DNA of 64,000 bases. Origin: Methanobacteriota archaeon (GTDB lineage Archaea; Halobacteriota; Bog-38; Methanoflorentales; Methanoflorentaceae). The notes under the pieces are model-generated. The model searched no databases. It was not told the DNA's origin and worked only from the letters and a program-made list of their open reading frames with translations. Positions 1 through 64,000 of the stretch are shown here, piece by piece. Position numbers and translations under genes: made by a program. The DNA lies in NCBI GenBank assembly GCA_963720465.1, contig OY970393.1, forward strand, positions 1,120,001 to 1,184,000, read 5' to 3'. The stretch's first letter is position 1. Every line of letters begins with the position of its first letter.

Positions 1-730
1 GCGCTGCGACTATGTTCGACATTCTGAAGTTGTACCCGAGCGTCACGTAGTCCGTGCGCTCGGTAGAACAGAAATAGTCACCGTTCTCGACCCTGCCGTG
101 CGACCGAATCAGCCTGAGTCTTTCATAGATGGATGGCGAATTGGTGACGACCGCCCCGCCCTCACCGGTTGACAGTACCTTATTTTGACAGAAGCTCAAA
201 ACGGCCGCGTCGCCAAATGTTCCCACGAGCTGTCCGTCTACGCTGGCGCCGAGCGCTTCTGCGGCGTCTTCGATAAGCAGCAGGCCGTTGTCCTCAGCAA
301 CCTCTTTGAGTTCCTTTATACGGCACGGACAACCACCGTAATGGATAGGTAGAAGCGCCTTCGTTCGCGAGGTGATCTTTTCCTGGACGTCAGCAGCGCT
401 GAGCGCATAGGTTTCTTCCTCGATGTCGGCGAAGACTGGGCGTGCTCGGACAAAAAGCGGGGCGTTTGCGGTAGAGATGAACGTGAATGATGGCACGATC
501 ACCTCGTCTCCCTGGCCTATGCCGTAAGCTAGAAGTGCGGCGTGCAGCCCCGACGTCCCTGAGTTAAATGTGACGCAGTAGCGCGTGCTGGTGTAGCGGG
601 CGAGCTCATCTTCAAACTCCTTTATGTAGGCTCCGATCGCCCAGTTTCTCCCTGATGAGATGGCTTCAGTCACACGCTTCACGTCTTCTTCGTCCCAGTA
701 GATTGCAAATAGCGGAATGCGCTTCGCCAT
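1..730 (-). CDS. DegT/DnrJ/EryC1/StrS family PLP-dependent sugar aminotransferase (3' end outside window)
   Basis: Manual translation from ATG at 730 gives MAKRIPLFAIYWDEED...FNSGTSGLHAALLAYGIGQGDEVIVPSFTFISTANA...IEDAAEALG...SFCQNKVLSTGEGG...LGYNFRMS. These are the family motifs. Absent from the ORF track because it runs off the window. Confidence 0.93.
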   Translation of the reverse strand, partial: MAKRIPLFAIYWDEEDVKRVTEAISSGRNWAIGAYIKEFEDELARYTSTRYCVTFNSGTSGLHAALLAYGIGQGDEVIVPSFTFISTANAPLFVRARPVFADIEEETYALSAADVQEKITSRTKALLPIHYGGCPCRIKELKEVAEDNGLLLIEDAAEALGASVDGQLVGTFGDAAVLSFCQNKVLSTGEGGAVVTNSPSIYERLRLIRSHGRVENGDYFCSTERTDYVTLGYNFRMSNIVAA

Positions 731-734
731 TCGT

Positions 735-1157
735 TCACCTGTCGGCAAGTTCGTCGGCTGCGAGGGGGCGGATGACTTGCACCGGAACGCCGTAGGCAAG
801 CACGCCGTCCGGTATGTCCCTGTTCACAAAGCTGAACGCCCCGACAATTGAGTTTCGTCCGACGGTGACGCCCGGCATGATGACCGAGTGACTGCCGATC
901 TTGCAGTTTGTTTTCAAGACAACAGGTCCCCCCTTGTCATCAATGGTCGAAACTGAGTACACGGCACAGTGCGAACCGATCTGCACGTGATCCTCGACTG
1001 TGACTCCGTTTTTCGCGTTGATGTAGGTGAACGCTCCGATATCTGTCTTGTCGCCCAGTTCGAACCGCGATTTCCATCGAACGATCCAGCTGTAAATATT
1101 AGGTTTGCCGTCCTCAATTTCCGGAGGTTCCCAGCCGTCAAATCTAGTCATTCCCAT
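735..1157 (-). CDS. Hexapeptide-repeat (left-handed beta-helix) sugar acetyltransferase
   Basis: Hexapeptide repeats IGAFTY/IGSHCA/IGSHSV/VGRNSI and C-terminal VNRDIPDGVLAYGVP; co-oriented between neuC and the aminotransferase. Confidence 0.88.
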   Translation of the reverse strand: MGMTRFDGWEPPEIEDGKPNIYSWIVRWKSRFELGDKTDIGAFTYINAKNGVTVEDHVQIGSHCAVYSVSTIDDKGGPVVLKTNCKIGSHSVIMPGVTVGRNSIVGAFSFVNRDIPDGVLAYGVPVQVIRPLAADELADR

Positions 1158-1168
1158 CCCTCGTCCTT

Positions 1169-2311
1169 TCAGTAGGTCATGTGCTTTTGAAGCAGTCGTG
1201 CGTCGATTCTCAACTCGATTAAGGCGTTGACGATGCGCGCACTTGCTTTTCCGTCTCCATATGGGTTCTTGCTCCGGCTGGCCAGCTCTTTGAACGTGCT
1301 GTCTTCGATTGCAGTCTTGATTGCCGTGATGATCTGACTTCTATCGTAGTCAACGTTAATAATGTTGCCTGCGCACTCCCGCCCGCGCTGTCTCGTCCCG
1401 ATATTAACGACGGGAAGGTGGAAGAGGGGTGACTCAATAACGCCGCTGCTCGAATTCCCTACCAGCACGCTCGCAACGTTCATTAGACCTAGGTAGTGCG
1501 CACGTGGCACGGTCTCGTAAGCCTGCATAAACGCGTGCGAGCGGTATCGTTCGAGAACGCGTATCATCGCCCTGCCGCCGGCATCCGCATTGGGATAGAT
1601 CACAATGGTTTGCTGCTGGAGCTGGGCAATTGCATCGAGAGTGGCGGCCATCTGCAACGGCGCATCATCGACTTCCGCGGAAACGGGATGCTGGACCACC
1701 AGTATGATGGGTTTTGACAGATCCAGTTGATACAGGTGTGCGATTTCATTGGGGCCTATACGTCGCTCATTGAGGATACCATCGATGGCTGGAGAGCCTA
1801 CGCAGTGTATTCGCCACGCCTCCTCGCCCATTTTGCGGACCCTTCCCGCGCTTTTCTTGGTGGCCGGAAAGTGGACGTGCGCTAGTTTCGTGATCGCGTG
1901 TCGAACGTGGTCATCGACCGTGGAACTCACGTCGCCGCCGTGCACGTGAGCAATTGGAACGCTGAGGTATGTCGCGGCAACAGCTCCCGCAAGCATCTCC
2001 GCGCGGTCCCCCAGTAAGAGGACGATATCGGCGTGCGTCTCTTTGATTACATGGGTAAGCCCCTGGATGAACGTCCCGGTAAACAGAGCCGCTGATTCCC
2101 GGTCATCCGTCGAATAAACTGCGTCGATCACGTGAACGTTCGCGTGGCCGGCTCTGACCTCGTCTACAGTCATTCCGAACTCTGGCATCAGGTGCATGCC
2201 GCCAGCGACGACTTCCAGCGCGAGGGAGGGGCTGCTTTCAATCGCATCAAGCGTTTGATTCATCAATCCGTAGTCGGCTCGCGTTCCGGTCACGTAAAGA
2301 ACCTTTCTCAC
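1169..2311 (-). CDS. neuC: Hydrolysing UDP-N-acetylglucosamine 2-epimerase (NeuC/LegG family)
   Basis: VTGTRADYG, LLGDRAE, HVHGGD, VGNSSSG, NIGTRQRGR and NPYGDG motifs. Likely GTG start at 2311 overlaps the neuB stop (GTGA). Confidence 0.93.
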   Translation of the reverse strand: MRKVLYVTGTRADYGLMNQTLDAIESSPSLALEVVAGGMHLMPEFGMTVDEVRAGHANVHVIDAVYSTDDRESAALFTGTFIQGLTHVIKETHADIVLLLGDRAEMLAGAVAATYLSVPIAHVHGGDVSSTVDDHVRHAITKLAHVHFPATKKSAGRVRKMGEEAWRIHCVGSPAIDGILNERRIGPNEIAHLYQLDLSKPIILVVQHPVSAEVDDAPLQMAATLDAIAQLQQQTIVIYPNADAGGRAMIRVLERYRSHAFMQAYETVPRAHYLGLMNVASVLVGNSSSGVIESPLFHLPVVNIGTRQRGRECAGNIINVDYDRSQIITAIKTAIEDSTFKELASRSKNPYGDGKASARIVNALIELRIDARLLQKHMTY

Positions 2312-3360
2312 TCGACCATCTGCCATGTGAGGGCGTGTCCCTTCTTAATGTTTAGTTTCGCTTTCTTCCCGATAACGCGATCGAGATCTGCGGGCGTGAT
2401 AGCCAGGGCATCCCCCGCTCGTTTGGGCGCGAGCATCTCTAGGCGTACGGTGGTTCCAGCGGCGATGTCGGTTTCTGCCACAAGGGTCTGTCTCATGAAC
2501 GCCCTCATAAGCACTTCGCTCTCCGTGGGGCATTTTACGCCGTCACCCAGAGCCCTTTCAACGATCCTGATTGCTTGGACCATCTGCCGTAGCTCGTGAG
2601 GCTCTAATGATGCCTGATGGTCGGGGCCTGAAAAGGACTTGTTAAGGGTAACGTGTTTTTCGATAACGTTGGCACCCAAGGCGACCGCTGCGATTGACAC
2701 AGTGATCCCGATGGTGTGATCGGAGAATCCCACGGGCACGTTGAACGCCTGTTTTAGCGTGTTGATCGCGCGCAAGTTTACGTGCTCCGCGCTTGCAGGA
2801 TACTCAGAGACGCAGTGCAGGAGGATAAGATCACGCGCGGTATAGCTGCGCAACGTGTCGATCGCATCTCGCACCGCGTCCAGTGAACACATGCCCGTTG
2901 ATAGGATGATGGGCTTGTGCTGTTCGGCGACACGCGAGAGCAGCGGCCGGTTCGTTATCTCTCCCGAGCCGATCTTGTACGCTACAACGCCGAGCTCGCT
3001 CAGCAGATCAACGCTCGCAGGATCAAAGGGCGATGACAAAAACGTGATTCCGGCCTCATTAGCGCAGTCGTACAGCTCTTTGAAGTCATCCGCCGTAAGT
3101 TCCAACGCCCTCAACATTGTACGCTGCGGGGCATCGCCCGTAGTTTCTTGTTGATACGCGGCCTTCGGTGCGTCGGCGGTCGTGATTGCGTCAGCTCGAA
3201 ATGTTTGGAACTTAATCGCATCGGCTTCTGCCTCTACGGCTACCTCGATAAGCTTCTTCGCGAGCTGGACGCTGCCGTTGTGATTAACCCCCGCCTCGGC
3301 GATAATGAAACACGGCTCGCCCTCTCCTATCGCCTTACCGCCCACGTCGACCGTTTTCAC
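2308..3360 (-). CDS. neuB: N-acetylneuraminate/nonulosonate synthase (NeuB/LegI family)
   Basis: FIIAEAGVNHNG, AIKFQTF, KIGSGE, ILSTGM, LLHCVSEYP, GFSDHT, IEKHVT and C-terminal SAF domain. Likely GTG start at 3360 (ORF open to 3384). Confidence 0.95.
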   Translation of the reverse strand: MKTVDVGGKAIGEGEPCFIIAEAGVNHNGSVQLAKKLIEVAVEAEADAIKFQTFRADAITTADAPKAAYQQETTGDAPQRTMLRALELTADDFKELYDCANEAGITFLSSPFDPASVDLLSELGVVAYKIGSGEITNRPLLSRVAEQHKPIILSTGMCSLDAVRDAIDTLRSYTARDLILLHCVSEYPASAEHVNLRAINTLKQAFNVPVGFSDHTIGITVSIAAVALGANVIEKHVTLNKSFSGPDHQASLEPHELRQMVQAIRIVERALGDGVKCPTESEVLMRAFMRQTLVAETDIAAGTTVRLEMLAPKRAGDALAITPADLDRVIGKKAKLNIKKGHALTWQMVE

Positions 3361-3611
3361 TTTGCGTGCTCCCTCACAGCGCACTGCCCCCTAGCGGTGG
3401 CCGCAATCACCTCGCGACGGCAAGCACCCACGCTTGAAGTCTCGTTCAAGCGTCAAGCGATTCGCATTCTTGGACCGACGGCCCTGCAGCAGTGAGCTAC
3501 TTCCTTCTTTCAGATCAGCCCTATATGAAGTCATGTGTCCGCCACGCCGTTGCGCGACCTGCCCACCACAGAGAGTCATCGGAGCTGCGCATCAGAGCAA
3601 TGATAATGCGC

Positions 3612-4841
3612 TCACGCTTTGTTTCGCGCCTGCCCCTCCAACCGCGAGGCAATCACGTGCGCAACGCGCGCTCCCGCGCGGCCATCTTGCAGATACGCAT
3701 GGTCATAGACGTAGCAGCGACTCGCATCTGCCAACCTAATGCGCGTCTCGGTGTCATACAACACCGATGCTATCGCCGGCGCGAGTTGGTCAGCGCCATA
3801 AACGCCTACGGCGGCGCCATATTTCACGTAATCTAATTCATCAGTTTGGCTGCTCCATCCTTCGCTTTCAAAGGCGATGATAGGCACCCCTAAGATCATT
3901 GCCTCTAATCCGATAGTTGATCGCACGGTCAGCACGGCATCGCACGCGGTCAGTAATGTCGCTAAATCGACTTCACCGTTCACAATAGGTACCGATGAGC
4001 TGCCAAGTGTCGACAAGATGGAACGATAGACTGCTGCGCTTGTCTCTCTCGGGTGCAGTTTGATGAGCAGTTGCCCACCCGCATCGCGAACTGCCGCAAC
4101 AACACACTCGAGGAAATGCGCTCTTTGGCCCGCCGTCCATAAGCCATCTTCAACAAACGGCTGTGTGGCAACGACGACCACTGGCGCGTGGGTGTCCAGC
4201 CCGAAGCGTTCCAAAAGCGAAACTTTGTTGGGCAGCGTGCTAGAACTGATCATGGAATCGTATCGTGGCTGCCCAGTGACGACGATTGCATCTTCGGGGA
4301 TTCCGCTCTTCAGAAAAAGGGCCTTGCTCGCTGGCCCTGCCACACACGCGACGTCCCACAATCGGCTAATCGACCTATCCGTAAAGAACTTCCGCAACCA
4401 GATTTTCGCCGCCTCCCACGTGCATCCTGACGCGACGTATCGCGCTGCGTACGTGAAGATGCCTACTTTGGCGTGCGCCAAAATGAGCTTAAGCGCAGCC
4501 GTTTTATCTCGCGCAGCGCTGAGCGCGCCGTGGGGCACGTATACTGAAGCGATGCCAAGTTTTTTTGCCGCAAGCAAGAACAACACACTTATCCAGTAAG
4601 CGTCGTGTGCGGTGATGACCAGCGAGACATCGTTGTCGCGAAGGAATTCGCGCGCGTCATATGGGGTGCATCCGATCGGGGTCGCCACGACCTGCGAATT
4701 CGCTGTGCCACTCCATCGTTCCAGCACGCGGTACTGCGGATCGCCAACCATTATCACGCGCAAATCGTCCGGAAGTTGCCGGATCACGGGAGATAACACC
4801 TCCAGCTCGGCGGGCGTGTAGATGGGGAGGAGGACGCTCAC
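3612..4841 (-). CDS. GT-B fold protein (CDP-glycerol glycerophosphotransferase-like), candidate nonulosonate transferase
   Basis: VPHG, IVVTGQPRYD, VATQP, IKLHPRE and STIGLEAMILGVP motifs; immediately upstream of neuB. Confidence 0.7.
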   Translation of the reverse strand: MSVLLPIYTPAELEVLSPVIRQLPDDLRVIMVGDPQYRVLERWSGTANSQVVATPIGCTPYDAREFLRDNDVSLVITAHDAYWISVLFLLAAKKLGIASVYVPHGALSAARDKTAALKLILAHAKVGIFTYAARYVASGCTWEAAKIWLRKFFTDRSISRLWDVACVAGPASKALFLKSGIPEDAIVVTGQPRYDSMISSSTLPNKVSLLERFGLDTHAPVVVVATQPFVEDGLWTAGQRAHFLECVVAAVRDAGGQLLIKLHPRETSAAVYRSILSTLGSSSVPIVNGEVDLATLLTACDAVLTVRSTIGLEAMILGVPIIAFESEGWSSQTDELDYVKYGAAVGVYGADQLAPAIASVLYDTETRIRLADASRCYVYDHAYLQDGRAGARVAHVIASRLEGQARNKA

Positions 4842-6547
4842 GTAACCTCGTACAGTTGAACGCCATTCGAGGAGTAGACCAAGTTGAAATACGGTGCGTT
4901 TGCCGTCGTGTTTTCCGCACGTAGGTACTCATTCAATCGTGGAGCGTAGAGCGTCTGAATGGTCGCGTAATCCCCCGGCGTAAAGAAGATGTACGAGGGT
5001 CCTCCTTTGACGAGCTGCAATCGCACTGAATCGTTGGGCGGCCCTCGATCCAACAGGGCAACAAGCTGGAGCAAATTTCCTCCCGTGTAATTCTGCTCAT
5101 TCAGCCAATTGGCGACCGGATAAGCCCCGTAAACCGACGCACTGCTCACGGTCTGGTAAAAGAAGTTGTAACTTGAAATCTCCGCAGGGCTCACGTAGTC
5201 GAAGCTCTCGTTACCGTATGCGACGAGGACGTGCAGCATGGGACCAGCTAGGAGAATTACTACCGCGGCGACCTTCACCACGCGAAAACTCACGTTTTTC
5301 ACGAGATAGTAGATGAGCGCCGGAAGCGCTAATAGGAAACCTCGAAACCACAGTTCCCCATCATACCCGGGCAGCAACAGGATCCACGTTATGCCGACGA
5401 GCAGCGCGAGGAAGGCAGCATCCATTTTTTCAAGTCTCCTCGTTGAGGCAAATCGGTATAAGAACCAGATTCCCACGATGGCGGCAGCAAAAACTCCGAA
5501 CACGATGCCCACGTTGGCAATAAACGCGTGGGTGACGCTCCCGCCTATCCCAGAAACGCCCCCCGTCCCTCCCGTGACCCCTCCCGTGACCCCTCCCGTC
5601 ACCCCCACCTGCGTCTGCGTCGAAAGGCTTTCAGATACGGGCGTCGCAGATTGCCGGTTGACCATATAGTTGAAATACGCGGCAGAGCCGAAAAGCATCC
5701 AACCGACAAATCCGACAACGTACGGCACCACAAATCGGTCGAGTCGCACCTTAGCGACGATTCGTGATGACAGGGCCAATACGATGAAAAACATGAGCAG
5801 GGCAAACGAGGTTAAGAAATGCGTTACGACAAGCGACAAAAAGATGATGAACAAGAGCGATGCGACGGCAACAGAAGGATATCGGATCTTTTGCGACGGC
5901 GCGCGAATGATATACACAAACGTGAGCCCTAAGAAAGCAAGGAACAGCAGGTACGCCACCGATTCAGGACTCAGGTAATCTTGGCCGACGTAGTTCATGA
6001 TGTAAAACAAAAAAATCCCCAGGTACGCCTGCTTCTTGCTTAGGAAACCCCTGTAAAGCGCGTAGAGGGCCACCCCATATGCAACCTCCATGAATGGCGC
6101 GTAGTACTTAACAAACACCGTCTGCGTTGCGGTTGATGGTAACGCCACCTGGAAAACCGCAGAGAAGAGTGCCCACACGCTCGGCCAGTTGAACAGAACG
6201 TTGACAGCAGGATTGATGGCGGCTGCGCGTGTTACGAGGTCGGTGAGCCCCCAGACTTTGTACGTCGTTCGAAATCTCGGAAACGCCTCGACTAATGCCG
6301 GAGTCACAAACAGAAACGCGATCAGAAGAGCGATCTGGCAGACGAAAAGGAGGTCTCGCCACCGGCCTTCGCCCGGGGTCCCGAGGTTGATGATAAACGC
6401 GAGGCTCAGGGTGACGCATGCGACGTAGAAAGCCGGAGGCAGGCTGCCGGCCAATCCGAAGCCGCCGATGTTCAACCCGCTCGTATTAACCCTAATAAGC
6501 GCGAACGCCCATAGCACCCACGACGCTCCGGTGAGTATGGCTGCCAC
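4838..6547 (-). CDS. Polytopic membrane protein, GT-C-like (DUF2206/DUF6541-like)
   Basis: 569 aa with many TM segments, LFNWPS, NYVGQDYLSPESVAY and VVTHFLTS motifs; stop overlaps the next gene start. Confidence 0.6.
   Translation of the reverse strand: MAAILTGASWVLWAFALIRVNTSGLNIGGFGLAGSLPPAFYVACVTLSLAFIINLGTPGEGRWRDLLFVCQIALLIAFLFVTPALVEAFPRFRTTYKVWGLTDLVTRAAAINPAVNVLFNWPSVWALFSAVFQVALPSTATQTVFVKYYAPFMEVAYGVALYALYRGFLSKKQAYLGIFLFYIMNYVGQDYLSPESVAYLLFLAFLGLTFVYIIRAPSQKIRYPSVAVASLLFIIFLSLVVTHFLTSFALLMFFIVLALSSRIVAKVRLDRFVVPYVVGFVGWMLFGSAAYFNYMVNRQSATPVSESLSTQTQVGVTGGVTGGVTGGTGGVSGIGGSVTHAFIANVGIVFGVFAAAIVGIWFLYRFASTRRLEKMDAAFLALLVGITWILLLPGYDGELWFRGFLLALPALIYYLVKNVSFRVVKVAAVVILLAGPMLHVLVAYGNESFDYVSPAEISSYNFFYQTVSSASVYGAYPVANWLNEQNYTGGNLLQLVALLDRGPPNDSVRLQLVKGGPSYIFFTPGDYATIQTLYAPRLNEYLRAENTTANAPYFNLVYSSNGVQLYEVT
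5567..5602. repeat. 12-bp tandem repeat x3 encoding a (VTGG)n linker
   Basis: ccctcccgtgac ccctcccgtgac ccctcccgtcac, in frame within 4838..6547. Confidence 0.85.
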
Positions 6548-6892
6548 GAGCGGTTTCGTCTTCGGAGTTACTGCGATTTTGCATCCCTCAGCGTTGATTG
6601 ACCGTTCCGGGACAGTTAATGTGTCTTTCCAGAACCGAGCTCGATTCGGTCAATGGTCAGGCACGCTCATAAGCTTTGCCGTTTGCCGTGTCGGGCCCTC
6701 TCACAAGCTCACCGTGCCCGTGCCACACGCGAAACGAATGGAGACTTCTACAGCCGCAGAAGCGTGAAACACCAGCTGCATCGGCGCTGCATGCCCAGAT
6801 GGATCACTTTATTAATCTGAAGGACAAATGCGCACATCGCAACGCCGCGTAAGAAGTCACGCCAGCGCGGCAAGAACGCCAGGGAGTGAGTC

Positions 6893-7810
6893 GTGAACGT
6901 CAGCGTTATCGTGTGTGCATATTCGCTCGAACGATACCACTACTTGCGCCAAACGATACAATCGCTCTGCGATCAGGAGTATCCGGTCGCCGAGATCATC
7001 GTGGTAATTGACAAAAACCCGACCCTGTACGACCAGATAGCGTCTGACGCCGAGAAATATAACTGGCGCAACGTGAAGCTGATCTTCAATGAGGAGCTCA
7101 AGGGCGTGTCATATGCGAGAAATGTGGGTATCAGAGAGAGCAGCGGCGATATCATCGCGCTCATCGACGACGACGCTATGGCCGATCCGAAGTGGACGCA
7201 GGCGATGGTCTCATCGTTTGCGCGGGACGCCCGCGTTGGCGCCGTAACCGGATTGACCATACCGCGGTGGGAAAGCGATAGCTCCTGGTTTCCAACGGAG
7301 CTGTACTGGATGATTAGCTGCTCGTACGTCGCCGCGGCGACGACGTACGAGGTTGAGCGTAGTTTCGGCACAAACATGGCCTTCAAAAGGGCGGTACTTG
7401 ACCGTATCGGACTGTTTGACGAGCGTCTCGGGTTGCAGGGAAAGAAATGGATTGGCGGCGAGGACACAGAGATCGTCTGGCGGGTACAACAAGCAGGCTT
7501 TACGATCCTGTGTGACCCCGACGTAAAGGTTGCGCACGCGATTCCGGGGGACCGACTCAAAATCAGCGCTTTGCTCAAGCGCGCGTTTGTCGGTGGAACG
7601 TCAGAAGGGCACATGATAAAGGTCACCCAGCATCGCGTCTCTCCTCGCACACGGCGGCAGTACCTGTCAACCCTCCTGTTCGAATTCTTCCCGAGAAGAA
7701 TACGGGACGCTATCGTTCATCGATCGCGCATTGCGCTTAAACAAGTGCTCCTCGTCGGCGTGATCCTTGTCTTCTGGGGGTTTGGCTTTTGCTATGGCTA
7801 CGTCGTATAG
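6893..7810 (+). CDS. Glycosyltransferase family 2 (AglG-like)
   Basis: VSVIVCAY, GVSYARNVG, IALIDDDA, GTNMAF and GGEDTE motifs; C-terminal hydrophobic helix. Confidence 0.9.
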   Translation: MNVSVIVCAYSLERYHYLRQTIQSLCDQEYPVAEIIVVIDKNPTLYDQIASDAEKYNWRNVKLIFNEELKGVSYARNVGIRESSGDIIALIDDDAMADPKWTQAMVSSFARDARVGAVTGLTIPRWESDSSWFPTELYWMISCSYVAAATTYEVERSFGTNMAFKRAVLDRIGLFDERLGLQGKKWIGGEDTEIVWRVQQAGFTILCDPDVKVAHAIPGDRLKISALLKRAFVGGTSEGHMIKVTQHRVSPRTRRQYLSTLLFEFFPRRIRDAIVHRSRIALKQVLLVGVILVFWGFGFCYGYVV

Positions 7811-8037
7811 AGCCAACGTCGCGCACGAAGCACTTGCTCAACAGGCGTTGCTTGAGTGCTAGCTGAGATACGGCACGCGCGAAGAGCCGCGGCGTGTAAG
7901 CGGAGCGCGGACGGGCGCTGTGCGGTCTCGATGGCTGCGATGCAGCAATATCTATTTATCGATGCCTCTCCTACTCAGACTGACTCGCACTCGTGTGCAT
8001 CGCGAACGACTCACAAAGGAGGATCGGCAGAAGTCAC

Positions 8038-8955
8038 GTGACCCAAAGCAGTCAACGCTCGCCCAACGCAGCGTACCGCAGGAGCTCTGATATCGCAGCG
8101 TTCTTTGATTTATACTTCGATTTAGCGCTTATGTTGATCGTTACCGTCGCAGCGATCATCATCATCTTCGTGCCCTTCGTAGGCGCGGCTGCGGCCCGCG
8201 CCATCACGGGTCTCCTCCTTGTTTTCTTCGTCCCGGGCTACGTCATGCTCGCCGCCGTTTTCCCCCAGAAGGACGGCTTGACGAACGTTGAACGCGTAAT
8301 TCTCTCGCTCGTGTTCAGCGTCATTATTGTTGGCGGCGTGAGCTTCCTCTTAGGCTACACCTCATTCGGCCTGCGCGTAGCACCGATCGTGGCGTGCACG
8401 TCGATCTTCATCGTCGGGGGCACCATTAGTGCCTACGTCCGCCGTCGTTCTCTCCCCTCGGAGCAACGTTTTGCGGTCTCCGTTCCCCGCGTTTCGGACG
8501 TGAGGCCAGCGATCCCTCACTTTGGACCTGCTGAGAGGCTCGACAAAACGCTCGTCCTGGTGCTCTTGTTCGTGCTCGTCGCGTCTCTTGTCGCGACGGG
8601 CTACCTCGTCTCGGCACCTATAGGCGGTGCCTACAGCGAGCTGTACCTTCTTGGCTCCGGTGGGAAGGCGAGCGACTACCCGACCAATCTGACCGTCAAC
8701 CAGACGGCCAACGTAACTGTTGGCGTCGTCAATCACGAGAACGCGAACGCCAACTACACCCTGGTGGTCACACTCGATAACGCCACTCTCTCCTCGCGAT
8801 CATTCACCTTAGCCAACAGCGAGCAGTGGCAAAACTCCGTCGCAGTGACGCCTGATCGAATCGGACAGGACATGAAACTCAGCTTCCTCCTATACGAAGA
8901 CGATAACTCAGCGCCGCTGCAGACGACCCATTTGTGGGTTAACGTGACACAGTGA
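8038..8955 (+). CDS. DUF1616 domain membrane protein
   Basis: FFVPGY...AVFP, ERVILS, SELYLLG...ASDYPTNL, VGVVNHE and HLWVNV motifs. Start uncertain (ORF open from 7993). Confidence 0.88.
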   Translation: MTQSSQRSPNAAYRRSSDIAAFFDLYFDLALMLIVTVAAIIIIFVPFVGAAAARAITGLLLVFFVPGYVMLAAVFPQKDGLTNVERVILSLVFSVIIVGGVSFLLGYTSFGLRVAPIVACTSIFIVGGTISAYVRRRSLPSEQRFAVSVPRVSDVRPAIPHFGPAERLDKTLVLVLLFVLVASLVATGYLVSAPIGGAYSELYLLGSGGKASDYPTNLTVNQTANVTVGVVNHENANANYTLVVTLDNATLSSRSFTLANSEQWQNSVAVTPDRIGQDMKLSFLLYEDDNSAPLQTTHLWVNVTQ

Positions 8956-9043
8956 GGTTACACGGGTACATACACACGGGCGAAGCAACGCGCGACGTCG
9001 GCGCGCGGCGCACACTTAAGTATCAAGATGCCCATGTTGCGTC

Positions 9044-9286
9044 GTGTTCTCCACGCTTATGATCGCTGCTGTGAATATCTTGTCGACCGTGCCAAACACT
9101 ACTATAATCGCCCCTATTTTAACGATCGTGGTCATGCTCCTCACGTTCGTGAGAGCCGCTCTTCGGGAGACCCCACAGTGGAGCAAACGCTTCGAAACGG
9201 CGTTCTTCGCTCTGGCCATACCACTTGGCGTGGCATTTGTCATCGTCATCGCAGCGAGAATCGCGCCGCTGTTAGCGCGCCGGTAG
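9044..9286 (+). CDS. Small hydrophobic membrane protein
   Basis: 80 aa, hydrophobic helices with a basic loop, IPLGVAFVIVIAARI C-terminus; follows DUF1616 and resembles 60281..60559. Confidence 0.6.
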   Translation: MFSTLMIAAVNILSTVPNTTIIAPILTIVVMLLTFVRAALRETPQWSKRFETAFFALAIPLGVAFVIVIAARIAPLLARR

Positions 9287-9471
9287 GCGACATTCTGGCG
9301 GAGGAGGCCCGCGCTCGGCTCGCAGATCGACTTCAGCTCGACCAGGTTCGTCAATTGAAGAATCAGCGCTTTTGTGGCGTTCGAGTGCTTGCGCAAGAGC
9401 GACAAGCAGTTCTCCCCCCTACGGCGCACGCAAGCCGTCTTTGCAGTGGCCCAACGGCGTGCTTCTCTCGA

Positions 9472-10446
9472 CTAACGCTTTTGGTTTGCAGACACTGCGA
9501 GCGAGGACAAAGAGTGAAGGAGAATCCCTGTGACCACCATGAGCGTCCCGACGACCGTGAGAAGAATAGTAAGCATCGTTGGACCATACACGACCTTGCC
9601 CCAGTGGAGAAAGTCTTGTACAACGTACGCGCCCGCTGCCAGGCCCAGCGCGATGAGACACGCTCCAGGAGCGGTGAACACGAGGAGGGGCTTTTGAAAC
9701 TCGATGTTGCGCGCCACCCCCACAAGCACTTGCATGCCGTGACTCACCGGGTTTTTAGACGAACGCCCGACGTCATAGCGTACGTCGATTCCCACTTCCT
9801 TGATCCGCAACTGCGCCTTTGCAGCATCCATGAGCATCTCGCTGTCGATCGCGAGTTCTTCTGCAGCGAACTTGAAAAAAGGTGCGCTCTTCATCGAGAA
9901 CGCACGGAAACCACTTTGCGTGTCGGTAATGCTGATGCCCCCGTTGATTCCCCAACGGGTGACCCGGTCAAGGACTGTTTGTCCAAACCTTCGGTATCGC
10001 GGTATGTTCCTTGCCGCGCCGTTCAGATATCGACTTCCATTGACGACGTCGGCTTCGTCGAGCAAAAGCGGTTTTGTGAGCTTTGGAATATCATCTGGAT
10101 CGTGTTGGCCGTCGCCGTCAATGATAACAAGGATGTCAACCCCAGAGTGCGTTGCATATTGAAACAGATCCCGTAAGGCGGCGCCTTTGCCCAGATTTAC
10201 GTCGTGAACCAGCACGTGAGCGCCAGCCAGACGCGCGACCTCCCTCGTTTTGTCGGTTGACCCGTCGTCAACGACAACGATTTCGTCGGCGTACTGAGAA
10301 GCTCGCAAGACCAAGCTGCCGATTGCGACTTCTTCGTTGTAGCACGGAATGCCCACCATGATCTTCGACAGGCACGAATCCACAGGTATGCTGTCTGCTG
10401 GTGTCGTTGTATCTTGCGGCTCGCGCTTAAGTCCCGTCGATGCCAT
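9472..10446 (-). CDS. GT2, DPM/DPG-synthase-like with C-terminal TM helices
   Basis: IPCYNEE, VVDDGSTD, NLGKGAA, IDGDGQHDP, GSRY and DTQSGFRAF motifs. Start uncertain (ORF open to 10548). Confidence 0.9.
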   Translation of the reverse strand: MASTGLKREPQDTTTPADSIPVDSCLSKIMVGIPCYNEEVAIGSLVLRASQYADEIVVVDDGSTDKTREVARLAGAHVLVHDVNLGKGAALRDLFQYATHSGVDILVIIDGDGQHDPDDIPKLTKPLLLDEADVVNGSRYLNGAARNIPRYRRFGQTVLDRVTRWGINGGISITDTQSGFRAFSMKSAPFFKFAAEELAIDSEMLMDAAKAQLRIKEVGIDVRYDVGRSSKNPVSHGMQVLVGVARNIEFQKPLLVFTAPGACLIALGLAAGAYVVQDFLHWGKVVYGPTMLTILLTVVGTLMVVTGILLHSLSSLAVSANQKR

Positions 10447-10889
10447 TGTGCGAGTATGTTCTCTCAGTTTGTTTCTATTCTCGGTGCTGATGGCATAAAT
10501 GTTGTTATTTTGCCCCTTGAAACCATGGTAAGAAAGGAATGGTGGCATTATCTCCGCTCAATGAAGACCTCCAGAATCTGCTTTTTTGACAACGCTAAGG
10601 ACGTCGGACACACATGAGCGTGAGACTATGTCCGTCCGAGCTCATAGTCACAGTATCTCTCGATTTCCTTTTTTTGCAGTCCTTGGGGGCGATCGGCTAT
10701 CAACCTCTTGTGTATCCGCTCGAGCACTAAGAGAGCGCAGTATGTGAAGCCAAAGTCTCGATCCGGATGGGCGACGTTGTGAAAGCATAAGGCTTCGTCA
10801 ACGTTGCGTGCCCATTAAGGTTCTCAAATTCTTCAGAAAGATCTGTTAGCGAATGCGACTGTGGACCTTGAGCGGCTTGATATGTTTGT

Positions 10890-11015
10890 TTCCGCGTCTC
10901 CCACTTCGCTAGAACCCTGTCAAGTTTGACGATTTTTACATAGCATAACACTCTGAGCCATAAGTCGTAGTCTGGCGCCAGTATCATTGATTCGTCGTGG
11001 CCGCCAATTTCGAGA
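10890..11015 (-). pseudogene. GT2 C-terminal relic
   Basis: IGGHDESMILAPDYDLWLRV matches the GT2 IGGFDE...DYDLWLR motif, with no N-terminal domain. Confidence 0.55.
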
Positions 11016-11043
11016 GAGCCAACTGTACAATTCAATGCAGTTC

Positions 11044-11340
11044 GCAACTCAACAGTGACACGTTCGTAGATGCGCATTGCCTCAACTATTTGCTGCTAGA
11101 GGCCAAAAGCGATCGTCGGATCGGGTTCGCCGAACCAAAGATGTACCGTCTCTATGAGGGGAGGCCGCACGCCATATAGAAGACGTTCGGATGAAAAAAG
11201 ATGCCCTTGGATGCTGCGTAGCGGACCACGCTTTTGTATTCTGCAGGCGGTTCGTTTAACGCGTGGCTCGGAAAAATTCACCACAGAGGCGCAGCGGAGT
11301 TTAATATGGACCAGTCGATGAACAAAAAGGAGTCGATTTC
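11044..11340 (+). pseudogene. Decayed copy of the GT2 gene 19701..20672, left part
   Basis: Aligns by eye to ~19970..20273 (e.g. ttctgcaggcggttcgtttaacgcgtggctcggaaaaatt is shared) with stops and indels. Confidence 0.9.
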
Positions 11341-11389
11341 TTAGGTCAGTCGGCGCGAACAGTCGTGAGAGCAGGTAGGGTATGCCTGG

Positions 11390-11950
11390 ATGAAACACAA
11401 TATCAAAGCCTTTGTTGGAAAGACGGCGACTACTCCAGTTGGGCCATTTGGAATCACGAAGATGAAGCCGATCCGACGATAATTAAATCGCACATCGAGG
11501 AACTGAACGCAAATCATGTATTCATCTCGTGCAATGCCTCGAGGAAGGACGGATATGTAAGAGACAGACCTTGAGCCAAACCTTAGGGGGTTGGAAGAAC
11601 GGCCGGAGACTCAAGTATGCATGCAATAATATTGCGACTCTACGCGGGTCTTATCTGACCCACCTGTTCAAGGGCATTAAGGAAGCGAATGCAGCAAAGG
11701 TTCGAGACAATTTGACGCGTGAGGTGGTGAACAAAAACGTTTCTTGCTTTCTTAAAGAGATCACAGACATTGGCACCACAAAAAAGACGGTCTATGTAGT
11801 TCTAGGCGCCGAGGCTGAGAAACAGTTCAGGAAACATTTCTTGAATAAGATGGGGGATGTCAATGTCATTTATATACCTACTATTCCTACTATGGCCGGC
11901 GCGTGACTGATAAAGAATGGGTAAGGGACTCTAGAAAAAACTTGGAATTA
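11390..11950 (+). pseudogene. Frameshifted hypothetical gene, possibly uracil-DNA-glycosylase-like fold
   Basis: Consecutive frames join as YSSWAIWN...LNANHVFISCNAS / RRLKYAC...LRGSYLTHLFK...VVLG...YIP / YSYYG with several frameshifts. The fold call is from motif memory only. Confidence 0.4.
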
Positions 11951-12379
11951 AGGCTAATTACGAAACGATACGCCAAAAATACAGATCATGGGGTAATGGT
12001 GCACAAGCGCCTTTTCCTCGGCACGCTTCTCGACAGGCAACGCCTCGAATGAAAGTTTGATGCGTCAAAAACAGCGGTGATATCAAAACTGCCTTGGCGT
12101 ATGCAGTGCACATTAGCACATTCAGATAAACGCTGTCGAAACGGTTGCATCTCTACTCTTCTTTTTTCATCATCCTGGTTCGTAACGCCGTTATAGTGGG
12201 CCCGATCATAATACTTTAACCGCGTCCGGACACCGATAATGGCCTCGAAAATGGCGGGGGCCGTGACGATCCTAATCACTTCTCAAATAGAGAAAATGTA
12301 TCCTAAATCGTCCTCTTGTATAAGGCTCATCGTATACTTTCGAGTTCAACGTCTTCGGCCTGTTTCAATGATGAGACAG

Positions 12380-12631
12380 TTACAAACGACAACCTGTCTG
12401 CGGGTCAAATCGAGGTTGATTCACAGTTTCGGTTCGGAGAAGCTTCTTTTTGTGCTCTTGAAACTCTTGTTCTGTGACGACGCATTGATCTCGCAGCGTT
12501 TCTAGTTTCGCAAGCTCATCGAGTGCGCTCACCTGCGGTTGCTGCGGTTGCATTGTCAAGCCCTCGCCTGCCATCATTTGCTTAATGCGCTTTTCTATCG
12601 TTTGTGAAGGAGGCGATAAGGTATGCCCCAA
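12380..12631 (-). CDS. SHOCT domain protein or fragment
   Basis: SALDELAKLETLRDQCVVTEQEFQEHKKKLL matches the SHOCT consensus; probably the remnant C-terminus of a larger gene. Confidence 0.6.
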   Translation of the reverse strand: MGHTLSPPSQTIEKRIKQMMAGEGLTMQPQQPQVSALDELAKLETLRDQCVVTEQEFQEHKKKLLRTETVNQPRFDPQTGCRL

Positions 12632-12664
12632 CGCCGCCGCCCGAATGAGCTTGAAAAGCAGAAT

Positions 12665-13627
12665 TTAGTTTTTTCTCAAGCAAAAGGCGGCCCGGTCTCC
12701 CTGTTGAGCCCTGTTCAATTGCTTGGCCAACTTCTTAAACACTCTCATCTGCCGCGCATTGAAAGCCCTCTCTGCATTCTCTGACGTTAATGGGATGCCC
12801 CTCACATATTGTTCGCTGCCAACGAATTGGAACGTTCCTGAGTCAAATACAGTATGTTCCAAGGTCAAGTCGGTTTTTTCGAGCAAGAATTCAAAGCTTT
12901 TGACGGTGTGGATCGTATAATGGCGCGGTGCATCTAATTGTACCCAGTTGGTGCCATACAGATCCCAAATGTATTCCGTTTTCACAGGCATTCTGATCAA
13001 ACAAACGCCATTTTTACTTAGTAATGCTGATGTTTTCTGAAGAGCCCCGAGCTGATCCGCTAGGTGCTCAAAAGAGTGATTGAAGATGATCACGTCGAAT
13101 TTGCCGCTGTCTGCCAGATCTTCAATGGTGATACTAAGTATTTTCACTCCGGCGCCTATGTGCGCCGGCGCGTACGGATCTATCCCAGTAAGATCGGCAA
13201 AACCAAGGTCCAGCAAATAATCGAGCAAATTGCCGGCGCCGCAGCCAACGTCTAGAATTCTCGAATTGGTTCTCACATGTGCGTCGCCCATTAGGCCAAA
13301 CAGAGAGGCAAATCCAGAGCTCTTAGAGGAGGCTGCATTAATTAATCGCCCCGTAATACCTTTCTTAAACAGTGTGTAACGATCTTTCTTTTTTCCCAGA
13401 GCTGCTATAAAATTCCAGTCTTGTCGATACTTAACTTTCTTAAATGGGTCATAATCTGAAGGATAGGCTTCTTCCATATCGCTCGGTTGATCGATTATTT
13501 GAAGAGAACCGCAGGCCGAACACTCGAAATACTTAAACACTTCTTTTGAGCCAAAATACATTTCTCTAACGAGAAGGGCCCTGTTTCCGTCCGCATTATT
13601 GCAAATCTTGCAAATCTTACAAATCAT
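12665..13627 (-). CDS. Class I SAM-dependent methyltransferase with N-terminal Zn-binding Cys pairs
   Basis: CKIC...CSACG, ILDVGCGAG, FNHSFEH and LDAPRH motifs; 9-bp tandem duplication gives MICKICKIC. Confidence 0.88.
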   Translation of the reverse strand: MICKICKICNNADGNRALLVREMYFGSKEVFKYFECSACGSLQIIDQPSDMEEAYPSDYDPFKKVKYRQDWNFIAALGKKKDRYTLFKKGITGRLINAASSKSSGFASLFGLMGDAHVRTNSRILDVGCGAGNLLDYLLDLGFADLTGIDPYAPAHIGAGVKILSITIEDLADSGKFDVIIFNHSFEHLADQLGALQKTSALLSKNGVCLIRMPVKTEYIWDLYGTNWVQLDAPRHYTIHTVKSFEFLLEKTDLTLEHTVFDSGTFQFVGSEQYVRGIPLTSENAERAFNARQMRVFKKLAKQLNRAQQGDRAAFCLRKN

Positions 13628-13670
13628 TTACAGTCTTACCTGTGTTAAGATGATAAAACGGCGGCGTGAT

Positions 13671-13943
13671 AGCTTAAGTGTTGTCGTTTAGCTGCGCGCG
13701 TGATACGTCAAGTCTCATAGGCTGACGCATCGCACGCCTATCTCCTGCCTCTATCAAGTGCAACCGTCCCCTTGAGTGCAAGCAGGGCTATCTGTACGCG
13801 TGCAATGCCGAAACTACTGCGGTTCTAGACCAATTAAACATGCCACCAAAAAACTCCTTTGTTGTGCGGGTGGGCCGCGTTTGAAGCGTTAGCAGATAAG
13901 ACTTAACGTCAAACGTGCGCAGCTAAACGACAACACATAAGCT
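13671..13943. mobile_element. MITE-like 273-bp element with ~48-bp imperfect terminal inverted repeats
   Basis: Left end agcttaagtgttgtcgtttagctgcgcgcg vs reverse complement of right end agcttatgtgttgtcgtttagctgcgcacg (28/30), continuing ~18 bp more with mismatches; no ORF inside. Confidence 0.55.
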
Positions 13944-13957
13944 TCATTGAACCTGTC

Positions 13958-15820
13958 TTATTGGACCAGCGGGACCGCTCCCACGTCCACCGTAACGATG
14001 CCTGACGACGCCGGATACTCACTGTCACCTGCAAACTCGGCGTGATAGATTATTTCCCCTTTCGTGCTAAAGGGGCCGGTGAACCCATAAGTGCCGTTGA
14101 CGGTGTTAAACGTCCCTTTCTCAATGCGCACCCCGTTTACGGTACACCATAGATGGACAGGTTCAGACAGTCCAGTAGTGCCGCTCTTGAGGGTGACGTT
14201 GAAGGTGACCGATTGGCCGACGGCGGGGGTGGTGTTGGAGGCAGTGATGGTGGTGGAGGTCGCTCCCACGTTCACCCTAACGCTGTCTGACGACGCCGCA
14301 TACTCACTGTCACCGGCGAATGAGGCGTAGTAGGTGCGTGTGCCGGCTGAGCCAAAGCTCGTGGTGACGGAGATCTGGCCGGTAGCGTTGGTGGTCTTGG
14401 TGGTGTCGTTGTAGCGAACGCCGTTGAGGTAGTGGTAGATGGCGACGGACTCAGACGGGAGGGCCGTTGTGCCGCTCTTGAGGGTGACGTTGAAGGCGAC
14501 GGGTTGGTTGACGGCGGGGGCGGGGTTTGACGTTGCGAGAATTACAGCCGTGCTTTGTTGACCGGATTGCGCGCTGGTCACGGAGTCTGCACCGCTTAAT
14601 GTAGTAAATTCGACGTTATTTGTCTTTAACCACTGTATGTACTGGCTCAATATATTTACCATAGTGGTGTTGACGTCGCCTGTCGTGCTATTCTCGTATT
14701 TCCAGTTGTGGTATGTGATAACGATGTCGTTGACCGATGTATTTTTAAGCAAAGGCTCAGTTTGGCTCACTAAGGAGTTGTAGGTTGAGGGTGTGTCAAT
14801 GTCAATGGCGCGCCCACCTGTGATCGTAAGACCTCCTACACTTGTTGTTGATCCAAACTCACCCGGGTAGGAGCAGTAAACGGTAAAACCGAGCTCGTTA
14901 AGCACCTTCAAGGTATTTTCGTCCCCAGTATTAAACGGCGGGACAAAGGTCGTCGGCGCAACGCCGAACGCATTCTGCATCAAACTGCTCCCATCTGCTA
15001 TGAGCCTCTCTTGCTCATAGTACGGCATCCCTCGAAACTCAGTGGGTACTGTAATGCCATACAGTTTGCTGTTGTCGCAATGTTCATACCCGTGTTGGGC
15101 GAGCTCGAACAGACCGCTCGACACAAGAGGCTGCAAATAATCGACAAACGTCGCGGATGAATTCTCGGTAGGCACCACGGACTGGCCAGTCGACACAAGA
15201 GACCGCAAGTATTCGTTAAACGAGTCGGATGAGTTCACGGACATCTCGGATGAGGTCACGATTGACACGTTGGAAATGCTTTGGCTTTGCGCCGGAAACG
15301 ACAGAGCTGGTATCACGCTGAGTGTTACGGGCACACCTTCGTCAACGTGCACCTGGTTAACCGCTTCGAGCCCGCCCATCGACAAAGGTGTAACATCGTC
15401 ATCGCGGAACATCACGCGCGTCCTACTAATCCTAGTATCTATTGTAATGCAGCTCGTTTTTGGAGAGTAGATAGAATCGCCGGCGAATTTGATCATCCAG
15501 TTTACCTCTGCGGCGCCGGTCGAGGAGCTAAAGTCATAGCGCCCATCAACGTTGGTCGTAACGGTCTTCAGATAATTCCAGCTTGATTGGCCCGGCAACT
15601 TATAGTAGACGAGGACGTGTTTGTCAGGGATCGGAGTTCCCGACCACGTGAGCCAACCACATACGGTGTACGTCTGACCGCGAAGTGGGTTTGTGGGAAC
15701 GCAGATAGCCGATAGCGTTGGAGTTTTAGTTGCTGCCGCAGAAACGGTTACAGCGCCTGCGAATACCACGGTGATGAGAAGAATGACTACAGAAAATGAG
15801 ACGATTTTGTATACGCGCAT
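13958..15820 (-). CDS. Secreted polysaccharide deacetylase-like (DUF2334/CE4) protein with Ig-like domains
   Basis: Signal peptide MRVYKIVSFSVVILL; N-terminal Ig domain; VMFRDDD, AQHGYEH, FVPPFN and ITYH motifs; two C-terminal stalk-type Ig repeats. Confidence 0.85.
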   Translation of the reverse strand: MRVYKIVSFSVVILLITVVFAGAVTVSAAATKTPTLSAICVPTNPLRGQTYTVCGWLTWSGTPIPDKHVLVYYKLPGQSSWNYLKTVTTNVDGRYDFSSSTGAAEVNWMIKFAGDSIYSPKTSCITIDTRISRTRVMFRDDDVTPLSMGGLEAVNQVHVDEGVPVTLSVIPALSFPAQSQSISNVSIVTSSEMSVNSSDSFNEYLRSLVSTGQSVVPTENSSATFVDYLQPLVSSGLFELAQHGYEHCDNSKLYGITVPTEFRGMPYYEQERLIADGSSLMQNAFGVAPTTFVPPFNTGDENTLKVLNELGFTVYCSYPGEFGSTTSVGGLTITGGRAIDIDTPSTYNSLVSQTEPLLKNTSVNDIVITYHNWKYENSTTGDVNTTMVNILSQYIQWLKTNNVEFTTLSGADSVTSAQSGQQSTAVILATSNPAPAVNQPVAFNVTLKSGTTALPSESVAIYHYLNGVRYNDTTKTTNATGQISVTTSFGSAGTRTYYASFAGDSEYAASSDSVRVNVGATSTTITASNTTPAVGQSVTFNVTLKSGTTGLSEPVHLWCTVNGVRIEKGTFNTVNGTYGFTGPFSTKGEIIYHAEFAGDSEYPASSGIVTVDVGAVPLVQ

Positions 15821-16048
15821 GGTGCCTCTTGCAACGTTTTTTGACACGCAGCAACGTGTCACTGAGCCTGATAAAAGCTGCGGTCTTAAACGGATAACGA
15901 AAAGCGGTGCTCAGTGCGCTCTGCTTTTTAGCCGCATGCGACCGACAAATTGCCGCTTTGTCGACTGTTTTCTTCACTTTTACGTGCAAAACTGATTGCC
16001 GTTCAAAATGGCGACCATTATTGCCGATAACACGCCTTTTCGGCACTG

Positions 16049-16576
16049 ATGAAGAGCATCACCGACTACGTCGAGAAGGAGCAGGTTGATCAGGTGCTCG
16101 CAGCGGCGCACCAGTGCAGCCGGCGGGACTACCTCACGCTGCGGGTGCTGCGGCGCATTGGGGTGCGCGTCAACGAGTTGCTTATCATCACGCCACGCGA
16201 CATCGAACCAAACAACAGCGTGGTCGACGTGACGAAGGCGAAAGGATGGAAGCAGTGGAGAGTGCATTTGGACGCAGAGACGATCAAAATGCTCTCCGAA
16301 TACGTTTCTGCACAACAACTCCCTGATGATCAACCCATCTCTACCCTCAAACAACGGCAGGTGCGGAACATCGTCAAGCGCTATGGTTCGGTCATCGGAA
16401 AAGACCTCCATCCGCACACCTTTAGACACTCATATGCGATCCACTGCGTGCGAAACGGATGAGACATACGACGGCTGCAGCAGGTGCTCGGCGATTCGAG
16501 TCTGAACGTGATGGCGGTCTATCTGCAGTTCAACGACCAAGATATGAAGGAGCTTTACGATAAAACACCATTCTAG
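16049..16576 (+). pseudogene. Small tyrosine recombinase/integrase (XerA/Int-like) with premature stop
   Basis: GVRVNE, KAKG and HPHTFRH, then TGA at 16460-16462 (probably from TGG); continues in frame DIRRLQQVLGDSSLNVMAVYLQF...TPF*. The LGH motif His is replaced by Asp. Confidence 0.85.
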
Positions 16577-16619
16577 CTGATCGCTAAATGAATACTCAAA
16601 GGAGTCTGAAGGACACAAA

Positions 16620-16746
16620 ATGACACCTGACGAGCTGCAACTCATTTTAGACGAATGGGAAGGACAAAAAATCGAGTTTAAGGAGGCCGTGTCGTCGACA
16701 AAGAACTCGCCGCCTTTGCCAAGCTTCGGTGGTCGCATCTTCCTGA
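16620..16746 (+). pseudogene. Truncated AlbA_2/Schlafen-like DNA-binding domain
   Basis: MTPDELQLILDEWEGQKIEFKE...GGRIFL is cut exactly where the GT2 relic resumes. Confidence 0.65.
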
Positions 16747-16891
16747 GGACGTGCGAATTAGTAAAGGAGGGATATAATCAACAGAATTGGGCTACTCGAT
16801 GCGACGTATTTTGCCTATTTGGAAGACATTGACTGGTGCTTGAGGGGCGCAGGACGCCTGGTATGCAACGGTCTTTGTTCCACGCAGGCAA
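16745..16891 (+). pseudogene. Decayed copy of the GT2 gene 19701..20672, right part
   Basis: Aligns to ~20277..20420 (gggctactcgatgc, cctatttggaagac, ttgactggtgcttgagggg and gtatgcaacggtctttgttccacg shared). Confidence 0.88.
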
Positions 16892-17090
16892 GTGCGAACC
16901 GTGGCGAGGAGCATTGTCGTGCCTCCGTGTTGCCACGTCGCGCGCCACGACTCGGCAGCTAGACGTCAAAAAATTTGGCGCGGCAGGGACAAGTTTTAGG
17001 GTGATGGGGTGCTCGGCTTTGCTGTCGAACGCGCAGCAATACGGGTATGTAGTTGTTCACGAATAGCTACAGGCACACGTTTGAAACGTC

Positions 17091-18221
17091 GTGATTCGCG
17101 TGAAGATATTAATCATTACTCCAAGCTATTACCCCTGTATTGGGGGCTTAGAAGTGGCTGTCAAAGAGGTTACTGAACGGCTCGCTCACAAAGGCCACGT
17201 CTGTTCTCTCTTCACGCTGAATACGTGCGACGCCAAAAAGGAGGAGGAATTCAATCGGGTTCATGTCACGCGGTTTCCTGCACGCATGAGCAAACTCCTG
17301 TTCGGCCTAAGTCCGGAGATGCTCGTCTATACAGTAAAAAACCGGCGTATCTTCAGCACTTTCGACATCGTGCATGTACATGGTTATTGGTCGCTACTGA
17401 CTTTGCAGATGATTTTTCTCACAAAGAAGTTGGTTCACTCAAAACAAAAGGTAATATGCTCACCGTACTATCACGCGATGGGACACACGAAGGTCGCTAG
17501 TATCCTACACAGAATCTTGCTCCCGTTTGGACAATGGACACTTCGGCAAGCTGACGCATTGATCTGCGTTTCAGATTACGAATCATCGTTGCTTCGGCAT
17601 AGTTTCCCAATCCCGCCTGACAAGGTATGGACCATTCCACCTGGAGTGGAAAGAATAGAGGAGCGAAGAAAACAGAAAAAAAAGGGGGGGCGGCCTATTT
17701 CACTCCTCTATGTCGGGCGCGTGGAACGGTACAAAGGGGTACAGTTTATCCTGAGAGCTATGGCACGACTCAGCACAGATTACCAAGTGAATTCGTCTTT
17801 GACCATAGTTGGAGAGGGAACATACGCCGGTGAATTAAGAGACAGCATCAGAAGACTTGGGCTCGAAGGGTCAGTTAGATGGCTGGCTAATCTTCGAGTT
17901 GAAGAGCTAGACAAGGAATACGCAGACGCCGACACGCTTCTTTTGCTTTCGGAGATGGAATCATATGGGCTTGTCGTAGCTGAAGCACTGGCGCTCGGAA
18001 CCCCCTGTATCGTAAGCAATACGTCAGCTCTTACTGAGTTTCTAAACGAACCAGGGTGTTTTGGTATTGAGCATCCACCTGATGATGGTGCGCTTGCAAA
18101 TTTGATATTAAACGTGTACAATGATGATGCCATCGTAGGTCAATTAAGCAAAAAGGTGCGTACATGGGACCAAGTCGTAGATGATTACGTGCGCGCTTAT
18201 TCTAGCGCGCTTGAGACTTGA
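17091..18221 (+). CDS. Glycosyltransferase family 4
   Basis: YYPCIGGLE, VHVHG, YVGRVERYKG and ESYGLVVAEALALGTPCI motifs. Confidence 0.92.
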   Translation: MIRVKILIITPSYYPCIGGLEVAVKEVTERLAHKGHVCSLFTLNTCDAKKEEEFNRVHVTRFPARMSKLLFGLSPEMLVYTVKNRRIFSTFDIVHVHGYWSLLTLQMIFLTKKLVHSKQKVICSPYYHAMGHTKVASILHRILLPFGQWTLRQADALICVSDYESSLLRHSFPIPPDKVWTIPPGVERIEERRKQKKKGGRPISLLYVGRVERYKGVQFILRAMARLSTDYQVNSSLTIVGEGTYAGELRDSIRRLGLEGSVRWLANLRVEELDKEYADADTLLLLSEMESYGLVVAEALALGTPCIVSNTSALTEFLNEPGCFGIEHPPDDGALANLILNVYNDDAIVGQLSKKVRTWDQVVDDYVRAYSSALET

Positions 18222-18335
18222 TTCGATTCGCGCGTCGAGAGGTAGCGTTTTGAACATAACGCGCGAAGGAGCCATGAGATAATCCTGCGTAGGATAAGCC
18301 TTGCTTAACAACAAACAGGATCCGCTTAGGAACAT

Positions 18336-19517
18336 ATGAAAGCGTCAATTGACGACCGAAAAACTTGCCATTCTGTGCTTCATCTGATTGACATATTTGA
18401 CGCGCGCTACGAGCGGGATCAACAGCGAATTGTCGCCCTCCAGTCGGAGAGCGAGTATAGTGTGACTGTCGTTACGTCAAAATATAATGACGAGTGGCGT
18501 CGAAGCCCACGCAGCGCGTTTAGAGAATGGGAGGCAGGTCTCAAAGGAGTTGACGTCCGCCACTCTCCATCAGTTAAGTTACCGTTTTTCGAAACGGCGG
18601 TTTATTTCCCAAGGCCTCGTGCATTATGCAACTATGACATCATTCACGCTTATGGGCCGTGGGCCTATTCTTCATATCTTGCGTGCATTCTTAAGGAGTT
18701 CACATCCACCCCGGTCGTTATGCGGGCTGATTTCTCTGAACCGGGGTACCAGAGGGCAAAACGAAGCCTCTTTTGGAGAGCGCTGCTGCACGCACAGTTC
18801 AGATACGCAGACGCCATAACGACGTTCACGCAAACGGAAAAGCATTATCTAACTGATCTCGGGATCGCCGAAAGGAAAATATGGGTGATTCCCGTGGGGG
18901 TAGACTTAGCCAAGTTCGGCAATACAGTGAACAGCGCGAGACCAGAAAACGAGCCTGTTATTGGCTATATTGGTCGTTTCGCTCCGCTTAAAGGCGTACA
19001 CCGTTTGGTCGCCCCTCTCTCTCAGATTTTGCACGAGTACGAAAACGTCAAGGTGATATTCGCAGGTCCACAATACGATCGCGCGTACTTCGCACGCATC
19101 CTTAAGGAGATGAGTCAATTTGTGAATTTCACGTACATCGGGACGCCGCAGGATTCAACTACATTCTTCGATCAATGCGACATCATTGTAATTCCAGGGA
19201 TGAGAGATACCGGTGCCATTACAGCGAAAGAGGCAATGGCCGCTGGCAAAGCCGTTGTTGCCTTTAACGTGTACCCCTTCAATTCTTATATCGCAAACGA
19301 AATATCCGGCTTGCTGATCGACGCCGAGAACGATATCTACGAAAGCTGCAAACGACTTATTGAAGACTCGCGTTTTCGAGCGAGGATTCAAAAAGCGGCG
19401 TTAGTTCAGGCGCGTGAGTTTGGTGATCGTGAAATGGTACGGAAAATCGAGACGATGTACGATTCTATTCTTACTTTTAAACGGGGCGGCGAGCACCAGA
19501 GGCGATTGTCGCAATAG
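18336..19517 (+). CDS. Glycosyltransferase family 4
   Basis: IPVGVD, YIGRFAPLKG and EAMAAGKAVV motifs. Confidence 0.88.
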   Translation: MKASIDDRKTCHSVLHLIDIFDARYERDQQRIVALQSESEYSVTVVTSKYNDEWRRSPRSAFREWEAGLKGVDVRHSPSVKLPFFETAVYFPRPRALCNYDIIHAYGPWAYSSYLACILKEFTSTPVVMRADFSEPGYQRAKRSLFWRALLHAQFRYADAITTFTQTEKHYLTDLGIAERKIWVIPVGVDLAKFGNTVNSARPENEPVIGYIGRFAPLKGVHRLVAPLSQILHEYENVKVIFAGPQYDRAYFARILKEMSQFVNFTYIGTPQDSTTFFDQCDIIVIPGMRDTGAITAKEAMAAGKAVVAFNVYPFNSYIANEISGLLIDAENDIYESCKRLIEDSRFRARIQKAALVQAREFGDREMVRKIETMYDSILTFKRGGEHQRRLSQ

Positions 19518-19700
19518 AGACACGGCTATTTCCACTCATTTTTTTGCACGGGGAACTGCAAGGATGATTTTCCTCCACGTAGTCAAGTGAGCGCGCAATG
19601 TTCAGACCGATCCTCTTTTGCAGATTGAAGGAATAAGCATATGATGAAAATCATACAGTTATAGCGTGACACCTATTTCAGAAAGAGGACGTATTAGGAG

Positions 19701-20672
19701 ATGAACACTCGTCCGAGGGTTGTTATAGTCATTTTAAATTGGAACGGAAAAGAGGATACTGCCAAATGCCTAGACTCCCTGACAGCGATAACGTATCCGA
19801 ACTACACGATACTGGTGGTCGATAACGGTTCCACGGACGGGTCCGTAGAATTCTTAAGTGAGCGGTACTCTCATATTCAAATCGCGAGGAACAATTCAAA
19901 CATAGGATTCGGAGCGGGAAATAACATCGGAATCGAGCTCGCCCTTAGCATGGGGGCGGACTACGTATTGCTACTGAACAATGACACGACGGTAGATGCG
20001 CATTTCCTCGACTATTTGGTGCAGGAAGCCGAAAGGGATCGTCGGATCGGATTCGCCGGACCAAAGATATACCGTCTCTACGAGGGCGAGGCCGCAGAAT
20101 ACGCCGTATGGAAGACGTTCGGATGGAAAAGGATGCCCTTAGATGCTGTGGAGCGGACCACGCTTTTGCATTCTGCAGGCGGTTCGTTTAACGCGTGGCT
20201 CGGAAAAATTCGCCATAGAGGCGCGGCGGAGTTTGATGTGGGCCAGTACGATGAACAAAAAGTAGTCGATTTCGTGGAGGGCTCGTGCGTATTAGTGAGG
20301 AGAGACGTAATCAACAGGATCGGGCTACTCGATGCATCGTATTTTACCTATTTGGAAGACGTTGACTGGTGCTTGAGGGGGCAGCGCGCTGGGTATGCAA
20401 CGGTCTTTGTTCCACGAGCTAAGATTTGGCATAAAGGAAGCAAATCCAGTTCCCATGAAAACAGGGTTTATTACTACGCGAGAAACAAGCTGTGGCTAAT
20501 GCAAAAACGAACGACAAAGTTACAGTATGTAGCGTTCCTTTTCAGCTTCTTGTCAATCCAGGCACCGTTAAGTGTTATCCTCATTGCAGGATATCAGAAA
20601 AGAAATAGGGCTGTAGAACTGTTTGCCAAAGGCATAATAGATGGGCTTCGGGGACCCCCACCGAACGGTTAG
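19701..20672 (+). CDS. Glycosyltransferase family 2 (WbbL/GT_2_like_c type)
   Basis: ILNWNG, VDNGSTD, GFGAGNNIG, LLNNDT, EDVDWC and YYYARN motifs. Confidence 0.92.
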   Translation: MNTRPRVVIVILNWNGKEDTAKCLDSLTAITYPNYTILVVDNGSTDGSVEFLSERYSHIQIARNNSNIGFGAGNNIGIELALSMGADYVLLLNNDTTVDAHFLDYLVQEAERDRRIGFAGPKIYRLYEGEAAEYAVWKTFGWKRMPLDAVERTTLLHSAGGSFNAWLGKIRHRGAAEFDVGQYDEQKVVDFVEGSCVLVRRDVINRIGLLDASYFTYLEDVDWCLRGQRAGYATVFVPRAKIWHKGSKSSSHENRVYYYARNKLWLMQKRTTKLQYVAFLFSFLSIQAPLSVILIAGYQKRNRAVELFAKGIIDGLRGPPPNG

Positions 20673-21136
20673 CTCCTCTGTGCGGTGAGTGCGCGATATG
20701 CCGCGAAGATTAGACTTTAACGAGCTTCGCGTCAGCTCACAATGTCTCTCTCGAACTTCTTTGCTGCTCAGTTAAACCGAATACGGACCTCAAGATATTG
20801 TCGGTCGCATTCTGTCAATAACTGGGTGAACGCAGCGCAAAATACAAGTTAGATACACTCTGAAGCTGCGAAAAACATATATTAAGGCCTAAGTAGATTG
20901 TCGCGTACGCTAAATTTCAGTGCGTCGCTACACGACCCCAGTAATAATGCAATTATTATGGCCATCATAATTTCCCCGACCCTGTGGGTGATTTCTGCCC
21001 TCATGCGGCTTTCCATTTGAATAACAACGTAGGCTCATCGGTTGACGTGACACAACGACAAACAGACAATCGGGGCACCGTACAGAGGGCCTCATACAAG
21101 ACGCCACCCTATGTCACGAACTGGCAAGAGGTTAGC

Positions 21137-22072
21137 GTGGTCAAGGTAAGCGCAATAATACCGACATACAACAGGGCACACCTTGTTGGGAGGAGTATTG
21201 AAAGCGCCTTAAACCAGACACATTTGAATCTTGAAATATTGGTTGTAGATGACGGGTCTACCGATGAGACGTTCGACTCTGTGATGCCTTTCCTGCAACA
21301 CCCGCACGTGCAGTATTTTCGCCACGAAAAAAGAAGGGGGCATCAAGCCGCACGCAATACTGGAATAAAAAACGCAAGCGGGGAGTATATCGCATTTCTG
21401 GACTCTGACGACACTTGGATTCCTAAAAAAATAGAATTACAGTTAGCTGCAATGGCCGAGAGAGGGCCGCGTTGTGTTGCGCTGACTGCCATGTGGTGGA
21501 TTACAGATGATCCTTCAAAAAAGACGAAGTACTTGAAGAAATACGAAGGGCACGTTTATCCACAAATGCTTGCTGAACCCGGGCCAAATTTTTGTTGCAT
21601 GTTGGTGCCAGCCGAATGCCTCAAAGAAATTGGCTTTCTAGACGAAAGCACTCTCGCGCTTGCCGATTGGGATACTTGTATATCCCTCTCGCGGCTCTAC
21701 GAATTCACGACGGTCGATGAACCGTGCACGATATATTACGGAAATCAGCCAGATTCCATCTCCAAAAATGCGCTCGTAAAAGCGCTCGGCTGGAAACACA
21801 TCGTGGAAAAGAATCAGAGCGACATGCTCCGATTCGTGGGACGACGGGGTTTAGCGAGACACCTTAGGATAATTGCATTCCTTTTTGATGCCGGAGGCGA
21901 CTTCGCCCGCTGCAAAGAGTATATGCTGAAAGCGTTCAGAACTAATGACAAAAACCCAGCGATGTTTCTCTTAGCTTTGTCAACGTTGTTCGGAGAAAGA
22001 GTGTTTCATTTCGTTAAGCGTGCGGCCGCACCCTTCTACGAGCGTTTGCTCGTCACGCCATCAGGAATTTGA
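21137..22072 (+). CDS. Glycosyltransferase family 2
   Basis: VSAIIPTYNRA, VDDGSTD, ARNTG and FLDSDD motifs; GTG start at 21137 preceded by gaggt (ORF open from 20984). Confidence 0.9.
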   Translation: MVKVSAIIPTYNRAHLVGRSIESALNQTHLNLEILVVDDGSTDETFDSVMPFLQHPHVQYFRHEKRRGHQAARNTGIKNASGEYIAFLDSDDTWIPKKIELQLAAMAERGPRCVALTAMWWITDDPSKKTKYLKKYEGHVYPQMLAEPGPNFCCMLVPAECLKEIGFLDESTLALADWDTCISLSRLYEFTTVDEPCTIYYGNQPDSISKNALVKALGWKHIVEKNQSDMLRFVGRRGLARHLRIIAFLFDAGGDFARCKEYMLKAFRTNDKNPAMFLLALSTLFGERVFHFVKRAAAPFYERLLVTPSGI

Positions 22073-22553
22073 CGGGCATTGTCGCCAGCACCCCGCACCG
22101 GCTCAGCCGTTTAACGCTGCGCGCGGAGGGCACTACGAAACTGCCAACCGTGACGTCTCCATAACACAATACGAGTCGGAAGGGGAGCGCGGGGCACTAG
22201 AAAACTGCCACTACGCAACATGCTCATACCACTCTATTTGCGTCAGATGAGCCTGACTCTGCCCACGCGGGAGTGGCGAATAATCAGATTCTGCGTCACG
22301 GTCGTTTTCCCGTTGCGAGTCCAACTGAGTCGGAATCCGTGCTCACGCCTGTGCAATGTAGACCAGCTCCTGCGACAGGCTTCACAACTGGTCAGTCATC
22401 GCGGTCTCCGCCGACTTTCAGAAGCTTAACGCTCAGGCCATCTCTACGCTCAAAGACGTCTTAACGAAGCTTATTGCTGAAAAAAAGACTCCTGAGTGTC
22501 CGTGGCGACTGTATCATCCAAGAGCTTCAACTTCGAGCACTTTTTCTGTCTCG

Positions 22554-23522
22554 TCATCTTTTCTGTCCAAGAACAAAAAAGTACTCTGGTCTAAGGACGC
22601 GACAACGTATTAGCACAGAGTCTAAAACTAGCAGAGTCTTGATGAGGGCCCATCGATGCCTGTAGGTAGGTCGAATTTTCACATATGTGGCGCCATTTAG
22701 ACTTAAATACCGTTTCAGCTTCAACACTTTGAAATTAGCGATCACGCTCTTTAGTATATTCTCACCAGAAATATCTTCAAATGGCGAAACTAACATATCC
22801 GAATTGGTTGTTGGATTTGAGCCATTGCTTTCCTTTTCATCATTGTTTGTGTCTTGCAGTAGTATTCGGAGCCTTATCAGCGCCGTTTTAGACTTCTTTA
22901 AGAAGCTTTCGCTTGTCGGCAGCATAAACAACAACACATAAGAGGTAACCCCAGCAAAAAAACGCTCTTTTTTACTAGCGGCGGCGTGGTCGTGAACGAT
23001 GAAAAACCCGCCAGACTTCAGAGAAGTCTTCACCTCTGAAATCAAGTGATTGATGTCAGCTATATGGTGGAGACCATCCCATACAAAAACAACATCATAT
23101 CTCTCTTTTGGAAGTGTCACCTTATTAAGATCCCCAACAACCAAATCAATGGACCCATCGAAGCTCAGTCCTGCCTGGTATCCCTTGCCAACTTCAATGA
23201 CTTCAGGTGAAATATCAATCCCAGTGACGTGTGCCCCTCGCCGTGCGACCTCGAGCGCTAATTTGCCAGGACCACAACACAGCTCAAGAACGTCCCTTCC
23301 TGGTTTTGAGCAACATACGTTGATTATTTTGGAGATAAAGCCCCCTCTAACAAAAGCTTCAACTTCGCTGTCGTCCAAGAGTTTTTCTGATTCTTTGCGT
23401 CTATATCTAATCTGCAAGTCAGGGAGAACACCAGCGTCTAACTTCTCTTTCGCGCTCATTCCCCAGTACATTGCCTCCTGTCCGGCCAATTCATCGTAGT
23501 TTTTTTCATCCGCTATTGGCAA
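22554..23522 (-). CDS. Class I SAM-dependent methyltransferase
   Basis: VLELCCGPG, GIDIS, GLHH and LKSGG motifs. Confidence 0.88.
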   Translation of the reverse strand: MPIADEKNYDELAGQEAMYWGMSAKEKLDAGVLPDLQIRYRRKESEKLLDDSEVEAFVRGGFISKIINVCCSKPGRDVLELCCGPGKLALEVARRGAHVTGIDISPEVIEVGKGYQAGLSFDGSIDLVVGDLNKVTLPKERYDVVFVWDGLHHIADINHLISEVKTSLKSGGFFIVHDHAAASKKERFFAGVTSYVLLFMLPTSESFLKKSKTALIRLRILLQDTNNDEKESNGSNPTTNSDMLVSPFEDISGENILKSVIANFKVLKLKRYLSLNGATYVKIRPTYRHRWALIKTLLVLDSVLIRCRVLRPEYFFVLGQKR

Positions 23523-23767
23523 TCTGCACCTCGCTCCGGCTCGTCGGCGACCACTCTACGTGGGCCTCAATATAGGTTTTTCGCTGCTTCGGAGTATCTC
23601 TGGCAAGCATTTTAAGTTTGCGTGGCTACGCGTAAAAACGGGAAAAATTTTGATCGCGAGCATCCCTGCTATTACTTTCGCTACTACTCATCGGTTTAAT
23701 AATCGGCGCGCCGCAATCTAGTTACCGCATATGGATTGTAATAGATACTCGCAGCCGACTCGTTGTT

Positions 23768-23937
23768 ATCAACTAGGTAACCGCGTCGCATCGGTCGCCA
23801 CTGTCGTCACGTTGTTCCACGTGGCGTTGTCGGGAGAGCGCTGCAGAGTAATGTTCGCTCCCGAAACGCCTAAAGTACCCATGCTCAGCGTGCCGTGGAT
23901 GATGAAGTTTTGGTTGATAAACGCCGTCGTGTGAGCT
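23768..23937 (-). pseudogene. Orphan relic of a type-B stalk Ig repeat
   Basis: Manual translation AHTTAFINQNFIIHGTLSMGTLGVSGANITLQRSPDNATWNNVTT matches the repeat NQNFTINGTL...NITLQR..NATW.NVT of the 43-55 kb genes. Confidence 0.8.
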
Positions 23938-24101
23938 ATACGGCAAAGCTAAGAAATCAGTCGCCAAGCTTTCCGTGAACTCGTTAAAATCGGCCGATGA
24001 ATCGCTGACGAACGAGAGATGGGCAGAAAAGAAATCATGTAACCATTATCGCGAAAAAAATTAAACAGTCTCATCCGATTACTGTCTTTCAAGCTTTCAA
24101 A

Positions 24102-24821
24102 TCAAACCGACTTTTTCGTCAGGCGTCTCGGGGCCAACAACAGCACCATCCTCAGCGCCTTGACAATCTCGTTCCTGGAGATCTTTGAGGCCCCCATGCG
24201 GCGGTCTTGGAAAATGATAGACACCTCGCCAACCTTCCAACCACGTCGTTCGACTCTGAAAAGCATTTCGAACAAGAAAGAATAGCCGCTCGATTTGATG
24301 CTATCTAGATCCAGGCTCTCTAATGCCTGGCGGCGATAACAACGAAAACCTGCCGTCGTATCGTGGGCGTGCAGCCCCAGTAGCACGCGCGTGATCGTAT
24401 TCGCGCTCCAGCTGAGCACCTTGCGATCCAGAGTCTGCGTGGAGCCCCCACCGCGCACGTAGCGCGAGCCGATGACGAGATCGTACCCCTGGTTGATTTT
24501 GTCCACGATATAGGGAACACAGCGTGGGTTGTGGGAAAAATCGGCGTCCATCGAACAGACGAGATCAGCTCCTTCAGCCAGCGCCTCTTTAAAGCCGGCG
24601 ATGTAAGCTGTGCCAAGCCCCAACTTGCCAGGACGGTGAATGACACTCACTCGCCCGACATTTTCCATCGCCAACCGGTCAGCGATTTCGCCGGTGCCGT
24701 CGGGAGAGTTGTCGTCCACCACAATGATGCGCACGCTCGTCGGCAGAGCGAGTAACTGGGTCGCCAGGGACTCGATATTCTCTTTTTCGTTATAAGTCGG
24801 AACGATAACAGAGACCTGCAT
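24102..24821 (-). CDS. Polyprenol/dolichol monophosphomannose synthase (DPM1-like GT2)
   Basis: VIVPTYNEKEN, VDDNSPDGT, KLGLGTAYIAGF, MDADFSH, IGSRY and GYSF motifs; ATG at 24821 after ggtga RBS. Confidence 0.93.
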   Translation of the reverse strand: MQVSVIVPTYNEKENIESLATQLLALPTSVRIIVVDDNSPDGTGEIADRLAMENVGRVSVIHRPGKLGLGTAYIAGFKEALAEGADLVCSMDADFSHNPRCVPYIVDKINQGYDLVIGSRYVRGGGSTQTLDRKVLSWSANTITRVLLGLHAHDTTAGFRCYRRQALESLDLDSIKSSGYSFLFEMLFRVERRGWKVGEVSIIFQDRRMGASKISRNEIVKALRMVLLLAPRRLTKKSV

Positions 24822-24829
24822 AGTCACCT
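24509..24829. repeat. 321-bp perfect direct repeat, copy 1 (copy 2 at 26804..27124)
   Basis: Base-by-base identical by eye; offset 2295 bp. Confidence 0.92.
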
Positions 24830-24883
24830 TGGATAGCAACAAGAACGCAACGCCTAAGTATCTAACCCGAATCCTTTTGCTCA

Positions 24884-26416
24884 ATGGAAGTAACTCGGCG
24901 GCTTTTAACGAGAAACTATCTAATCTTGTTGGCCATTGTGATCATCGGGTTATTTCTCAGAGTTTATTGTTTGGGGGCCTCAAACCTCTTTGTGGATGAA
25001 GCGGTTTCCATTTATATCGCTAAACTGAGTTTATCTCAACTGCTACAGACGCAAGCACAGTTGGACTTAAATCCCCCCCTTTACGCTTTTGTGTTGCATT
25101 ACTGGATGGTCTTATTTGGCGATTCCGAGTTTTCCGTCAGATTCTTATCGGTTGTATTCGGGACGCTCGCAATACCGATGACCTTCGTGGTCGGCCGCCA
25201 GCTCTTTGACGAGGAGGTGGGGCTGCTGGGTGCGCTTATTCTCGCGGTGTCTTCGTTCAACGTTCAGTTTTCACAAACAGCGCGGATGTACAGCCTGATG
25301 CTGCTGCTAGCACTTCTTTCTATGTACTTTTTCTTAAGCTTCTTGCGTCGAAATACTCTTTCGATCTCAGTTGGTTATGTCCTTGCAACAACGCTGTTGC
25401 TATACACCCACGTTTACGGTGTGTTCGTCCTTCTTGCCCAAAATATCTACTTGATCGGGCTATTCCTCCTCGCAACAGAGAAGATAGTTCGGCTTCGGCA
25501 GTGGATTGTTTTGCAGGCAATCGTTGTCGGACTCTTTGCTGCATGGATTCCTGTTTTGGTGAGCCATATAACAGTCGTGCAGAGCGGGTTTTGGGTACCA
25601 CCGCCGGCCTTTAGTACATTCTTAGACACGTTTGTTTTATATAGCGGGGGCAGGGTGCTGCTGATTCTTCTTTTTGTGTTAGCCATCTTCTCATTGTTTA
25701 CGCGTAAGAAGGTAAACGGTTCTGCGGATTGGAAACCGCGCTTGCAACTTTTTAAGAATCATTTACGCAATGTCCATCTAACGAATAAAGAACAGGTGAC
25801 CTTCCTATTAGTGTGGCTGCTAGCAGTCACCGCGCTACCGTTTGTCGTCTCTCATTTTTCAACATCGTTTTACGTTCAGAGATACACTATCGCCGCTTCA
25901 GTGGCTCTCTACTTGCTCGCCGCTAGCGGATTAAGAAAGATCAACTGGAGCTACGCTAAGGTAGCAGTAATCGCAGTAATTATCGTATTATCTGCAGTAA
26001 ATTTGCAGCAATACTATAGTCAGGTCACTACGCAAGTCATAAACGGACAACCGCAGGACGCGTTCAACCTCGTCGATAAAAATGTCAAAAGTGGGGACGT
26101 TGTGATTCTTTTTCCAGGATATACGAAATTTATCTGGGACTATTACGAAACAGGGACAAATGTCAATGCCACGCCATTTCTCTCGGTGGAGTATTATTCG
26201 ATGTCTTGGACATTCAAAAACACTGACATCAAAGAGCTCCAGTCAGACGTTAAAGGCCATGATCGGGTTTGGTTCGTAAGCCCTCCCGAGGGGCCTTCGT
26301 CCATTTATTATCCCCTATACGATCAGGCATTGAAAACTTTAAATGAGTCATATAAAAGCACTTACTCTGCAAGCTATTTGGGTTATGATGTGCGTCTCTT
26401 CGAAAGCCGCAGTTGA
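24884..26416 (+). CDS. GT39/ArnT-like (GT-C) lipid-linked sugar transferase
   Basis: LFVDEA, NPPLY, DSEFSVRFLS, ARMYSL and YTH motifs; many TM helices; divergent from the DPM synthase. Confidence 0.88.
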   Translation: MEVTRRLLTRNYLILLAIVIIGLFLRVYCLGASNLFVDEAVSIYIAKLSLSQLLQTQAQLDLNPPLYAFVLHYWMVLFGDSEFSVRFLSVVFGTLAIPMTFVVGRQLFDEEVGLLGALILAVSSFNVQFSQTARMYSLMLLLALLSMYFFLSFLRRNTLSISVGYVLATTLLLYTHVYGVFVLLAQNIYLIGLFLLATEKIVRLRQWIVLQAIVVGLFAAWIPVLVSHITVVQSGFWVPPPAFSTFLDTFVLYSGGRVLLILLFVLAIFSLFTRKKVNGSADWKPRLQLFKNHLRNVHLTNKEQVTFLLVWLLAVTALPFVVSHFSTSFYVQRYTIAASVALYLLAASGLRKINWSYAKVAVIAVIIVLSAVNLQQYYSQVTTQVINGQPQDAFNLVDKNVKSGDVVILFPGYTKFIWDYYETGTNVNATPFLSVEYYSMSWTFKNTDIKELQSDVKGHDRVWFVSPPEGPSSIYYPLYDQALKTLNESYKSTYSASYLGYDVRLFESRS

Positions 26417-26798
26417 GTTCTAGATTCAGCGCTTCAAGCAATAACTTTTTGAGGACGAATGGGTGCTTTGCATGCTATTTGTGCTCAGTAGCGAGAGCCG
26501 AATCATAATAATTAAGTAAGCAGCGCCGCTATGCACCCACTATGTTAGCAGCGCGTTATTACCCAAATCTTCATCCTGATTTTGCGAAGCCAAACCACAA
26601 GCTGTTCGAGATTCACCGTAGCAAAATCTCGCTTTACGGTGCTCGAGCCGATTACAGCTACCTTTCAATACGATTGCCGCGTTCTCAGCGCTTGCCGGGC
26701 TGTCAACGAAAATCTTTCAAACCGTGCACGAAGGGGCGGTTGCATTTCTTGTTGTGATCTCGCCCGGTTGCACGTTAGCTGCAAACCGTTCAGAAAAA

Positions 26799-27124
26799 CT
26801 AGTTATAGGGAACACAGCGTGGGTTGTGGGAAAAATCGGCGTCCATCGAACAGACGAGATCAGCTCCTTCAGCCAGCGCCTCTTTAAAGCCGGCGATGTA
26901 AGCTGTGCCAAGCCCCAACTTGCCAGGACGGTGAATGACACTCACTCGCCCGACATTTTCCATCGCCAACCGGTCAGCGATTTCGCCGGTGCCGTCGGGA
27001 GAGTTGTCGTCCACCACAATGATGCGCACGCTCGTCGGCAGAGCGAGTAACTGGGTCGCCAGGGACTCGATATTCTCTTTTTCGTTATAAGTCGGAACGA
27101 TAACAGAGACCTGCATAGTCACCT
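26799..27124 (-). pseudogene. Truncated duplicate of the DPM synthase 5' end
   Basis: Identical to 24509..24829; reading frame stops after ...PRCVPYN. Confidence 0.9.
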
Positions 27125-27673
27125 ACACTCTCTACTGACATTTTGTCTCGATTTCTGTCTTTGCCTTATCTTATCATAGTAGGCTGTATCCGCGAGTTTG
27201 CCGCTAAATCAGAACGGTGGCTTGACTGACCCCCTACTACTGTAAAATATTTTTCTGGCAGGATAATAACGCACTCAACCAAGTCATTATCAACCACCTT
27301 CTATCGAATTACCTCTTCCTCCCGAACTAGCAACGGGTTTAACATAATTGAAACGCGAAGGCAAATAATGAAAGTGCGGCTTCCGCTAGGGTTAAACAAA
27401 GTATCCAGGCAATCCAGATAACAATCTATGGGCCTCCACGCCGGGCTTTATCCAAGCGTTTGCAGGGACTATCCATATTATGGAGGGCAGCGCAGAGCTT
27501 GGCCACTGTTGGCTTGTGAAGATGCACCCAATCGCGCAGTATAACAATATTGTCAACGTGCGACGGCGGAGTTTTTAACTGTTGAACAATTCTACGCCTC
27601 CGATCCGCTCTCTTTCCTTGCCAAGTTATAATGCTTGGGCTTTTTATATAACCCAGTTATCTTCCTGTGTTGT

Positions 27674-29338
27674 ATGAAGAGGGCGAAAAGCGAAACGTTG
27701 GCGCGACTTTCGCACGTAAGCCAAAGTTATTGGCCTATCTTCATACTTTTTGGAACGTTTTTCGCGTATCTGCTAGCGACTAGCCGACTTGGGATGAATG
27801 TCTACGATGAAGGGCTTGCCCTTCTGGGAGCTCAGAACGTCCTCGAGGGGCAAATCCCATATCGAGACTTTTTTGCCGTTTATCCGCCTGGCAGTTTCTA
27901 TTTTGATGCAGTGTTGTTCCAGGTTTTTGGCACTTCCATTTTAATAGTGCGAATAGCAGACTCCATCGTTACATTATTGGCCGTCATATGCACATTTTTG
28001 ATTACTAAGCACATCACTGCCCAAAAATACGCCGCCGTATCTTCGATCCTAGCGATCGGCGCCCTTATATGGGGTGGGAGCCTGCTGAGCCCACCCGTAT
28101 TATTTGGATTGGTCGCCTGCATCTACCTTTTCCATCTGCGCACCTACGATAGAACTCGGGATGTGCTGGTCCTCGGACTCATTACCGCTTTTTCTCTCCT
28201 TTTTCGAGTTGACTTCGGGTTATACTTGTTTATTGCACTCAGCACGATCCTGATTCTGTGCAACTATTCAGAGGCAATGTTGGTTTCCAGGCCAAAAGAA
28301 AGACTCTATAAAGTTGTGAAAGTGTGGAGCATCTACGTTTCTGGAGTTCTGATTATCGCGGCGCCGGTACTGATTTTGATTCTGCGTGTGGTCCCTCTGC
28401 AAGATCTCATTTACCAATTCATTGTATTTCCTCGATCTATTTACCCGGCGTTTCGCTCGCTACCGCCGCCGTCACCTTTCTCCGGTAGTGGAACGCTTCG
28501 CGCGTCCTTTTACTTTCCAATCTTTGTCTATGTAGCCACTGCTTTATGGCTGGGTGCTCAAGCGATACGACACAAAGCGAAGCTGAATGAACAATCGAAA
28601 CCTCTCTTTTTGCTCCTGTTCGGCGCACTCGTCTTTATATATGGAAGCGTCCGGACAAGTGTTGGTCACTTAGTCCCGACGTTGATTATTGCAGTTATTT
28701 TATTCTCGTGGCTAGTTTTCAGTTTCATCGAGAAGATGCGACCTACCGTGAAGCGAAAAACTATTCACGCCCTCGTCCCGGCCGTAAATCTAACCTATCT
28801 ATTTACAATAATGCTCGTCTCGTTGTTTTTGTTGAGTTCCGCCCTCCCGGCGCTCAATCCAGCTCAACGAGGCTTGGTCGCATTAGACATGAACCGGGCA
28901 CACGGGATATACATAAGCGCCGACGAGGCACGCAACCTAACCGAGGCGGTTGCGTATATTCAGGCTCACGTTCCAAAAAATCAAACAATCTTCGTAGGCA
29001 ACACGCAGCACGAACAGATTTTTGTTAATAACGTCATGTTCTACTTCTTAGCAGAACGTGCAAGTGCCACAAAATATTATGATTTAGAGCCAGGCGTGGC
29101 GACGACCGCTGCAATTCAAAACCAGATAATCAACGACATAGCCGAGCATGGTACCAAGTATGTTGTTCTCTGGAGTGGGGCAGCCGCGACTGCTAAGGAG
29201 CCAAACCAAAGTCAATATAAAAGTGGAGTCAAAAACTTAGACGACTACATTAAGACGAACTTTGTTCCGGTCAAGCACTACGGAGACTACACAATATATG
29301 CACGGGCCGATAGCGCTGGTAGCGCTGTCTCTGCATAG
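27674..29338 (+). CDS. Polytopic membrane protein, GT-C/ArnT-like
   Basis: YDEG...GQIPYRDFFAVYPPG N-terminal motif, multiple TMs, soluble C-terminal domain with FYFLAER. Confidence 0.7.
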   Translation: MKRAKSETLARLSHVSQSYWPIFILFGTFFAYLLATSRLGMNVYDEGLALLGAQNVLEGQIPYRDFFAVYPPGSFYFDAVLFQVFGTSILIVRIADSIVTLLAVICTFLITKHITAQKYAAVSSILAIGALIWGGSLLSPPVLFGLVACIYLFHLRTYDRTRDVLVLGLITAFSLLFRVDFGLYLFIALSTILILCNYSEAMLVSRPKERLYKVVKVWSIYVSGVLIIAAPVLILILRVVPLQDLIYQFIVFPRSIYPAFRSLPPPSPFSGSGTLRASFYFPIFVYVATALWLGAQAIRHKAKLNEQSKPLFLLLFGALVFIYGSVRTSVGHLVPTLIIAVILFSWLVFSFIEKMRPTVKRKTIHALVPAVNLTYLFTIMLVSLFLLSSALPALNPAQRGLVALDMNRAHGIYISADEARNLTEAVAYIQAHVPKNQTIFVGNTQHEQIFVNNVMFYFLAERASATKYYDLEPGVATTAAIQNQIINDIAEHGTKYVVLWSGAAATAKEPNQSQYKSGVKNLDDYIKTNFVPVKHYGDYTIYARADSAGSAVSA

Positions 29339-30555
29339 TTTGAGGTCGCCAATTTTTAAGCTAAGCAATATTCATATCTTCTTCAGCACGGTCTTTCTTG
29401 AAGTCGCTAGTTGATTACTAACTATCAAGATTTCAACCACTAGTCTTGCTCTGCTATCCACATTCTGGTTTTGCGCGTTTAGAGAACGATATTCTGTTGT
29501 CGACTCAAGCCACGTGCTTAAAGCCGGCAACGGCGTAGCACATGAGTACTTGGAAATACTTCTGAGACTTAATAAAGGGGATTGTTCACGCGCACGATTT
29601 TTTTTCTCCCGGCCGAGTGTCCAAAAGCGTAGTTGTTAGATTCAAATCTTTTCTTCAATGAACAGACGTATTGCAAGCATTTCTCACTTACAAGAAAGGC
29701 TCTGAAGTATTGCAGACGGGTAGTTACATGCACATCTGAATTACCCAGATGCCCTCGAAAAAGCATTTAGCTTATATCAGCTTGCACAGCGATGGCCCGG
29801 GAGCTTTGGGAAGAGAGATGAACCAAAGGCATCGTGTCAAAAAAAATTTTAAGCGAAGCCCACATAGGGCATTCTACGCGTCCGACCAAGATAGCACCGC
29901 CTGGTTCTTTTTGTTATCTGAAAGAGTGCGTAGATATACTTACTTCAGCCAAGAGAATTCACTACGCCCTCATTTTTTCAAGCGACGCCATAACCACGGT
30001 TTTTTTGGCATTATCTTAGTATCAGTAGTCTTGGCTATCATTAGTTTTTTTATGGAGCGCAGTAACGTACCCATCAATAATGGCCTTTCTCAGGTTCGTT
30101 AAATTCGTCGCCGGTAAGCTTCGCATCGATGGTCGGCGCGTCCCTTACTGTGAATATTCTGTCCGCGCCGCTTGATATATTAACGAATTGAAAGAAACGC
30201 TCAGTGTTAAAGACTGGCCGTTAAAACGGTTACTGTAAGATATTCCATAGCACTAGCAGAAGCAAAAGAGGCATTGCACTATTTTTTATATGGCTATTGA
30301 AGTAGCTGATTATGAGCAGCAAACGAAATAAACAAGAACCGACATTTCTACTAAAATGCACGGAAGAGCCTGAGCCGTCGCAATGGAGAGGGACGCTCGA
30401 AGCTTTCGCACTTGACAGCCGTAACAAGCGCTGACGGATCGCTGGATCATCCTAGTTTGTATACGTGTTCAGTTTAAGACTGTCAAAACCGGTAGTCCAC
30501 GAACGCAGCGTTAAACGGATCTGAAAAAAGCGCGAATGCGGGATTTTTAACCAAA

Positions 30556-31209
30556 ATGCGGAGTTTTTTCACTAAGAATTACATTTCGAGTTTCGAAGCG
30601 CGACGCCAATGGTCCGCATTCCTCAAAAAATACCGACTGCCACTCTCTTTAAGGCGGGACTCAGCCTGGTCAATGGATGAAAAAGACTTCGAAGGAATTA
30701 TTGAGGTCTTGCACGGCCATAAAAGCAGCGAAAGCACGTTTCTTATTGAGCTCGGTGCAGGCGTTTCGACGCTCGTGCTCGCAAACCTTCTGCCGCGACT
30801 TTGTCACGATGTGCACATCATTTCCATCGAAGGTGATGAAAGCTACGCGCGTCAACTTCGAGACCGGATAAAGACCTATGAACTCGATCGCATCGTCAGC
30901 TTGCACCACGTCCCGTATGCGAACAGTGATGATGGCTGTTGGTTCAACAAGGACTCGCTCAGACGCGTTCTAGATGACAAGAAAGTCGATATCCTGCTCG
31001 TTGATGCCCCTCCTGGTGGGCTATGCCGCAATGCGCGACAGCCTGCGATTCCTTTTTTCCTGTCGTACCTAACACAAAACGGCGTTGTGCTTTTGCACGA
31101 CACGCACAGAGAAGACGAGTCCGCAATCGCTGACGGGTGGAGTCACTACTTCAATGTCCAGTATCGGATCGAAACGCCTCGCGGATTCGATGTTTTCGAA
31201 AGGCGCTGA
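30556..31209 (+). CDS. Class I SAM-dependent methyltransferase (Methyltransf_24-like)
   Basis: IELGAGVST, LLVDAPPG and VLLHD motifs. Confidence 0.82.
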   Translation: MRSFFTKNYISSFEARRQWSAFLKKYRLPLSLRRDSAWSMDEKDFEGIIEVLHGHKSSESTFLIELGAGVSTLVLANLLPRLCHDVHIISIEGDESYARQLRDRIKTYELDRIVSLHHVPYANSDDGCWFNKDSLRRVLDDKKVDILLVDAPPGGLCRNARQPAIPFFLSYLTQNGVVLLHDTHREDESAIADGWSHYFNVQYRIETPRGFDVFERR

Positions 31210-31439
31210 TGAGGTTGGCCAAGCTTCTTCATTAGCGGTTGCGAAGTAATGCGCTACGGTGATCTCACTGTTAGAAACCCGAAGAAGTGGCTCTTCGATC
31301 AGCTGCCTTCTAGAGACAGGTGTGTAGCGGCAAACAGCGCCCTGCCGGCTCATCTATTTTCCCCGACGAGGTTCTGGATTATCCACTCTCGAGCACGGGT
31401 CCTTCGGCTGCTCATCTTATCTTCTGATTTCAGCTCGCA

Positions 31440-31700
31440 CCGACAACAGACGCCTGAACATCCGGAGTACATCTCTCTCATCGTGCCATTGCTGTCAGCC
31501 TTGTTGCGCCACGTTATCGGTACTTCCACAATCGCCAAATCCTATTTTGTGGGCTGTATCAAATGCAAAACTATCACAGTTGATACTGAGGGCGTCCCAT
31601 AAACTGCGCCGAAACGCCTTGCATCCACACTGAAGGTCGCGCTTTGGCAGCCTGAACAACTAAATCGCAGGTTGAAAAAGCCATGACAGTGATGTCAGCG
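31440..31700 (-). pseudogene. Relic of a dolichyl-phosphate glucosyltransferase-like GT2 C-terminus
   Basis: Manual translation gives RDLQCGCKAFRR...FAFDT, then a shifted frame AIVEVPITWRNK (cf. DTQCGFKAF, EVPI.W). Confidence 0.6.
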
Positions 31701-31723
31701 CGCGTTAAACTGCAGATAATCTT

Positions 31724-31757
31724 GCTTTTTGTTTGCATTAGCTTTTTGTTTGCATTA
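31724..31757. repeat. 17-bp tandem duplication
   Basis: gctttttgtttgcatta x2. Confidence 0.8.
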
Positions 31758-32010
31758 GCACCGACCTAAGCACAGATGAAACGCTCCATGACGGAATACT
31801 AGGATACGCGTTATCGTAGCTAGCAACACGATGACGGAACATTTGCATTGATGGCCGTGTTCTGTTCGAGCAATGCGAGCACGTTCACGCGGCTATCTCT
31901 TTGCAATCAGTCGCGGTGGCCGCCACGTGCAGTAGCACACAGAGCCTAGTCAAAAACGACGCTAATAAGCGGAAAGTATGAGCAAGTCGGATTGAACGTC
32001 GCCGCGGTGC

Positions 32011-33372
32011 CTATTCTGTTCGCTCTGCTGCGAGAGAGTCACCGCCCAAACCGACCGCACTAAATATTAGCCTCTCGCGGAACTGCAGTGGGTCAAAAAT
32101 TCGCCGAGCGTCGACCACCACCGCCTTAGCCATATGTTCAATGAAGTCATCTGGCGTTAACGCTTTGAATTCCTCCCATTCCGTTGCTACAACACAACAG
32201 TGAGCTCCGGTTAAACAGACGGAAATCGAGTCTGCGCATTCGAGCGCCTCAAATCCTGGGAGGAGGATCTCCTTAACAACGGGATCGTACGCGCTCACGT
32301 GCGCTCCGGCGGCCATAAGCTGCTTGGCGATCTTCAAAGACGGCGCTTCCCGCAGGTCATCAGTGTTCGGCTTAAATGCGAGACCAAGAAGGGCCACTTT
32401 CTTGCCTTCGGGCGCACCGAGAGAGGAGAGAGCCAGCTGTGCGATGTGGCGCGCTTGCGCTTCGTTGACGGTCAAGACCGCGCGCAACAGAGGCGCTCGA
32501 TAGCCGCGTCCTTCGGCAAAGTTGCACAGCGCCCTGGCATCCTTAGGCAAACATGAACCGCCAAACCCGGCCCCAGCCTTGAGAAACTGCGGACTAATTC
32601 GCGGATCCAGTCCGACGCCTGCCATGACCTGCGAAACGTCAACCCCAGCGACCCCCTCGCAGACATTTGCCATCTCGTTTGCGTAGGATATCTTCGTCGC
32701 GAGAAACACGTTGCTTGCGTATTTCACCATTTCTGCCGATTCGAGGCCCATTTTCAAGACAGGAACGGAGCGAGCGTGAAAGTCATCAAGCAGATCCTCA
32801 AGCAATTCCCCCGATCTTCTGTCGTACTCACCGATGATGACGCGGTCCGGATACAGCGTATCCTCGAGTGCCGAGCCCTGCCGCAAGAATTCAGGGTTTA
32901 CGCAGAGCCCAAAGTCGCGTCCAGCAGCGAGACCTGACGTTCTCTCGATCGCTGGCTTCACGACCTCTCGTGTCGTGCCTGGGGTGACGGTACTCTTGAC
33001 CACCACTACGTGGTAGGTGTCCTCTTTCCGCAATGCCCTGCCGATGTCCTCACTCGCGCTGATGACACAACGCAGATCTATCGTTCCATCTCGCTGACTG
33101 GGCGTCGCAACGGTTATGAAGCTGACATCAGTTTCAGAAACGGCTTTCGCGCGACTGATTTCAGCACGTAGGTGTTTTGATCGGATGCAGTGCTTAACGG
33201 CATCATCCAGTCCTGGCTCGTAAAACGGCGCTCGCTCAGCGTTGATCGTCCGCACGCGCTCTTCGTTCTGCGTGGAAGCAATAACGTGATATCCACGAGA
33301 TGCAAAACCGATGGCCGTGCTCAATCCAACGTAACCTGTCCCAACGATCGATACGCGTCGCATCGAATTCAC
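32011..33372 (-). CDS. ugd: UDP-glucose/GDP-mannose dehydrogenase family protein (AglM-like)
   Basis: GTGYVG, VKSTV, NPEFLRQG, KYASN, GFGGSCLPKD and GLAFKPNTDDLRE motifs. Confidence 0.93.
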   Translation of the reverse strand: MNSMRRVSIVGTGYVGLSTAIGFASRGYHVIASTQNEERVRTINAERAPFYEPGLDDAVKHCIRSKHLRAEISRAKAVSETDVSFITVATPSQRDGTIDLRCVISASEDIGRALRKEDTYHVVVVKSTVTPGTTREVVKPAIERTSGLAAGRDFGLCVNPEFLRQGSALEDTLYPDRVIIGEYDRRSGELLEDLLDDFHARSVPVLKMGLESAEMVKYASNVFLATKISYANEMANVCEGVAGVDVSQVMAGVGLDPRISPQFLKAGAGFGGSCLPKDARALCNFAEGRGYRAPLLRAVLTVNEAQARHIAQLALSSLGAPEGKKVALLGLAFKPNTDDLREAPSLKIAKQLMAAGAHVSAYDPVVKEILLPGFEALECADSISVCLTGAHCCVVATEWEEFKALTPDDFIEHMAKAVVVDARRIFDPLQFRERLIFSAVGLGGDSLAAERTE

Positions 33373-33669
33373 GTGCGTGACTATTCACTTAAATATTGCG
33401 TTGAGGTTGAGTGCACCGATACGGTCTCCGCGGCCATTGCAGACCGCACCGCAAATCACAAAGCTTTTCAAGACAGGCCATTCTAGAGTCCTTGGCGTAC
33501 TTCAGCCGCGAAGGCACGTCAACCTCGTCAAGTTGCTGGCTTTGCACGAACAAAAGGGTCGTCTTGTGTGAAACAAGCGACCATTAATGCGTGGCGCAGC
33601 TCGACCGCGGACTGAGTGCGGTCGCAGCAATGAAGGCCGGGCGAGCGCGCCACAGTCAGGGAGAGGCTA

Positions 33670-34545
33670 ATGATAAAAAAAGCGGTAATACCGGCAGCCG
33701 GGTTGGGCACGCGGTTTCTTCCCGCCACCAAGGTACAGCCGAAAGAAATGCTGCCTATTGTGGATAAGCCGGTCATCCAATTTGTCGTTGAAGAGGCAAT
33801 CGCATCCGGGATTGATGACATCATCATCATCACCGGACGAGGAAAAAGGACGATCGAGGACTACTTTGACCTCTCTCCGGAGCTCGAGAGTTATTTGCTC
33901 AACACAAGTAAGCATCAGCAACTCGACGAGGTACGAACGATCTCCACGTTAGCTGATATACACTACATACGACAGAAAGAGCCACGAGGACTTGGGGATG
34001 CTATTTTAAAAGCAGAAAAGCACGTCGGCGCTGTGCCGTTTGCCGTGTTACTGGGCGATGATATCATACGATCTGACGTTCCTTGTATTAAGCAACTCAC
34101 GAACCTTTTTGCGAAGAAGAGCAACCCGCTGATTGCTGTGGAAAACGTTACACAAGACAAGATACCAAACTACGGCATAATCGAAGGGGAACGAGTGAGC
34201 AATTCGCTTTATCGCCTCAACAACGTTATTGAAAAGCCGACGCTACAGCAAACTCGCTCGCGCTTGGGCATCGTCGGCCGGTATCTGATGACTCCTGACC
34301 TCTTTGATTGCATCAGAGAGGTTCCTCATCGCGTGAAAGACGAACTGCAGCTGACTGATGCAATTAAAATCCTCCTGAATAAGCGCGACGTCTACGCGCA
34401 TGTGATAGAGGGAAAACGATACGACGCAGGGGATAAGATTGGTTATCTAAAAGCAGTGATTGACTTTGCGTTGGAACGAGACGATTTGAGGGGTGAATTA
34501 GCTCAATACCTAGCCGAAAAGGCTTCCGTTTCAAAGGACCACTGA
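33670..34545 (+). CDS. galU: UTP--glucose-1-phosphate uridylyltransferase (AglF-like)
   Basis: KAVIPAAGLGTRFLPATK, QKEPRGLGDA, LLGDD, VIEKP and ELQLTDAI motifs. Confidence 0.96.
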   Translation: MIKKAVIPAAGLGTRFLPATKVQPKEMLPIVDKPVIQFVVEEAIASGIDDIIIITGRGKRTIEDYFDLSPELESYLLNTSKHQQLDEVRTISTLADIHYIRQKEPRGLGDAILKAEKHVGAVPFAVLLGDDIIRSDVPCIKQLTNLFAKKSNPLIAVENVTQDKIPNYGIIEGERVSNSLYRLNNVIEKPTLQQTRSRLGIVGRYLMTPDLFDCIREVPHRVKDELQLTDAIKILLNKRDVYAHVIEGKRYDAGDKIGYLKAVIDFALERDDLRGELAQYLAEKASVSKDH

Positions 34546-34702
34546 AATGTCTGCACTGAGTACAATTTACTGCACGCGCCCTCCACGTCGTTTTGGAGCT
34601 GCTGACACTAGGACGATGCGAGTAAGCACTACGCGGCCGTTTACAAAGAGAGCCAACGCTGAGTTGTGCAATGAAGAAGCGCATTGAAAAACCAGTGCTC
34701 CT

Positions 34703-34809
34703 GTCGCTTTAACGAGAATAACCTCATCAACGCTGTCTTCGTTGTGCGCGCGCTGCAGCAAGTAGTGGGCATCGCCTTCGAGCACCTCGTAGAGCTCCGG
34801 ATACGTGTA
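34703..34809 (-). pseudogene. Diverged internal fragment of glucose-6-phosphate isomerase
   Basis: Encodes YTYPELYEVLEGDAHYLLQRAHNEDSVDEVILVKAT, matching ~36922..37028 with mostly synonymous differences. Confidence 0.88.
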
Positions 34810-34955
34810 TACATCGAGCTGCCGGCGTCGTAGGGCTACTCAAGCCAGCGGCGCATCAATAAACCCTTTTTAGGCAATACACATCGCCGACTCATTATCG
34901 CACATAGGCGTTTCAGCACGTCACCTACTTGTAAAGAAAGAGAAGAGGGATGGGA

Positions 34956-36206
34956 TTAGCTCTGCCTTCTCACTATGTAAGCGGCGATTACGAGTCCGAC
35001 AAAAAAGAGTCCGACAAAAACGATGGCGACCTCGAAGCCGGGCGTCGCGCCCTGACTTGTTGCCGCAGCTGCGTTGCCGATGGCGTAGACGTTGTTCTCC
35101 GCGCTCCCCACGTACACCGTGCCGTTGGCGACGGCGGGAGAGGCGACCACGAAGTGTCCAGTCGTGTAGTTCCAGAGCTGGGCCCCGGTGGTGGCGTTGA
35201 GGGCGTAGACGTTGCCATCAAGGCTCCCGACGTAGACCACCCCGTTGGCAGCGGCGGGAGAGGAGAGCACCTCATCTCCGGTCGCGTAGCTCCAGCGCTT
35301 CGCCCCGGTGGTGGCGTTGAGGGCGTAGACGTTGTTATCCTCGCTTCCCACGTACACCGTGCCGTTGGCGACGGCCGGGGATGAATAAACCTCGGCTCCT
35401 GTCGTATAGTTCCACAGCTTCGCCCCGGTGGTGGCGTTGAGGGCGTAGACGTTGTTATCCTCGCTTCCCACGTACACCGTGCCGTTGGCGACGGCGGGGG
35501 AGGAGACCTCCGCGCTTCTGGTCGTGTAGTTCCAGAGCTGGGCCCCGGTGGTGGCGCTGAGAGCGTAGACGTTGTTGTCATTGCTCCCCACGTACACCGT
35601 GCTGTTGGCGACGGCGGGAGAGGAGACCACCGCGCTTCTGGTCGTGAAGCTCCACACGAAGACCCCGGTGGTGGCGTTGAGAGCGTAGACGTTGTTATCC
35701 TCGCTTCCCACGTAGACCATCCCGTTAACGACGGCAGGAGAGGAAAGAACGGGGTCTCCGGTCGTGTAGTTCCACAGCTTCGCCCCGCTGGTGGCGTTGA
35801 GGGCGTAGACGTTGCGGTCCTCGCTCCCCACGTAGACGACGCCGTTTGCAATGGCGGGGGAAGAAGGGGAAGAGTACACATTGTTTCTCGTCGCGAAGCT
35901 CCACGTCTGCTTGCCGGTGGTGGCGTTGAGGGCGTAGATGTTGCCATCATCGCTCCCAACGTAGACGACGCCGTTTGCAATGGCGGGGGAGGATTCCACC
36001 GCGCCACTGGTTGTGTAGGTCCACTTCAACTGGATGTTTGGCTGAACAGACCCCGCCACGGGGCTGTAATCGCCGGTGTGCTGGGCGCTGTAGCGGAACT
36101 GCATCGTATCGTACTGCGCTGCTGCGGGAACGGTTGCAACGCCTGCAAATAGCACGGCAATGAGAAGAATGACTACAGAAAATGAAACGGTTTTGTATAC
36201 GCGCAT
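34956..36206 (-). CDS. PQQ-like (BamB-type) 8-bladed beta-propeller surface protein with PGF-CTERM
   Basis: Signal peptide MRVYKTVSFSVVILL (ATG 36206); eight ~40-aa SSPAVANGTVYVGS..NNVYALNATTG..W repeats (120-bp period); tail TPGFE + TM helix + RR. Confidence 0.9.
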   Translation of the reverse strand: MRVYKTVSFSVVILLIAVLFAGVATVPAAAQYDTMQFRYSAQHTGDYSPVAGSVQPNIQLKWTYTTSGAVESSPAIANGVVYVGSDDGNIYALNATTGKQTWSFATRNNVYSSPSSPAIANGVVYVGSEDRNVYALNATSGAKLWNYTTGDPVLSSPAVVNGMVYVGSEDNNVYALNATTGVFVWSFTTRSAVVSSPAVANSTVYVGSNDNNVYALSATTGAQLWNYTTRSAEVSSPAVANGTVYVGSEDNNVYALNATTGAKLWNYTTGAEVYSSPAVANGTVYVGSEDNNVYALNATTGAKRWSYATGDEVLSSPAAANGVVYVGSLDGNVYALNATTGAQLWNYTTGHFVVASPAVANGTVYVGSAENNVYAIGNAAAATSQGATPGFEVAIVFVGLFFVGLVIAAYIVRRQS

Positions 36207-36240
36207 GACTCGAACGTTCGTTGGCCTAAAAAATGTCAAA

Positions 36241-36346
36241 GGATAATAAAGGCTCCGATTTGAAACCGGTAGCGAGAGGCAGCACTCAATGCGCTCTGGG
36301 CCTTGAAATCGAAAAAGAAATAATGAGCTAGGAACTACGGAGAGGC
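36241..36346 (-). promoter_or_regulatory. Repeated upstream/promoter module, copy P2
   Basis: taaaggctccgatttgaaaccggtagcgagaggcagcactcaatgcg...ccttgaaat is shared with 43138 and 46655; reads CTTTAT on the minus strand ~40 bp before the ATG. Confidence 0.7.
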
Positions 36347-36350
36347 TTCG

Positions 36351-36521
36351 CTCCTGAGAGAGCGTTGTGCCGCTACTCAAGGTGGCGTTGAAGGTGACCT
36401 GCTGGTTGACAACGGGAGTGCGGTTTGACGCGGTGAGGGTGAGCGCGGTCGACATCTTAGTGACGTTCACGTTCACCGTGTTGCTCGTGGCGTTCAGGTA
36501 CGTAGCGTTGCCGTCGTAGCG
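36351..36521 (-). pseudogene. Relic of stalk Ig repeats (B end + A start) abutting the promoter module
   Basis: YDGNATYLNATSNTVNVNVTKMSTALTLTASNRTPVVNQQVTFNATLSSGTTLS, truncated. Confidence 0.85.
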
Positions 36522-36569
36522 GTGCATTGGGCGTCCTCGTCGGCCGCTTATGCCCCCCATCGCCTCAGC

Positions 36570-37337
36570 TTAGCGATTGTAGAGTTCCTGAAAGAGCTCG
36601 GTGTGCCTCTCTGGCACCGTAAGGAACTCCAGGAGGTGGGGCTCTTCGATAAGCTCGTACATCGGTTTTCGTTTTATCAGCCCTTGGTCGGGCACCTCGA
36701 CCGGGTAGGCGACCCTGATCTCCGGCACGCGATGATACGCTCTGTTGTGCAACAATCTGCCGTTGATGAGCTCATAGTACGCGCCGCCGTGGAGAGCGGC
36801 GTAGGGCTCGTAGAGTGACTCGAACGACCGGCACACCCAATTGGCCATTTTGAGCGTTCGTTCAGACGGATTGATCGTCACGTGACCGTAATTCGGCGGG
36901 ATGATGACCTTGTCGCCCCGCGTCGCCTTAACTAGAATAACCTCATCAACGTTGTCTTCGTTGTGCGCGCGTTGCAGCAGGTAGTGGGCGTCTCCTTCGA
37001 GCACCTCGTAGAGCTCCGGATACGTATACCGAAGCTTCGGATTGACGCGCGGGTGGTAGTGCCCGTACGTCTTGACGAACTCAAGCCCCATGTTGAACGG
37101 GGGGATGATCGTAATGTCATAGCGGAGCTGATGATGTACAATGGTCTCCGAGTCCGCGGGGGTAAGCGTAAGGTCACGATACATGTAGTACGCATCGCGA
37201 TCCGGCGCCGCCTCAAACCACGCACTGTCGAAGGCGACGTCACGAAGGCCGTACAGCCGCCTGACGTCCGGTTCGATCAGCTGTTCTCCAAACTTGAGCT
37301 TCATGACTTTTTCGCTCCCAAACCGAGGAATGGCCAT
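36570..37337 (-). CDS. pgiA: Cupin-type (archaeal) glucose-6-phosphate isomerase
   Basis: YYMYR, LRYDITIIP, KTYGHYHP, YPELYEVLEG, IPPNYGHVTIN and HGGAYY motifs. Confidence 0.9.
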   Translation of the reverse strand: MAIPRFGSEKVMKLKFGEQLIEPDVRRLYGLRDVAFDSAWFEAAPDRDAYYMYRDLTLTPADSETIVHHQLRYDITIIPPFNMGLEFVKTYGHYHPRVNPKLRYTYPELYEVLEGDAHYLLQRAHNEDNVDEVILVKATRGDKVIIPPNYGHVTINPSERTLKMANWVCRSFESLYEPYAALHGGAYYELINGRLLHNRAYHRVPEIRVAYPVEVPDQGLIKRKPMYELIEEPHLLEFLTVPERHTELFQELYNR

Positions 37338-37813
37338 TCAATTTCTCACCGCTCCCTTAACTACCTTTCCGTTTTCGGACGTTGCTCCATAGGAGAGACG
37401 TAGCGATGCCGTGCGGCAGTCGAACAGTCGACAGCAAAAAACTACGGATGCTTATGCCAACGCACAGAGGACATTAATCGGAGATGCGTGCCGCGAGTTG
37501 AATTTTTTGAGGAATCTAGCAATGCTAATTTATCTTCAGCCCGTAGAATCTGCTCATAAGCGAGCTTGTTGTCAACCTTAAGTAATTTCTTTGAATACTG
37601 AGTAGGTAGATTTATGCTTGCCGGTTTCAATAACAGTGTGTTTTCGCCCCCACGGGTTGTGTCGCAGCGTTTGCGGATAGTTCATCCGAGGCAGCACGGA
37701 GAGCACCAGCAGGCAGCACGGCTGAAAGATTGAATTTGTCAACTTTGCTATGCTAGGCTTTCATTTTTCAATACCAACGATCAAACTGGACATTCACGAA
37801 TGATGACGCAACG

Positions 37814-38905
37814 ATGAGAGAAGTTTGCGCAACAACAGTCGCCTACAACAATCCAAAAGAACTCACGCGCCTGCTCTTGTCACTTGCAAATCAAGGGCCG
37901 GCCTTAAGTGGACTCATCGTGATCGATAACTCAGATCATTGGAATGCAGCAGAAAACAGGAAAGTATTCGACACTCACTCTAAGCAATACCCATTTGCCC
38001 TCTATTATAAAACCAAAAGCAACGTGGGCTCAGCCGGCGGCTTCTACCGCGGAATGAAGATTGCCCACGAGAACGGTTTCGACTGGGTATGGCTCTTAGA
38101 TCAGGACGGAGTTATATCAGACCTCTGTCTGACTAAGTTGCTGAAGCGCGCCAGCAATGGCGATATTCTTTGTCCAAAATGGGTCGATATAGACCGGCCT
38201 GAGGTGATTTTAACATATGAGAGAGGCAAGAAAAACTTTTTTGGTCATTTGTGTCCCGTTCATTTGAGTGCGGACAAGTGCCAAATAGACGTTTTTGCAA
38301 CGCACGGGGTTCTAATTTCAAAGAAAGTCATGGACTCGATCGGGTATTATGACGGTTGCAACTTCTTTGTGGGATACGAAGATTACGATTACGCGCATCG
38401 AGCGCGAGAGGCGAAATTTGCGATTATAGCTGTCGATGCAGCTGAAGTCAGGCATCCGGAGACCCTCGCCGCAAAAAAGCGCAGAGAGGCTTTACTCAAA
38501 CAAGATGCAACCGCTCTACAAAAATCTGATCTAAACACGGTAAGCTCCACGAGGGTTGCAATTGGAGATGAGTTAAAGTCTGCGCTTGTCGCCAAGCTAC
38601 GTCCAGTGCGTCCAGCACATTTAGGTTACATAACTAATCCCAGTCGCAATCAGCGCTGTTGCCAGAAGGATAAGTCCTTAACGACCTTTTCAATGTTCTA
38701 TTTTTTCACTGAAAGCCTAAAAAGTTGGCAGTTTGCTATCGCATTTTTGTTCTCATGTTGTGAGCTGTTCAGCAAATTCGCAAGAGGAAATGAAATATGC
38801 GTGAAAAAAACGCTGAATGCTTACGTGAAATGCCTCGCGTCGAACAAGAGAAAGGAGTGGCCTTACGGCTGCGTTGAAGAATTCTGTCGGCACATCCTTG
38901 AATAG
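37814..38905 (+). CDS. Glycosyltransferase family 2 (rhamnosyltransferase-like)
   Basis: VIDNS, NVGSAGGF, WLLDQD and YEDYDY motifs. Confidence 0.85.
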   Translation: MREVCATTVAYNNPKELTRLLLSLANQGPALSGLIVIDNSDHWNAAENRKVFDTHSKQYPFALYYKTKSNVGSAGGFYRGMKIAHENGFDWVWLLDQDGVISDLCLTKLLKRASNGDILCPKWVDIDRPEVILTYERGKKNFFGHLCPVHLSADKCQIDVFATHGVLISKKVMDSIGYYDGCNFFVGYEDYDYAHRAREAKFAIIAVDAAEVRHPETLAAKKRREALLKQDATALQKSDLNTVSSTRVAIGDELKSALVAKLRPVRPAHLGYITNPSRNQRCCQKDKSLTTFSMFYFFTESLKSWQFAIAFLFSCCELFSKFARGNEICVKKTLNAYVKCLASNKRKEWPYGCVEEFCRHILE

Positions 38906-39123
38906 AGTTAGGCTTTGCACGAAGCCAGCAAGGTGCAAGCAAATGACCGTCGGCTTGAAAGCGTTTAACAATCGCTTAAAAGTTTTTTAAGTTGAGACGG
39001 TAAAAAGCTGCATTTCCTCGCGGCTCACTACTAGTTTTGCATTTGATTTATTTAGGTTGACGTGTCGGTCAAGGGAACTCATTAGATAAGAAGTATCTGT
39101 CGAGTTTGAAGCTGCGAATCACC

Positions 39124-40575
39124 TTAGTAAGTGCCCCTGTAAATCCCATAAATGAGTTTGAGCTCTCGTATGGTGAAACCCCGCAGCGCAAGCAAAATAG
39201 CCAGATAGAGTACTGCGGCAAGTGCGATCGATACGAGTATGCTCAGGAGCCCAGAGGGATTCCATAAGAGTAAAAATAGGGCCATAATACTCGAGCCGCA
39301 GACACTTTTCACGATGAATCCTTTGCTCACGTCAAACGTAAAATATCTTAGCGAGTAGTGTGTAGTCAACAGGAAAGCGAGCAGGAATGCGAGGAAAGTG
39401 GTCAGTGCGGCAGCTACGAGGCCCAGATAGGGGATAAGTACTAAGTTTAGACCGAAATTCAACACGGCACTGAGTAGCCATATCGTGCCAATGACGGCAG
39501 TCTTCTTTTTTAATGCGATTATCGTAACAAGCACCCCGTACGCTCCAATGAGCGCAAATCCTGCTGCAACAAACGGAGTGACTAAATAGCCGTTTGTTGC
39601 AATCTGCTGCGTGGTTAACACAAGCAAAAGAGGCTTTGACAAAACCGACAAGGCAAAAACGCAAGGTAATGCTATTCCCGCATAATACTTCAGTGAATAC
39701 GTCAAGATCGTGCGTACATCCGCTATATTGTTGTCGTCGTAGTATTTTGAGAGGACCGGCGGAAGCAGTGTCGCTAATGGTGCTGAGACCATGCCGATGG
39801 CAGCCCCTAGGTTATATCCCGGCGAATAATAGCCGACCGCTGCGGCACCTAAAAAAAACGCAATGAGATAGCGATCGCTTGAATTTACGACCCAAACCGA
39901 TAGATTGCCCGGCACTAAAGGTAAGCCATAAGCGAGGTATTGTCTCGCGTGCTTAAAGGTGGGGATCGCAAAACCAATCTCCGCGGCGATGGGATACATT
40001 ATCACGGCCAATACCACAAGTTGCTGGATTAAGAGTGCGATCACCGCGCCCTCCAATCCGTAACCCGAAAGAACGAAATAAGCAACCAGAGCCGTGTTTA
40101 GGTACGCGTTGAAAAAGCTTAGGACAGCGTACCGTTTGATCTGCTGGAATGTTACAAAATACTGCATGACATAAACAGTCAGGCACGCAATGAAGACGTT
40201 CGGTACAAGCAGCAGGGCTATGGCCGTATTGTTATGAAATAAGCTTGCCGCGATTTGTGGCACAAATAAAAAGAGCAGCACAGAAATAATCGAGCTTGTA
40301 AGCACTACGATGAATCCCATGGAGTAGAACGCCTCGCGGATGTCACGTTTGTCCGTCGCTGCAGCAAGAAATCGAGTCATTGCGGCTGGTAGCCCTAAAC
40401 TCACAAGCACAGGCAATAGGCTGATTGTAATAAGGATCAAAGCCCAAGCTCCATAGTCAGCTATAGGGAGGGTTTTTGTCAGAATAGGGAGCAGAATGAT
40501 ATTGCTGAGATATACAAGTGGAGATATTAACGAGGTCAACCCCAGTCGCCGAACAGTGAGTGTATATTTTGCCAT
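39124..40575 (-). CDS. Oligosaccharide flippase (Wzx/RfbX/AglR-like)
   Basis: 483 aa, many TM helices; LLPILTK, DYG.W, LGLPAAMTRF, SDRYLI and GYYSPGY motifs. Confidence 0.9.
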   Translation of the reverse strand: MAKYTLTVRRLGLTSLISPLVYLSNIILLPILTKTLPIADYGAWALILITISLLPVLVSLGLPAAMTRFLAAATDKRDIREAFYSMGFIVVLTSSIISVLLFLFVPQIAASLFHNNTAIALLLVPNVFIACLTVYVMQYFVTFQQIKRYAVLSFFNAYLNTALVAYFVLSGYGLEGAVIALLIQQLVVLAVIMYPIAAEIGFAIPTFKHARQYLAYGLPLVPGNLSVWVVNSSDRYLIAFFLGAAAVGYYSPGYNLGAAIGMVSAPLATLLPPVLSKYYDDNNIADVRTILTYSLKYYAGIALPCVFALSVLSKPLLLVLTTQQIATNGYLVTPFVAAGFALIGAYGVLVTIIALKKKTAVIGTIWLLSAVLNFGLNLVLIPYLGLVAAALTTFLAFLLAFLLTTHYSLRYFTFDVSKGFIVKSVCGSSIMALFLLLWNPSGLLSILVSIALAAVLYLAILLALRGFTIRELKLIYGIYRGTY

Positions 40576-41143
40576 TTACTTGGCCTGTCCTGCGCGATAC
40601 AATGCGATCGGTGGCTTACTGTAATATTCGGCCGTTTTTTTACCTGCCGTTGTCACGCAAAGCTCGCGCTAGATCACAAAGATGGTGGAGTTGACCTTCA
40701 ATCCATCTTCGCGTAGTCTCTCTTTTTCGCAATGTCTTTAACTCTCCCAGCGTACGTCGCTAGCCTTTGAAAGAGTACCTGGGATAATGCACCGTTTATA
40801 CCTCTTCACGAAATGCGTGCGCTATATTTGATTCTTCATTCTAATAGCAAGCAAATTAACAAATACCCATTGGTTAGAATTGATACTGACATACAAAAAC
40901 ACCAAATTACTTTAACGATTGTTCGGCTCTGTCATTTTGATGCAGCCCGGAAGAGGTTACTTTTGGACGAGTCTAAGGAACAAAATCAAATACAGGCGTT
41001 TGCCGAAGCTCAAATTCATTGGCTTTATGCTCTTCTTACTCAAGGCAGTGCTTGCATTAAACTAAATCGACCTGCAAACAGCACGTCCAGGGCGTCAGGT
41101 TCCTCAATGCTCGCTCACCTTCCGTATCGTTTGTGCACATGCG

Positions 41144-42595
41144 TTATCGCTGTCTCACGAGAAAACTGCTGAAGAAACGTACCTCGCTTGCGGTAAATCC
41201 TTTGAGGACAAACAGGATCGCTGTGTAGGCGACGGCGCAGGTCACGATCAGCGCGGAGACGCTCAACAATCCGGAGGCGTGCCATACCAGAACAAACGAC
41301 GATACCACGATCGATGCAAAAATACTTTTTAAAATGAAGCCAAAGTCCACATCGAGCGTCATATGTCGAACAGAATAAATCGCCGTAACCCCGAAAACAA
41401 AGCCGTAGCCCAGCACCGTCGTCAGAGCCGCAGCTATGATTCCAAAATAGGGAACGAGGACCAGATTAAGTCCGATGTTTAATGTCGCACCCAGGACCCA
41501 CATCGTGCCGATAATCGCCGTCCTTTTTTCAAACGTGAGCACGATCATGATTATAGACCACACTCCAAACAGCAGAGAGCTCAACGCGGTGAACGGCGTG
41601 ACCAGATAGCCGTTCGCAGCTATTGCAGGGGTCGTTAGTACCAGCAGTATAGGCTTCGACAGAACTGAAAACACGAACGCTGCGGGCACGGCAACGGCGA
41701 GGAAGTATTTTACCGAGTACCTGATAATCGTCTTCACGTCCGCAATTCTGTTTGCCTCATAATGCTCGTAGAGAGCCGTCGGAACTAGAATCGTAAAGGG
41801 CGTCGCCAAAACACTGATCGTCCAGCCAAGCTGGTACCCTGGGGAGTAGTACCCGACCCACGCGACACCTAAGAAGAACGTAATGATGTACCGATCGCTG
41901 ACACCTAACGCCCAACTCGACACGCTGCTGGGCACAAAAGGTAGGCCGTATTTTAGATACGCCTTTAGCTCAGAGAAACTCGGCATGGTCACCCCGATAT
42001 CTCTCAGGACGTAATAGGTCGAGATCAGGGCTATGAGTAGCAAAGTGATGAGATACCCGAAAACAGCTCCGGCGAGTCCGAGACCACCCACCACGAACGC
42101 TGCGATGAGTATAACGTAGAGAGCGGCCTGAAGCAACGAGACAATCGAGTATCGTTTCGCCTGTTGAAATGTCCTGAAGTAGGTCTGTGGCACGTAGTTG
42201 TACGCGGCCAAAAACGTGATTAATGGCAATAAGAGGGCGACGGTACGGTTACCGCCGAGCAAATGAGTAGCGACCGAATGTCCAAAGAAGAGAAGAAAGA
42301 GACTCGAAACAAAACCTACACCGAGAACAACGAGAGCGATAGAGTAGTAGCCTTCACGTATCTCGTCTTTGTTTTTTACCGGAGCTAGAAACCGTACCAT
42401 TGAATTCGGTAGGCCTAAAAGCACCACCATTGGCACAAAGTTGGCTGTAACGACGATTAACGACCAGATCCCGTAATCCTGAATTGTCAGGATCTTCGTC
42501 AGGATCGGTAGCAAGAGGACAGGACTGAACGAAACCACAAGGTTAGCTAGTCCCGTCAGCCCGATTCGTTTGACCAAAAGCTCGTAGTCACTCAC
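41144..42595 (-). CDS. Oligosaccharide flippase, paralogue of 39124..40575
   Basis: 483 aa, same motifs (LLPILTK, LGLPNSMVRF, SDRYII, GYYSPGY). Confidence 0.9.
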   Translation of the reverse strand: MSDYELLVKRIGLTGLANLVVSFSPVLLLPILTKILTIQDYGIWSLIVVTANFVPMVVLLGLPNSMVRFLAPVKNKDEIREGYYSIALVVLGVGFVSSLFLLFFGHSVATHLLGGNRTVALLLPLITFLAAYNYVPQTYFRTFQQAKRYSIVSLLQAALYVILIAAFVVGGLGLAGAVFGYLITLLLIALISTYYVLRDIGVTMPSFSELKAYLKYGLPFVPSSVSSWALGVSDRYIITFFLGVAWVGYYSPGYQLGWTISVLATPFTILVPTALYEHYEANRIADVKTIIRYSVKYFLAVAVPAAFVFSVLSKPILLVLTTPAIAANGYLVTPFTALSSLLFGVWSIIMIVLTFEKRTAIIGTMWVLGATLNIGLNLVLVPYFGIIAAALTTVLGYGFVFGVTAIYSVRHMTLDVDFGFILKSIFASIVVSSFVLVWHASGLLSVSALIVTCAVAYTAILFVLKGFTASEVRFFSSFLVRQR

Positions 42596-43110
42596 GGTGC
42601 CTCAAGATACGATAAACTACGGCAAGAACCACGCGCGGCCAGCCCCACAAGGTTTCGGTTTCTGTGATTGCACCGAGGCTCTGGGGTGCCCCGTCGCGAT
42701 TTATCATGAGGATCTCCTCGATCGCCTGGGAATGCAGCGGCGTCCTCATCTGCGCCATTTTCTGGTGAGCGCTGCTCACGAATGACGGCGTAGCTGCGTG
42801 TATTTCGGCGACATAGGCCGTGCGATTCGCATGCGGGAGTTCATCTTTTTTGTGTCAACAAACAGATTTAAAGCCTCCGCTTCGGACCGCGTTTCTACTC
42901 TTGTGCGATGGGTGGAAAGACGCACAGCACACTGCGAACATCCTCACGTTGATCGTGCGAGCGAACCGGGGGTTTACGGTCATACGCCAGAAGCGCGTTG
43001 AGGTTAGTCATATAGTAGTCCTGAGATGTGAAGGAACGAGCGCAACCTCGAAACACGCGCGCAGCTTGCTCGCCAGAATGGGAATCGGATCTGCGAACGA
43101 GTGAGACCAT

Positions 43111-43240
43111 GACGCATACGAGCGTGTCAGAAGATACGATAACGGCTACGGTCTGAAACCGGTAGCCAGAGGCAGCCCTCAATGCGCCCTAGGGCCTTGA
43201 AATAAAAAAAAGATAATGCGCTAGGAGCTACGAAGAGGCG
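43111..43240 (-). promoter_or_regulatory. Repeated upstream/promoter module, copy P3 (orphan, TATA degenerate)
   Basis: gacgcat...cgtgtcagaagata.gataacggctacggtctgaaaccggtagc...ccttgaaat matches 58016-58060, 36241 and 46655; no signal-peptide ORF follows. Confidence 0.65.
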
Positions 43241-43275
43241 AACAGAAACACGCTGCGCTATCCCTGTGACCTCTG

Positions 43276-43425
43276 CTAACTCGCCGTCACCGTCGCGTAC
43301 TTGGGCGCCATCGAAGCGCGCAGGCGCGTTCCTTGATACTTCGTGATGAATGCGTAGGTGCCGATATTCGGCTTCTGCGCGGTGAGCGAATACCAGCTGG
43401 TAGTGTTGGTCTTCGCGGTCGCCTC
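43276..43425 (-). pseudogene. Fossil C-terminal Ig half-domain downstream of the 43467 stop
   Basis: Translates EATAKTNTTSWYSLTAQKPNIGTYAFITKYQGTRLRASMAPKYATVTAS*; homologous DNA follows the stops at 46976 and 51531. Confidence 0.6.
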
Positions 43426-43466
43426 GTGCGTTATGCGCAAACAACACCCTCGCTAACGTGTCTCGA

Positions 43467-46400
43467 TTAATGTACGGTGATCGCCAGGACCGTGCTTGTC
43501 GATGCATTATACCACGTGTCGCCCGCGAAGGTGGCGTAGTAGTAGCGTGTGCCGGCTGATGTCCACTTCTGTGTGAACGTGGCCGTGCCGCTCGCGTTCG
43601 TATATATCGTTGTGTCGTTGTAGCGCACGCCGTTGAGGGTGTGCCAGATCTGTATCGGCTTGCCGCTCGCAGTGACGGCCACCCATTGGCTGGTTGCGGG
43701 GTTCCACCACGAGAGCGTGGCGGTGAAGGTGACGGACTGGTTGACGGCGGGGGTGGTGGTGGACGGGGTTAGGGTGACGTTGGTCTTGGCGGTGACGTTC
43801 ACCGTGACGACGCCGCACGTCGATGCTTGATAGGAGCTGTCACCGGCGAAGGTGGCGTAGTAGGAACGTGTGCCAGGAGAGGCCCAGCTTGTGGTGAGGG
43901 TGATCTGGCCGGTGGAGTTGGTGACGTTGGTGGTGTCGTTGTAGCGAATGCCGCTAAGGAGGTGGTAGATCGTAACGTTCTCTCCTGAGAGAGAGGCCCC
44001 ACTGCTACTCAAAGTGGCGTTGAAGGTGACCGGTTGGTTGACGAGGGGGGTGGTGTTTGACGCGGTGAGGGTGAGCGCGGTCGGCATCTTGGTGACGGTG
44101 GTGACGTTGATGGTGACGACGCTGCTTGTCGAGTTCTGATAGGAGCTGTCACCGGCGAAGGTGGCGTAGTAGGTGCGTGTGCCGGGAGAGCCAAAGCTCG
44201 TGGTGACGGTGATCTGACCGGTGGAGTTGGTGGTGTTGGTGGTGTCGTTGTAGCGGACGTTGTTGAGGAGGTGGTAGACCGTAACGTTCTCTCCTGGGAG
44301 GGGCGTTGTGCCGTTACTCAAGGTGGCGTTGAAGGTGACCGGTTGGCTGACGGCGGGGGTGGTGTTTGACGCGGTGAGGGTGAGCGCGGTCGGCATCTTG
44401 GTGACGGTGACGTTGACGACGTTGCTCGTGGCGGTGGTGTACGTGGCGTTCTCGTCGTAGGCGGTGCGGTAGTAGTACGTGCCCGCAGCTGACTCGTTGT
44501 TACTGAACTGATAGCCGCCCGTCGCATTGGTCACGTTCGTTGTGACGTTGTACCACGTGACGTTGTCTGTGGAACGCTGCAGGGTAATGGTCGCGTTACC
44601 CATCCCAACAGCGCTGGCACTCAGCGTGCCGTTGACGGTGAAGTTCTGGTTGACGGATGCTGTGGATGGGACGCTGACGGTGAGCGCGGTCGGCATCTTG
44701 GTGACGGTGACGTTGACGACGTTGCTCGTGGCGGTGGTGTACGTGGCGTTCTCGTCGTAGGCGGTGCGGTAGTAGTACGTGCCCGCAGCTGACTCGTTGT
44801 TACTGAACTGATAGCCGCCCGTCGCATTGGTCACGTTCGTTGTGACGTTGTACCACGTGACGTTGTCTGTGGAACGCTGCAGGGTAATGGTCGCGTTACC
44901 CATCCCAACAGCGCTGGCACTCAGCGTGCCGTTGACGGTGAAGTTCTGGTTGACGGATGCTGTGGATGGGACGCTGACGGTGAGCGCGGTCGGCATCTTG
45001 GTGACGGTGGTGACGTTGATGGTGACGACGCTGCTTGTCGAGTTCTGATAGGAGCTGTCACCGGCGAAGGTGGCGTAGTAGGTGCGTGTGCCGGGAGAGC
45101 CAAAGCTCGTGGTGACGGTGATCTGACCGGTGGAGTTGGTGGTGTTGGTGGTGTCGTTGTAGCGGACGTTGTTGAGGAGGTGGTAGACCGTAACGTTCTC
45201 TCCTGGGAGGGGCGTTGTGCCGTTACTCAAGGTGGCGTTGAAGGTGACCGGTTGGCTGACGGCGGGGGTGGTGTTTGACGCGGTGAGGGTGAGCGCGGTC
45301 GGCATCTTGGTGACGGTGACGTTGACGACGTTGCTCGTGGCGGTGGTGTACGTGGCGTTCTCGTCGTAGGCGGTGCGGTAGTAGTACGTCCCGGCGGCAC
45401 TCTCATTCCTGCTGAAGGCATATCCCCCGGTGCCGTTGGTGGTGTTTGCCATCGGTGGAGTGACGTTCGTCCACGTGGCGTTGTTCGTAAAGCGCTGCAG
45501 CGTAATGTTCCCGTCCGCAATGCCGGTAGTGTCGGTACGCAGCGTGCCGTTGATGGTGAAGTTCTGGTTAACATAGGCGGTGGCCGTAGAGACCGTGGCG
45601 TTGAGGGCAATCGCTGGGTAGTAAGTTTGTAGATTCGCGACTATCTGTGGGAATTCTAGGTTAGTATAATCATTAAGCGCGTTGGCATCATTGCCACACC
45701 ACACGCAAAACTGATTGAAGCCGATACCATTAGCATACGACCAATTCAGCATTGAAAGATATGATGGTGTGCTGCTGCTGCCGGGAAGTGAGTTGGCATA
45801 TATCTGGTTGTCGCTGTTGACGTTGGCCCACAAGCCTGCCATGACGCCGTTCTGGATGCCAAGCGCCGCGGCGTCTTTTGATCCATTTTGGATGTAAGGC
45901 CACTCAGATGGGTAGTAGCTCTCCCAACTGTTCAGGACCGTGAATGGGTTTATATACAAGTTTTGCCACAGGCCACAGTCGTCGCAATTGTAGTTTACGT
46001 ATGCCTTGAAAAAATTCTGCATGTAAGCAAGATCGGTCGAGTTGAGCCCCTCGGAGGCAACATATTCCCACCCGGCGTTTTCGAGTGATTGAAAGTAGGC
46101 ACGAAAACTGGTTATAGGGGTATTTTGAAGCTTTCCGCCGTTCCAAATGACCATTTCAACATCAATAACCGGCTGCATGCCAAGCGCTTTGATAGTATTG
46201 AGCTCGGCCTGGTATGTTCCATTGTCGGGAACTACCAGTTCTACGATGGAAAACCCGTATCCCTTAAAAGAGGCAAGTGACGAGCCATCATCTACCATCG
46301 ACGGCGGACCCGCGATAGCGTACTGTATCGGGTGCGTGGTGGCGCCTACGGTAGGGCTCGCGTTCGCCGTCGGACTTGGTAAACTCGCGGCATTTGCCGT

Positions 46401-46520
46401 CGCCGTTGTAATAGAAAGCAAAACCACAGCCAGAAGTAAAAAAGTCGCATATTTTCTACCACGCCGACTCCAAATGTGCGTGCGAGCGTGCGTTTTTCTA
46501 TGAGGGACTGACTTGTTCAT
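43467..46520 (-). CDS. Secreted protein: unknown (possibly GH-like) head + 7 Ig-like stalk repeats (B-A-B-B-A-A-A')
   Basis: RRGRK + hydrophobic signal; ~240-aa alpha/beta head; ~100-aa repeats including a perfect 300-bp tandem and a 909-bp-offset duplication. Confidence 0.85.
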   Translation of the reverse strand: MNKSVPHRKTHARTHIWSRRGRKYATFLLLAVVLLSITTATANAASLPSPTANASPTVGATTHPIQYAIAGPPSMVDDGSSLASFKGYGFSIVELVVPDNGTYQAELNTIKALGMQPVIDVEMVIWNGGKLQNTPITSFRAYFQSLENAGWEYVASEGLNSTDLAYMQNFFKAYVNYNCDDCGLWQNLYINPFTVLNSWESYYPSEWPYIQNGSKDAAALGIQNGVMAGLWANVNSDNQIYANSLPGSSSTPSYLSMLNWSYANGIGFNQFCVWCGNDANALNDYTNLEFPQIVANLQTYYPAIALNATVSTATAYVNQNFTINGTLRTDTTGIADGNITLQRFTNNATWTNVTPPMANTTNGTGGYAFSRNESAAGTYYYRTAYDENATYTTATSNVVNVTVTKMPTALTLTASNTTPAVSQPVTFNATLSNGTTPLPGENVTVYHLLNNVRYNDTTNTTNSTGQITVTTSFGSPGTRTYYATFAGDSSYQNSTSSVVTINVTTVTKMPTALTVSVPSTASVNQNFTVNGTLSASAVGMGNATITLQRSTDNVTWYNVTTNVTNATGGYQFSNNESAAGTYYYRTAYDENATYTTATSNVVNVTVTKMPTALTVSVPSTASVNQNFTVNGTLSASAVGMGNATITLQRSTDNVTWYNVTTNVTNATGGYQFSNNESAAGTYYYRTAYDENATYTTATSNVVNVTVTKMPTALTLTASNTTPAVSQPVTFNATLSNGTTPLPGENVTVYHLLNNVRYNDTTNTTNSTGQITVTTSFGSPGTRTYYATFAGDSSYQNSTSSVVTINVTTVTKMPTALTLTASNTTPLVNQPVTFNATLSSSGASLSGENVTIYHLLSGIRYNDTTNVTNSTGQITLTTSWASPGTRSYYATFAGDSSYQASTCGVVTVNVTAKTNVTLTPSTTTPAVNQSVTFTATLSWWNPATSQWVAVTASGKPIQIWHTLNGVRYNDTTIYTNASGTATFTQKWTSAGTRYYYATFAGDTWYNASTSTVLAITVH
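44401..45000. repeat. Perfect 300-bp tandem duplication (type-B repeat)
   Basis: 44401-44700 is identical to 44701-45000. Confidence 0.93.
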
Positions 46521-46611
46521 GGATGGCTCTGGCGAAAAAAGCTGCGACGCCTACAAATACCACGGTAATCAGAGTGGCTGCAAAAAACGAGACGATGTTG
46601 CATGCGCGCAT
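46498..46611 (-). pseudogene. Vestigial family signal-peptide ORF upstream of 43467..46520
   Basis: MRACNIVSFFAATLITVVFVGVAAFF is homologous to the leaders at 15820, 36206 and 51042, but is out of frame with the downstream gene. Confidence 0.7.
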
Positions 46612-46654
46612 GGCTCGAAAAACGTTCTTAGCCCTAAAAAAAATGTTAAAGGAT

Positions 46655-46760
46655 GATAAAGGCTGCGGTCTGAAACCGGTAGCGAAAGGCAGCACTCAAT
46701 GCGTCTAAGGCCTTGAAATCGAAAAAAAAAGGAATGACGAGCCGCTAAGGAGGGGATTAA
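46655..46760 (-). promoter_or_regulatory. Repeated upstream/promoter module, copy P4
   Basis: gataaaggctgcggtctgaaaccggtagcgaaaggcagcactcaatgcg...ccttgaaatcgaaaaa; CTTTAT ~45 bp before ATG 46611. Confidence 0.7.
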
Positions 46761-46975
46761 AGGAACACGCTCTGATAATGTGTGACCTCTGCTAACCCTC
46801 CCACCATCACGGTAGCTTATCGTGTCGCCGACCGGGTCCATTGATACTTCGGCAGGAACGCGTAGGTGCCGACGATATCGGCTCCCGCTCGGTGAGCGAA
46901 TACCAGCTGGTATTGTTGGTCTTCGCGGTCGCCTCGCGCGTTATGGCAAACAACGCCCTCGCTCGCGGGTCTGGA

Positions 46976-49687
46976 CTAATGAACGATGATCGTCACGACC
47001 GTGCTCGTCGTTGCCTGGTAGGAGCTGTCGCCGGCGAAGGTGGCGTAGTAGGTGCGTGTGCCGGGAGAGCCGAAGCTCGTGGTGACGGTGATTTGGCCGG
47101 TGGCGTTGGTGGCGTTGGTGGTGTCGTTGTAGCGGACGTTGTTGAGGTAGTGGTAGATGGTGACGTTCTCAGACGGGAGGGGGGTTCCACTGCTCGTCAA
47201 AGCGGCGTTGAAGGTGACGGATTGGTTGACGGTGGGGGTGGTGGTGGACGCGGTGAGGGTTACGCTCGTTTGAGGCTTGGCAGTGACGTTGACTGTGACG
47301 ACGCTGCTCGTTGAGTTCTGATAGGAGCTGTCGCCGGCGAAAGTGGCGTAGTAGGTGCGTGTGCCGGGAGAGCCGAAGCTCGTGGTGACGGTGATTTGGC
47401 CGGTGGCGTTGGTGGTGTTGGTGGTGTCGTTGTAGCGGACGTTGTTGAGGTAGTGGTAGATGGTGACGTTCTCAGACGGGAGGGGGGTTCCACTGCTCGT
47501 CAAAGTGGCGTTGAAGGTGACGGATTGGTTGACGACGGGAGTGGTGGTGGACCCGGTGAGGGTGAGCGCGTTCGCCGCCTTGGTGACGTTGACGGTGACG
47601 ACGCTGCTCGTGACGTTGCCGTACGTGGCGTTGCCGTCATAGGCGGTGCGGTAGTAGTATGTGTTCGCCGCCGACTCGTTGTTGCTGAACTGGTAGCCGC
47701 CCATCGCGTTCGTCACGTTCGTCGTGACGTTGCTCCACGTGGCGTTGTTCGTGGAACGCTGTAGGGTAATGGTCGCGTTACCTATCCCAACAGCGCTGGC
47801 GCTCAGCGTGCCGTTGACGAAGAAGTTCTGCTTCGTCAGTGCTGATCCCGGCGCGGCAATGGTGAGCGCGGTCGCAGCCTTAGTGACGCTGGTGACGTTG
47901 ACGGTGACGACACTGCTCGTCGATGCTTGGTAGGAGCTGTCACCGGCGAAGGTGGCGTAGTAGGTGCGTTGTCCGGGAGAGCCAAAGCTCGTGGCGACGG
48001 TGATCTGGCCGCTTTGGTTAGTGGCGTTGGTGGTGTCGTTGTAGCGGACGTTGTTGAGGTAGTGGTAGATGGTGACGGACTCCGACGGTAGGGCCGTTCC
48101 ATTGCTACTCAAGGTGGCGTTGAAGGCGACGGACTGGTTGACGGCGGGGGTGGAGTTGGACTCGGTGAGGGTGAGGGTGGTCGGCATCTTGGTGACGGTG
48201 GTGACGTTGATGGTGACGACGCCGCTCGTCGAGTTCTGATACGAGCTGTCGCCGGCGAAGGTGGCGTAGTAGGTGCGTTGTCCGGGAGAGCCGAAGCTCG
48301 TGGTGACGGTGATTTGGCCGGTGGCGTTGGTGGCGTTGGTGGTGTCGTTGTAGCGGACGTTGTTGAGGTAGTGGTAGATGGTGACGTTCTCGCCTGAGAG
48401 GGGGCTTGTCCCGTTACTCAAGGTGGCGTTGAAGGTGACCGGTTGGCTGACGGCTGGGGTGGTGTTTGACGCGGTGAGGGTGACGGTGGTCGGCATCTTT
48501 ACCGCCATGAAGACAGCCTCAAGCCATCCGTCTGAATTAACCTGGACTGTGGTGGGGTCAGCGTTTATGTTAGCGACGTAGACTCCGCTTCCAGAGGAGC
48601 CACTATGGCCACTGTACTCCCAATGATCGAATTGATAGCCGGTTGGAGCGTTTGCAGTAGCTTGATAGTTATTATCTGCATACTCCGCAGTCTGACCGTT
48701 AGAATAAGTTTGGCCACTAAAGGTAATCGTTCCCGGAGAAGCAGCAAAGCTTGTAGGATCCGTCTCAAATACTACAGTTGCCAGGGGATTGTGCACAAGC
48801 ACAGAGTTACCACTTATAATCACCGCTACGTTGCTTGGAGCCCCGCTGGACCAGGAAGTCCAGGTTGCAGCGTTTTCACCGCCACCGGTCGGTACCCAAT
48901 AGTTGTCGTAGAAGTAGAAGTCAAAGGCCGGAGAACCTCCAGAGGTGTCAGTCTGCCAGATCTCCTCATAGTCCGTATAGTTATAGTATCCCGAATAAAG
49001 GGAAGATACAACCAAGTAGTTTCCACCAGTAGGCGCGTCAAGGGACCAAACCTGTGTTGAATTTTGATAGGCAATGAACTGGGTGACGCCACCTTCGGTG
49101 GTAATGCTAAACGTGTAGGTAGCTCCTACGGACAGAGCCATGGCATTTGATGAATAATGATAGGTGGGATTACTTGCCGGACCACTTGTCCATGAGTAGC
49201 TTAATCCCCAGGTACCATACGTGTTAGAAAATCCGAGCTGATCGTAGCTTCCATTACTATCCCAAGCTGAAAGGATTACGTAATAGAATTCATCTGACAA
49301 AGGTGCAGAATAGGGAACCCTAATAGTCACGTTAATGGTCTGCGCAGTTTCGCTAGACCCCTGGTAGTCGCTCCCAGCATACCAGTGAGTACTATATTCT
49401 GGGGGAGAAACAGATGCTGAAGCAGATACAGGCGGTGCAAGTGTAGGATATATGGTACGCCCGCTAACCACGGGGAAGGACTGCCCCTGGGTCCAAGACA
49501 ACGCAGGTACCAGTCCGACCGTGCCGCCAAGCGTTTGCGAGACCGCAACTCCTGCGGCTTTCTGACCACTTGCTCCTCCTACGTTGCCCCCCGCGCTTAC
49601 GCTTGCAGAGCTGACACAGACTGCACAGAGGGAGACGAGCACGATAGTCGCTAAGACGATACTAATAAAACTTCGTTTATGATTCAC
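46976..49687 (-). CDS. Secreted protein: beta-rich head (possibly G1 glutamic-peptidase-like) + InlB-B-like repeat + 5 stalk repeats (A-A-B-A-A)
   Basis: Signal peptide MNHKRSFISIVL; head with HWYAG, YDQLGF and DYEE; GYQFDHW...WLEAVF repeat; stalk repeats. Confidence 0.8.
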   Translation of the reverse strand: MNHKRSFISIVLATIVLVSLCAVCVSSASVSAGGNVGGASGQKAAGVAVSQTLGGTVGLVPALSWTQGQSFPVVSGRTIYPTLAPPVSASASVSPPEYSTHWYAGSDYQGSSETAQTINVTIRVPYSAPLSDEFYYVILSAWDSNGSYDQLGFSNTYGTWGLSYSWTSGPASNPTYHYSSNAMALSVGATYTFSITTEGGVTQFIAYQNSTQVWSLDAPTGGNYLVVSSLYSGYYNYTDYEEIWQTDTSGGSPAFDFYFYDNYWVPTGGGENAATWTSWSSGAPSNVAVIISGNSVLVHNPLATVVFETDPTSFAASPGTITFSGQTYSNGQTAEYADNNYQATANAPTGYQFDHWEYSGHSGSSGSGVYVANINADPTTVQVNSDGWLEAVFMAVKMPTTVTLTASNTTPAVSQPVTFNATLSNGTSPLSGENVTIYHYLNNVRYNDTTNATNATGQITVTTSFGSPGQRTYYATFAGDSSYQNSTSGVVTINVTTVTKMPTTLTLTESNSTPAVNQSVAFNATLSSNGTALPSESVTIYHYLNNVRYNDTTNATNQSGQITVATSFGSPGQRTYYATFAGDSSYQASTSSVVTVNVTSVTKAATALTIAAPGSALTKQNFFVNGTLSASAVGIGNATITLQRSTNNATWSNVTTNVTNAMGGYQFSNNESAANTYYYRTAYDGNATYGNVTSSVVTVNVTKAANALTLTGSTTTPVVNQSVTFNATLTSSGTPLPSENVTIYHYLNNVRYNDTTNTTNATGQITVTTSFGSPGTRTYYATFAGDSSYQNSTSSVVTVNVTAKPQTSVTLTASTTTPTVNQSVTFNAALTSSGTPLPSENVTIYHYLNNVRYNDTTNATNATGQITVTTSFGSPGTRTYYATFAGDSSYQATTSTVVTIIVH

Positions 49688-50244
49688 CCACTCCCCTCCC
49701 CGCTGCAGCGAACAGTCAGGCGCCGCTTCCGTGTGAAATCAGAAACTAAAACATATAAGCTTAAGCACATCCGCGATAAAGATTATGTGACGCGGGATTT
49801 TCACCATATGTGCAGACGGCGCCATTTACGTATTGAAGTTTGGTTTGCGCTCAACGCTTAGAATACGGCCTTTTTGACTCTAATGACAGCGTCAGAGCAA
49901 AGCGATCATGTAATGTGAGATGCAGTGTATAGGTAACGACCAGGAGGGGAAAAATGATTTTACAGGGCGTATTTCTAACTGAGGGCGATGCAGAGCTTTT
50001 TAGTCGTGCGCTGGCAGAAGTGAAGACAAGGTATGTGCAGGCTCCGACACGAGCTTGGATAATACCTAGGACTAAATGCGCTCGTTTCAAGCTTCAGAAC
50101 CGCTGCGAAAACAGGACGAGAGCCTGAGAGATCTAGATTCAAGCGCCCGAAAGTAGACTCGCTGAATAAACTCAATCCATTGTTATGTTTAAATAGATCT
50201 AAAGATTTTTTATAAGAAGCTTTCACTTCAAGAGATGATGCAAT

Positions 50245-50751
50245 GTGAACAAGGTTCTTATTGCCTTGTCTTCTATCGCTGTTCTTGTGGCACTAGCGGC
50301 AGTTGTCGTGTTTGCCGCTCAACATGCACAGCCGCAGACAGCTCGAACGACTACTGGAACGACTACAACTATGGCAACAAATGTGGCGGGGCTTCCCCCT
50401 TTCGCAAACCCCGATTTCGACGTACTGCTACGTCCGTCTATTGCCGCTATTCCAGACAGCGGGGGATCAGTCAGTGTATCTATCACATTGAAAGCGACAC
50501 ACCTGAATACTAGCGAATTGCTAGTTCTTGAGACGCATTCCAAGATCCCAGGATATGTGGCTGACTTCAAGCCCACATCAGTAACGCTCCATCCTGGTGA
50601 TTTGACCAGTGCAGAATTAACGGTCGTTATCCCTAGCGGGATCCAGAATGGCACCTACCCAATATCTATTGTGGCGAGGGGGGAAACGACTCAAGGCGGA
50701 AGCTGGTTGATACTTGTAGTTGGTCTCGCACAGCCAATCCCGCCACCCTAG
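50245..50751 (+). CDS. Small secreted or membrane-anchored protein with one Ig-like domain
   Basis: Hydrophobic N-terminus, Thr-rich linker, PTSVTL...LTVVIP..GTYPISIVA pattern; ttttataa box upstream. Confidence 0.65.
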   Translation: MNKVLIALSSIAVLVALAAVVVFAAQHAQPQTARTTTGTTTTMATNVAGLPPFANPDFDVLLRPSIAAIPDSGGSVSVSITLKATHLNTSELLVLETHSKIPGYVADFKPTSVTLHPGDLTSAELTVVIPSGIQNGTYPISIVARGETTQGGSWLILVVGLAQPIPPP

Positions 50752-50811
50752 CAATTCGACGCATAAAATTCACTTCTTTGTCAGAGTGCGCGGCATCGTT
50801 CAACATGAGCC

Positions 50812-51042
50812 ATAGCGACGGCCGGGGAAGAGTCAACCAGTTTCCGGTCGTGAAGTTCCACAGCAGCCTTCTGTTCGACGACACTGGCCCTCCAACCGGG
50901 CTATAATCACCAGTGTGCTGGGCGTTATAATGAAACATCATCGTATCGGCCTGTGCGCTGCAGGAACGGTTACAGCGCCTGCGAATAAGACAGCAATGAG
51001 AAGAATGACTATAGAAAATGGCACGATTTTGCACGCGCGCAT
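50812..51042 (-). pseudogene. Truncated, frameshifted paralogue of the PQQ-like propeller gene
   Basis: MRACKIVPFSIVILLIAVLFAGAVTV / QADTMMFHYNAQHTGDYSPVGG...LLWNFTTG / DSSPAVA vs QYDTMQFRYSAQHTGDYSPVAG at 36.1 kb; promoter-module core at 51099. Confidence 0.85.
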
Positions 51043-51530
51043 GAGTACCTCTTGCAATGTTCGCAGACGCTAGACGCCTAAAAACGTCCAGAAGAAACTA
51101 TAAAGGCTTCGGTTGAAATGTGACCGCAGAAACTGTGCATGGTGTTCAAGTGGTCAAAAAATGAATACGTTCGAGCGATCAGACACGCGTTTGATCGCCA
51201 TTCTTTCCGCCTTCGTTGCGGCCGCTTACCGGTGCCTTTTTTCTTGGTAGGTTCTCCTTTGTTCGGAGTGTGCTGCGCAGCCAGTAGTTGAAACGCTGCT
51301 ACCGCGACGGCGCTTCATTTACGCCCCCCAACACCTTGTTTGCGACAGCCGTACTCTTCCTTCTTTCTACCGCCGCCGAAACGTATCTCTTAAGATTAGG
51401 TCTGGCCCAGAAGCCAACCTTTGGTGCCACATTTGGCTCCCGCGTGGCGAGCGAATATCAGCTGGTATTGTTGGTCTTCGCGGTCGCCTCGCGCGTTATG
51501 GCAAACAACGCCCTCGCTCGCGGGTCTGGA

Positions 51531-54500
51531 CTAATGAACGATGATCGTCAGAACCGGGCTCGTTGTCGATGCTTGGTAGGAGCTGTCGCCGGCGAAAGTG
51601 GCGTAGTAGGTGCGTGTGCCGGGAGAGCCGAAGCTCGTGGTGACGGTGATTTGGCCGGTGGCGTTGGTGGTGTTGGTGGTGTCGTTGTAGCGGACGTTGT
51701 TGAGGTAGTGGTAGATGGTGACGTTTTCTCCTGAGAGAGGGGTTCCACTGCTCGTCAAAGTGGCGTTGAAGGTGACGGATTGGTTGACGGTGGGGGTGGT
51801 GGTGGACGCGGTGAGGGTTACGCTCGTTTGAGGCTTGGCAGTGACGTTGACTGTGACGACGCTGCTCGTTGAGTTCTGATAGGAGCTGTCGCCGGCGAAA
51901 GTGGCGTAGTAGGTGCGTGTGCCGGGAGAGCCGAAGCTCGTGGTGACGGTGATTTGGCCGGTGGCGTTGGTGGTGTTGGTGGTGTCGTTGTAGCGGACGT
52001 TGTTGAGGTAGTGGTAGATGGTGACGTTCTCAGACGGGAGGGGGGTTCCACTGCTCGTCAAAGTGGCGTTGAAGGTGACGGATTGGTTGACGACGGGAGT
52101 GGTGGTGGACCCGGTGAGGGTGAGCGCGTTCGCCGCCTTGGTGACGTTGACGGTGACGACGCTGCTCGTAGCGTTGGTGTAGGTGGCGTTGCCGTCATAG
52201 GCGGTGCGGTAGTAGTAGAGGTTCGCCGCCGACTCGTTGTTACTGAATTGGTAAGCACCGGTCGGGTTCGTCACGTTCGTCGTGACGTTGCTCCACGCGG
52301 CGTTGTTCGTGGAACGTTGCAACGTTATAGTCGCGTTACCTATCCCAACGGCGCTGGCGCTCAACATGCCGTTAATCGTGAAGTTCTGCTTCGTCAGTGC
52401 AGATGCTGGCGCGGCAATAGTGAGCGCGTTCGCCGCCTTGGTGACGGTGATGACGTTGACGGTGACGACACTGCTCGTCGATGCTTGGTAGGAGCTGTCG
52501 CCGGCGAAGGTGGCGTAGTAGGTGCGTGTGCCGGGAGAGCCAAAGTTTGTGGTGACGGTGATCTGACCGGTGGAGTTGGTGACGTTGGTGGTGTCGTTGT
52601 AGCGGACGTTGTTGAGGTAGTGGTAGATGGTGACGTTTTCTCCTGAGAGGGGCGTTGTGGCGTTACTCAAGGTGGCGTTGAAGGTGACGGGTTGGTTGAC
52701 CGTGGGAGTGGTGGTGGACGCGGCGAGGGTGAGGGTGGTCGGCATCTTGGTTACGTTGACGGTGACCGTGTTGCTCGTGGCGTTGCCGTCATAGGCGGTG
52801 CGGTAGTAGTAGGTGCCCGCAGCCGACTCGTTGTTGCTGAACTGGTAGCCGCCCGTCGTGTTCGTCAGGTTCGTCGTGACGTTCGTCCACGCGGCGTTGT
52901 TCGTGGAACGTTGCAACGTTATAGTCGCATTCGCAGTGCCTGTCGTACCGGTGCTCAGCGCTCCGTTTATCGTGAAGTTCTGCTTGATGGTAACCGTCGT
53001 CGGTGAGGCACTCGCCGTAAGGGAGAAGGAGGATTGCGACTCAAACGCGTGAATGTTGGCGACATAGGAGTTTGTTGCGCCGTAGGCTACTGCTAGGTCG
53101 CTCCACGTCGTTCCGTCTAGACTTTCGAAGCTTTGCCCGGCTACAGCATTTGGCGCGTTGCTATCATAGCCAGACACCCGCTGCTGTACAGGAAGCGGAT
53201 AGTCGTCTCCTGGCGTACTGAACTTGATCACGACAGCAAACGTCTCACCCTTCGTCAGATTCACAGTCGGGCTCAGGCTCTCGGTGTAGTACCCTGCATA
53301 AGAGACCGTGCCCGAGATGGTCGACATAAGGGTACCGCTCGTCGGGATGTTGGAGTTTGTGGGGTTAACGTAGACCTGTGCCGTATACTGGGTTCCCTGG
53401 ACGGGTGCCCAGAAGCTTACCGCTTTAAGCGTCCCAGTGGAGTTGGCCGTAAAGACGTTCGCTCCGTAGGCGGTAGGAGAAGACCCCGATCCAATGGTGC
53501 TTTCCATTCCAAAGGGGTCATACTGGTAATTCGCCGTGTAGTTCGTCGTTGGTTCAGCGGTGAAGACCGTGTTTTCCCGGTAGCCCATGTTGAGGTCGTA
53601 GTACGACACGTAGAAGTACCCGGACTGACCAAACTGCGTGCCCCAGCTGTTCTTGCAGATCCATGCACCGTTTCCGGGCGGGGTTGCAGAGAAGTTCTTC
53701 GCGGAGAAGTTATCATTCCAGCCCACTATGGTCACAGCGTGGTTGGCTCCCGTTGTGCTCCCATCGTAGTAGGCCGCTGTCGCTTGATTCCAATAGGAGG
53801 TGGTTGAAGAGGCAGCCCCCTCCCACTGGAAGGCGGTATATACGCCGCCATACGTCATCAGCGCAGACTTTATGGCGTTGTTGTCCAGTGCTGACTGCTT
53901 CAGCGGCAGGAAATACACGTTTTGAACGTGCATCGCTATCTGAGACGTGGTCGCACTGGAGGTGCACGACGAATCACTGTATGGGTCAGACGCGCTCGTC
54001 ACCGGCCCTCCGTGGATCGTGGAGCCAGTGGCATCCGTCTGGGTGGTGCCCCACCGGGCGAGGTAGGCGGTTGACATCGCTGAATCGCCGCCGGCACAGC
54101 ACGTGTAGTCGAAATCGGCTAAGTTCTTTAGGTTGTTCTCTGAATATTGCGTGGTCACCCCAGGCAACAGATACGATTCGAGCGAGCCGAACGTGGCAAA
54201 CGTCCAGCAGCTTCCGCACTGGCCCTGATTCTCCACAGGGCTCACCTTGTTTAAGGTGCGAAGGTCGTACGTCGTCGGGTACTGCTGCGCCTGCGCAAGG
54301 CTTGTAGCGGTGGGCAGTTTCGAAAGTTCATAGGGTGGCGGGACCCATCCGAGACCGAGTCCGTCAACGGTTTGCGTCGCCACTTTTCCGGCCGACTTGT
54401 TCTGCTGATATTGCACAAAGGCGGGGTTTAGCGGCTCTTTCTGCAGCGCTACCGGAAGCGACGCGCTTGTCTGCGCAACGGGGGCGCTGCTGTTATTTTG

Positions 54501-54584
54501 TGCGAGCACCAGCCCCGTGGTTCCCAGAGAACCTAACAGAAGGATCACCAGGACGAGTGCGGCCCATTTTGTTCGTAATTGCAT
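51531..54584 (-). CDS. Secreted papain-family (C1A) cysteine peptidase + lectin-like domain + 5 stalk repeats (B-A-B-A-A)
   Basis: PLNPAF propeptide, YDLR, QGQCGSCWTF, NHAVTIVGW, KNSWG, GYFYVSY, then YQYDPFG...GQSF lectin-like domain; likely ATG 54584. Confidence 0.92.
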   Translation of the reverse strand: MQLRTKWAALVLVILLLGSLGTTGLVLAQNNSSAPVAQTSASLPVALQKEPLNPAFVQYQQNKSAGKVATQTVDGLGLGWVPPPYELSKLPTATSLAQAQQYPTTYDLRTLNKVSPVENQGQCGSCWTFATFGSLESYLLPGVTTQYSENNLKNLADFDYTCCAGGDSAMSTAYLARWGTTQTDATGSTIHGGPVTSASDPYSDSSCTSSATTSQIAMHVQNVYFLPLKQSALDNNAIKSALMTYGGVYTAFQWEGAASSTTSYWNQATAAYYDGSTTGANHAVTIVGWNDNFSAKNFSATPPGNGAWICKNSWGTQFGQSGYFYVSYYDLNMGYRENTVFTAEPTTNYTANYQYDPFGMESTIGSGSSPTAYGANVFTANSTGTLKAVSFWAPVQGTQYTAQVYVNPTNSNIPTSGTLMSTISGTVSYAGYYTESLSPTVNLTKGETFAVVIKFSTPGDDYPLPVQQRVSGYDSNAPNAVAGQSFESLDGTTWSDLAVAYGATNSYVANIHAFESQSSFSLTASASPTTVTIKQNFTINGALSTGTTGTANATITLQRSTNNAAWTNVTTNLTNTTGGYQFSNNESAAGTYYYRTAYDGNATSNTVTVNVTKMPTTLTLAASTTTPTVNQPVTFNATLSNATTPLSGENVTIYHYLNNVRYNDTTNVTNSTGQITVTTNFGSPGTRTYYATFAGDSSYQASTSSVVTVNVITVTKAANALTIAAPASALTKQNFTINGMLSASAVGIGNATITLQRSTNNAAWSNVTTNVTNPTGAYQFSNNESAANLYYYRTAYDGNATYTNATSSVVTVNVTKAANALTLTGSTTTPVVNQSVTFNATLTSSGTPLPSENVTIYHYLNNVRYNDTTNTTNATGQITVTTSFGSPGTRTYYATFAGDSSYQNSTSSVVTVNVTAKPQTSVTLTASTTTPTVNQSVTFNATLTSSGTPLSGENVTIYHYLNNVRYNDTTNTTNATGQITVTTSFGSPGTRTYYATFAGDSSYQASTTSPVLTIIVH

Positions 54585-54941
54585 TTGATCGCCGACGTGG
54601 TATCGTTCGGTTAGTCTTACGTGCGACAACGGTTGTTGTTGGCCATCGTGCTTCGGTTACTTTCTACGCACGTCCAACCGACACACTTATGCGCGATTTC
54701 GCGGTGAACTCGGTATACCGTTCTGCTTCCCTACGGAAGTGCTTTGCGGCAGACGCAGGGTGTCGCGGCCCTAAGGTGCCGCTCGCAATGCTTAATCACT
54801 TTACGTTCTACACATAAAGCATTATCACGCGCACCTGTGCGCCGCAGAAGCTCGCTCGGAAGCATGGTCGTGGTGAAGCGGTGGCATTCAAAGAAGCTGG
54901 CCAGAAAGCCTCTCAAGAGTGCAAAACAAGTAACTTGATGG

Positions 54942-55127
54942 TTAGCGAACAGCTTCGCCGTTGCGTTCGAGGAGCCACATAACCAAAACGAATAGCGCGA
55001 TCCCAACCCCCATGACGGGTCGCGTCAAAATATCAACGAAGCGCTCTTTTAGCCGATCAAGCCATCCGATCTCGGCTTCAAAAGGCGCATCAATGACGTG
55101 CCTCGAATCAATTTCGTATTTTTCCAT
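54942..55127 (-). CDS. Small protein with C-terminal TM helix
   Basis: 61 aa with hydrophobic VMGVGIALFVLVMWLL; TTTATATAA box ~50 bp upstream. Confidence 0.45.
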   Translation of the reverse strand: MEKYEIDSRHVIDAPFEAEIGWLDRLKERFVDILTRPVMGVGIALFVLVMWLLERNGEAVR

Positions 55128-55851
55128 AGCACTGTCTTCCGGTCGAAAGCCCTTTTTAATCGTCTCATTGCGTATTATATAAATCTTGCGAAAATAACTA
55201 ATACAAGATCAACAAAGTTTGTCAATATTGTCTTTTGATGACAACTCGCCGACATATCTGATCTCTAACGGTAGTCGAGCAGATGACCGCAAATGCCCGG
55301 GCGTTGGTGGGGTGGCGTCCGCAACTCCATAAAACACGCTTTCATTTCGTCGCCTTTCAAAGCACGCCCCTCGTAATCCGAATCATAGCAACCGCGAGTG
55401 CCACGCGAAACGCTCTGTCGCAAAAAGTGCGGAGATCAGCCTCATTAGCAACGAAAGAAGCTCCACATTGCACGCTTTTTATCCGCTGTTAGAGCGGCAC
55501 TATGTGTCGACGTGAGCAGCAAAGAGATTACAGATAGCCTATTTCTTGTGGCCTGTGTAAGTCCGGGGTTGGATTGCGTTCACAGAGGTGTTTGTGCTGA
55601 CTGTGACAACCCCTCTGCAAGAACACGCTAAAAGTTGAAGAAAGAGGAAAGAACACCTTTTCGCGACCTGTTAATTCGCAGTTACTGTCACGGTAGCGAG
55701 CCTGGTTGCCATCAAGTGGGCATTGCCCCCCTTGAAACTCAAAGGTGGCAGCTTAAGGCCCTTTCCCGACGAGCAAATAGCAGCCGGTGCGTAGATCTTC
55801 GCAGTCGACTCGTGTTTCGTGCACAAAAACGCTTTGGCTAGCGTGTCTGCA

Positions 55852-57990
55852 CTATTGAACGGTGATCGTCACGACGGTGCTTGTCGATGTTAGATAGGTG
55901 CTGTCACCGGCGAAGGTGGCGTAGTAGGTGCGTGTGCCGGGGGAGCCGAAGCTCGTGGTGACGGAGATCTGGCCGGTGGCGTTGGTGGTGTTGGTCGTGT
56001 CGTTGTAGCGGACGTTGTTGAGGTAGTGGTAGATAGTGACGGACTCAGACGGGAGGGGGGTTCCACTGCTCGTCAAGGTGGCGTTGAAGGTGACAGGTTG
56101 GTTGACGGCGGGGGTGGTGGTGGACGGAGTGAGCGTGAGCGCGGTCGGCGTCTTGGTGACGTTGGTGACGTTGACGGTCACGACAATGCTTGTCGATGCT
56201 TGATAGGAGCTGTCACCGGCGAAGGTGGCGTAGTAGGTGCGTGTGCCGGGGGAGCCGAAGCTCGTGGTGACGGAGATCTGGCCGGTGGCGTTGGTGGTGT
56301 TGGTCGTGTCGTTGTAGCGGACGTTGTTGAGGTAGTGGTAGATAGTGACGGACTCAGACGGGAGGGGGGTTCCACTGCTCGTCAAGGTGGCGTTGAAGGT
56401 GACAGGTTGGTTGACGGCGGGGGTGGTGGTGGACGGAGTGAGCGTGAGCGCGGTCGGCGTCTTGGTGACGTTGGTGACGTTGACGGTCACGACAATGCTT
56501 GTCGATGCTTGATAGGAGCTGTCACCGGCGAAGGTGGCGTAGTAGGTGCGTTGTCCGGTGGAGCCAAAGCTTGTTGTGACGGTGATCTGACCGGTGGTGT
56601 TGGTGGTGTTGGTGGTGTCGTTGTAGCGGGTGGTGCTCGTGCCGATGTAGTGGTAGATCGTGACGTTCTCTCCTGAGAGTGGTGTTGTGCCGTTACTCAA
56701 GGTGGCATTGAAGGTGACCTGCTGATTGACGGCGGGGGTGGAGTTGGACGCGGTGAGGGTGAGGTTCGTCGCCGTCCTCTGCGTTGCAGTGGCTGTCGCC
56801 ACCATAAGCGTTAAGAGATGATACGAACTGTCAAGCGTGTTTACGAGGAAGGTGCCGTTTGGGTCAGTGAGTTGTGATGAGATCGCGTGCTCAAACGAAT
56901 CTTCAAATGATGTGCTATAAACTGGGAATGCTGATGACCACGAGTTATTATGCCTCACCGCGCAGTAAAGCGTGTTGTACGCCGTCCATGTGACTAGTAT
57001 ATCGCCATTGGTTGGGTTAAACGTCAGCATCGGCGACGAAACCGCTGGCTCTGCGCCGGTTGCGAGCACGACTTCGGGGGCCCACGTGCCATTCGCGTTG
57101 CGTTGTGCGTAGCGGATTTGTCCCGTCGTGGACTGATACACAAGGTGAACGATGCCGTCACCGAGACCGTCAGCAAAAATACGCCCGACGTAGGTGTTTG
57201 CATTGCTTGCGGTGTCTTCCACGGGTAGTGCGGTGATATTTCCTTCTGCGGTGAACGTGGAGCTGCCTGTGGTGCTTATATACCCTAGTGAGCGTATATT
57301 ATAGCCCCATTCATAATTCACCGTATATACCCCGCCATTGGAAAGCGGCGCTAAGATTTGATTACCTAGGAGATGGACAGGAAATCCCGACGCCGTAGCC
57401 CACGTCCCATCAGTCTTGGTATTCTTTGTAATCCAATCATTATAGCCTATCCACAGGTGCTGATTCGTGTCGATAACCATATTCGGGTCGCTTACCATAA
57501 CGGACGAGGCTATAGCAGTTTGCCAAGGCTGGTCCCAACTTATCGTTCCGTTTGACTGCAGAGAGCCACGCCGTACAATAAAGCCATAATTACCGTTGCT
57601 ACTGAGTGATGCATCAGATAGTCCAACCCACACTTTGTTATTGGTCGAGTCATACGAGACGGTAAAAACTGCGTCGTAGGCAACGTTATGGCCTAACGAC
57701 GTTGGGGACGACCACGTAGCGCCGCCGTCTGACGATGTGATATAACTGAGTGATCCGGTGCCCGCGTTCTTGGAATACGCGCCATAAAAAAACCACCACA
57801 ACCCCGCAGCGTAAAAGCTCTTGCGTTGATGGGGCAGTCTCGACACGGCCCCGTCGCCGGCGACGGTTTCGATGATAGAGACTTTAGATACGGCGACGTT
57901 AGAGGTCGCTGAAACCGTGGCTAGTTCAGCGAAGAGCGTCGTAATAAGCAGCACCGCCACAATAAAGGAGAACAATCTTGCGTGTGACAT
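55852..57990 (-). CDS. Secreted Asp-box (BNR) beta-propeller-like protein + 3 type-A stalk repeats
   Basis: Signal MSHARLFSFIVAVLL; SSDGGATWS Asp-box; beta-rich blades; perfect 309-bp tandem at ~55901-56550. Confidence 0.8.
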   Translation of the reverse strand: MSHARLFSFIVAVLLITTLFAELATVSATSNVAVSKVSIIETVAGDGAVSRLPHQRKSFYAAGLWWFFYGAYSKNAGTGSLSYITSSDGGATWSSPTSLGHNVAYDAVFTVSYDSTNNKVWVGLSDASLSSNGNYGFIVRRGSLQSNGTISWDQPWQTAIASSVMVSDPNMVIDTNQHLWIGYNDWITKNTKTDGTWATASGFPVHLLGNQILAPLSNGGVYTVNYEWGYNIRSLGYISTTGSSTFTAEGNITALPVEDTASNANTYVGRIFADGLGDGIVHLVYQSTTGQIRYAQRNANGTWAPEVVLATGAEPAVSSPMLTFNPTNGDILVTWTAYNTLYCAVRHNNSWSSAFPVYSTSFEDSFEHAISSQLTDPNGTFLVNTLDSSYHLLTLMVATATATQRTATNLTLTASNSTPAVNQQVTFNATLSNGTTPLSGENVTIYHYIGTSTTRYNDTTNTTNTTGQITVTTSFGSTGQRTYYATFAGDSSYQASTSIVVTVNVTNVTKTPTALTLTPSTTTPAVNQPVTFNATLTSSGTPLPSESVTIYHYLNNVRYNDTTNTTNATGQISVTTSFGSPGTRTYYATFAGDSSYQASTSIVVTVNVTNVTKTPTALTLTPSTTTPAVNQPVTFNATLTSSGTPLPSESVTIYHYLNNVRYNDTTNTTNATGQISVTTSFGSPGTRTYYATFAGDSTYLTSTSTVVTITVQ

Positions 57991-58158
57991 ACGCGTCTCG
58001 CATCGCAAACGACTTGACGCATGAAAACGTGTCAGAAGATATCATAAAGGCTGCGGTTTGAGGACATTCTAGTTTAAACGTAACGTATCTGTGCGATTCA
58101 ATGACGCTGCTATGCAAGGCGCTGTATCAGGACGCAGTTGTGAGGGTTCTAGTCTGTT

Positions 58159-59700
58159 TTACGTCACCTTCACCTTCACCGGAGCGCTCGTCGTGGACTG
58201 ATACGTCGCCGTCCCCGCGTATGACGCTCCGTAGGAGTAGATGCCATTCGTCGTCTCCTTCACCGAGAAAGTGTAGGCGCCCAGGGCTACGGCGGAGTTA
58301 TTTGTTTTCGTGGTGGCTACGGTGGTGTCGTACTTGCCACTGGTAGCGGAGTATTCAAGGAGGGTGAGGGTCGCGTTCCCGATACCCGTGTGATTGGTAG
58401 TGGCATTGTCAGTGAGCCTGCCCTGCACTTGAAAGGTCGTGTACACGCTCGCGGTCGCGGCGGCGGTGGCGTTAAGTGATGTGGGGTGCTTGACGCTCAC
58501 CATAAGCGCTAAGAGGTGATATGAACTATCAAGGGTGTTTACGAGGAAGGTGCCGCTTGGGTCAGTGAGTTGCGACGAGATCGCATGCTCAAACGAGTGC
58601 TCAAATGATGTGCTATAAACTGGGAATGCTGATGACCACGAGTTATTATGCCTCACCGCGCAGTAAAGCGTGTTGTACGCCGTCCATGTGACTAGTATAT
58701 CGCCATTGGTTGGGTTAAACGTCAGCATCGGCGACGAAACCGCTGGCTCTGCGCCGGTTGCGAGCACGACTTCGGGGGCCCACGTGCCATTCGCGTTGCG
58801 TTGTGCGTAGCGGATTTGTCCCGTCGTGGACTGATACACAAGGTGAACGATGCCGTCACCGAGACCGTCAGCAAAAATACGCCCGACGTAGGTGTTTGCA
58901 TTGCTTGCGGTGTCTTCCACGGGTAGTGCGGTGATATTTCCTTCTGCGGTGAACGTGGAGCTGCCTGTGGTGCTTATATACCCTAGTGAGCGTCCGTTCA
59001 CATCCCAAACGTAATTCACCGTATATACTCCACCGTCAGAAAGCGGCGCTAAAATCTGGTTGCCAGTCAGATGGACGGGAAATCCAGATGCCGTAGCCCA
59101 CGTGCCATTGGTGTTGGCGTTCTTTGTAATCGTGTTATTATAGCCTATCCAAAGGTGCTGATTTGTGTCAATGACCATATTGGGATCGCTCACAGCGGTT
59201 GTTGCCGCGATAGCAGTTTGCCAAGGCTGGTCCCAAGTTATCGTTCCGTTTGACTGCGGAGAGCCACATCGTACGATAAAACCGTAATTACCGTTGCTAC
59301 TGAGTGATGCATCAGATAGTCCAACCCACACTTTGTTATTGGTCGAGTCATACGAGACGGTAAAAACTGCGTCGTAGGCAACGTTATGGCCTAACGACGT
59401 TGGAGACGACCACGTAGCGCCGCCATCCGAGGATGTGATATAACTGAGTGATCCAGGAGCGTCGTCGGGGTATGCGCCATAAAAAAACCACCATAACCCC
59501 GCAGCGTAAAAGCTCTTGCGTTGATGGGGTACTCTCGAAACCGGCGCGTCGCCTACCCTGCCGGTTGTGATGATAGCGACGTGAGATACTGCGAAGTTAG
59601 AGGTCGCCGGAACCGTAGCTAGTTCAGCGAAGAGCGCGGCGATAAGCAGCACCGCCACAATTGCCGCCACAATTAAGGAAAACAATCTTTTGTGCGACAT
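58159..59700 (-). CDS. Paralogous Asp-box propeller-like protein + single divergent Ig domain
   Basis: Head nearly identical to that of 55852..57990; C-terminus differs after YHLL.LMV. Confidence 0.82.
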   Translation of the reverse strand: MSHKRLFSLIVAAIVAVLLIAALFAELATVPATSNFAVSHVAIITTGRVGDAPVSRVPHQRKSFYAAGLWWFFYGAYPDDAPGSLSYITSSDGGATWSSPTSLGHNVAYDAVFTVSYDSTNNKVWVGLSDASLSSNGNYGFIVRCGSPQSNGTITWDQPWQTAIAATTAVSDPNMVIDTNQHLWIGYNNTITKNANTNGTWATASGFPVHLTGNQILAPLSDGGVYTVNYVWDVNGRSLGYISTTGSSTFTAEGNITALPVEDTASNANTYVGRIFADGLGDGIVHLVYQSTTGQIRYAQRNANGTWAPEVVLATGAEPAVSSPMLTFNPTNGDILVTWTAYNTLYCAVRHNNSWSSAFPVYSTSFEHSFEHAISSQLTDPSGTFLVNTLDSSYHLLALMVSVKHPTSLNATAAATASVYTTFQVQGRLTDNATTNHTGIGNATLTLLEYSATSGKYDTTVATTKTNNSAVALGAYTFSVKETTNGIYSYGASYAGTATYQSTTSAPVKVKVT

Positions 59701-60280
59701 GGGCAGACAAAATGACTTGAGGAATGAAAAAGCGAAGGAGCGCAGATAAAGATTGTGGTGTGACGTAGCTCACAAAAAAATAGAACCGCGTGCAATCGCA
59801 TAAAAAACTATTATTTTTTCAGCACGCGGATTAGGCTCTCGATGGGCTGTTTCCAAAAAATGTGATTACGATGAGCCGCCAAATGTGACAAATTACGTGC
59901 ATTGGAGGCTGAGAGTCGACAAAGAGCGCTTTTTATATAGCGACGGATCCCGCGTCCGCGTATTTTTCGTGGACCAGTCGCACAACCGCAGAAACAGTGG
60001 GAGTAACAAAAGACGAATTTCTCAGAAAACACTGCGCATCTGCGTTGGGGAGCTGCAGCACTTGGATAAGAGCCGAACCTGCGATCCCCATCTGCCCCCT
60101 CAAATAAGTATCGGCCGCGAATTTCTCAGCGTTTTTCAAGTAAGCGGGCGGCCGCAGTGCAAGCGCTTCAAGCCGTTGCGGCACAGCCGTTGCTTTGACG
60201 CAACGCCCTCTCAGTGCAGTGCTGTCAAACAAGGACGATTGGGGTAAAGTGCTTTATGCTAGAGGCACAATGGTTCTGGT

Positions 60281-60559
60281 ATGTCAGTGATACTCACGCT
60301 GACGGCGACTACGACCGGCGGCGCGATGACCTCTACGACGTCTGGGATTGCACTGCCAGTCATACTGGAAGGCGCCGCTATTGCCAGCATAGCGCTTCTC
60401 GCGTCACTTGTCGCCACTGAACTGCTATCGTCGCGCGAAGGATGGACCTTCCCTTTTCGCTATAGCAAGAAGGCAGCCGCAGCGGTGCTCTGGATCAATG
60501 TGACGCTCCTGATCATCTTTTGCGTCTCTGTGGCATTCAATGCGGCACAGCTAGTATAG
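60281..60559 (+). CDS. Small membrane protein with Thr/Ser-rich N-terminus
   Basis: TLTATTTGGAMTSTTSG, then two hydrophobic helices; ctttat box ~30 bp upstream; overlaps the CPBP stop convergently. Confidence 0.65.
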   Translation: MSVILTLTATTTGGAMTSTTSGIALPVILEGAAIASIALLASLVATELLSSREGWTFPFRYSKKAAAAVLWINVTLLIIFCVSVAFNAAQLV

Positions 60560-61859
60560 GCAAGAAGGGGAGCACCCCGAACAGGAGTATGTTGTTCACC
60601 GCGTGCATGGTGATGACAAACGGCAGGTTCTTTGTTTTGTAATATGCGACGCCAAAAAGGAGCCCTACCCCAGATGCGAAGAGCAGCTCGTAGTAGTTGG
60701 CGAAGCCTGATTGCATCGCACCAAAGATGATGCTTGTGATGAGTATGCCGACAACCGGCCCGCTGCGTTGCACAAGCTCCGGTTGCAACAGGGCTCGAAA
60801 GAGCAGCTCTTCTACGACCGCGACAACGAAGATCATCAGGACGCTGAGCTCGAGAAGCCCGACGAGCGAGTACGAGGGTATAAGGGCGGGATTTGCGAGA
60901 ATTTGGTACTCGATGAGCGCCAGCTCTACGCCTATGAGGGCGCCGAACGGAATCAGGTACGTCAACTGTAGCCCGCCTGTGAGACCAAGGTCGTGACGGC
61001 TCAGCTTTCGGTGAGCAACGACCCCAATGATCGGGAGGAGCATTACGCCGTAGATCGCCACCAACCAGTAGAGGGTCATCGTCGGGATGAACGCAAAGGA
61101 GAGGTTGACGACACGCAGCAACGACACCAAAGCAAGCACCTCTAAGAGCTCGATACGTTCTCCGTTCAGCACTCCTATCGCGACGATAATCACGACGAGG
61201 TTCAACGCCTGCACGGCGACTCCAGCGACGCGGTGCCCACTGAAGAGCAAGCCCTCGCCGGCGAGAATAAGGAATATGGCGAGGAGCTCATACCACGCCA
61301 AGTTGAAAACAAGCGATGTCCTAGCGGCTTGAGCGAGCGTTGTTCGGGTGGTGCCGAGGAGACGCGAAGAATGATACGTCACCGGCACTTCGGTGCTCTG
61401 TGCTTGGCTGTATTTGCTGCGACCCTCCGCGCATACGATGTACGTATGTCTGGCCGGTGCGCTATCGGTGACCGTAAACTTATAGCGCCCGAAGGCGTCG
61501 GTGATGGTGGTGGCCGTGCGCATCTTGTTTGTCGGATCATCCGTGTTGTAGAGCGCGACGGGCACTGCCACCATCTGCGCGCCGCCGCCGCTTGTGAGGC
61601 GTCCTGCGATCGCGATGTCGTACCCGATAAGCTGGTGCCGGGGGGTGGCGGTGGCGGTGATGGTCGTGAGGCTTTCTACGCGTCTTGAGCGTCTTTGCGC
61701 AACGTCTCTGCTGGAGGCACCACGCGTTCCAGTTCTCTCAGCGCTTACAGTCGTGTCCCATCTCTCGAAAGCAAGAGCAGATTCGCCTGAGGTCGAGAAG
61801 CCATCTTGTTGTCTCTGCTCTTCTTCCCCCGGCAATTCGGCGGCCCCCTTATATTTCAA
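60537..61859 (-). CDS. CPBP (Abi/Rce1) intramembrane glutamic endopeptidase with N-terminal Ig-like domain
   Basis: EELLFR, FGAMQ (His position is Gln) and HAVNN motifs; N-terminal TTITATAT...IAGRLT...TDAFGRYKF Ig pattern. Start uncertain. Confidence 0.85.
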   Translation of the reverse strand: MKYKGAAELPGEEEQRQQDGFSTSGESALAFERWDTTVSAERTGTRGASSRDVAQRRSRRVESLTTITATATPRHQLIGYDIAIAGRLTSGGGAQMVAVPVALYNTDDPTNKMRTATTITDAFGRYKFTVTDSAPARHTYIVCAEGRSKYSQAQSTEVPVTYHSSRLLGTTRTTLAQAARTSLVFNLAWYELLAIFLILAGEGLLFSGHRVAGVAVQALNLVVIIVAIGVLNGERIELLEVLALVSLLRVVNLSFAFIPTMTLYWLVAIYGVMLLPIIGVVAHRKLSRHDLGLTGGLQLTYLIPFGALIGVELALIEYQILANPALIPSYSLVGLLELSVLMIFVVAVVEELLFRALLQPELVQRSGPVVGILITSIIFGAMQSGFANYYELLFASGVGLLFGVAYYKTKNLPFVITMHAVNNILLFGVLPFLPILAVPH

Positions 61860-61923
61860 AAATCGAAGTATAAGCCTTTTATCGTGGATAGATTCTACAT
61901 CGACGATAGAATATAATACTACC

Positions 61924-62970
61924 TCATTGAGCGATCGTAGCTCGCGCAGCAGAGCGCCGCACTATGTAGTTGCTGATGGTAAAACACAGTGCGGTGGCAA
62001 TCGCTCCGACGAGAACAAACTGTAAAAGCAGCGGAAGTGCACTTTGGATAAAGATCCACTGCACGCCCAAAACAATGGGAAACTGCAGGAGATAGACGGC
62101 GTACACGTTTTGAGCGAGTACCGTCACGACCCGCCCTGCGGTGTTCCACCGCTTCTTGAAGATGATGAGCGCACACACACAGATGCCGATACCAATAAAC
62201 GCCTCCCAAAACGAGAACAACAGTGATGCGAGCGTGAATCCGCCTTGTTGAAGCGCGTTTCCAAATGCTGCAGACAGGATGCCAAGCCCAAACAAGCATA
62301 TGACGACGACGATTCCCCACAGCCGCGCGAGTGAAGCGGGAAGAGCCGCAAGCCAATTATTTCGGTACGCGAGTATGCCCGCAATGATGAGCAAGATGTA
62401 GAGCGGGGCGTGCGCGGGCTCAACGGTGTGGTACAGCTTCCAATTATCAAGCGGATACCTGCAACGTACGATGAAGTTAGCGGCACCAAGAGTCAGCGCC
62501 GCGACGACTAGTGTCCCGTTCCCCGGGCACGCCACTTTGCGGACCGTAAGCCGACACCGCCGCCAAGCGCTGTACGCTAGCGCCATGATGATCAGTATGA
62601 CGATGAACCAGAGGTAACTAAACCAGAGCGCTGTGCCCGTAAGGTACCCAATAAGCGGGATTATGGACGCCATAACGATAATGAGCGGGATGCCAAGCCG
62701 GATGAAACGATCTTTTAGGAAGCGTTTCCCTCCTTTCCGATCGAACGAACCGGGAAGAAAGTACGCTGAGATGAAGAAGAAGAGGCCCATGAAAAACGAA
62801 GTGCTTATCGTGAGAAAGGCGCCGACAATCAAAATGTCCGCGAACGAAAATGGCACAGGAGCCGTGATGGGCCATGCGGCGGCAGGGCCGTAGGGTTGGG
62901 CGGCGTGCACCCAGATGACAATAACAATAAGGAGTATCTTAATGTTATCAAGATAGTGGAGTCGTGGCAT
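61924..62970 (-). CDS. Acyltransferase family 3 (MdoC/OafA-like)
   Basis: RLHYLDNIK, VH, FFMGLFFFISAYF, DRFIRLGIP, LWF and YAVYL motifs; ATG at 62970. Confidence 0.88.
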   Translation of the reverse strand: MPRLHYLDNIKILLIVIVIWVHAAQPYGPAAAWPITAPVPFSFADILIVGAFLTISTSFFMGLFFFISAYFLPGSFDRKGGKRFLKDRFIRLGIPLIIVMASIIPLIGYLTGTALWFSYLWFIVILIIMALAYSAWRRCRLTVRKVACPGNGTLVVAALTLGAANFIVRCRYPLDNWKLYHTVEPAHAPLYILLIIAGILAYRNNWLAALPASLARLWGIVVVICLFGLGILSAAFGNALQQGGFTLASLLFSFWEAFIGIGICVCALIIFKKRWNTAGRVVTVLAQNVYAVYLLQFPIVLGVQWIFIQSALPLLLQFVLVGAIATALCFTISNYIVRRSAARATIAQ

Positions 62971-63305
62971 GCTACTACACCCACATTCGAGGTGTAAAAG
63001 CTGCTTTACGTATAAGCTTGCTGGCTTCTTTTTAAGTGCGCGCGTGCGCTGTGCCGTTCTAGGTGTTAACTGGAAGCAAAAAGGGTACGAAAAAGCTAGA
63101 GCAGTTGTTCCTAAACCGCGCGTGCAAGTATGACAAGTGGTACCTCTCAAGCGCAGATTCGAGTTTCTTGGGAACGCGCTCTGCGGGAAGCTTTTTGTTG
63201 GTTTTTATTATCTCAGACTCGATGCGATGACCGAAACTTTGTAAAACTTTTATTCTTCAAATTATTTCCAAAAAAGAGTCCTAGAAATATCAAACAGTCA
63301 ATATT

Positions 63306-64000
63306 TCATGTGTCGATCACGGACTGATATATCCGAACGGTTTTTTCTGCTATGGCATCCCATGATAAATGCTGAAGCGCTCTTTGTCGGACCATTTTTC
63401 CAAGATCCTCTCGTAGTGTCCTGTTCTCAAGAAGGGAGCGAATACCCAAAGCAAGAGCGGGGGGGTCATTCGGAGGAACATACATACCCGTGTCACCTAA
63501 ATATTCTGAACTCCCTCCGAGGGGGGTTGCGATCACCGGGGTCCCGTTCATCATAGCTCGCGTGATAATATTGCTCGCCCAAACTGGTACGCTATAGATG
63601 GCGAATGTGAAGATGCTCTCCTGCATTTTTTCATCAAATTCTGATTCACTCAAACTGCCACACCACCGGATCTGATCCGCCACGTCATTCCGTCTTGCCT
63701 CCTCTTTCGCTGTTTGTTCTTCCTCCTTCCCATAGATACCGTACACTTCTAGGTTGATCTTAATCCCTTCTTCACGCAAGATTCGGAGCGCTTTGAGAAG
63801 GGTAAAGAAGCCTTTGTGTTGCACAGGGCTCCCAAAAAAAGTAACTCTGGTCCTCACCAATCCCCAGAGGTTAACCTGGCGGCCACCATGGAATACCACA
63901 TGAATTTTGTCTTCTGGAATTCCATCCTGTATCATGCTATTTTTTTGTTGCTCGGAATGAACGATGACCGCATCAGCATATTGATACACTCGATGAAGCA
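63306..64000 (-). CDS. Glycosyltransferase family 4 (5' part outside window)
   Basis: IVHS, FFG...HKG, AMMNGTPVIAT, VPPNDP and SWDAIA motifs. Confidence 0.85.
   Translation of the reverse strand, partial: LHRVYQYADAVIVHSEQQKNSMIQDGIPEDKIHVVFHGGRQVNLWGLVRTRVTFFGSPVQHKGFFTLLKALRILREEGIKINLEVYGIYGKEEEQTAKEEARRNDVADQIRWCGSLSESEFDEKMQESIFTFAIYSVPVWASNIITRAMMNGTPVIATPLGGSSEYLGDTGMYVPPNDPPALALGIRSLLENRTLREDLGKMVRQRALQHLSWDAIAEKTVRIYQSVIDT

Follow-up and report, generated by a model that had tools for sequence, protein, structure and literature searches.

An exchangeable Ig-like module of Bog-38 methanogens and their probable viruses as a candidate envelope-docking domain

Endolysins and autolysins of Gram-positive bacteria are modular and combine a catalytic domain with a linker and a cell-wall-binding domain, as exemplified by Cwp19 of C. 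difficile. For archaeal viruses, lysis enzymes and wall-binding domains have been described mainly for pseudomurein-walled methanogens, as far as the available sections of the sources go (PMC10791045, PMC12596118). According to PMC11532034, methanogen adhesin-like proteins (ALPs) with ABD contain tandem ABD-like modules of seven or nine strands. The big-domain proteins of Methanobrevibacter and Methanosphaera described there, whose further domains include papain, PQQ and glycosidase ones, mostly have their anchor at the N-terminus, and for methanogen ALPs an uncleaved N-terminal helix is proposed in this role. A search of mainly open literature found nothing published on the envelope, the surface proteins or the lytic enzymes of the Bog-38 lineage.

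The window analyzed here comprises 64,000 nucleotides of contig OY970393.1 (GCA_963720465.1, positions 1,120,001 to 1,184,000) and stems from a peat-dwelling member of the Bog-38 methanogen family. A sequence-only reading had described six secreted genes with heads fused to Ig-like modules of mostly two types, A and B, and mostly without C-terminal anchor, and this is confirmed by open reading frames and hydrophobicity, including all five co-oriented minus-strand genes of 43467-59700 (Table 1). All six proteins feature an N-terminal hydrophobic stretch (maximum Kyte-Doolittle 15-mer 2.36-3.35) with an Ala-rich, cleavable-looking end. It may be removed as a signal, or the helix could stay in place and serve as the anchor. 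Their last 60 residues contain neither a hydrophobic stretch (0.58-1.53) nor a PGF motif with helix and basic end. Sequons are dense (67, 43, 44, 25, 11 and 12). The heads are unrelated as a set but the two propeller heads are paralogues, and their labelling as Asp-box propellers relies on weak matches (BNR_2, E 0.0015, below cut-off; neuraminidase, E 6.5e-5). The name G1-peptidase-like for the 46976 head found no backing, as Pfam and PDB sequence searches returned no match for this head and 24 homologues alike. In the peptidase 51531-54629, motifs for catalytic Cys, His and Asn are all present. A is mostly the terminal module as stated before, but is N-terminal or internal in three of the 20 ORFs with modules that the genome contains, and 58159-59700 ends on neither A nor B.

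Table 1. Genes, gene fragments and exact repeats in the window
Position	Strand	Feature
13958..15820	-	Secreted; divergent Ig, DUF2334/polysaccharide-deacetylase-like domain, A A'
23738..23935	-	B-module fragment, orphan and broken
34956..36206	-	PQQ-propeller gene with PGF-type C-terminal membrane anchor; start inferred from signal-peptide alignment
36347..36525	-	Orphan fragment upstream of PQQ-propeller gene; B-module end and A-module start
43357..43466	-	3' untranslated stretch common to 46880-46975, 51423-51530 and module genes elsewhere in the genome
43467..46520	-	Secreted; glycoside-hydrolase-like TIM barrel as head (about 45606-46391), stalk B A B B A A A' (43470-45614)
44070..45389		Exact repeats within the gene: 411 bp (44070 = 44979), 331 bp (44379 = 44679)
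46976..49687	-	Secreted; head without family assignment, stalk A A B A A (46979-48499)
47204..47611		408-bp tract shared without mismatch with 51762-52169, in stalks of two genes with unrelated heads
50813..51042	-	Degenerate PQQ-propeller remnant in the array; shared promoter and signal-peptide family, followed by frame breaks
51531..54629	-	Secreted C1A peptidase of the papain family, Lectin_like domain, stalk B A B A A (51534-53030)
55852..58008	-	Secreted; propeller-like head bearing a single Asp-box-like motif, stalk A A A (55855-56772)
55900..56551		343-bp exact repeat in tandem within the gene (A-A duplication)
56903..57295		393 bp identical to 58601-58993, within two module-free propeller heads
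58159..59700	-	Head paralogous to that of 55852-58008 (90% nt, 1170 bp), one divergent Ig

Module A forms a tight subfamily within Big_3_5 (PF16640), a broad stalk-domain model whose gathering cut-off of 35.5 is exceeded by five of the six window proteins (156.5, 127.5, 94.2, 92.5 and 58.5 bits for whole proteins), while the Pfam profile search gave no such match in 58159-59700. An A-A structure model (pLDDT 96.5) exhibits a seven-stranded Ig beta-sandwich per module with invasin 1CWV as nearest solved structure (Z 12.6); neither a solved relative by sequence nor a PHROG family was found for A. In 408 A modules, H41 (96%), R47 (83%), Y48 (94%), D50 (95%) and R73 (93%) are kept, a count that is partly circular because the modules were picked with the A profile. 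The conserved His, Arg, Tyr and Asp residues are missing from 151 other Ig modules, and five viral A modules keep H41, Y48, D50 and R73. Methanogen ALPs with ABD, as presented in the accessible part of PMC11532034, share with the window proteins the tandem seven-stranded Ig modules, falling into Big_3_5 by Pfam and closest to invasin 1CWV, as well as Asn/Thr richness, accessory papain, PQQ and glycosidase domains and the N-terminal hydrophobic helix. In contrast to them, the window host belongs to a different phylum, a right-handed beta-helix was not seen here, A swaps with lectin blades and PGF anchors and is used on viral enzymes, and the modules are far more alike, down to exact DNA tracts, with a conserved His-Tyr-Asp-Arg patch; the likeness noted here is one of fold and nearest structure.

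Among 41 genomes, A is strongly present only in the Bog-38 family, and it is also found in viruses. Within the genus it is patchy, with 57 matches in the window genome (G000) versus three in the single-contig genome G011 and none in four of 17 genomes (these four 59-67% complete), so that as a general tail A can be dispensed with. The median number of sequons per module is about 5-6 in G000 versus 0-1 in G005 and G008, a lineage-specific gain. Heads on A-bearing proteins include GH113, GHL15, deacetylase, thioredoxin-like, protease and PQQ domains; A also occurs in a HEAT-repeat protein, and five relatives have a partial copy within a DUF2206 membrane protein. The modules do belong to a catalogued family of known fold, but fixed architectures are not observed, since relatives carry different arrays.

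A, lectin-like blades and membrane anchors are mutually exclusive alternatives at the C-terminus. Of the best 120 A-bearing proteins, 100 end on A and none has a C-terminal helix or the PGF motif, although PGF-CTERM/archaeosortase anchoring exists in the window genome (two exo/archaeosortase genes, eight PGF-type tails) as an alternative to A. PQQ heads occur 14 times with a PGF anchor, 14 times with A and never with both, one signal-peptide family is common to both kinds, and the head family of the anchored PQQ gene in the window bears A stalks in relatives. This exclusivity of A and anchor may be mechanical, because a stalk, once captured, comes with a stop codon. The 86 homologues of the 43467 head end in fucose-lectin-like blades (26; PF07938, PF26607, NF052348), a Pro/Thr linker with C-terminal helix (21), A (12), another Ig (seven) or no or a partial tail (20), and P0011, P0022 and P0023 combine heads that are 94-96% identical with three different tails. 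Homologues of the 46976 head are likewise followed by A A A, B B A A or lectin-like blades. On the PQQ tree no more than 2-3 changes of tail type are required, and the anchored TIM-barrel proteins make up essentially one clade in a quick head tree that excludes 15 of the 86 proteins for short head coverage; A changes eight times on it, overstated by one as two distant rows are really helix-tailed. One sortase gene adjoins a TIM-barrel gene in the window genome, and the same is true for six of 77 metagenome loci.

The head of gene 43467 is modelled as a TIM barrel (pLDDT 90.9) with D77, E79, E114, D137, E157 and E163 as invariant acidic residues in 24 sequences. The top structural match of this head is Cwp19, a wall hydrolase of C. 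difficile (Z 15.9, rmsd 3.3, 221 aligned, 9% identity), tied within 1 (Z) with pyruvate kinase and SleL. The head is a candidate hydrolase, fold alone being no proof of this function. Pfam and NCBIfam contain no matching model and the Atlas search returned only sub-0.9 matches. The family is a signature of the Bog-38 family, being present in 23 of its 24 genomes and in none of 277 others from the phylum; a family confined to and near-universal in one methanogen family fits a self substrate.

The same heads and tails are encoded on 17 tailed-virus contigs, six of which were found through A and 11 through the TIM-barrel head. The viral enzymes are signal-less and consist of the TIM-barrel head and/or a papain peptidase, a Pro/Thr linker and A or lectin blades, and their genes lie near those for terminase and portal. 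This is an endolysin-type layout, i.e. a catalytic domain, a linker and a terminal module encoded by a tailed virus without signal, and suggests a role in lysis. In the ten contigs with tails on both enzymes these always agree (six A/A, four lectin/lectin), a concordance that rests on few independent cases as the 17 contigs represent about six groups; in three contigs the peptidase is tail-less. Both enzymes switched tail type together between the sister viruses L215 and L216 (84-95% nt), whose heads are identical at 256/262 and 226/262 positions. Furthermore, at least eight large proteins combine the TIM barrel with a distal-tail-like domain, and two of these eight also end in A. No PHROG was assigned to two tail-like proteins, and viral scans with P0195 and P0146 as queries gave no match. 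Judged from sequence similarity, the viruses probably infect Bog-38-family methanogens: L215 shares short DNA matches with 12 of 17 same-genus and none of six other-genus genomes, and a viral terminase ATPase is 67% identical to a gene of G015. Comparison of 55 spacers with the viral loci and the 17 viral records revealed no near-perfect match (best 26/29 nt, E about 1e-4), and a portal query detected no provirus in 24 genomes. A 35/36-nt match of L215 to G000 was dismissed as a CRISPR spacer because it sits in a fasciclin-like host gene.

Likeness to Gram-positive endolysins and autolysins extends from the catalytic domain, Pro/Thr linker and exchangeable C-terminal module to the existence of secreted host, signal-less viral and tail-associated versions and to Cwp19 as top fold match; the differences are an archaeal host without known wall polymer and a catalytic family without Pfam or NCBIfam model. 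PeiW and PeiP with their PMBR repeats, as described in the available sections of PMC2989375, are similar in that a wall-binding domain is common to viral lytic enzymes and host surface proteins and is combined with a papain-like cysteine protease. Here, however, the domain is a C-terminal Ig sandwich instead of N-terminal repeats of 30-35 residues, and the protease is a Peptidase_C1 accompanied by a second, TIM-barrel enzyme. A further difference is that the pseudomurein Mur-ligase set was not found in the host genome (91% complete), whose sole Mur-ligase match is a weak one to Mur_ligase_M (24.9 bits) located 7 kb from mcrA. Profile searches detected no PMBR repeats in the window proteins or viral enzymes, and the Methanosarcina-type S-layer domain PF07752 is missing from G000.

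We consider it rather probable that A binds the Bog-38 envelope, that part of the heads are autolysin-like and that their variety arises by ordinary recombination. The proposal that A may be a non-covalent docking domain is well supported by comparison, i.e. by the lack of co-occurring anchors, the tail swaps and the viral use. A would then represent a lineage-specific Big_3_5-type Ig that attaches non-covalently to the cell envelope, most likely to a surface glycan, and one or more copies would retain Sec-exported enzymes and propellers at the surface, with lectin-like blades or a membrane anchor able to fill the slot instead. B and additional A copies could act as glycosylated spacers and add avidity; display at variable heights, as proposed in the sequence-only reading, is conceivable. 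The TIM-barrel head at least, and probably the C1A and deacetylase heads, would remodel the envelope like autolysins, and viruses would employ the same head and tail families in endolysin-like and tail-associated enzymes. The same domain on secreted host enzymes and viral lysis-type enzymes suggests a grip on an undescribed sugar coat or wall. More tentatively, it is conceivable that Bog-38 (Methanoflorens-type) methanogens possess a glycan wall or capsule of an undescribed, possibly peptide-linked kind, neither pseudomurein nor Methanosarcina-type S-layer, together with a dedicated hydrolase family (the TIM barrel), a dedicated binding domain (A, which lectin blades can replace) and viruses attacking it by glycosidase and cysteine peptidase on exit and by tail-borne glycosidase on entry. 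If so, tail type would track envelope type and virus host range. The Bog-38 and viral sequences would constitute a candidate second archaeal lysis and wall-binding system, in uncultured methanogens of peatlands and freshwater sediments, and the substrate of the two viral enzymes would define an unknown archaeal envelope. A is a potential probe for staining or pulling down Bog-38 cells and the family-restricted TIM barrel a potential marker for the lineage and its viruses.

It appears unlikely to us that A and B are instead inert stalk domains of ordinary adhesin-like proteins that are N-terminally tethered or released, with variety as a by-product of repeats. The above-cut-off Big_3_5 match and the invasin-type fold, resembling the archaeal big domain of Methanobrevibacter and Methanosphaera proteins (PMC11532034, accessible part), agree with such a role, as do the patchiness of A within the genus and the heavy sequon gain in G000, which fits a glycosylated spacer; yet a spacer located at the far C-terminal end would not raise the head of an N-anchored protein, there is nothing for a single terminal A to space on viral enzymes made in the cytoplasm, and both the signal-peptide family common to PGF-anchored and A-tailed PQQ proteins and the interchange of A with lectin-like blades speak against it. 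This interchange would also suit a carbohydrate-binding module for outside or matrix polysaccharides (peat polymers, biofilm matrix, partner cells) that targets proteins off the producing cell, and GH113, GHL15 and deacetylase domains are indeed among the heads and viruses could degrade capsule or matrix with A-tailed enzymes. We regard this as slightly less likely still: thioredoxin-like, protease and PQQ heads need no substrate-binding module, the TIM-barrel family is restricted to one methanogen family and near-universal there, and the signal-less viral copies adjoin packaging genes.

As to the origin of the variety, the notion of a recombination-driven toolkit is borne out over evolutionary time by identical tracts, orphan fragments, tail swaps and differing arrays, and the module tree shows 16 label changes by genome versus 30 by head type. 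Exact repeats of 411, 408, 393, 343 and 331 bp are far beyond chance. The 408-bp tract is flanked by stalk DNA that is 83-98% alike and appears to be a tract of gene conversion or recent exchange; the 393-bp tract in module-free heads indicates that conversion is not module-specific, and the shared 3' untranslated stretch that stalk and 3' end travel together. Such shuffling is nothing out of the ordinary and looks like homologous recombination, namely gene conversion and unequal crossing-over that would act on nearly identical module DNA and common 3' ends and require no dedicated recombinase. Programmed switching by an active cassette system with its own recombinase or retroelement is very unlikely, despite the array of tandem genes in one orientation, their common 3' ends, the orphan fragments and a broken small tyrosine recombinase adjoining 13958-15820. 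G000 contains neither reverse transcriptase nor serine recombinase, its ten tyrosine-recombinase matches show no significant proximity to A genes (p 0.12-0.22), module joints lack a junction motif, and conversion also affects module-free heads. Active shuffling found no support either: four contig sets of one study, a type of set that drops rare variants, contained no rearranged form in 42600-61000, and all three joints checked there trace to paralogous G000 genes. Single-contig variants of same-species genes (P0115 minus one A; P0145, a GH113 head with the 43467 tail) would fit switching but may be misassemblies, and the reciprocal metagenome chimeras L110 and L114, which join at a 547-bp exact repeat, were rejected as proof of shuffling together with the short array L115, since collapsed short-read assembly gives the same picture. 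That the identical tracts and some architectures are themselves assembly or polishing artefacts of a repeat-rich region is extremely unlikely. Exact repeats of 331-411 bp do break short-read contigs and no listed piece spans the array, but swaps between non-homologous tails are impossible by repeat collapse and full-length proteins recur identically, that of 43467 on three long contigs and one more and that of 46976 on two, possibly all from the same study. Short-read contig sets cover the unique parts of 42600-61000 at even depth and next to no differences, and in other assemblies of this organism the architectures are mostly the same.

The main value of the stalk proteins of this region lies in the link of their modules to lysis-type enzymes of viruses, which leads to a claim on a methanogen envelope not yet described. 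Glycosyltransferases, two Wzx-type flippases, NeuB and PMT_2 proteins mark the window (1,120,001-1,184,000) as a surface-glycan region of a single-contig 2.31-Mb genome (G000). This genome also has mcrA, an STT3/AglB oligosaccharyltransferase gene and a 16S gene of archaeal type. Apart from some corrections, the description in the sequence-only reading holds for the five co-oriented genes and for the sixth at 13958, which encode various heads on stalks of Ig-like modules, mainly A and B. A search with profiles made from the window's own modules, as suggested there, yielded 20 module-bearing ORFs in G000, 15 of them with a strong A, and heads elsewhere in the genome include GH113, a thioredoxin-like domain, a second C1A and an unnamed C-terminal domain. 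The model of an A-A pair (pLDDT 96.5, seven strands per module) has invasin as its top structural match (Z 12.6) and the stalks score above the Pfam cut-off as Big_3_5, so the fold of A is already known. The A subfamily is lineage-specific, with matches in 19 of 23 other genomes of the Bog-38 methanogen family, which we take to be the Methanoflorens lineage, versus a single, weak match among 17 genomes of other families. The best-matching named source of A is a bog_38 bin; other Methanomicrobia/Halobacteriota bins come next. The stalk family represents a new variant of archaeal adhesin-like proteins that is specific to this lineage. A contig of 235 kb (L051, L055), labelled as a beta-proteobacterial bin, bears typical A-module genes and is probably a mislabelled archaeal bin.

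The head encoded at 43467 shows a TIM-barrel fold with invariant acidic residues, as judged from model and alignment, and Cwp19 tops a list of near-tied structural matches. This head family occurs in 23 of 24 Bog-38 family genomes and, among 277 genomes from the rest of the phylum, in none; the sole family genome without it is 59% complete. Three further copies reside in G000, one of them broken by a frame break. Among 86 homologues of this head, all tails start at one common junction and consist of lectin-like blades (26), a Pro/Thr linker with C-terminal helix (21), A (12) or other Ig modules (7), the remaining 20 proteins being partial or tail-less. On three proteins whose heads are 94-96% identical, the tail is a B-like Ig, lectin blades and A, respectively. 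In the head tree, where the A label wrongly covers two distant rows that are really helix-tailed, the helix-tailed proteins fall essentially into a single clade, and A and lectin tails are interleaved. The same A/lectin alternation is found on thioredoxin-like heads and on the head of 46976. PQQ-propeller heads with one signal-peptide family end on a PGF anchor (14), A (14), lectin blades (1) or other tails (4), never on PGF plus A, and only 2-3 changes in the tree explain these tail types. Within the best-scoring 120 of 267 A proteins, a list biased toward many-copy A proteins, 100 have a terminal A and none a C-terminal helix; the non-module parts of these 120 form 13 clusters of at least two.

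Helix-tailed relatives of the 43467 head end on a Leu-Pro-Pro-Gln motif, a helix and basic residues, and matched no NCBIfam sorting signal. An exo/archaeosortase-family gene, scoring below every subtype cut-off, is located directly upstream of a TIM-barrel gene in G000 and also in 6 of 77 metagenome loci, and it is possible that tail motif and adjoining gene product represent a new sortase-signal pair. The array is flanked by two Rce1-like (CPBP) intramembrane proteases that are paralogues, one of them with an Ig-like part at its N-terminus; they match CTERM-processing protease families weakly, in all cases below cut-off.

Module A is also found on six viral contigs. There, the genes for small and large terminase enclose those of two signal-less proteins, a distant TIM-barrel family member and a papain-family peptidase, both of which end on a single A that follows a Pro/Thr linker; one of the six contigs is cut and only the peptidase is visible. 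The viral TIM-barrel protein is assigned to the family by a profile probability of 92.9%, from an alignment that takes in the tail. Eleven more viral contigs encode closer TIM-barrel homologues (37-47%), tailed by A in two cases and by lectin blades in nine. The tail types of both enzymes are concordant in 10/10 contigs where both are tailed, the contigs representing three virus groups, and on three viral contigs the peptidase is tail-less. Contigs L215 (A on both enzymes) and L216 (lectin blades on both) are 84-95% alike in DNA and their TIM-barrel heads share 256 of 262 residues. A search of all 50%-identity representatives with the TIM-barrel head gave 99 hits, including more signal-less head-A and head-lectin proteins and one with both tails; eight large proteins among them also match the distal-tail-like domain of proteins P0146 and P0195, the viral origin of these large proteins being based on weak SPP1_Dit, Sipho_tail and Prophage_tail matches. 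In the relative G007, a HEAT-repeat protein of 1655 aa, which bears two A-like modules and lacks an obvious signal peptide, is encoded near a terminase-like gene.

The host of these viruses probably belongs to the Bog-38 family, as suggested indirectly by family restriction, imperfect spacer matches, short DNA matches that occur in this genus alone, and a viral terminase domain that shares 67% identity with a G015 gene. Small-terminase-like and terminase-ATPase genes are found at matching chromosomal positions in G000 and in the relative G015, with no virion genes adjoining, and are 40% and 67% identical to the viral terminase of L186-L190. The short matches on L215 to conserved genes of the host genus lie in an apparently non-coding place and comprise 35/36 nt to a fasciclin-like gene of G000, with 92-97% in nine genomes. 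From the CRISPR array of G000 (59 repeat matches), 55 spacers were extracted.

We infer the mechanism in all its steps. For a hydrolase family that is near-universal in a single archaeal family, and whose viral copies reside in tail proteins and in a signal-less enzyme near the packaging genes, the simplest role would be to work on the envelope of the host itself. For the small terminal A, which these enzymes have in common and which alternates with lectin blades, the simplest role would be to bind this envelope. On the host side, A would keep exported enzymes, propellers and redox domains in place with no need of a membrane anchor, avidity would rise with the number of copies, and B together with dense sequons would act as a glycosylated spacer in this species. 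A docking role of A had been a guess in the sequence-only reading; the link to viral enzymes turns it into a specific claim, with binding itself predicted from sequence comparison. Endolysins are built on a comparable plan of enzyme and wall-binding module. The double use of A also resembles that of the pseudomurein-binding repeat of pseudomurein-walled methanogens, which serves PeiW/PeiP as well as host surface proteins (PMC2989375). Neither a PF07752 S-layer domain nor a pseudomurein ligase set was found in G000. The literature searched contained no account of A-tailed stalk proteins or of a link to virus lysis enzymes; papers and supplements beyond that search may bear on it.

Several observations count against docking by A: it is scarce in some relatives, it also occurs in non-terminal positions and inside a membrane protein, and independent viral cases are few. 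The mutual exclusion of A and anchor could be a mechanical effect, and an N-terminal helix may instead be the anchor, by analogy with adhesin-like proteins (PMC11532034). The membrane protein is a polytopic DUF2206 protein of ~900 aa with most of one A near its C-terminal end, present in five same-genus genomes including G011, which is nearly devoid of other A.

Array genes contain exact DNA tracts of 411, 408, 393, 343 and 331 bp, repeated inside one gene or shared by two. The 408-bp tract recurs in two stalks whose genes have unrelated heads (flanks 83-98% identical) and the 393-bp tract sits in two propeller heads without any module. Stalk genes have a 3' stretch of ~100 bp in common, and one promoter and signal-peptide family recurs in many genes for secreted proteins. 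A quick tree of 71 A modules (99 columns, many open forks) shows 16 genome-label changes (shuffled mean 32.7) and 30 head-label changes (shuffled 43.5). Between the CAAX-protease gene and the flippase, relatives have different genes: C1A with B A A plus a TIM-barrel gene with A A (L126, L128), C1A with B A B A A alone ahead of the flippase (L115), or the 46976 head with B B A A (L131). Differing arrays and identical tracts are the outcome of concerted evolution and unequal exchange; gene conversion is reported in polyploid euryarchaea (PMC8223754, PMC4632066). The assembly is matched by four contig sets, all from one study, the three checked joint sequences belong to paralogues, and other long contigs of the same organism encode identical proteins; the single-contig variants P0115 and P0145 are possibly strain variants or misassemblies. 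No reverse transcriptase and no serine recombinase were found in G000, nor a motif at module junctions. Of the active shuffling proposed earlier, recombination is evident from exact tracts and differing slots; contig sets and recombinase search gave no sign of a fast or programmed process, and stalk shuffling is best taken as ordinary recombination.

Spacers 76% alike and paralogous flippases come after both the 43467 gene and a GH113-A-A-A gene, which lie 280 kb apart in opposite orientation, and P0145, from another assembly, has a GH113 head fused to the 43467 tail. If P0145 is genuine, it would imply that ~280 kb have been inverted. Tyrosine-recombinase hits in G000 number 10, mostly fragments; a small one in the window diverges from the module gene at 13958-15820. 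A MITE-like element with a ~67 bp inverted repeat has short copies elsewhere in G000.

Coordinates of features in the window, in G000 and on other loci
Feature	Locus	Coordinates	Remark
Orphan module fragment	window	36347-36525	sequence comparison
Orphan module fragment	window	23738-23935	sequence comparison
Small tyrosine recombinase	window	16049-16576 (+)	in-frame TGA at 16460-16462
MITE-like element	window	13654-13943	repeats 13671-13737 / 13877-13943
Rce1-like protease	window	60537-61859	
Rce1-like protease	L012	4700-5833	
Spacer and flippase comparison, 43467 side	window	41144-43466	
Spacer and flippase comparison, GH113-A-A-A side	L006	5918-8269	
43467-head paralogue	G000 (L003)	820918-822205	single A, split by frame break
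Exo/archaeosortase and TIM-barrel genes	L011	2901-6637	G000 2220900-2224636
CRISPR array	G000 (L220)	2081484-2085878	
Terminase-type genes	G000	456649-458011	
Terminase-type genes	L218 (G015)	11437-13883	
Short matches to host-genus genes	L215	15442-15485; 16973-17067	
HEAT-repeat protein	L074 (G007)	5594-10561	
DUF2206 protein with partial A	L078	5923-8577	
DUF2206 protein with partial A	L079	4878-7577	
DUF2206 protein with partial A	L084	4250-6949	
DUF2206 protein with partial A	L086	3116-5935	
DUF2206 protein with partial A	L102	3645-6365
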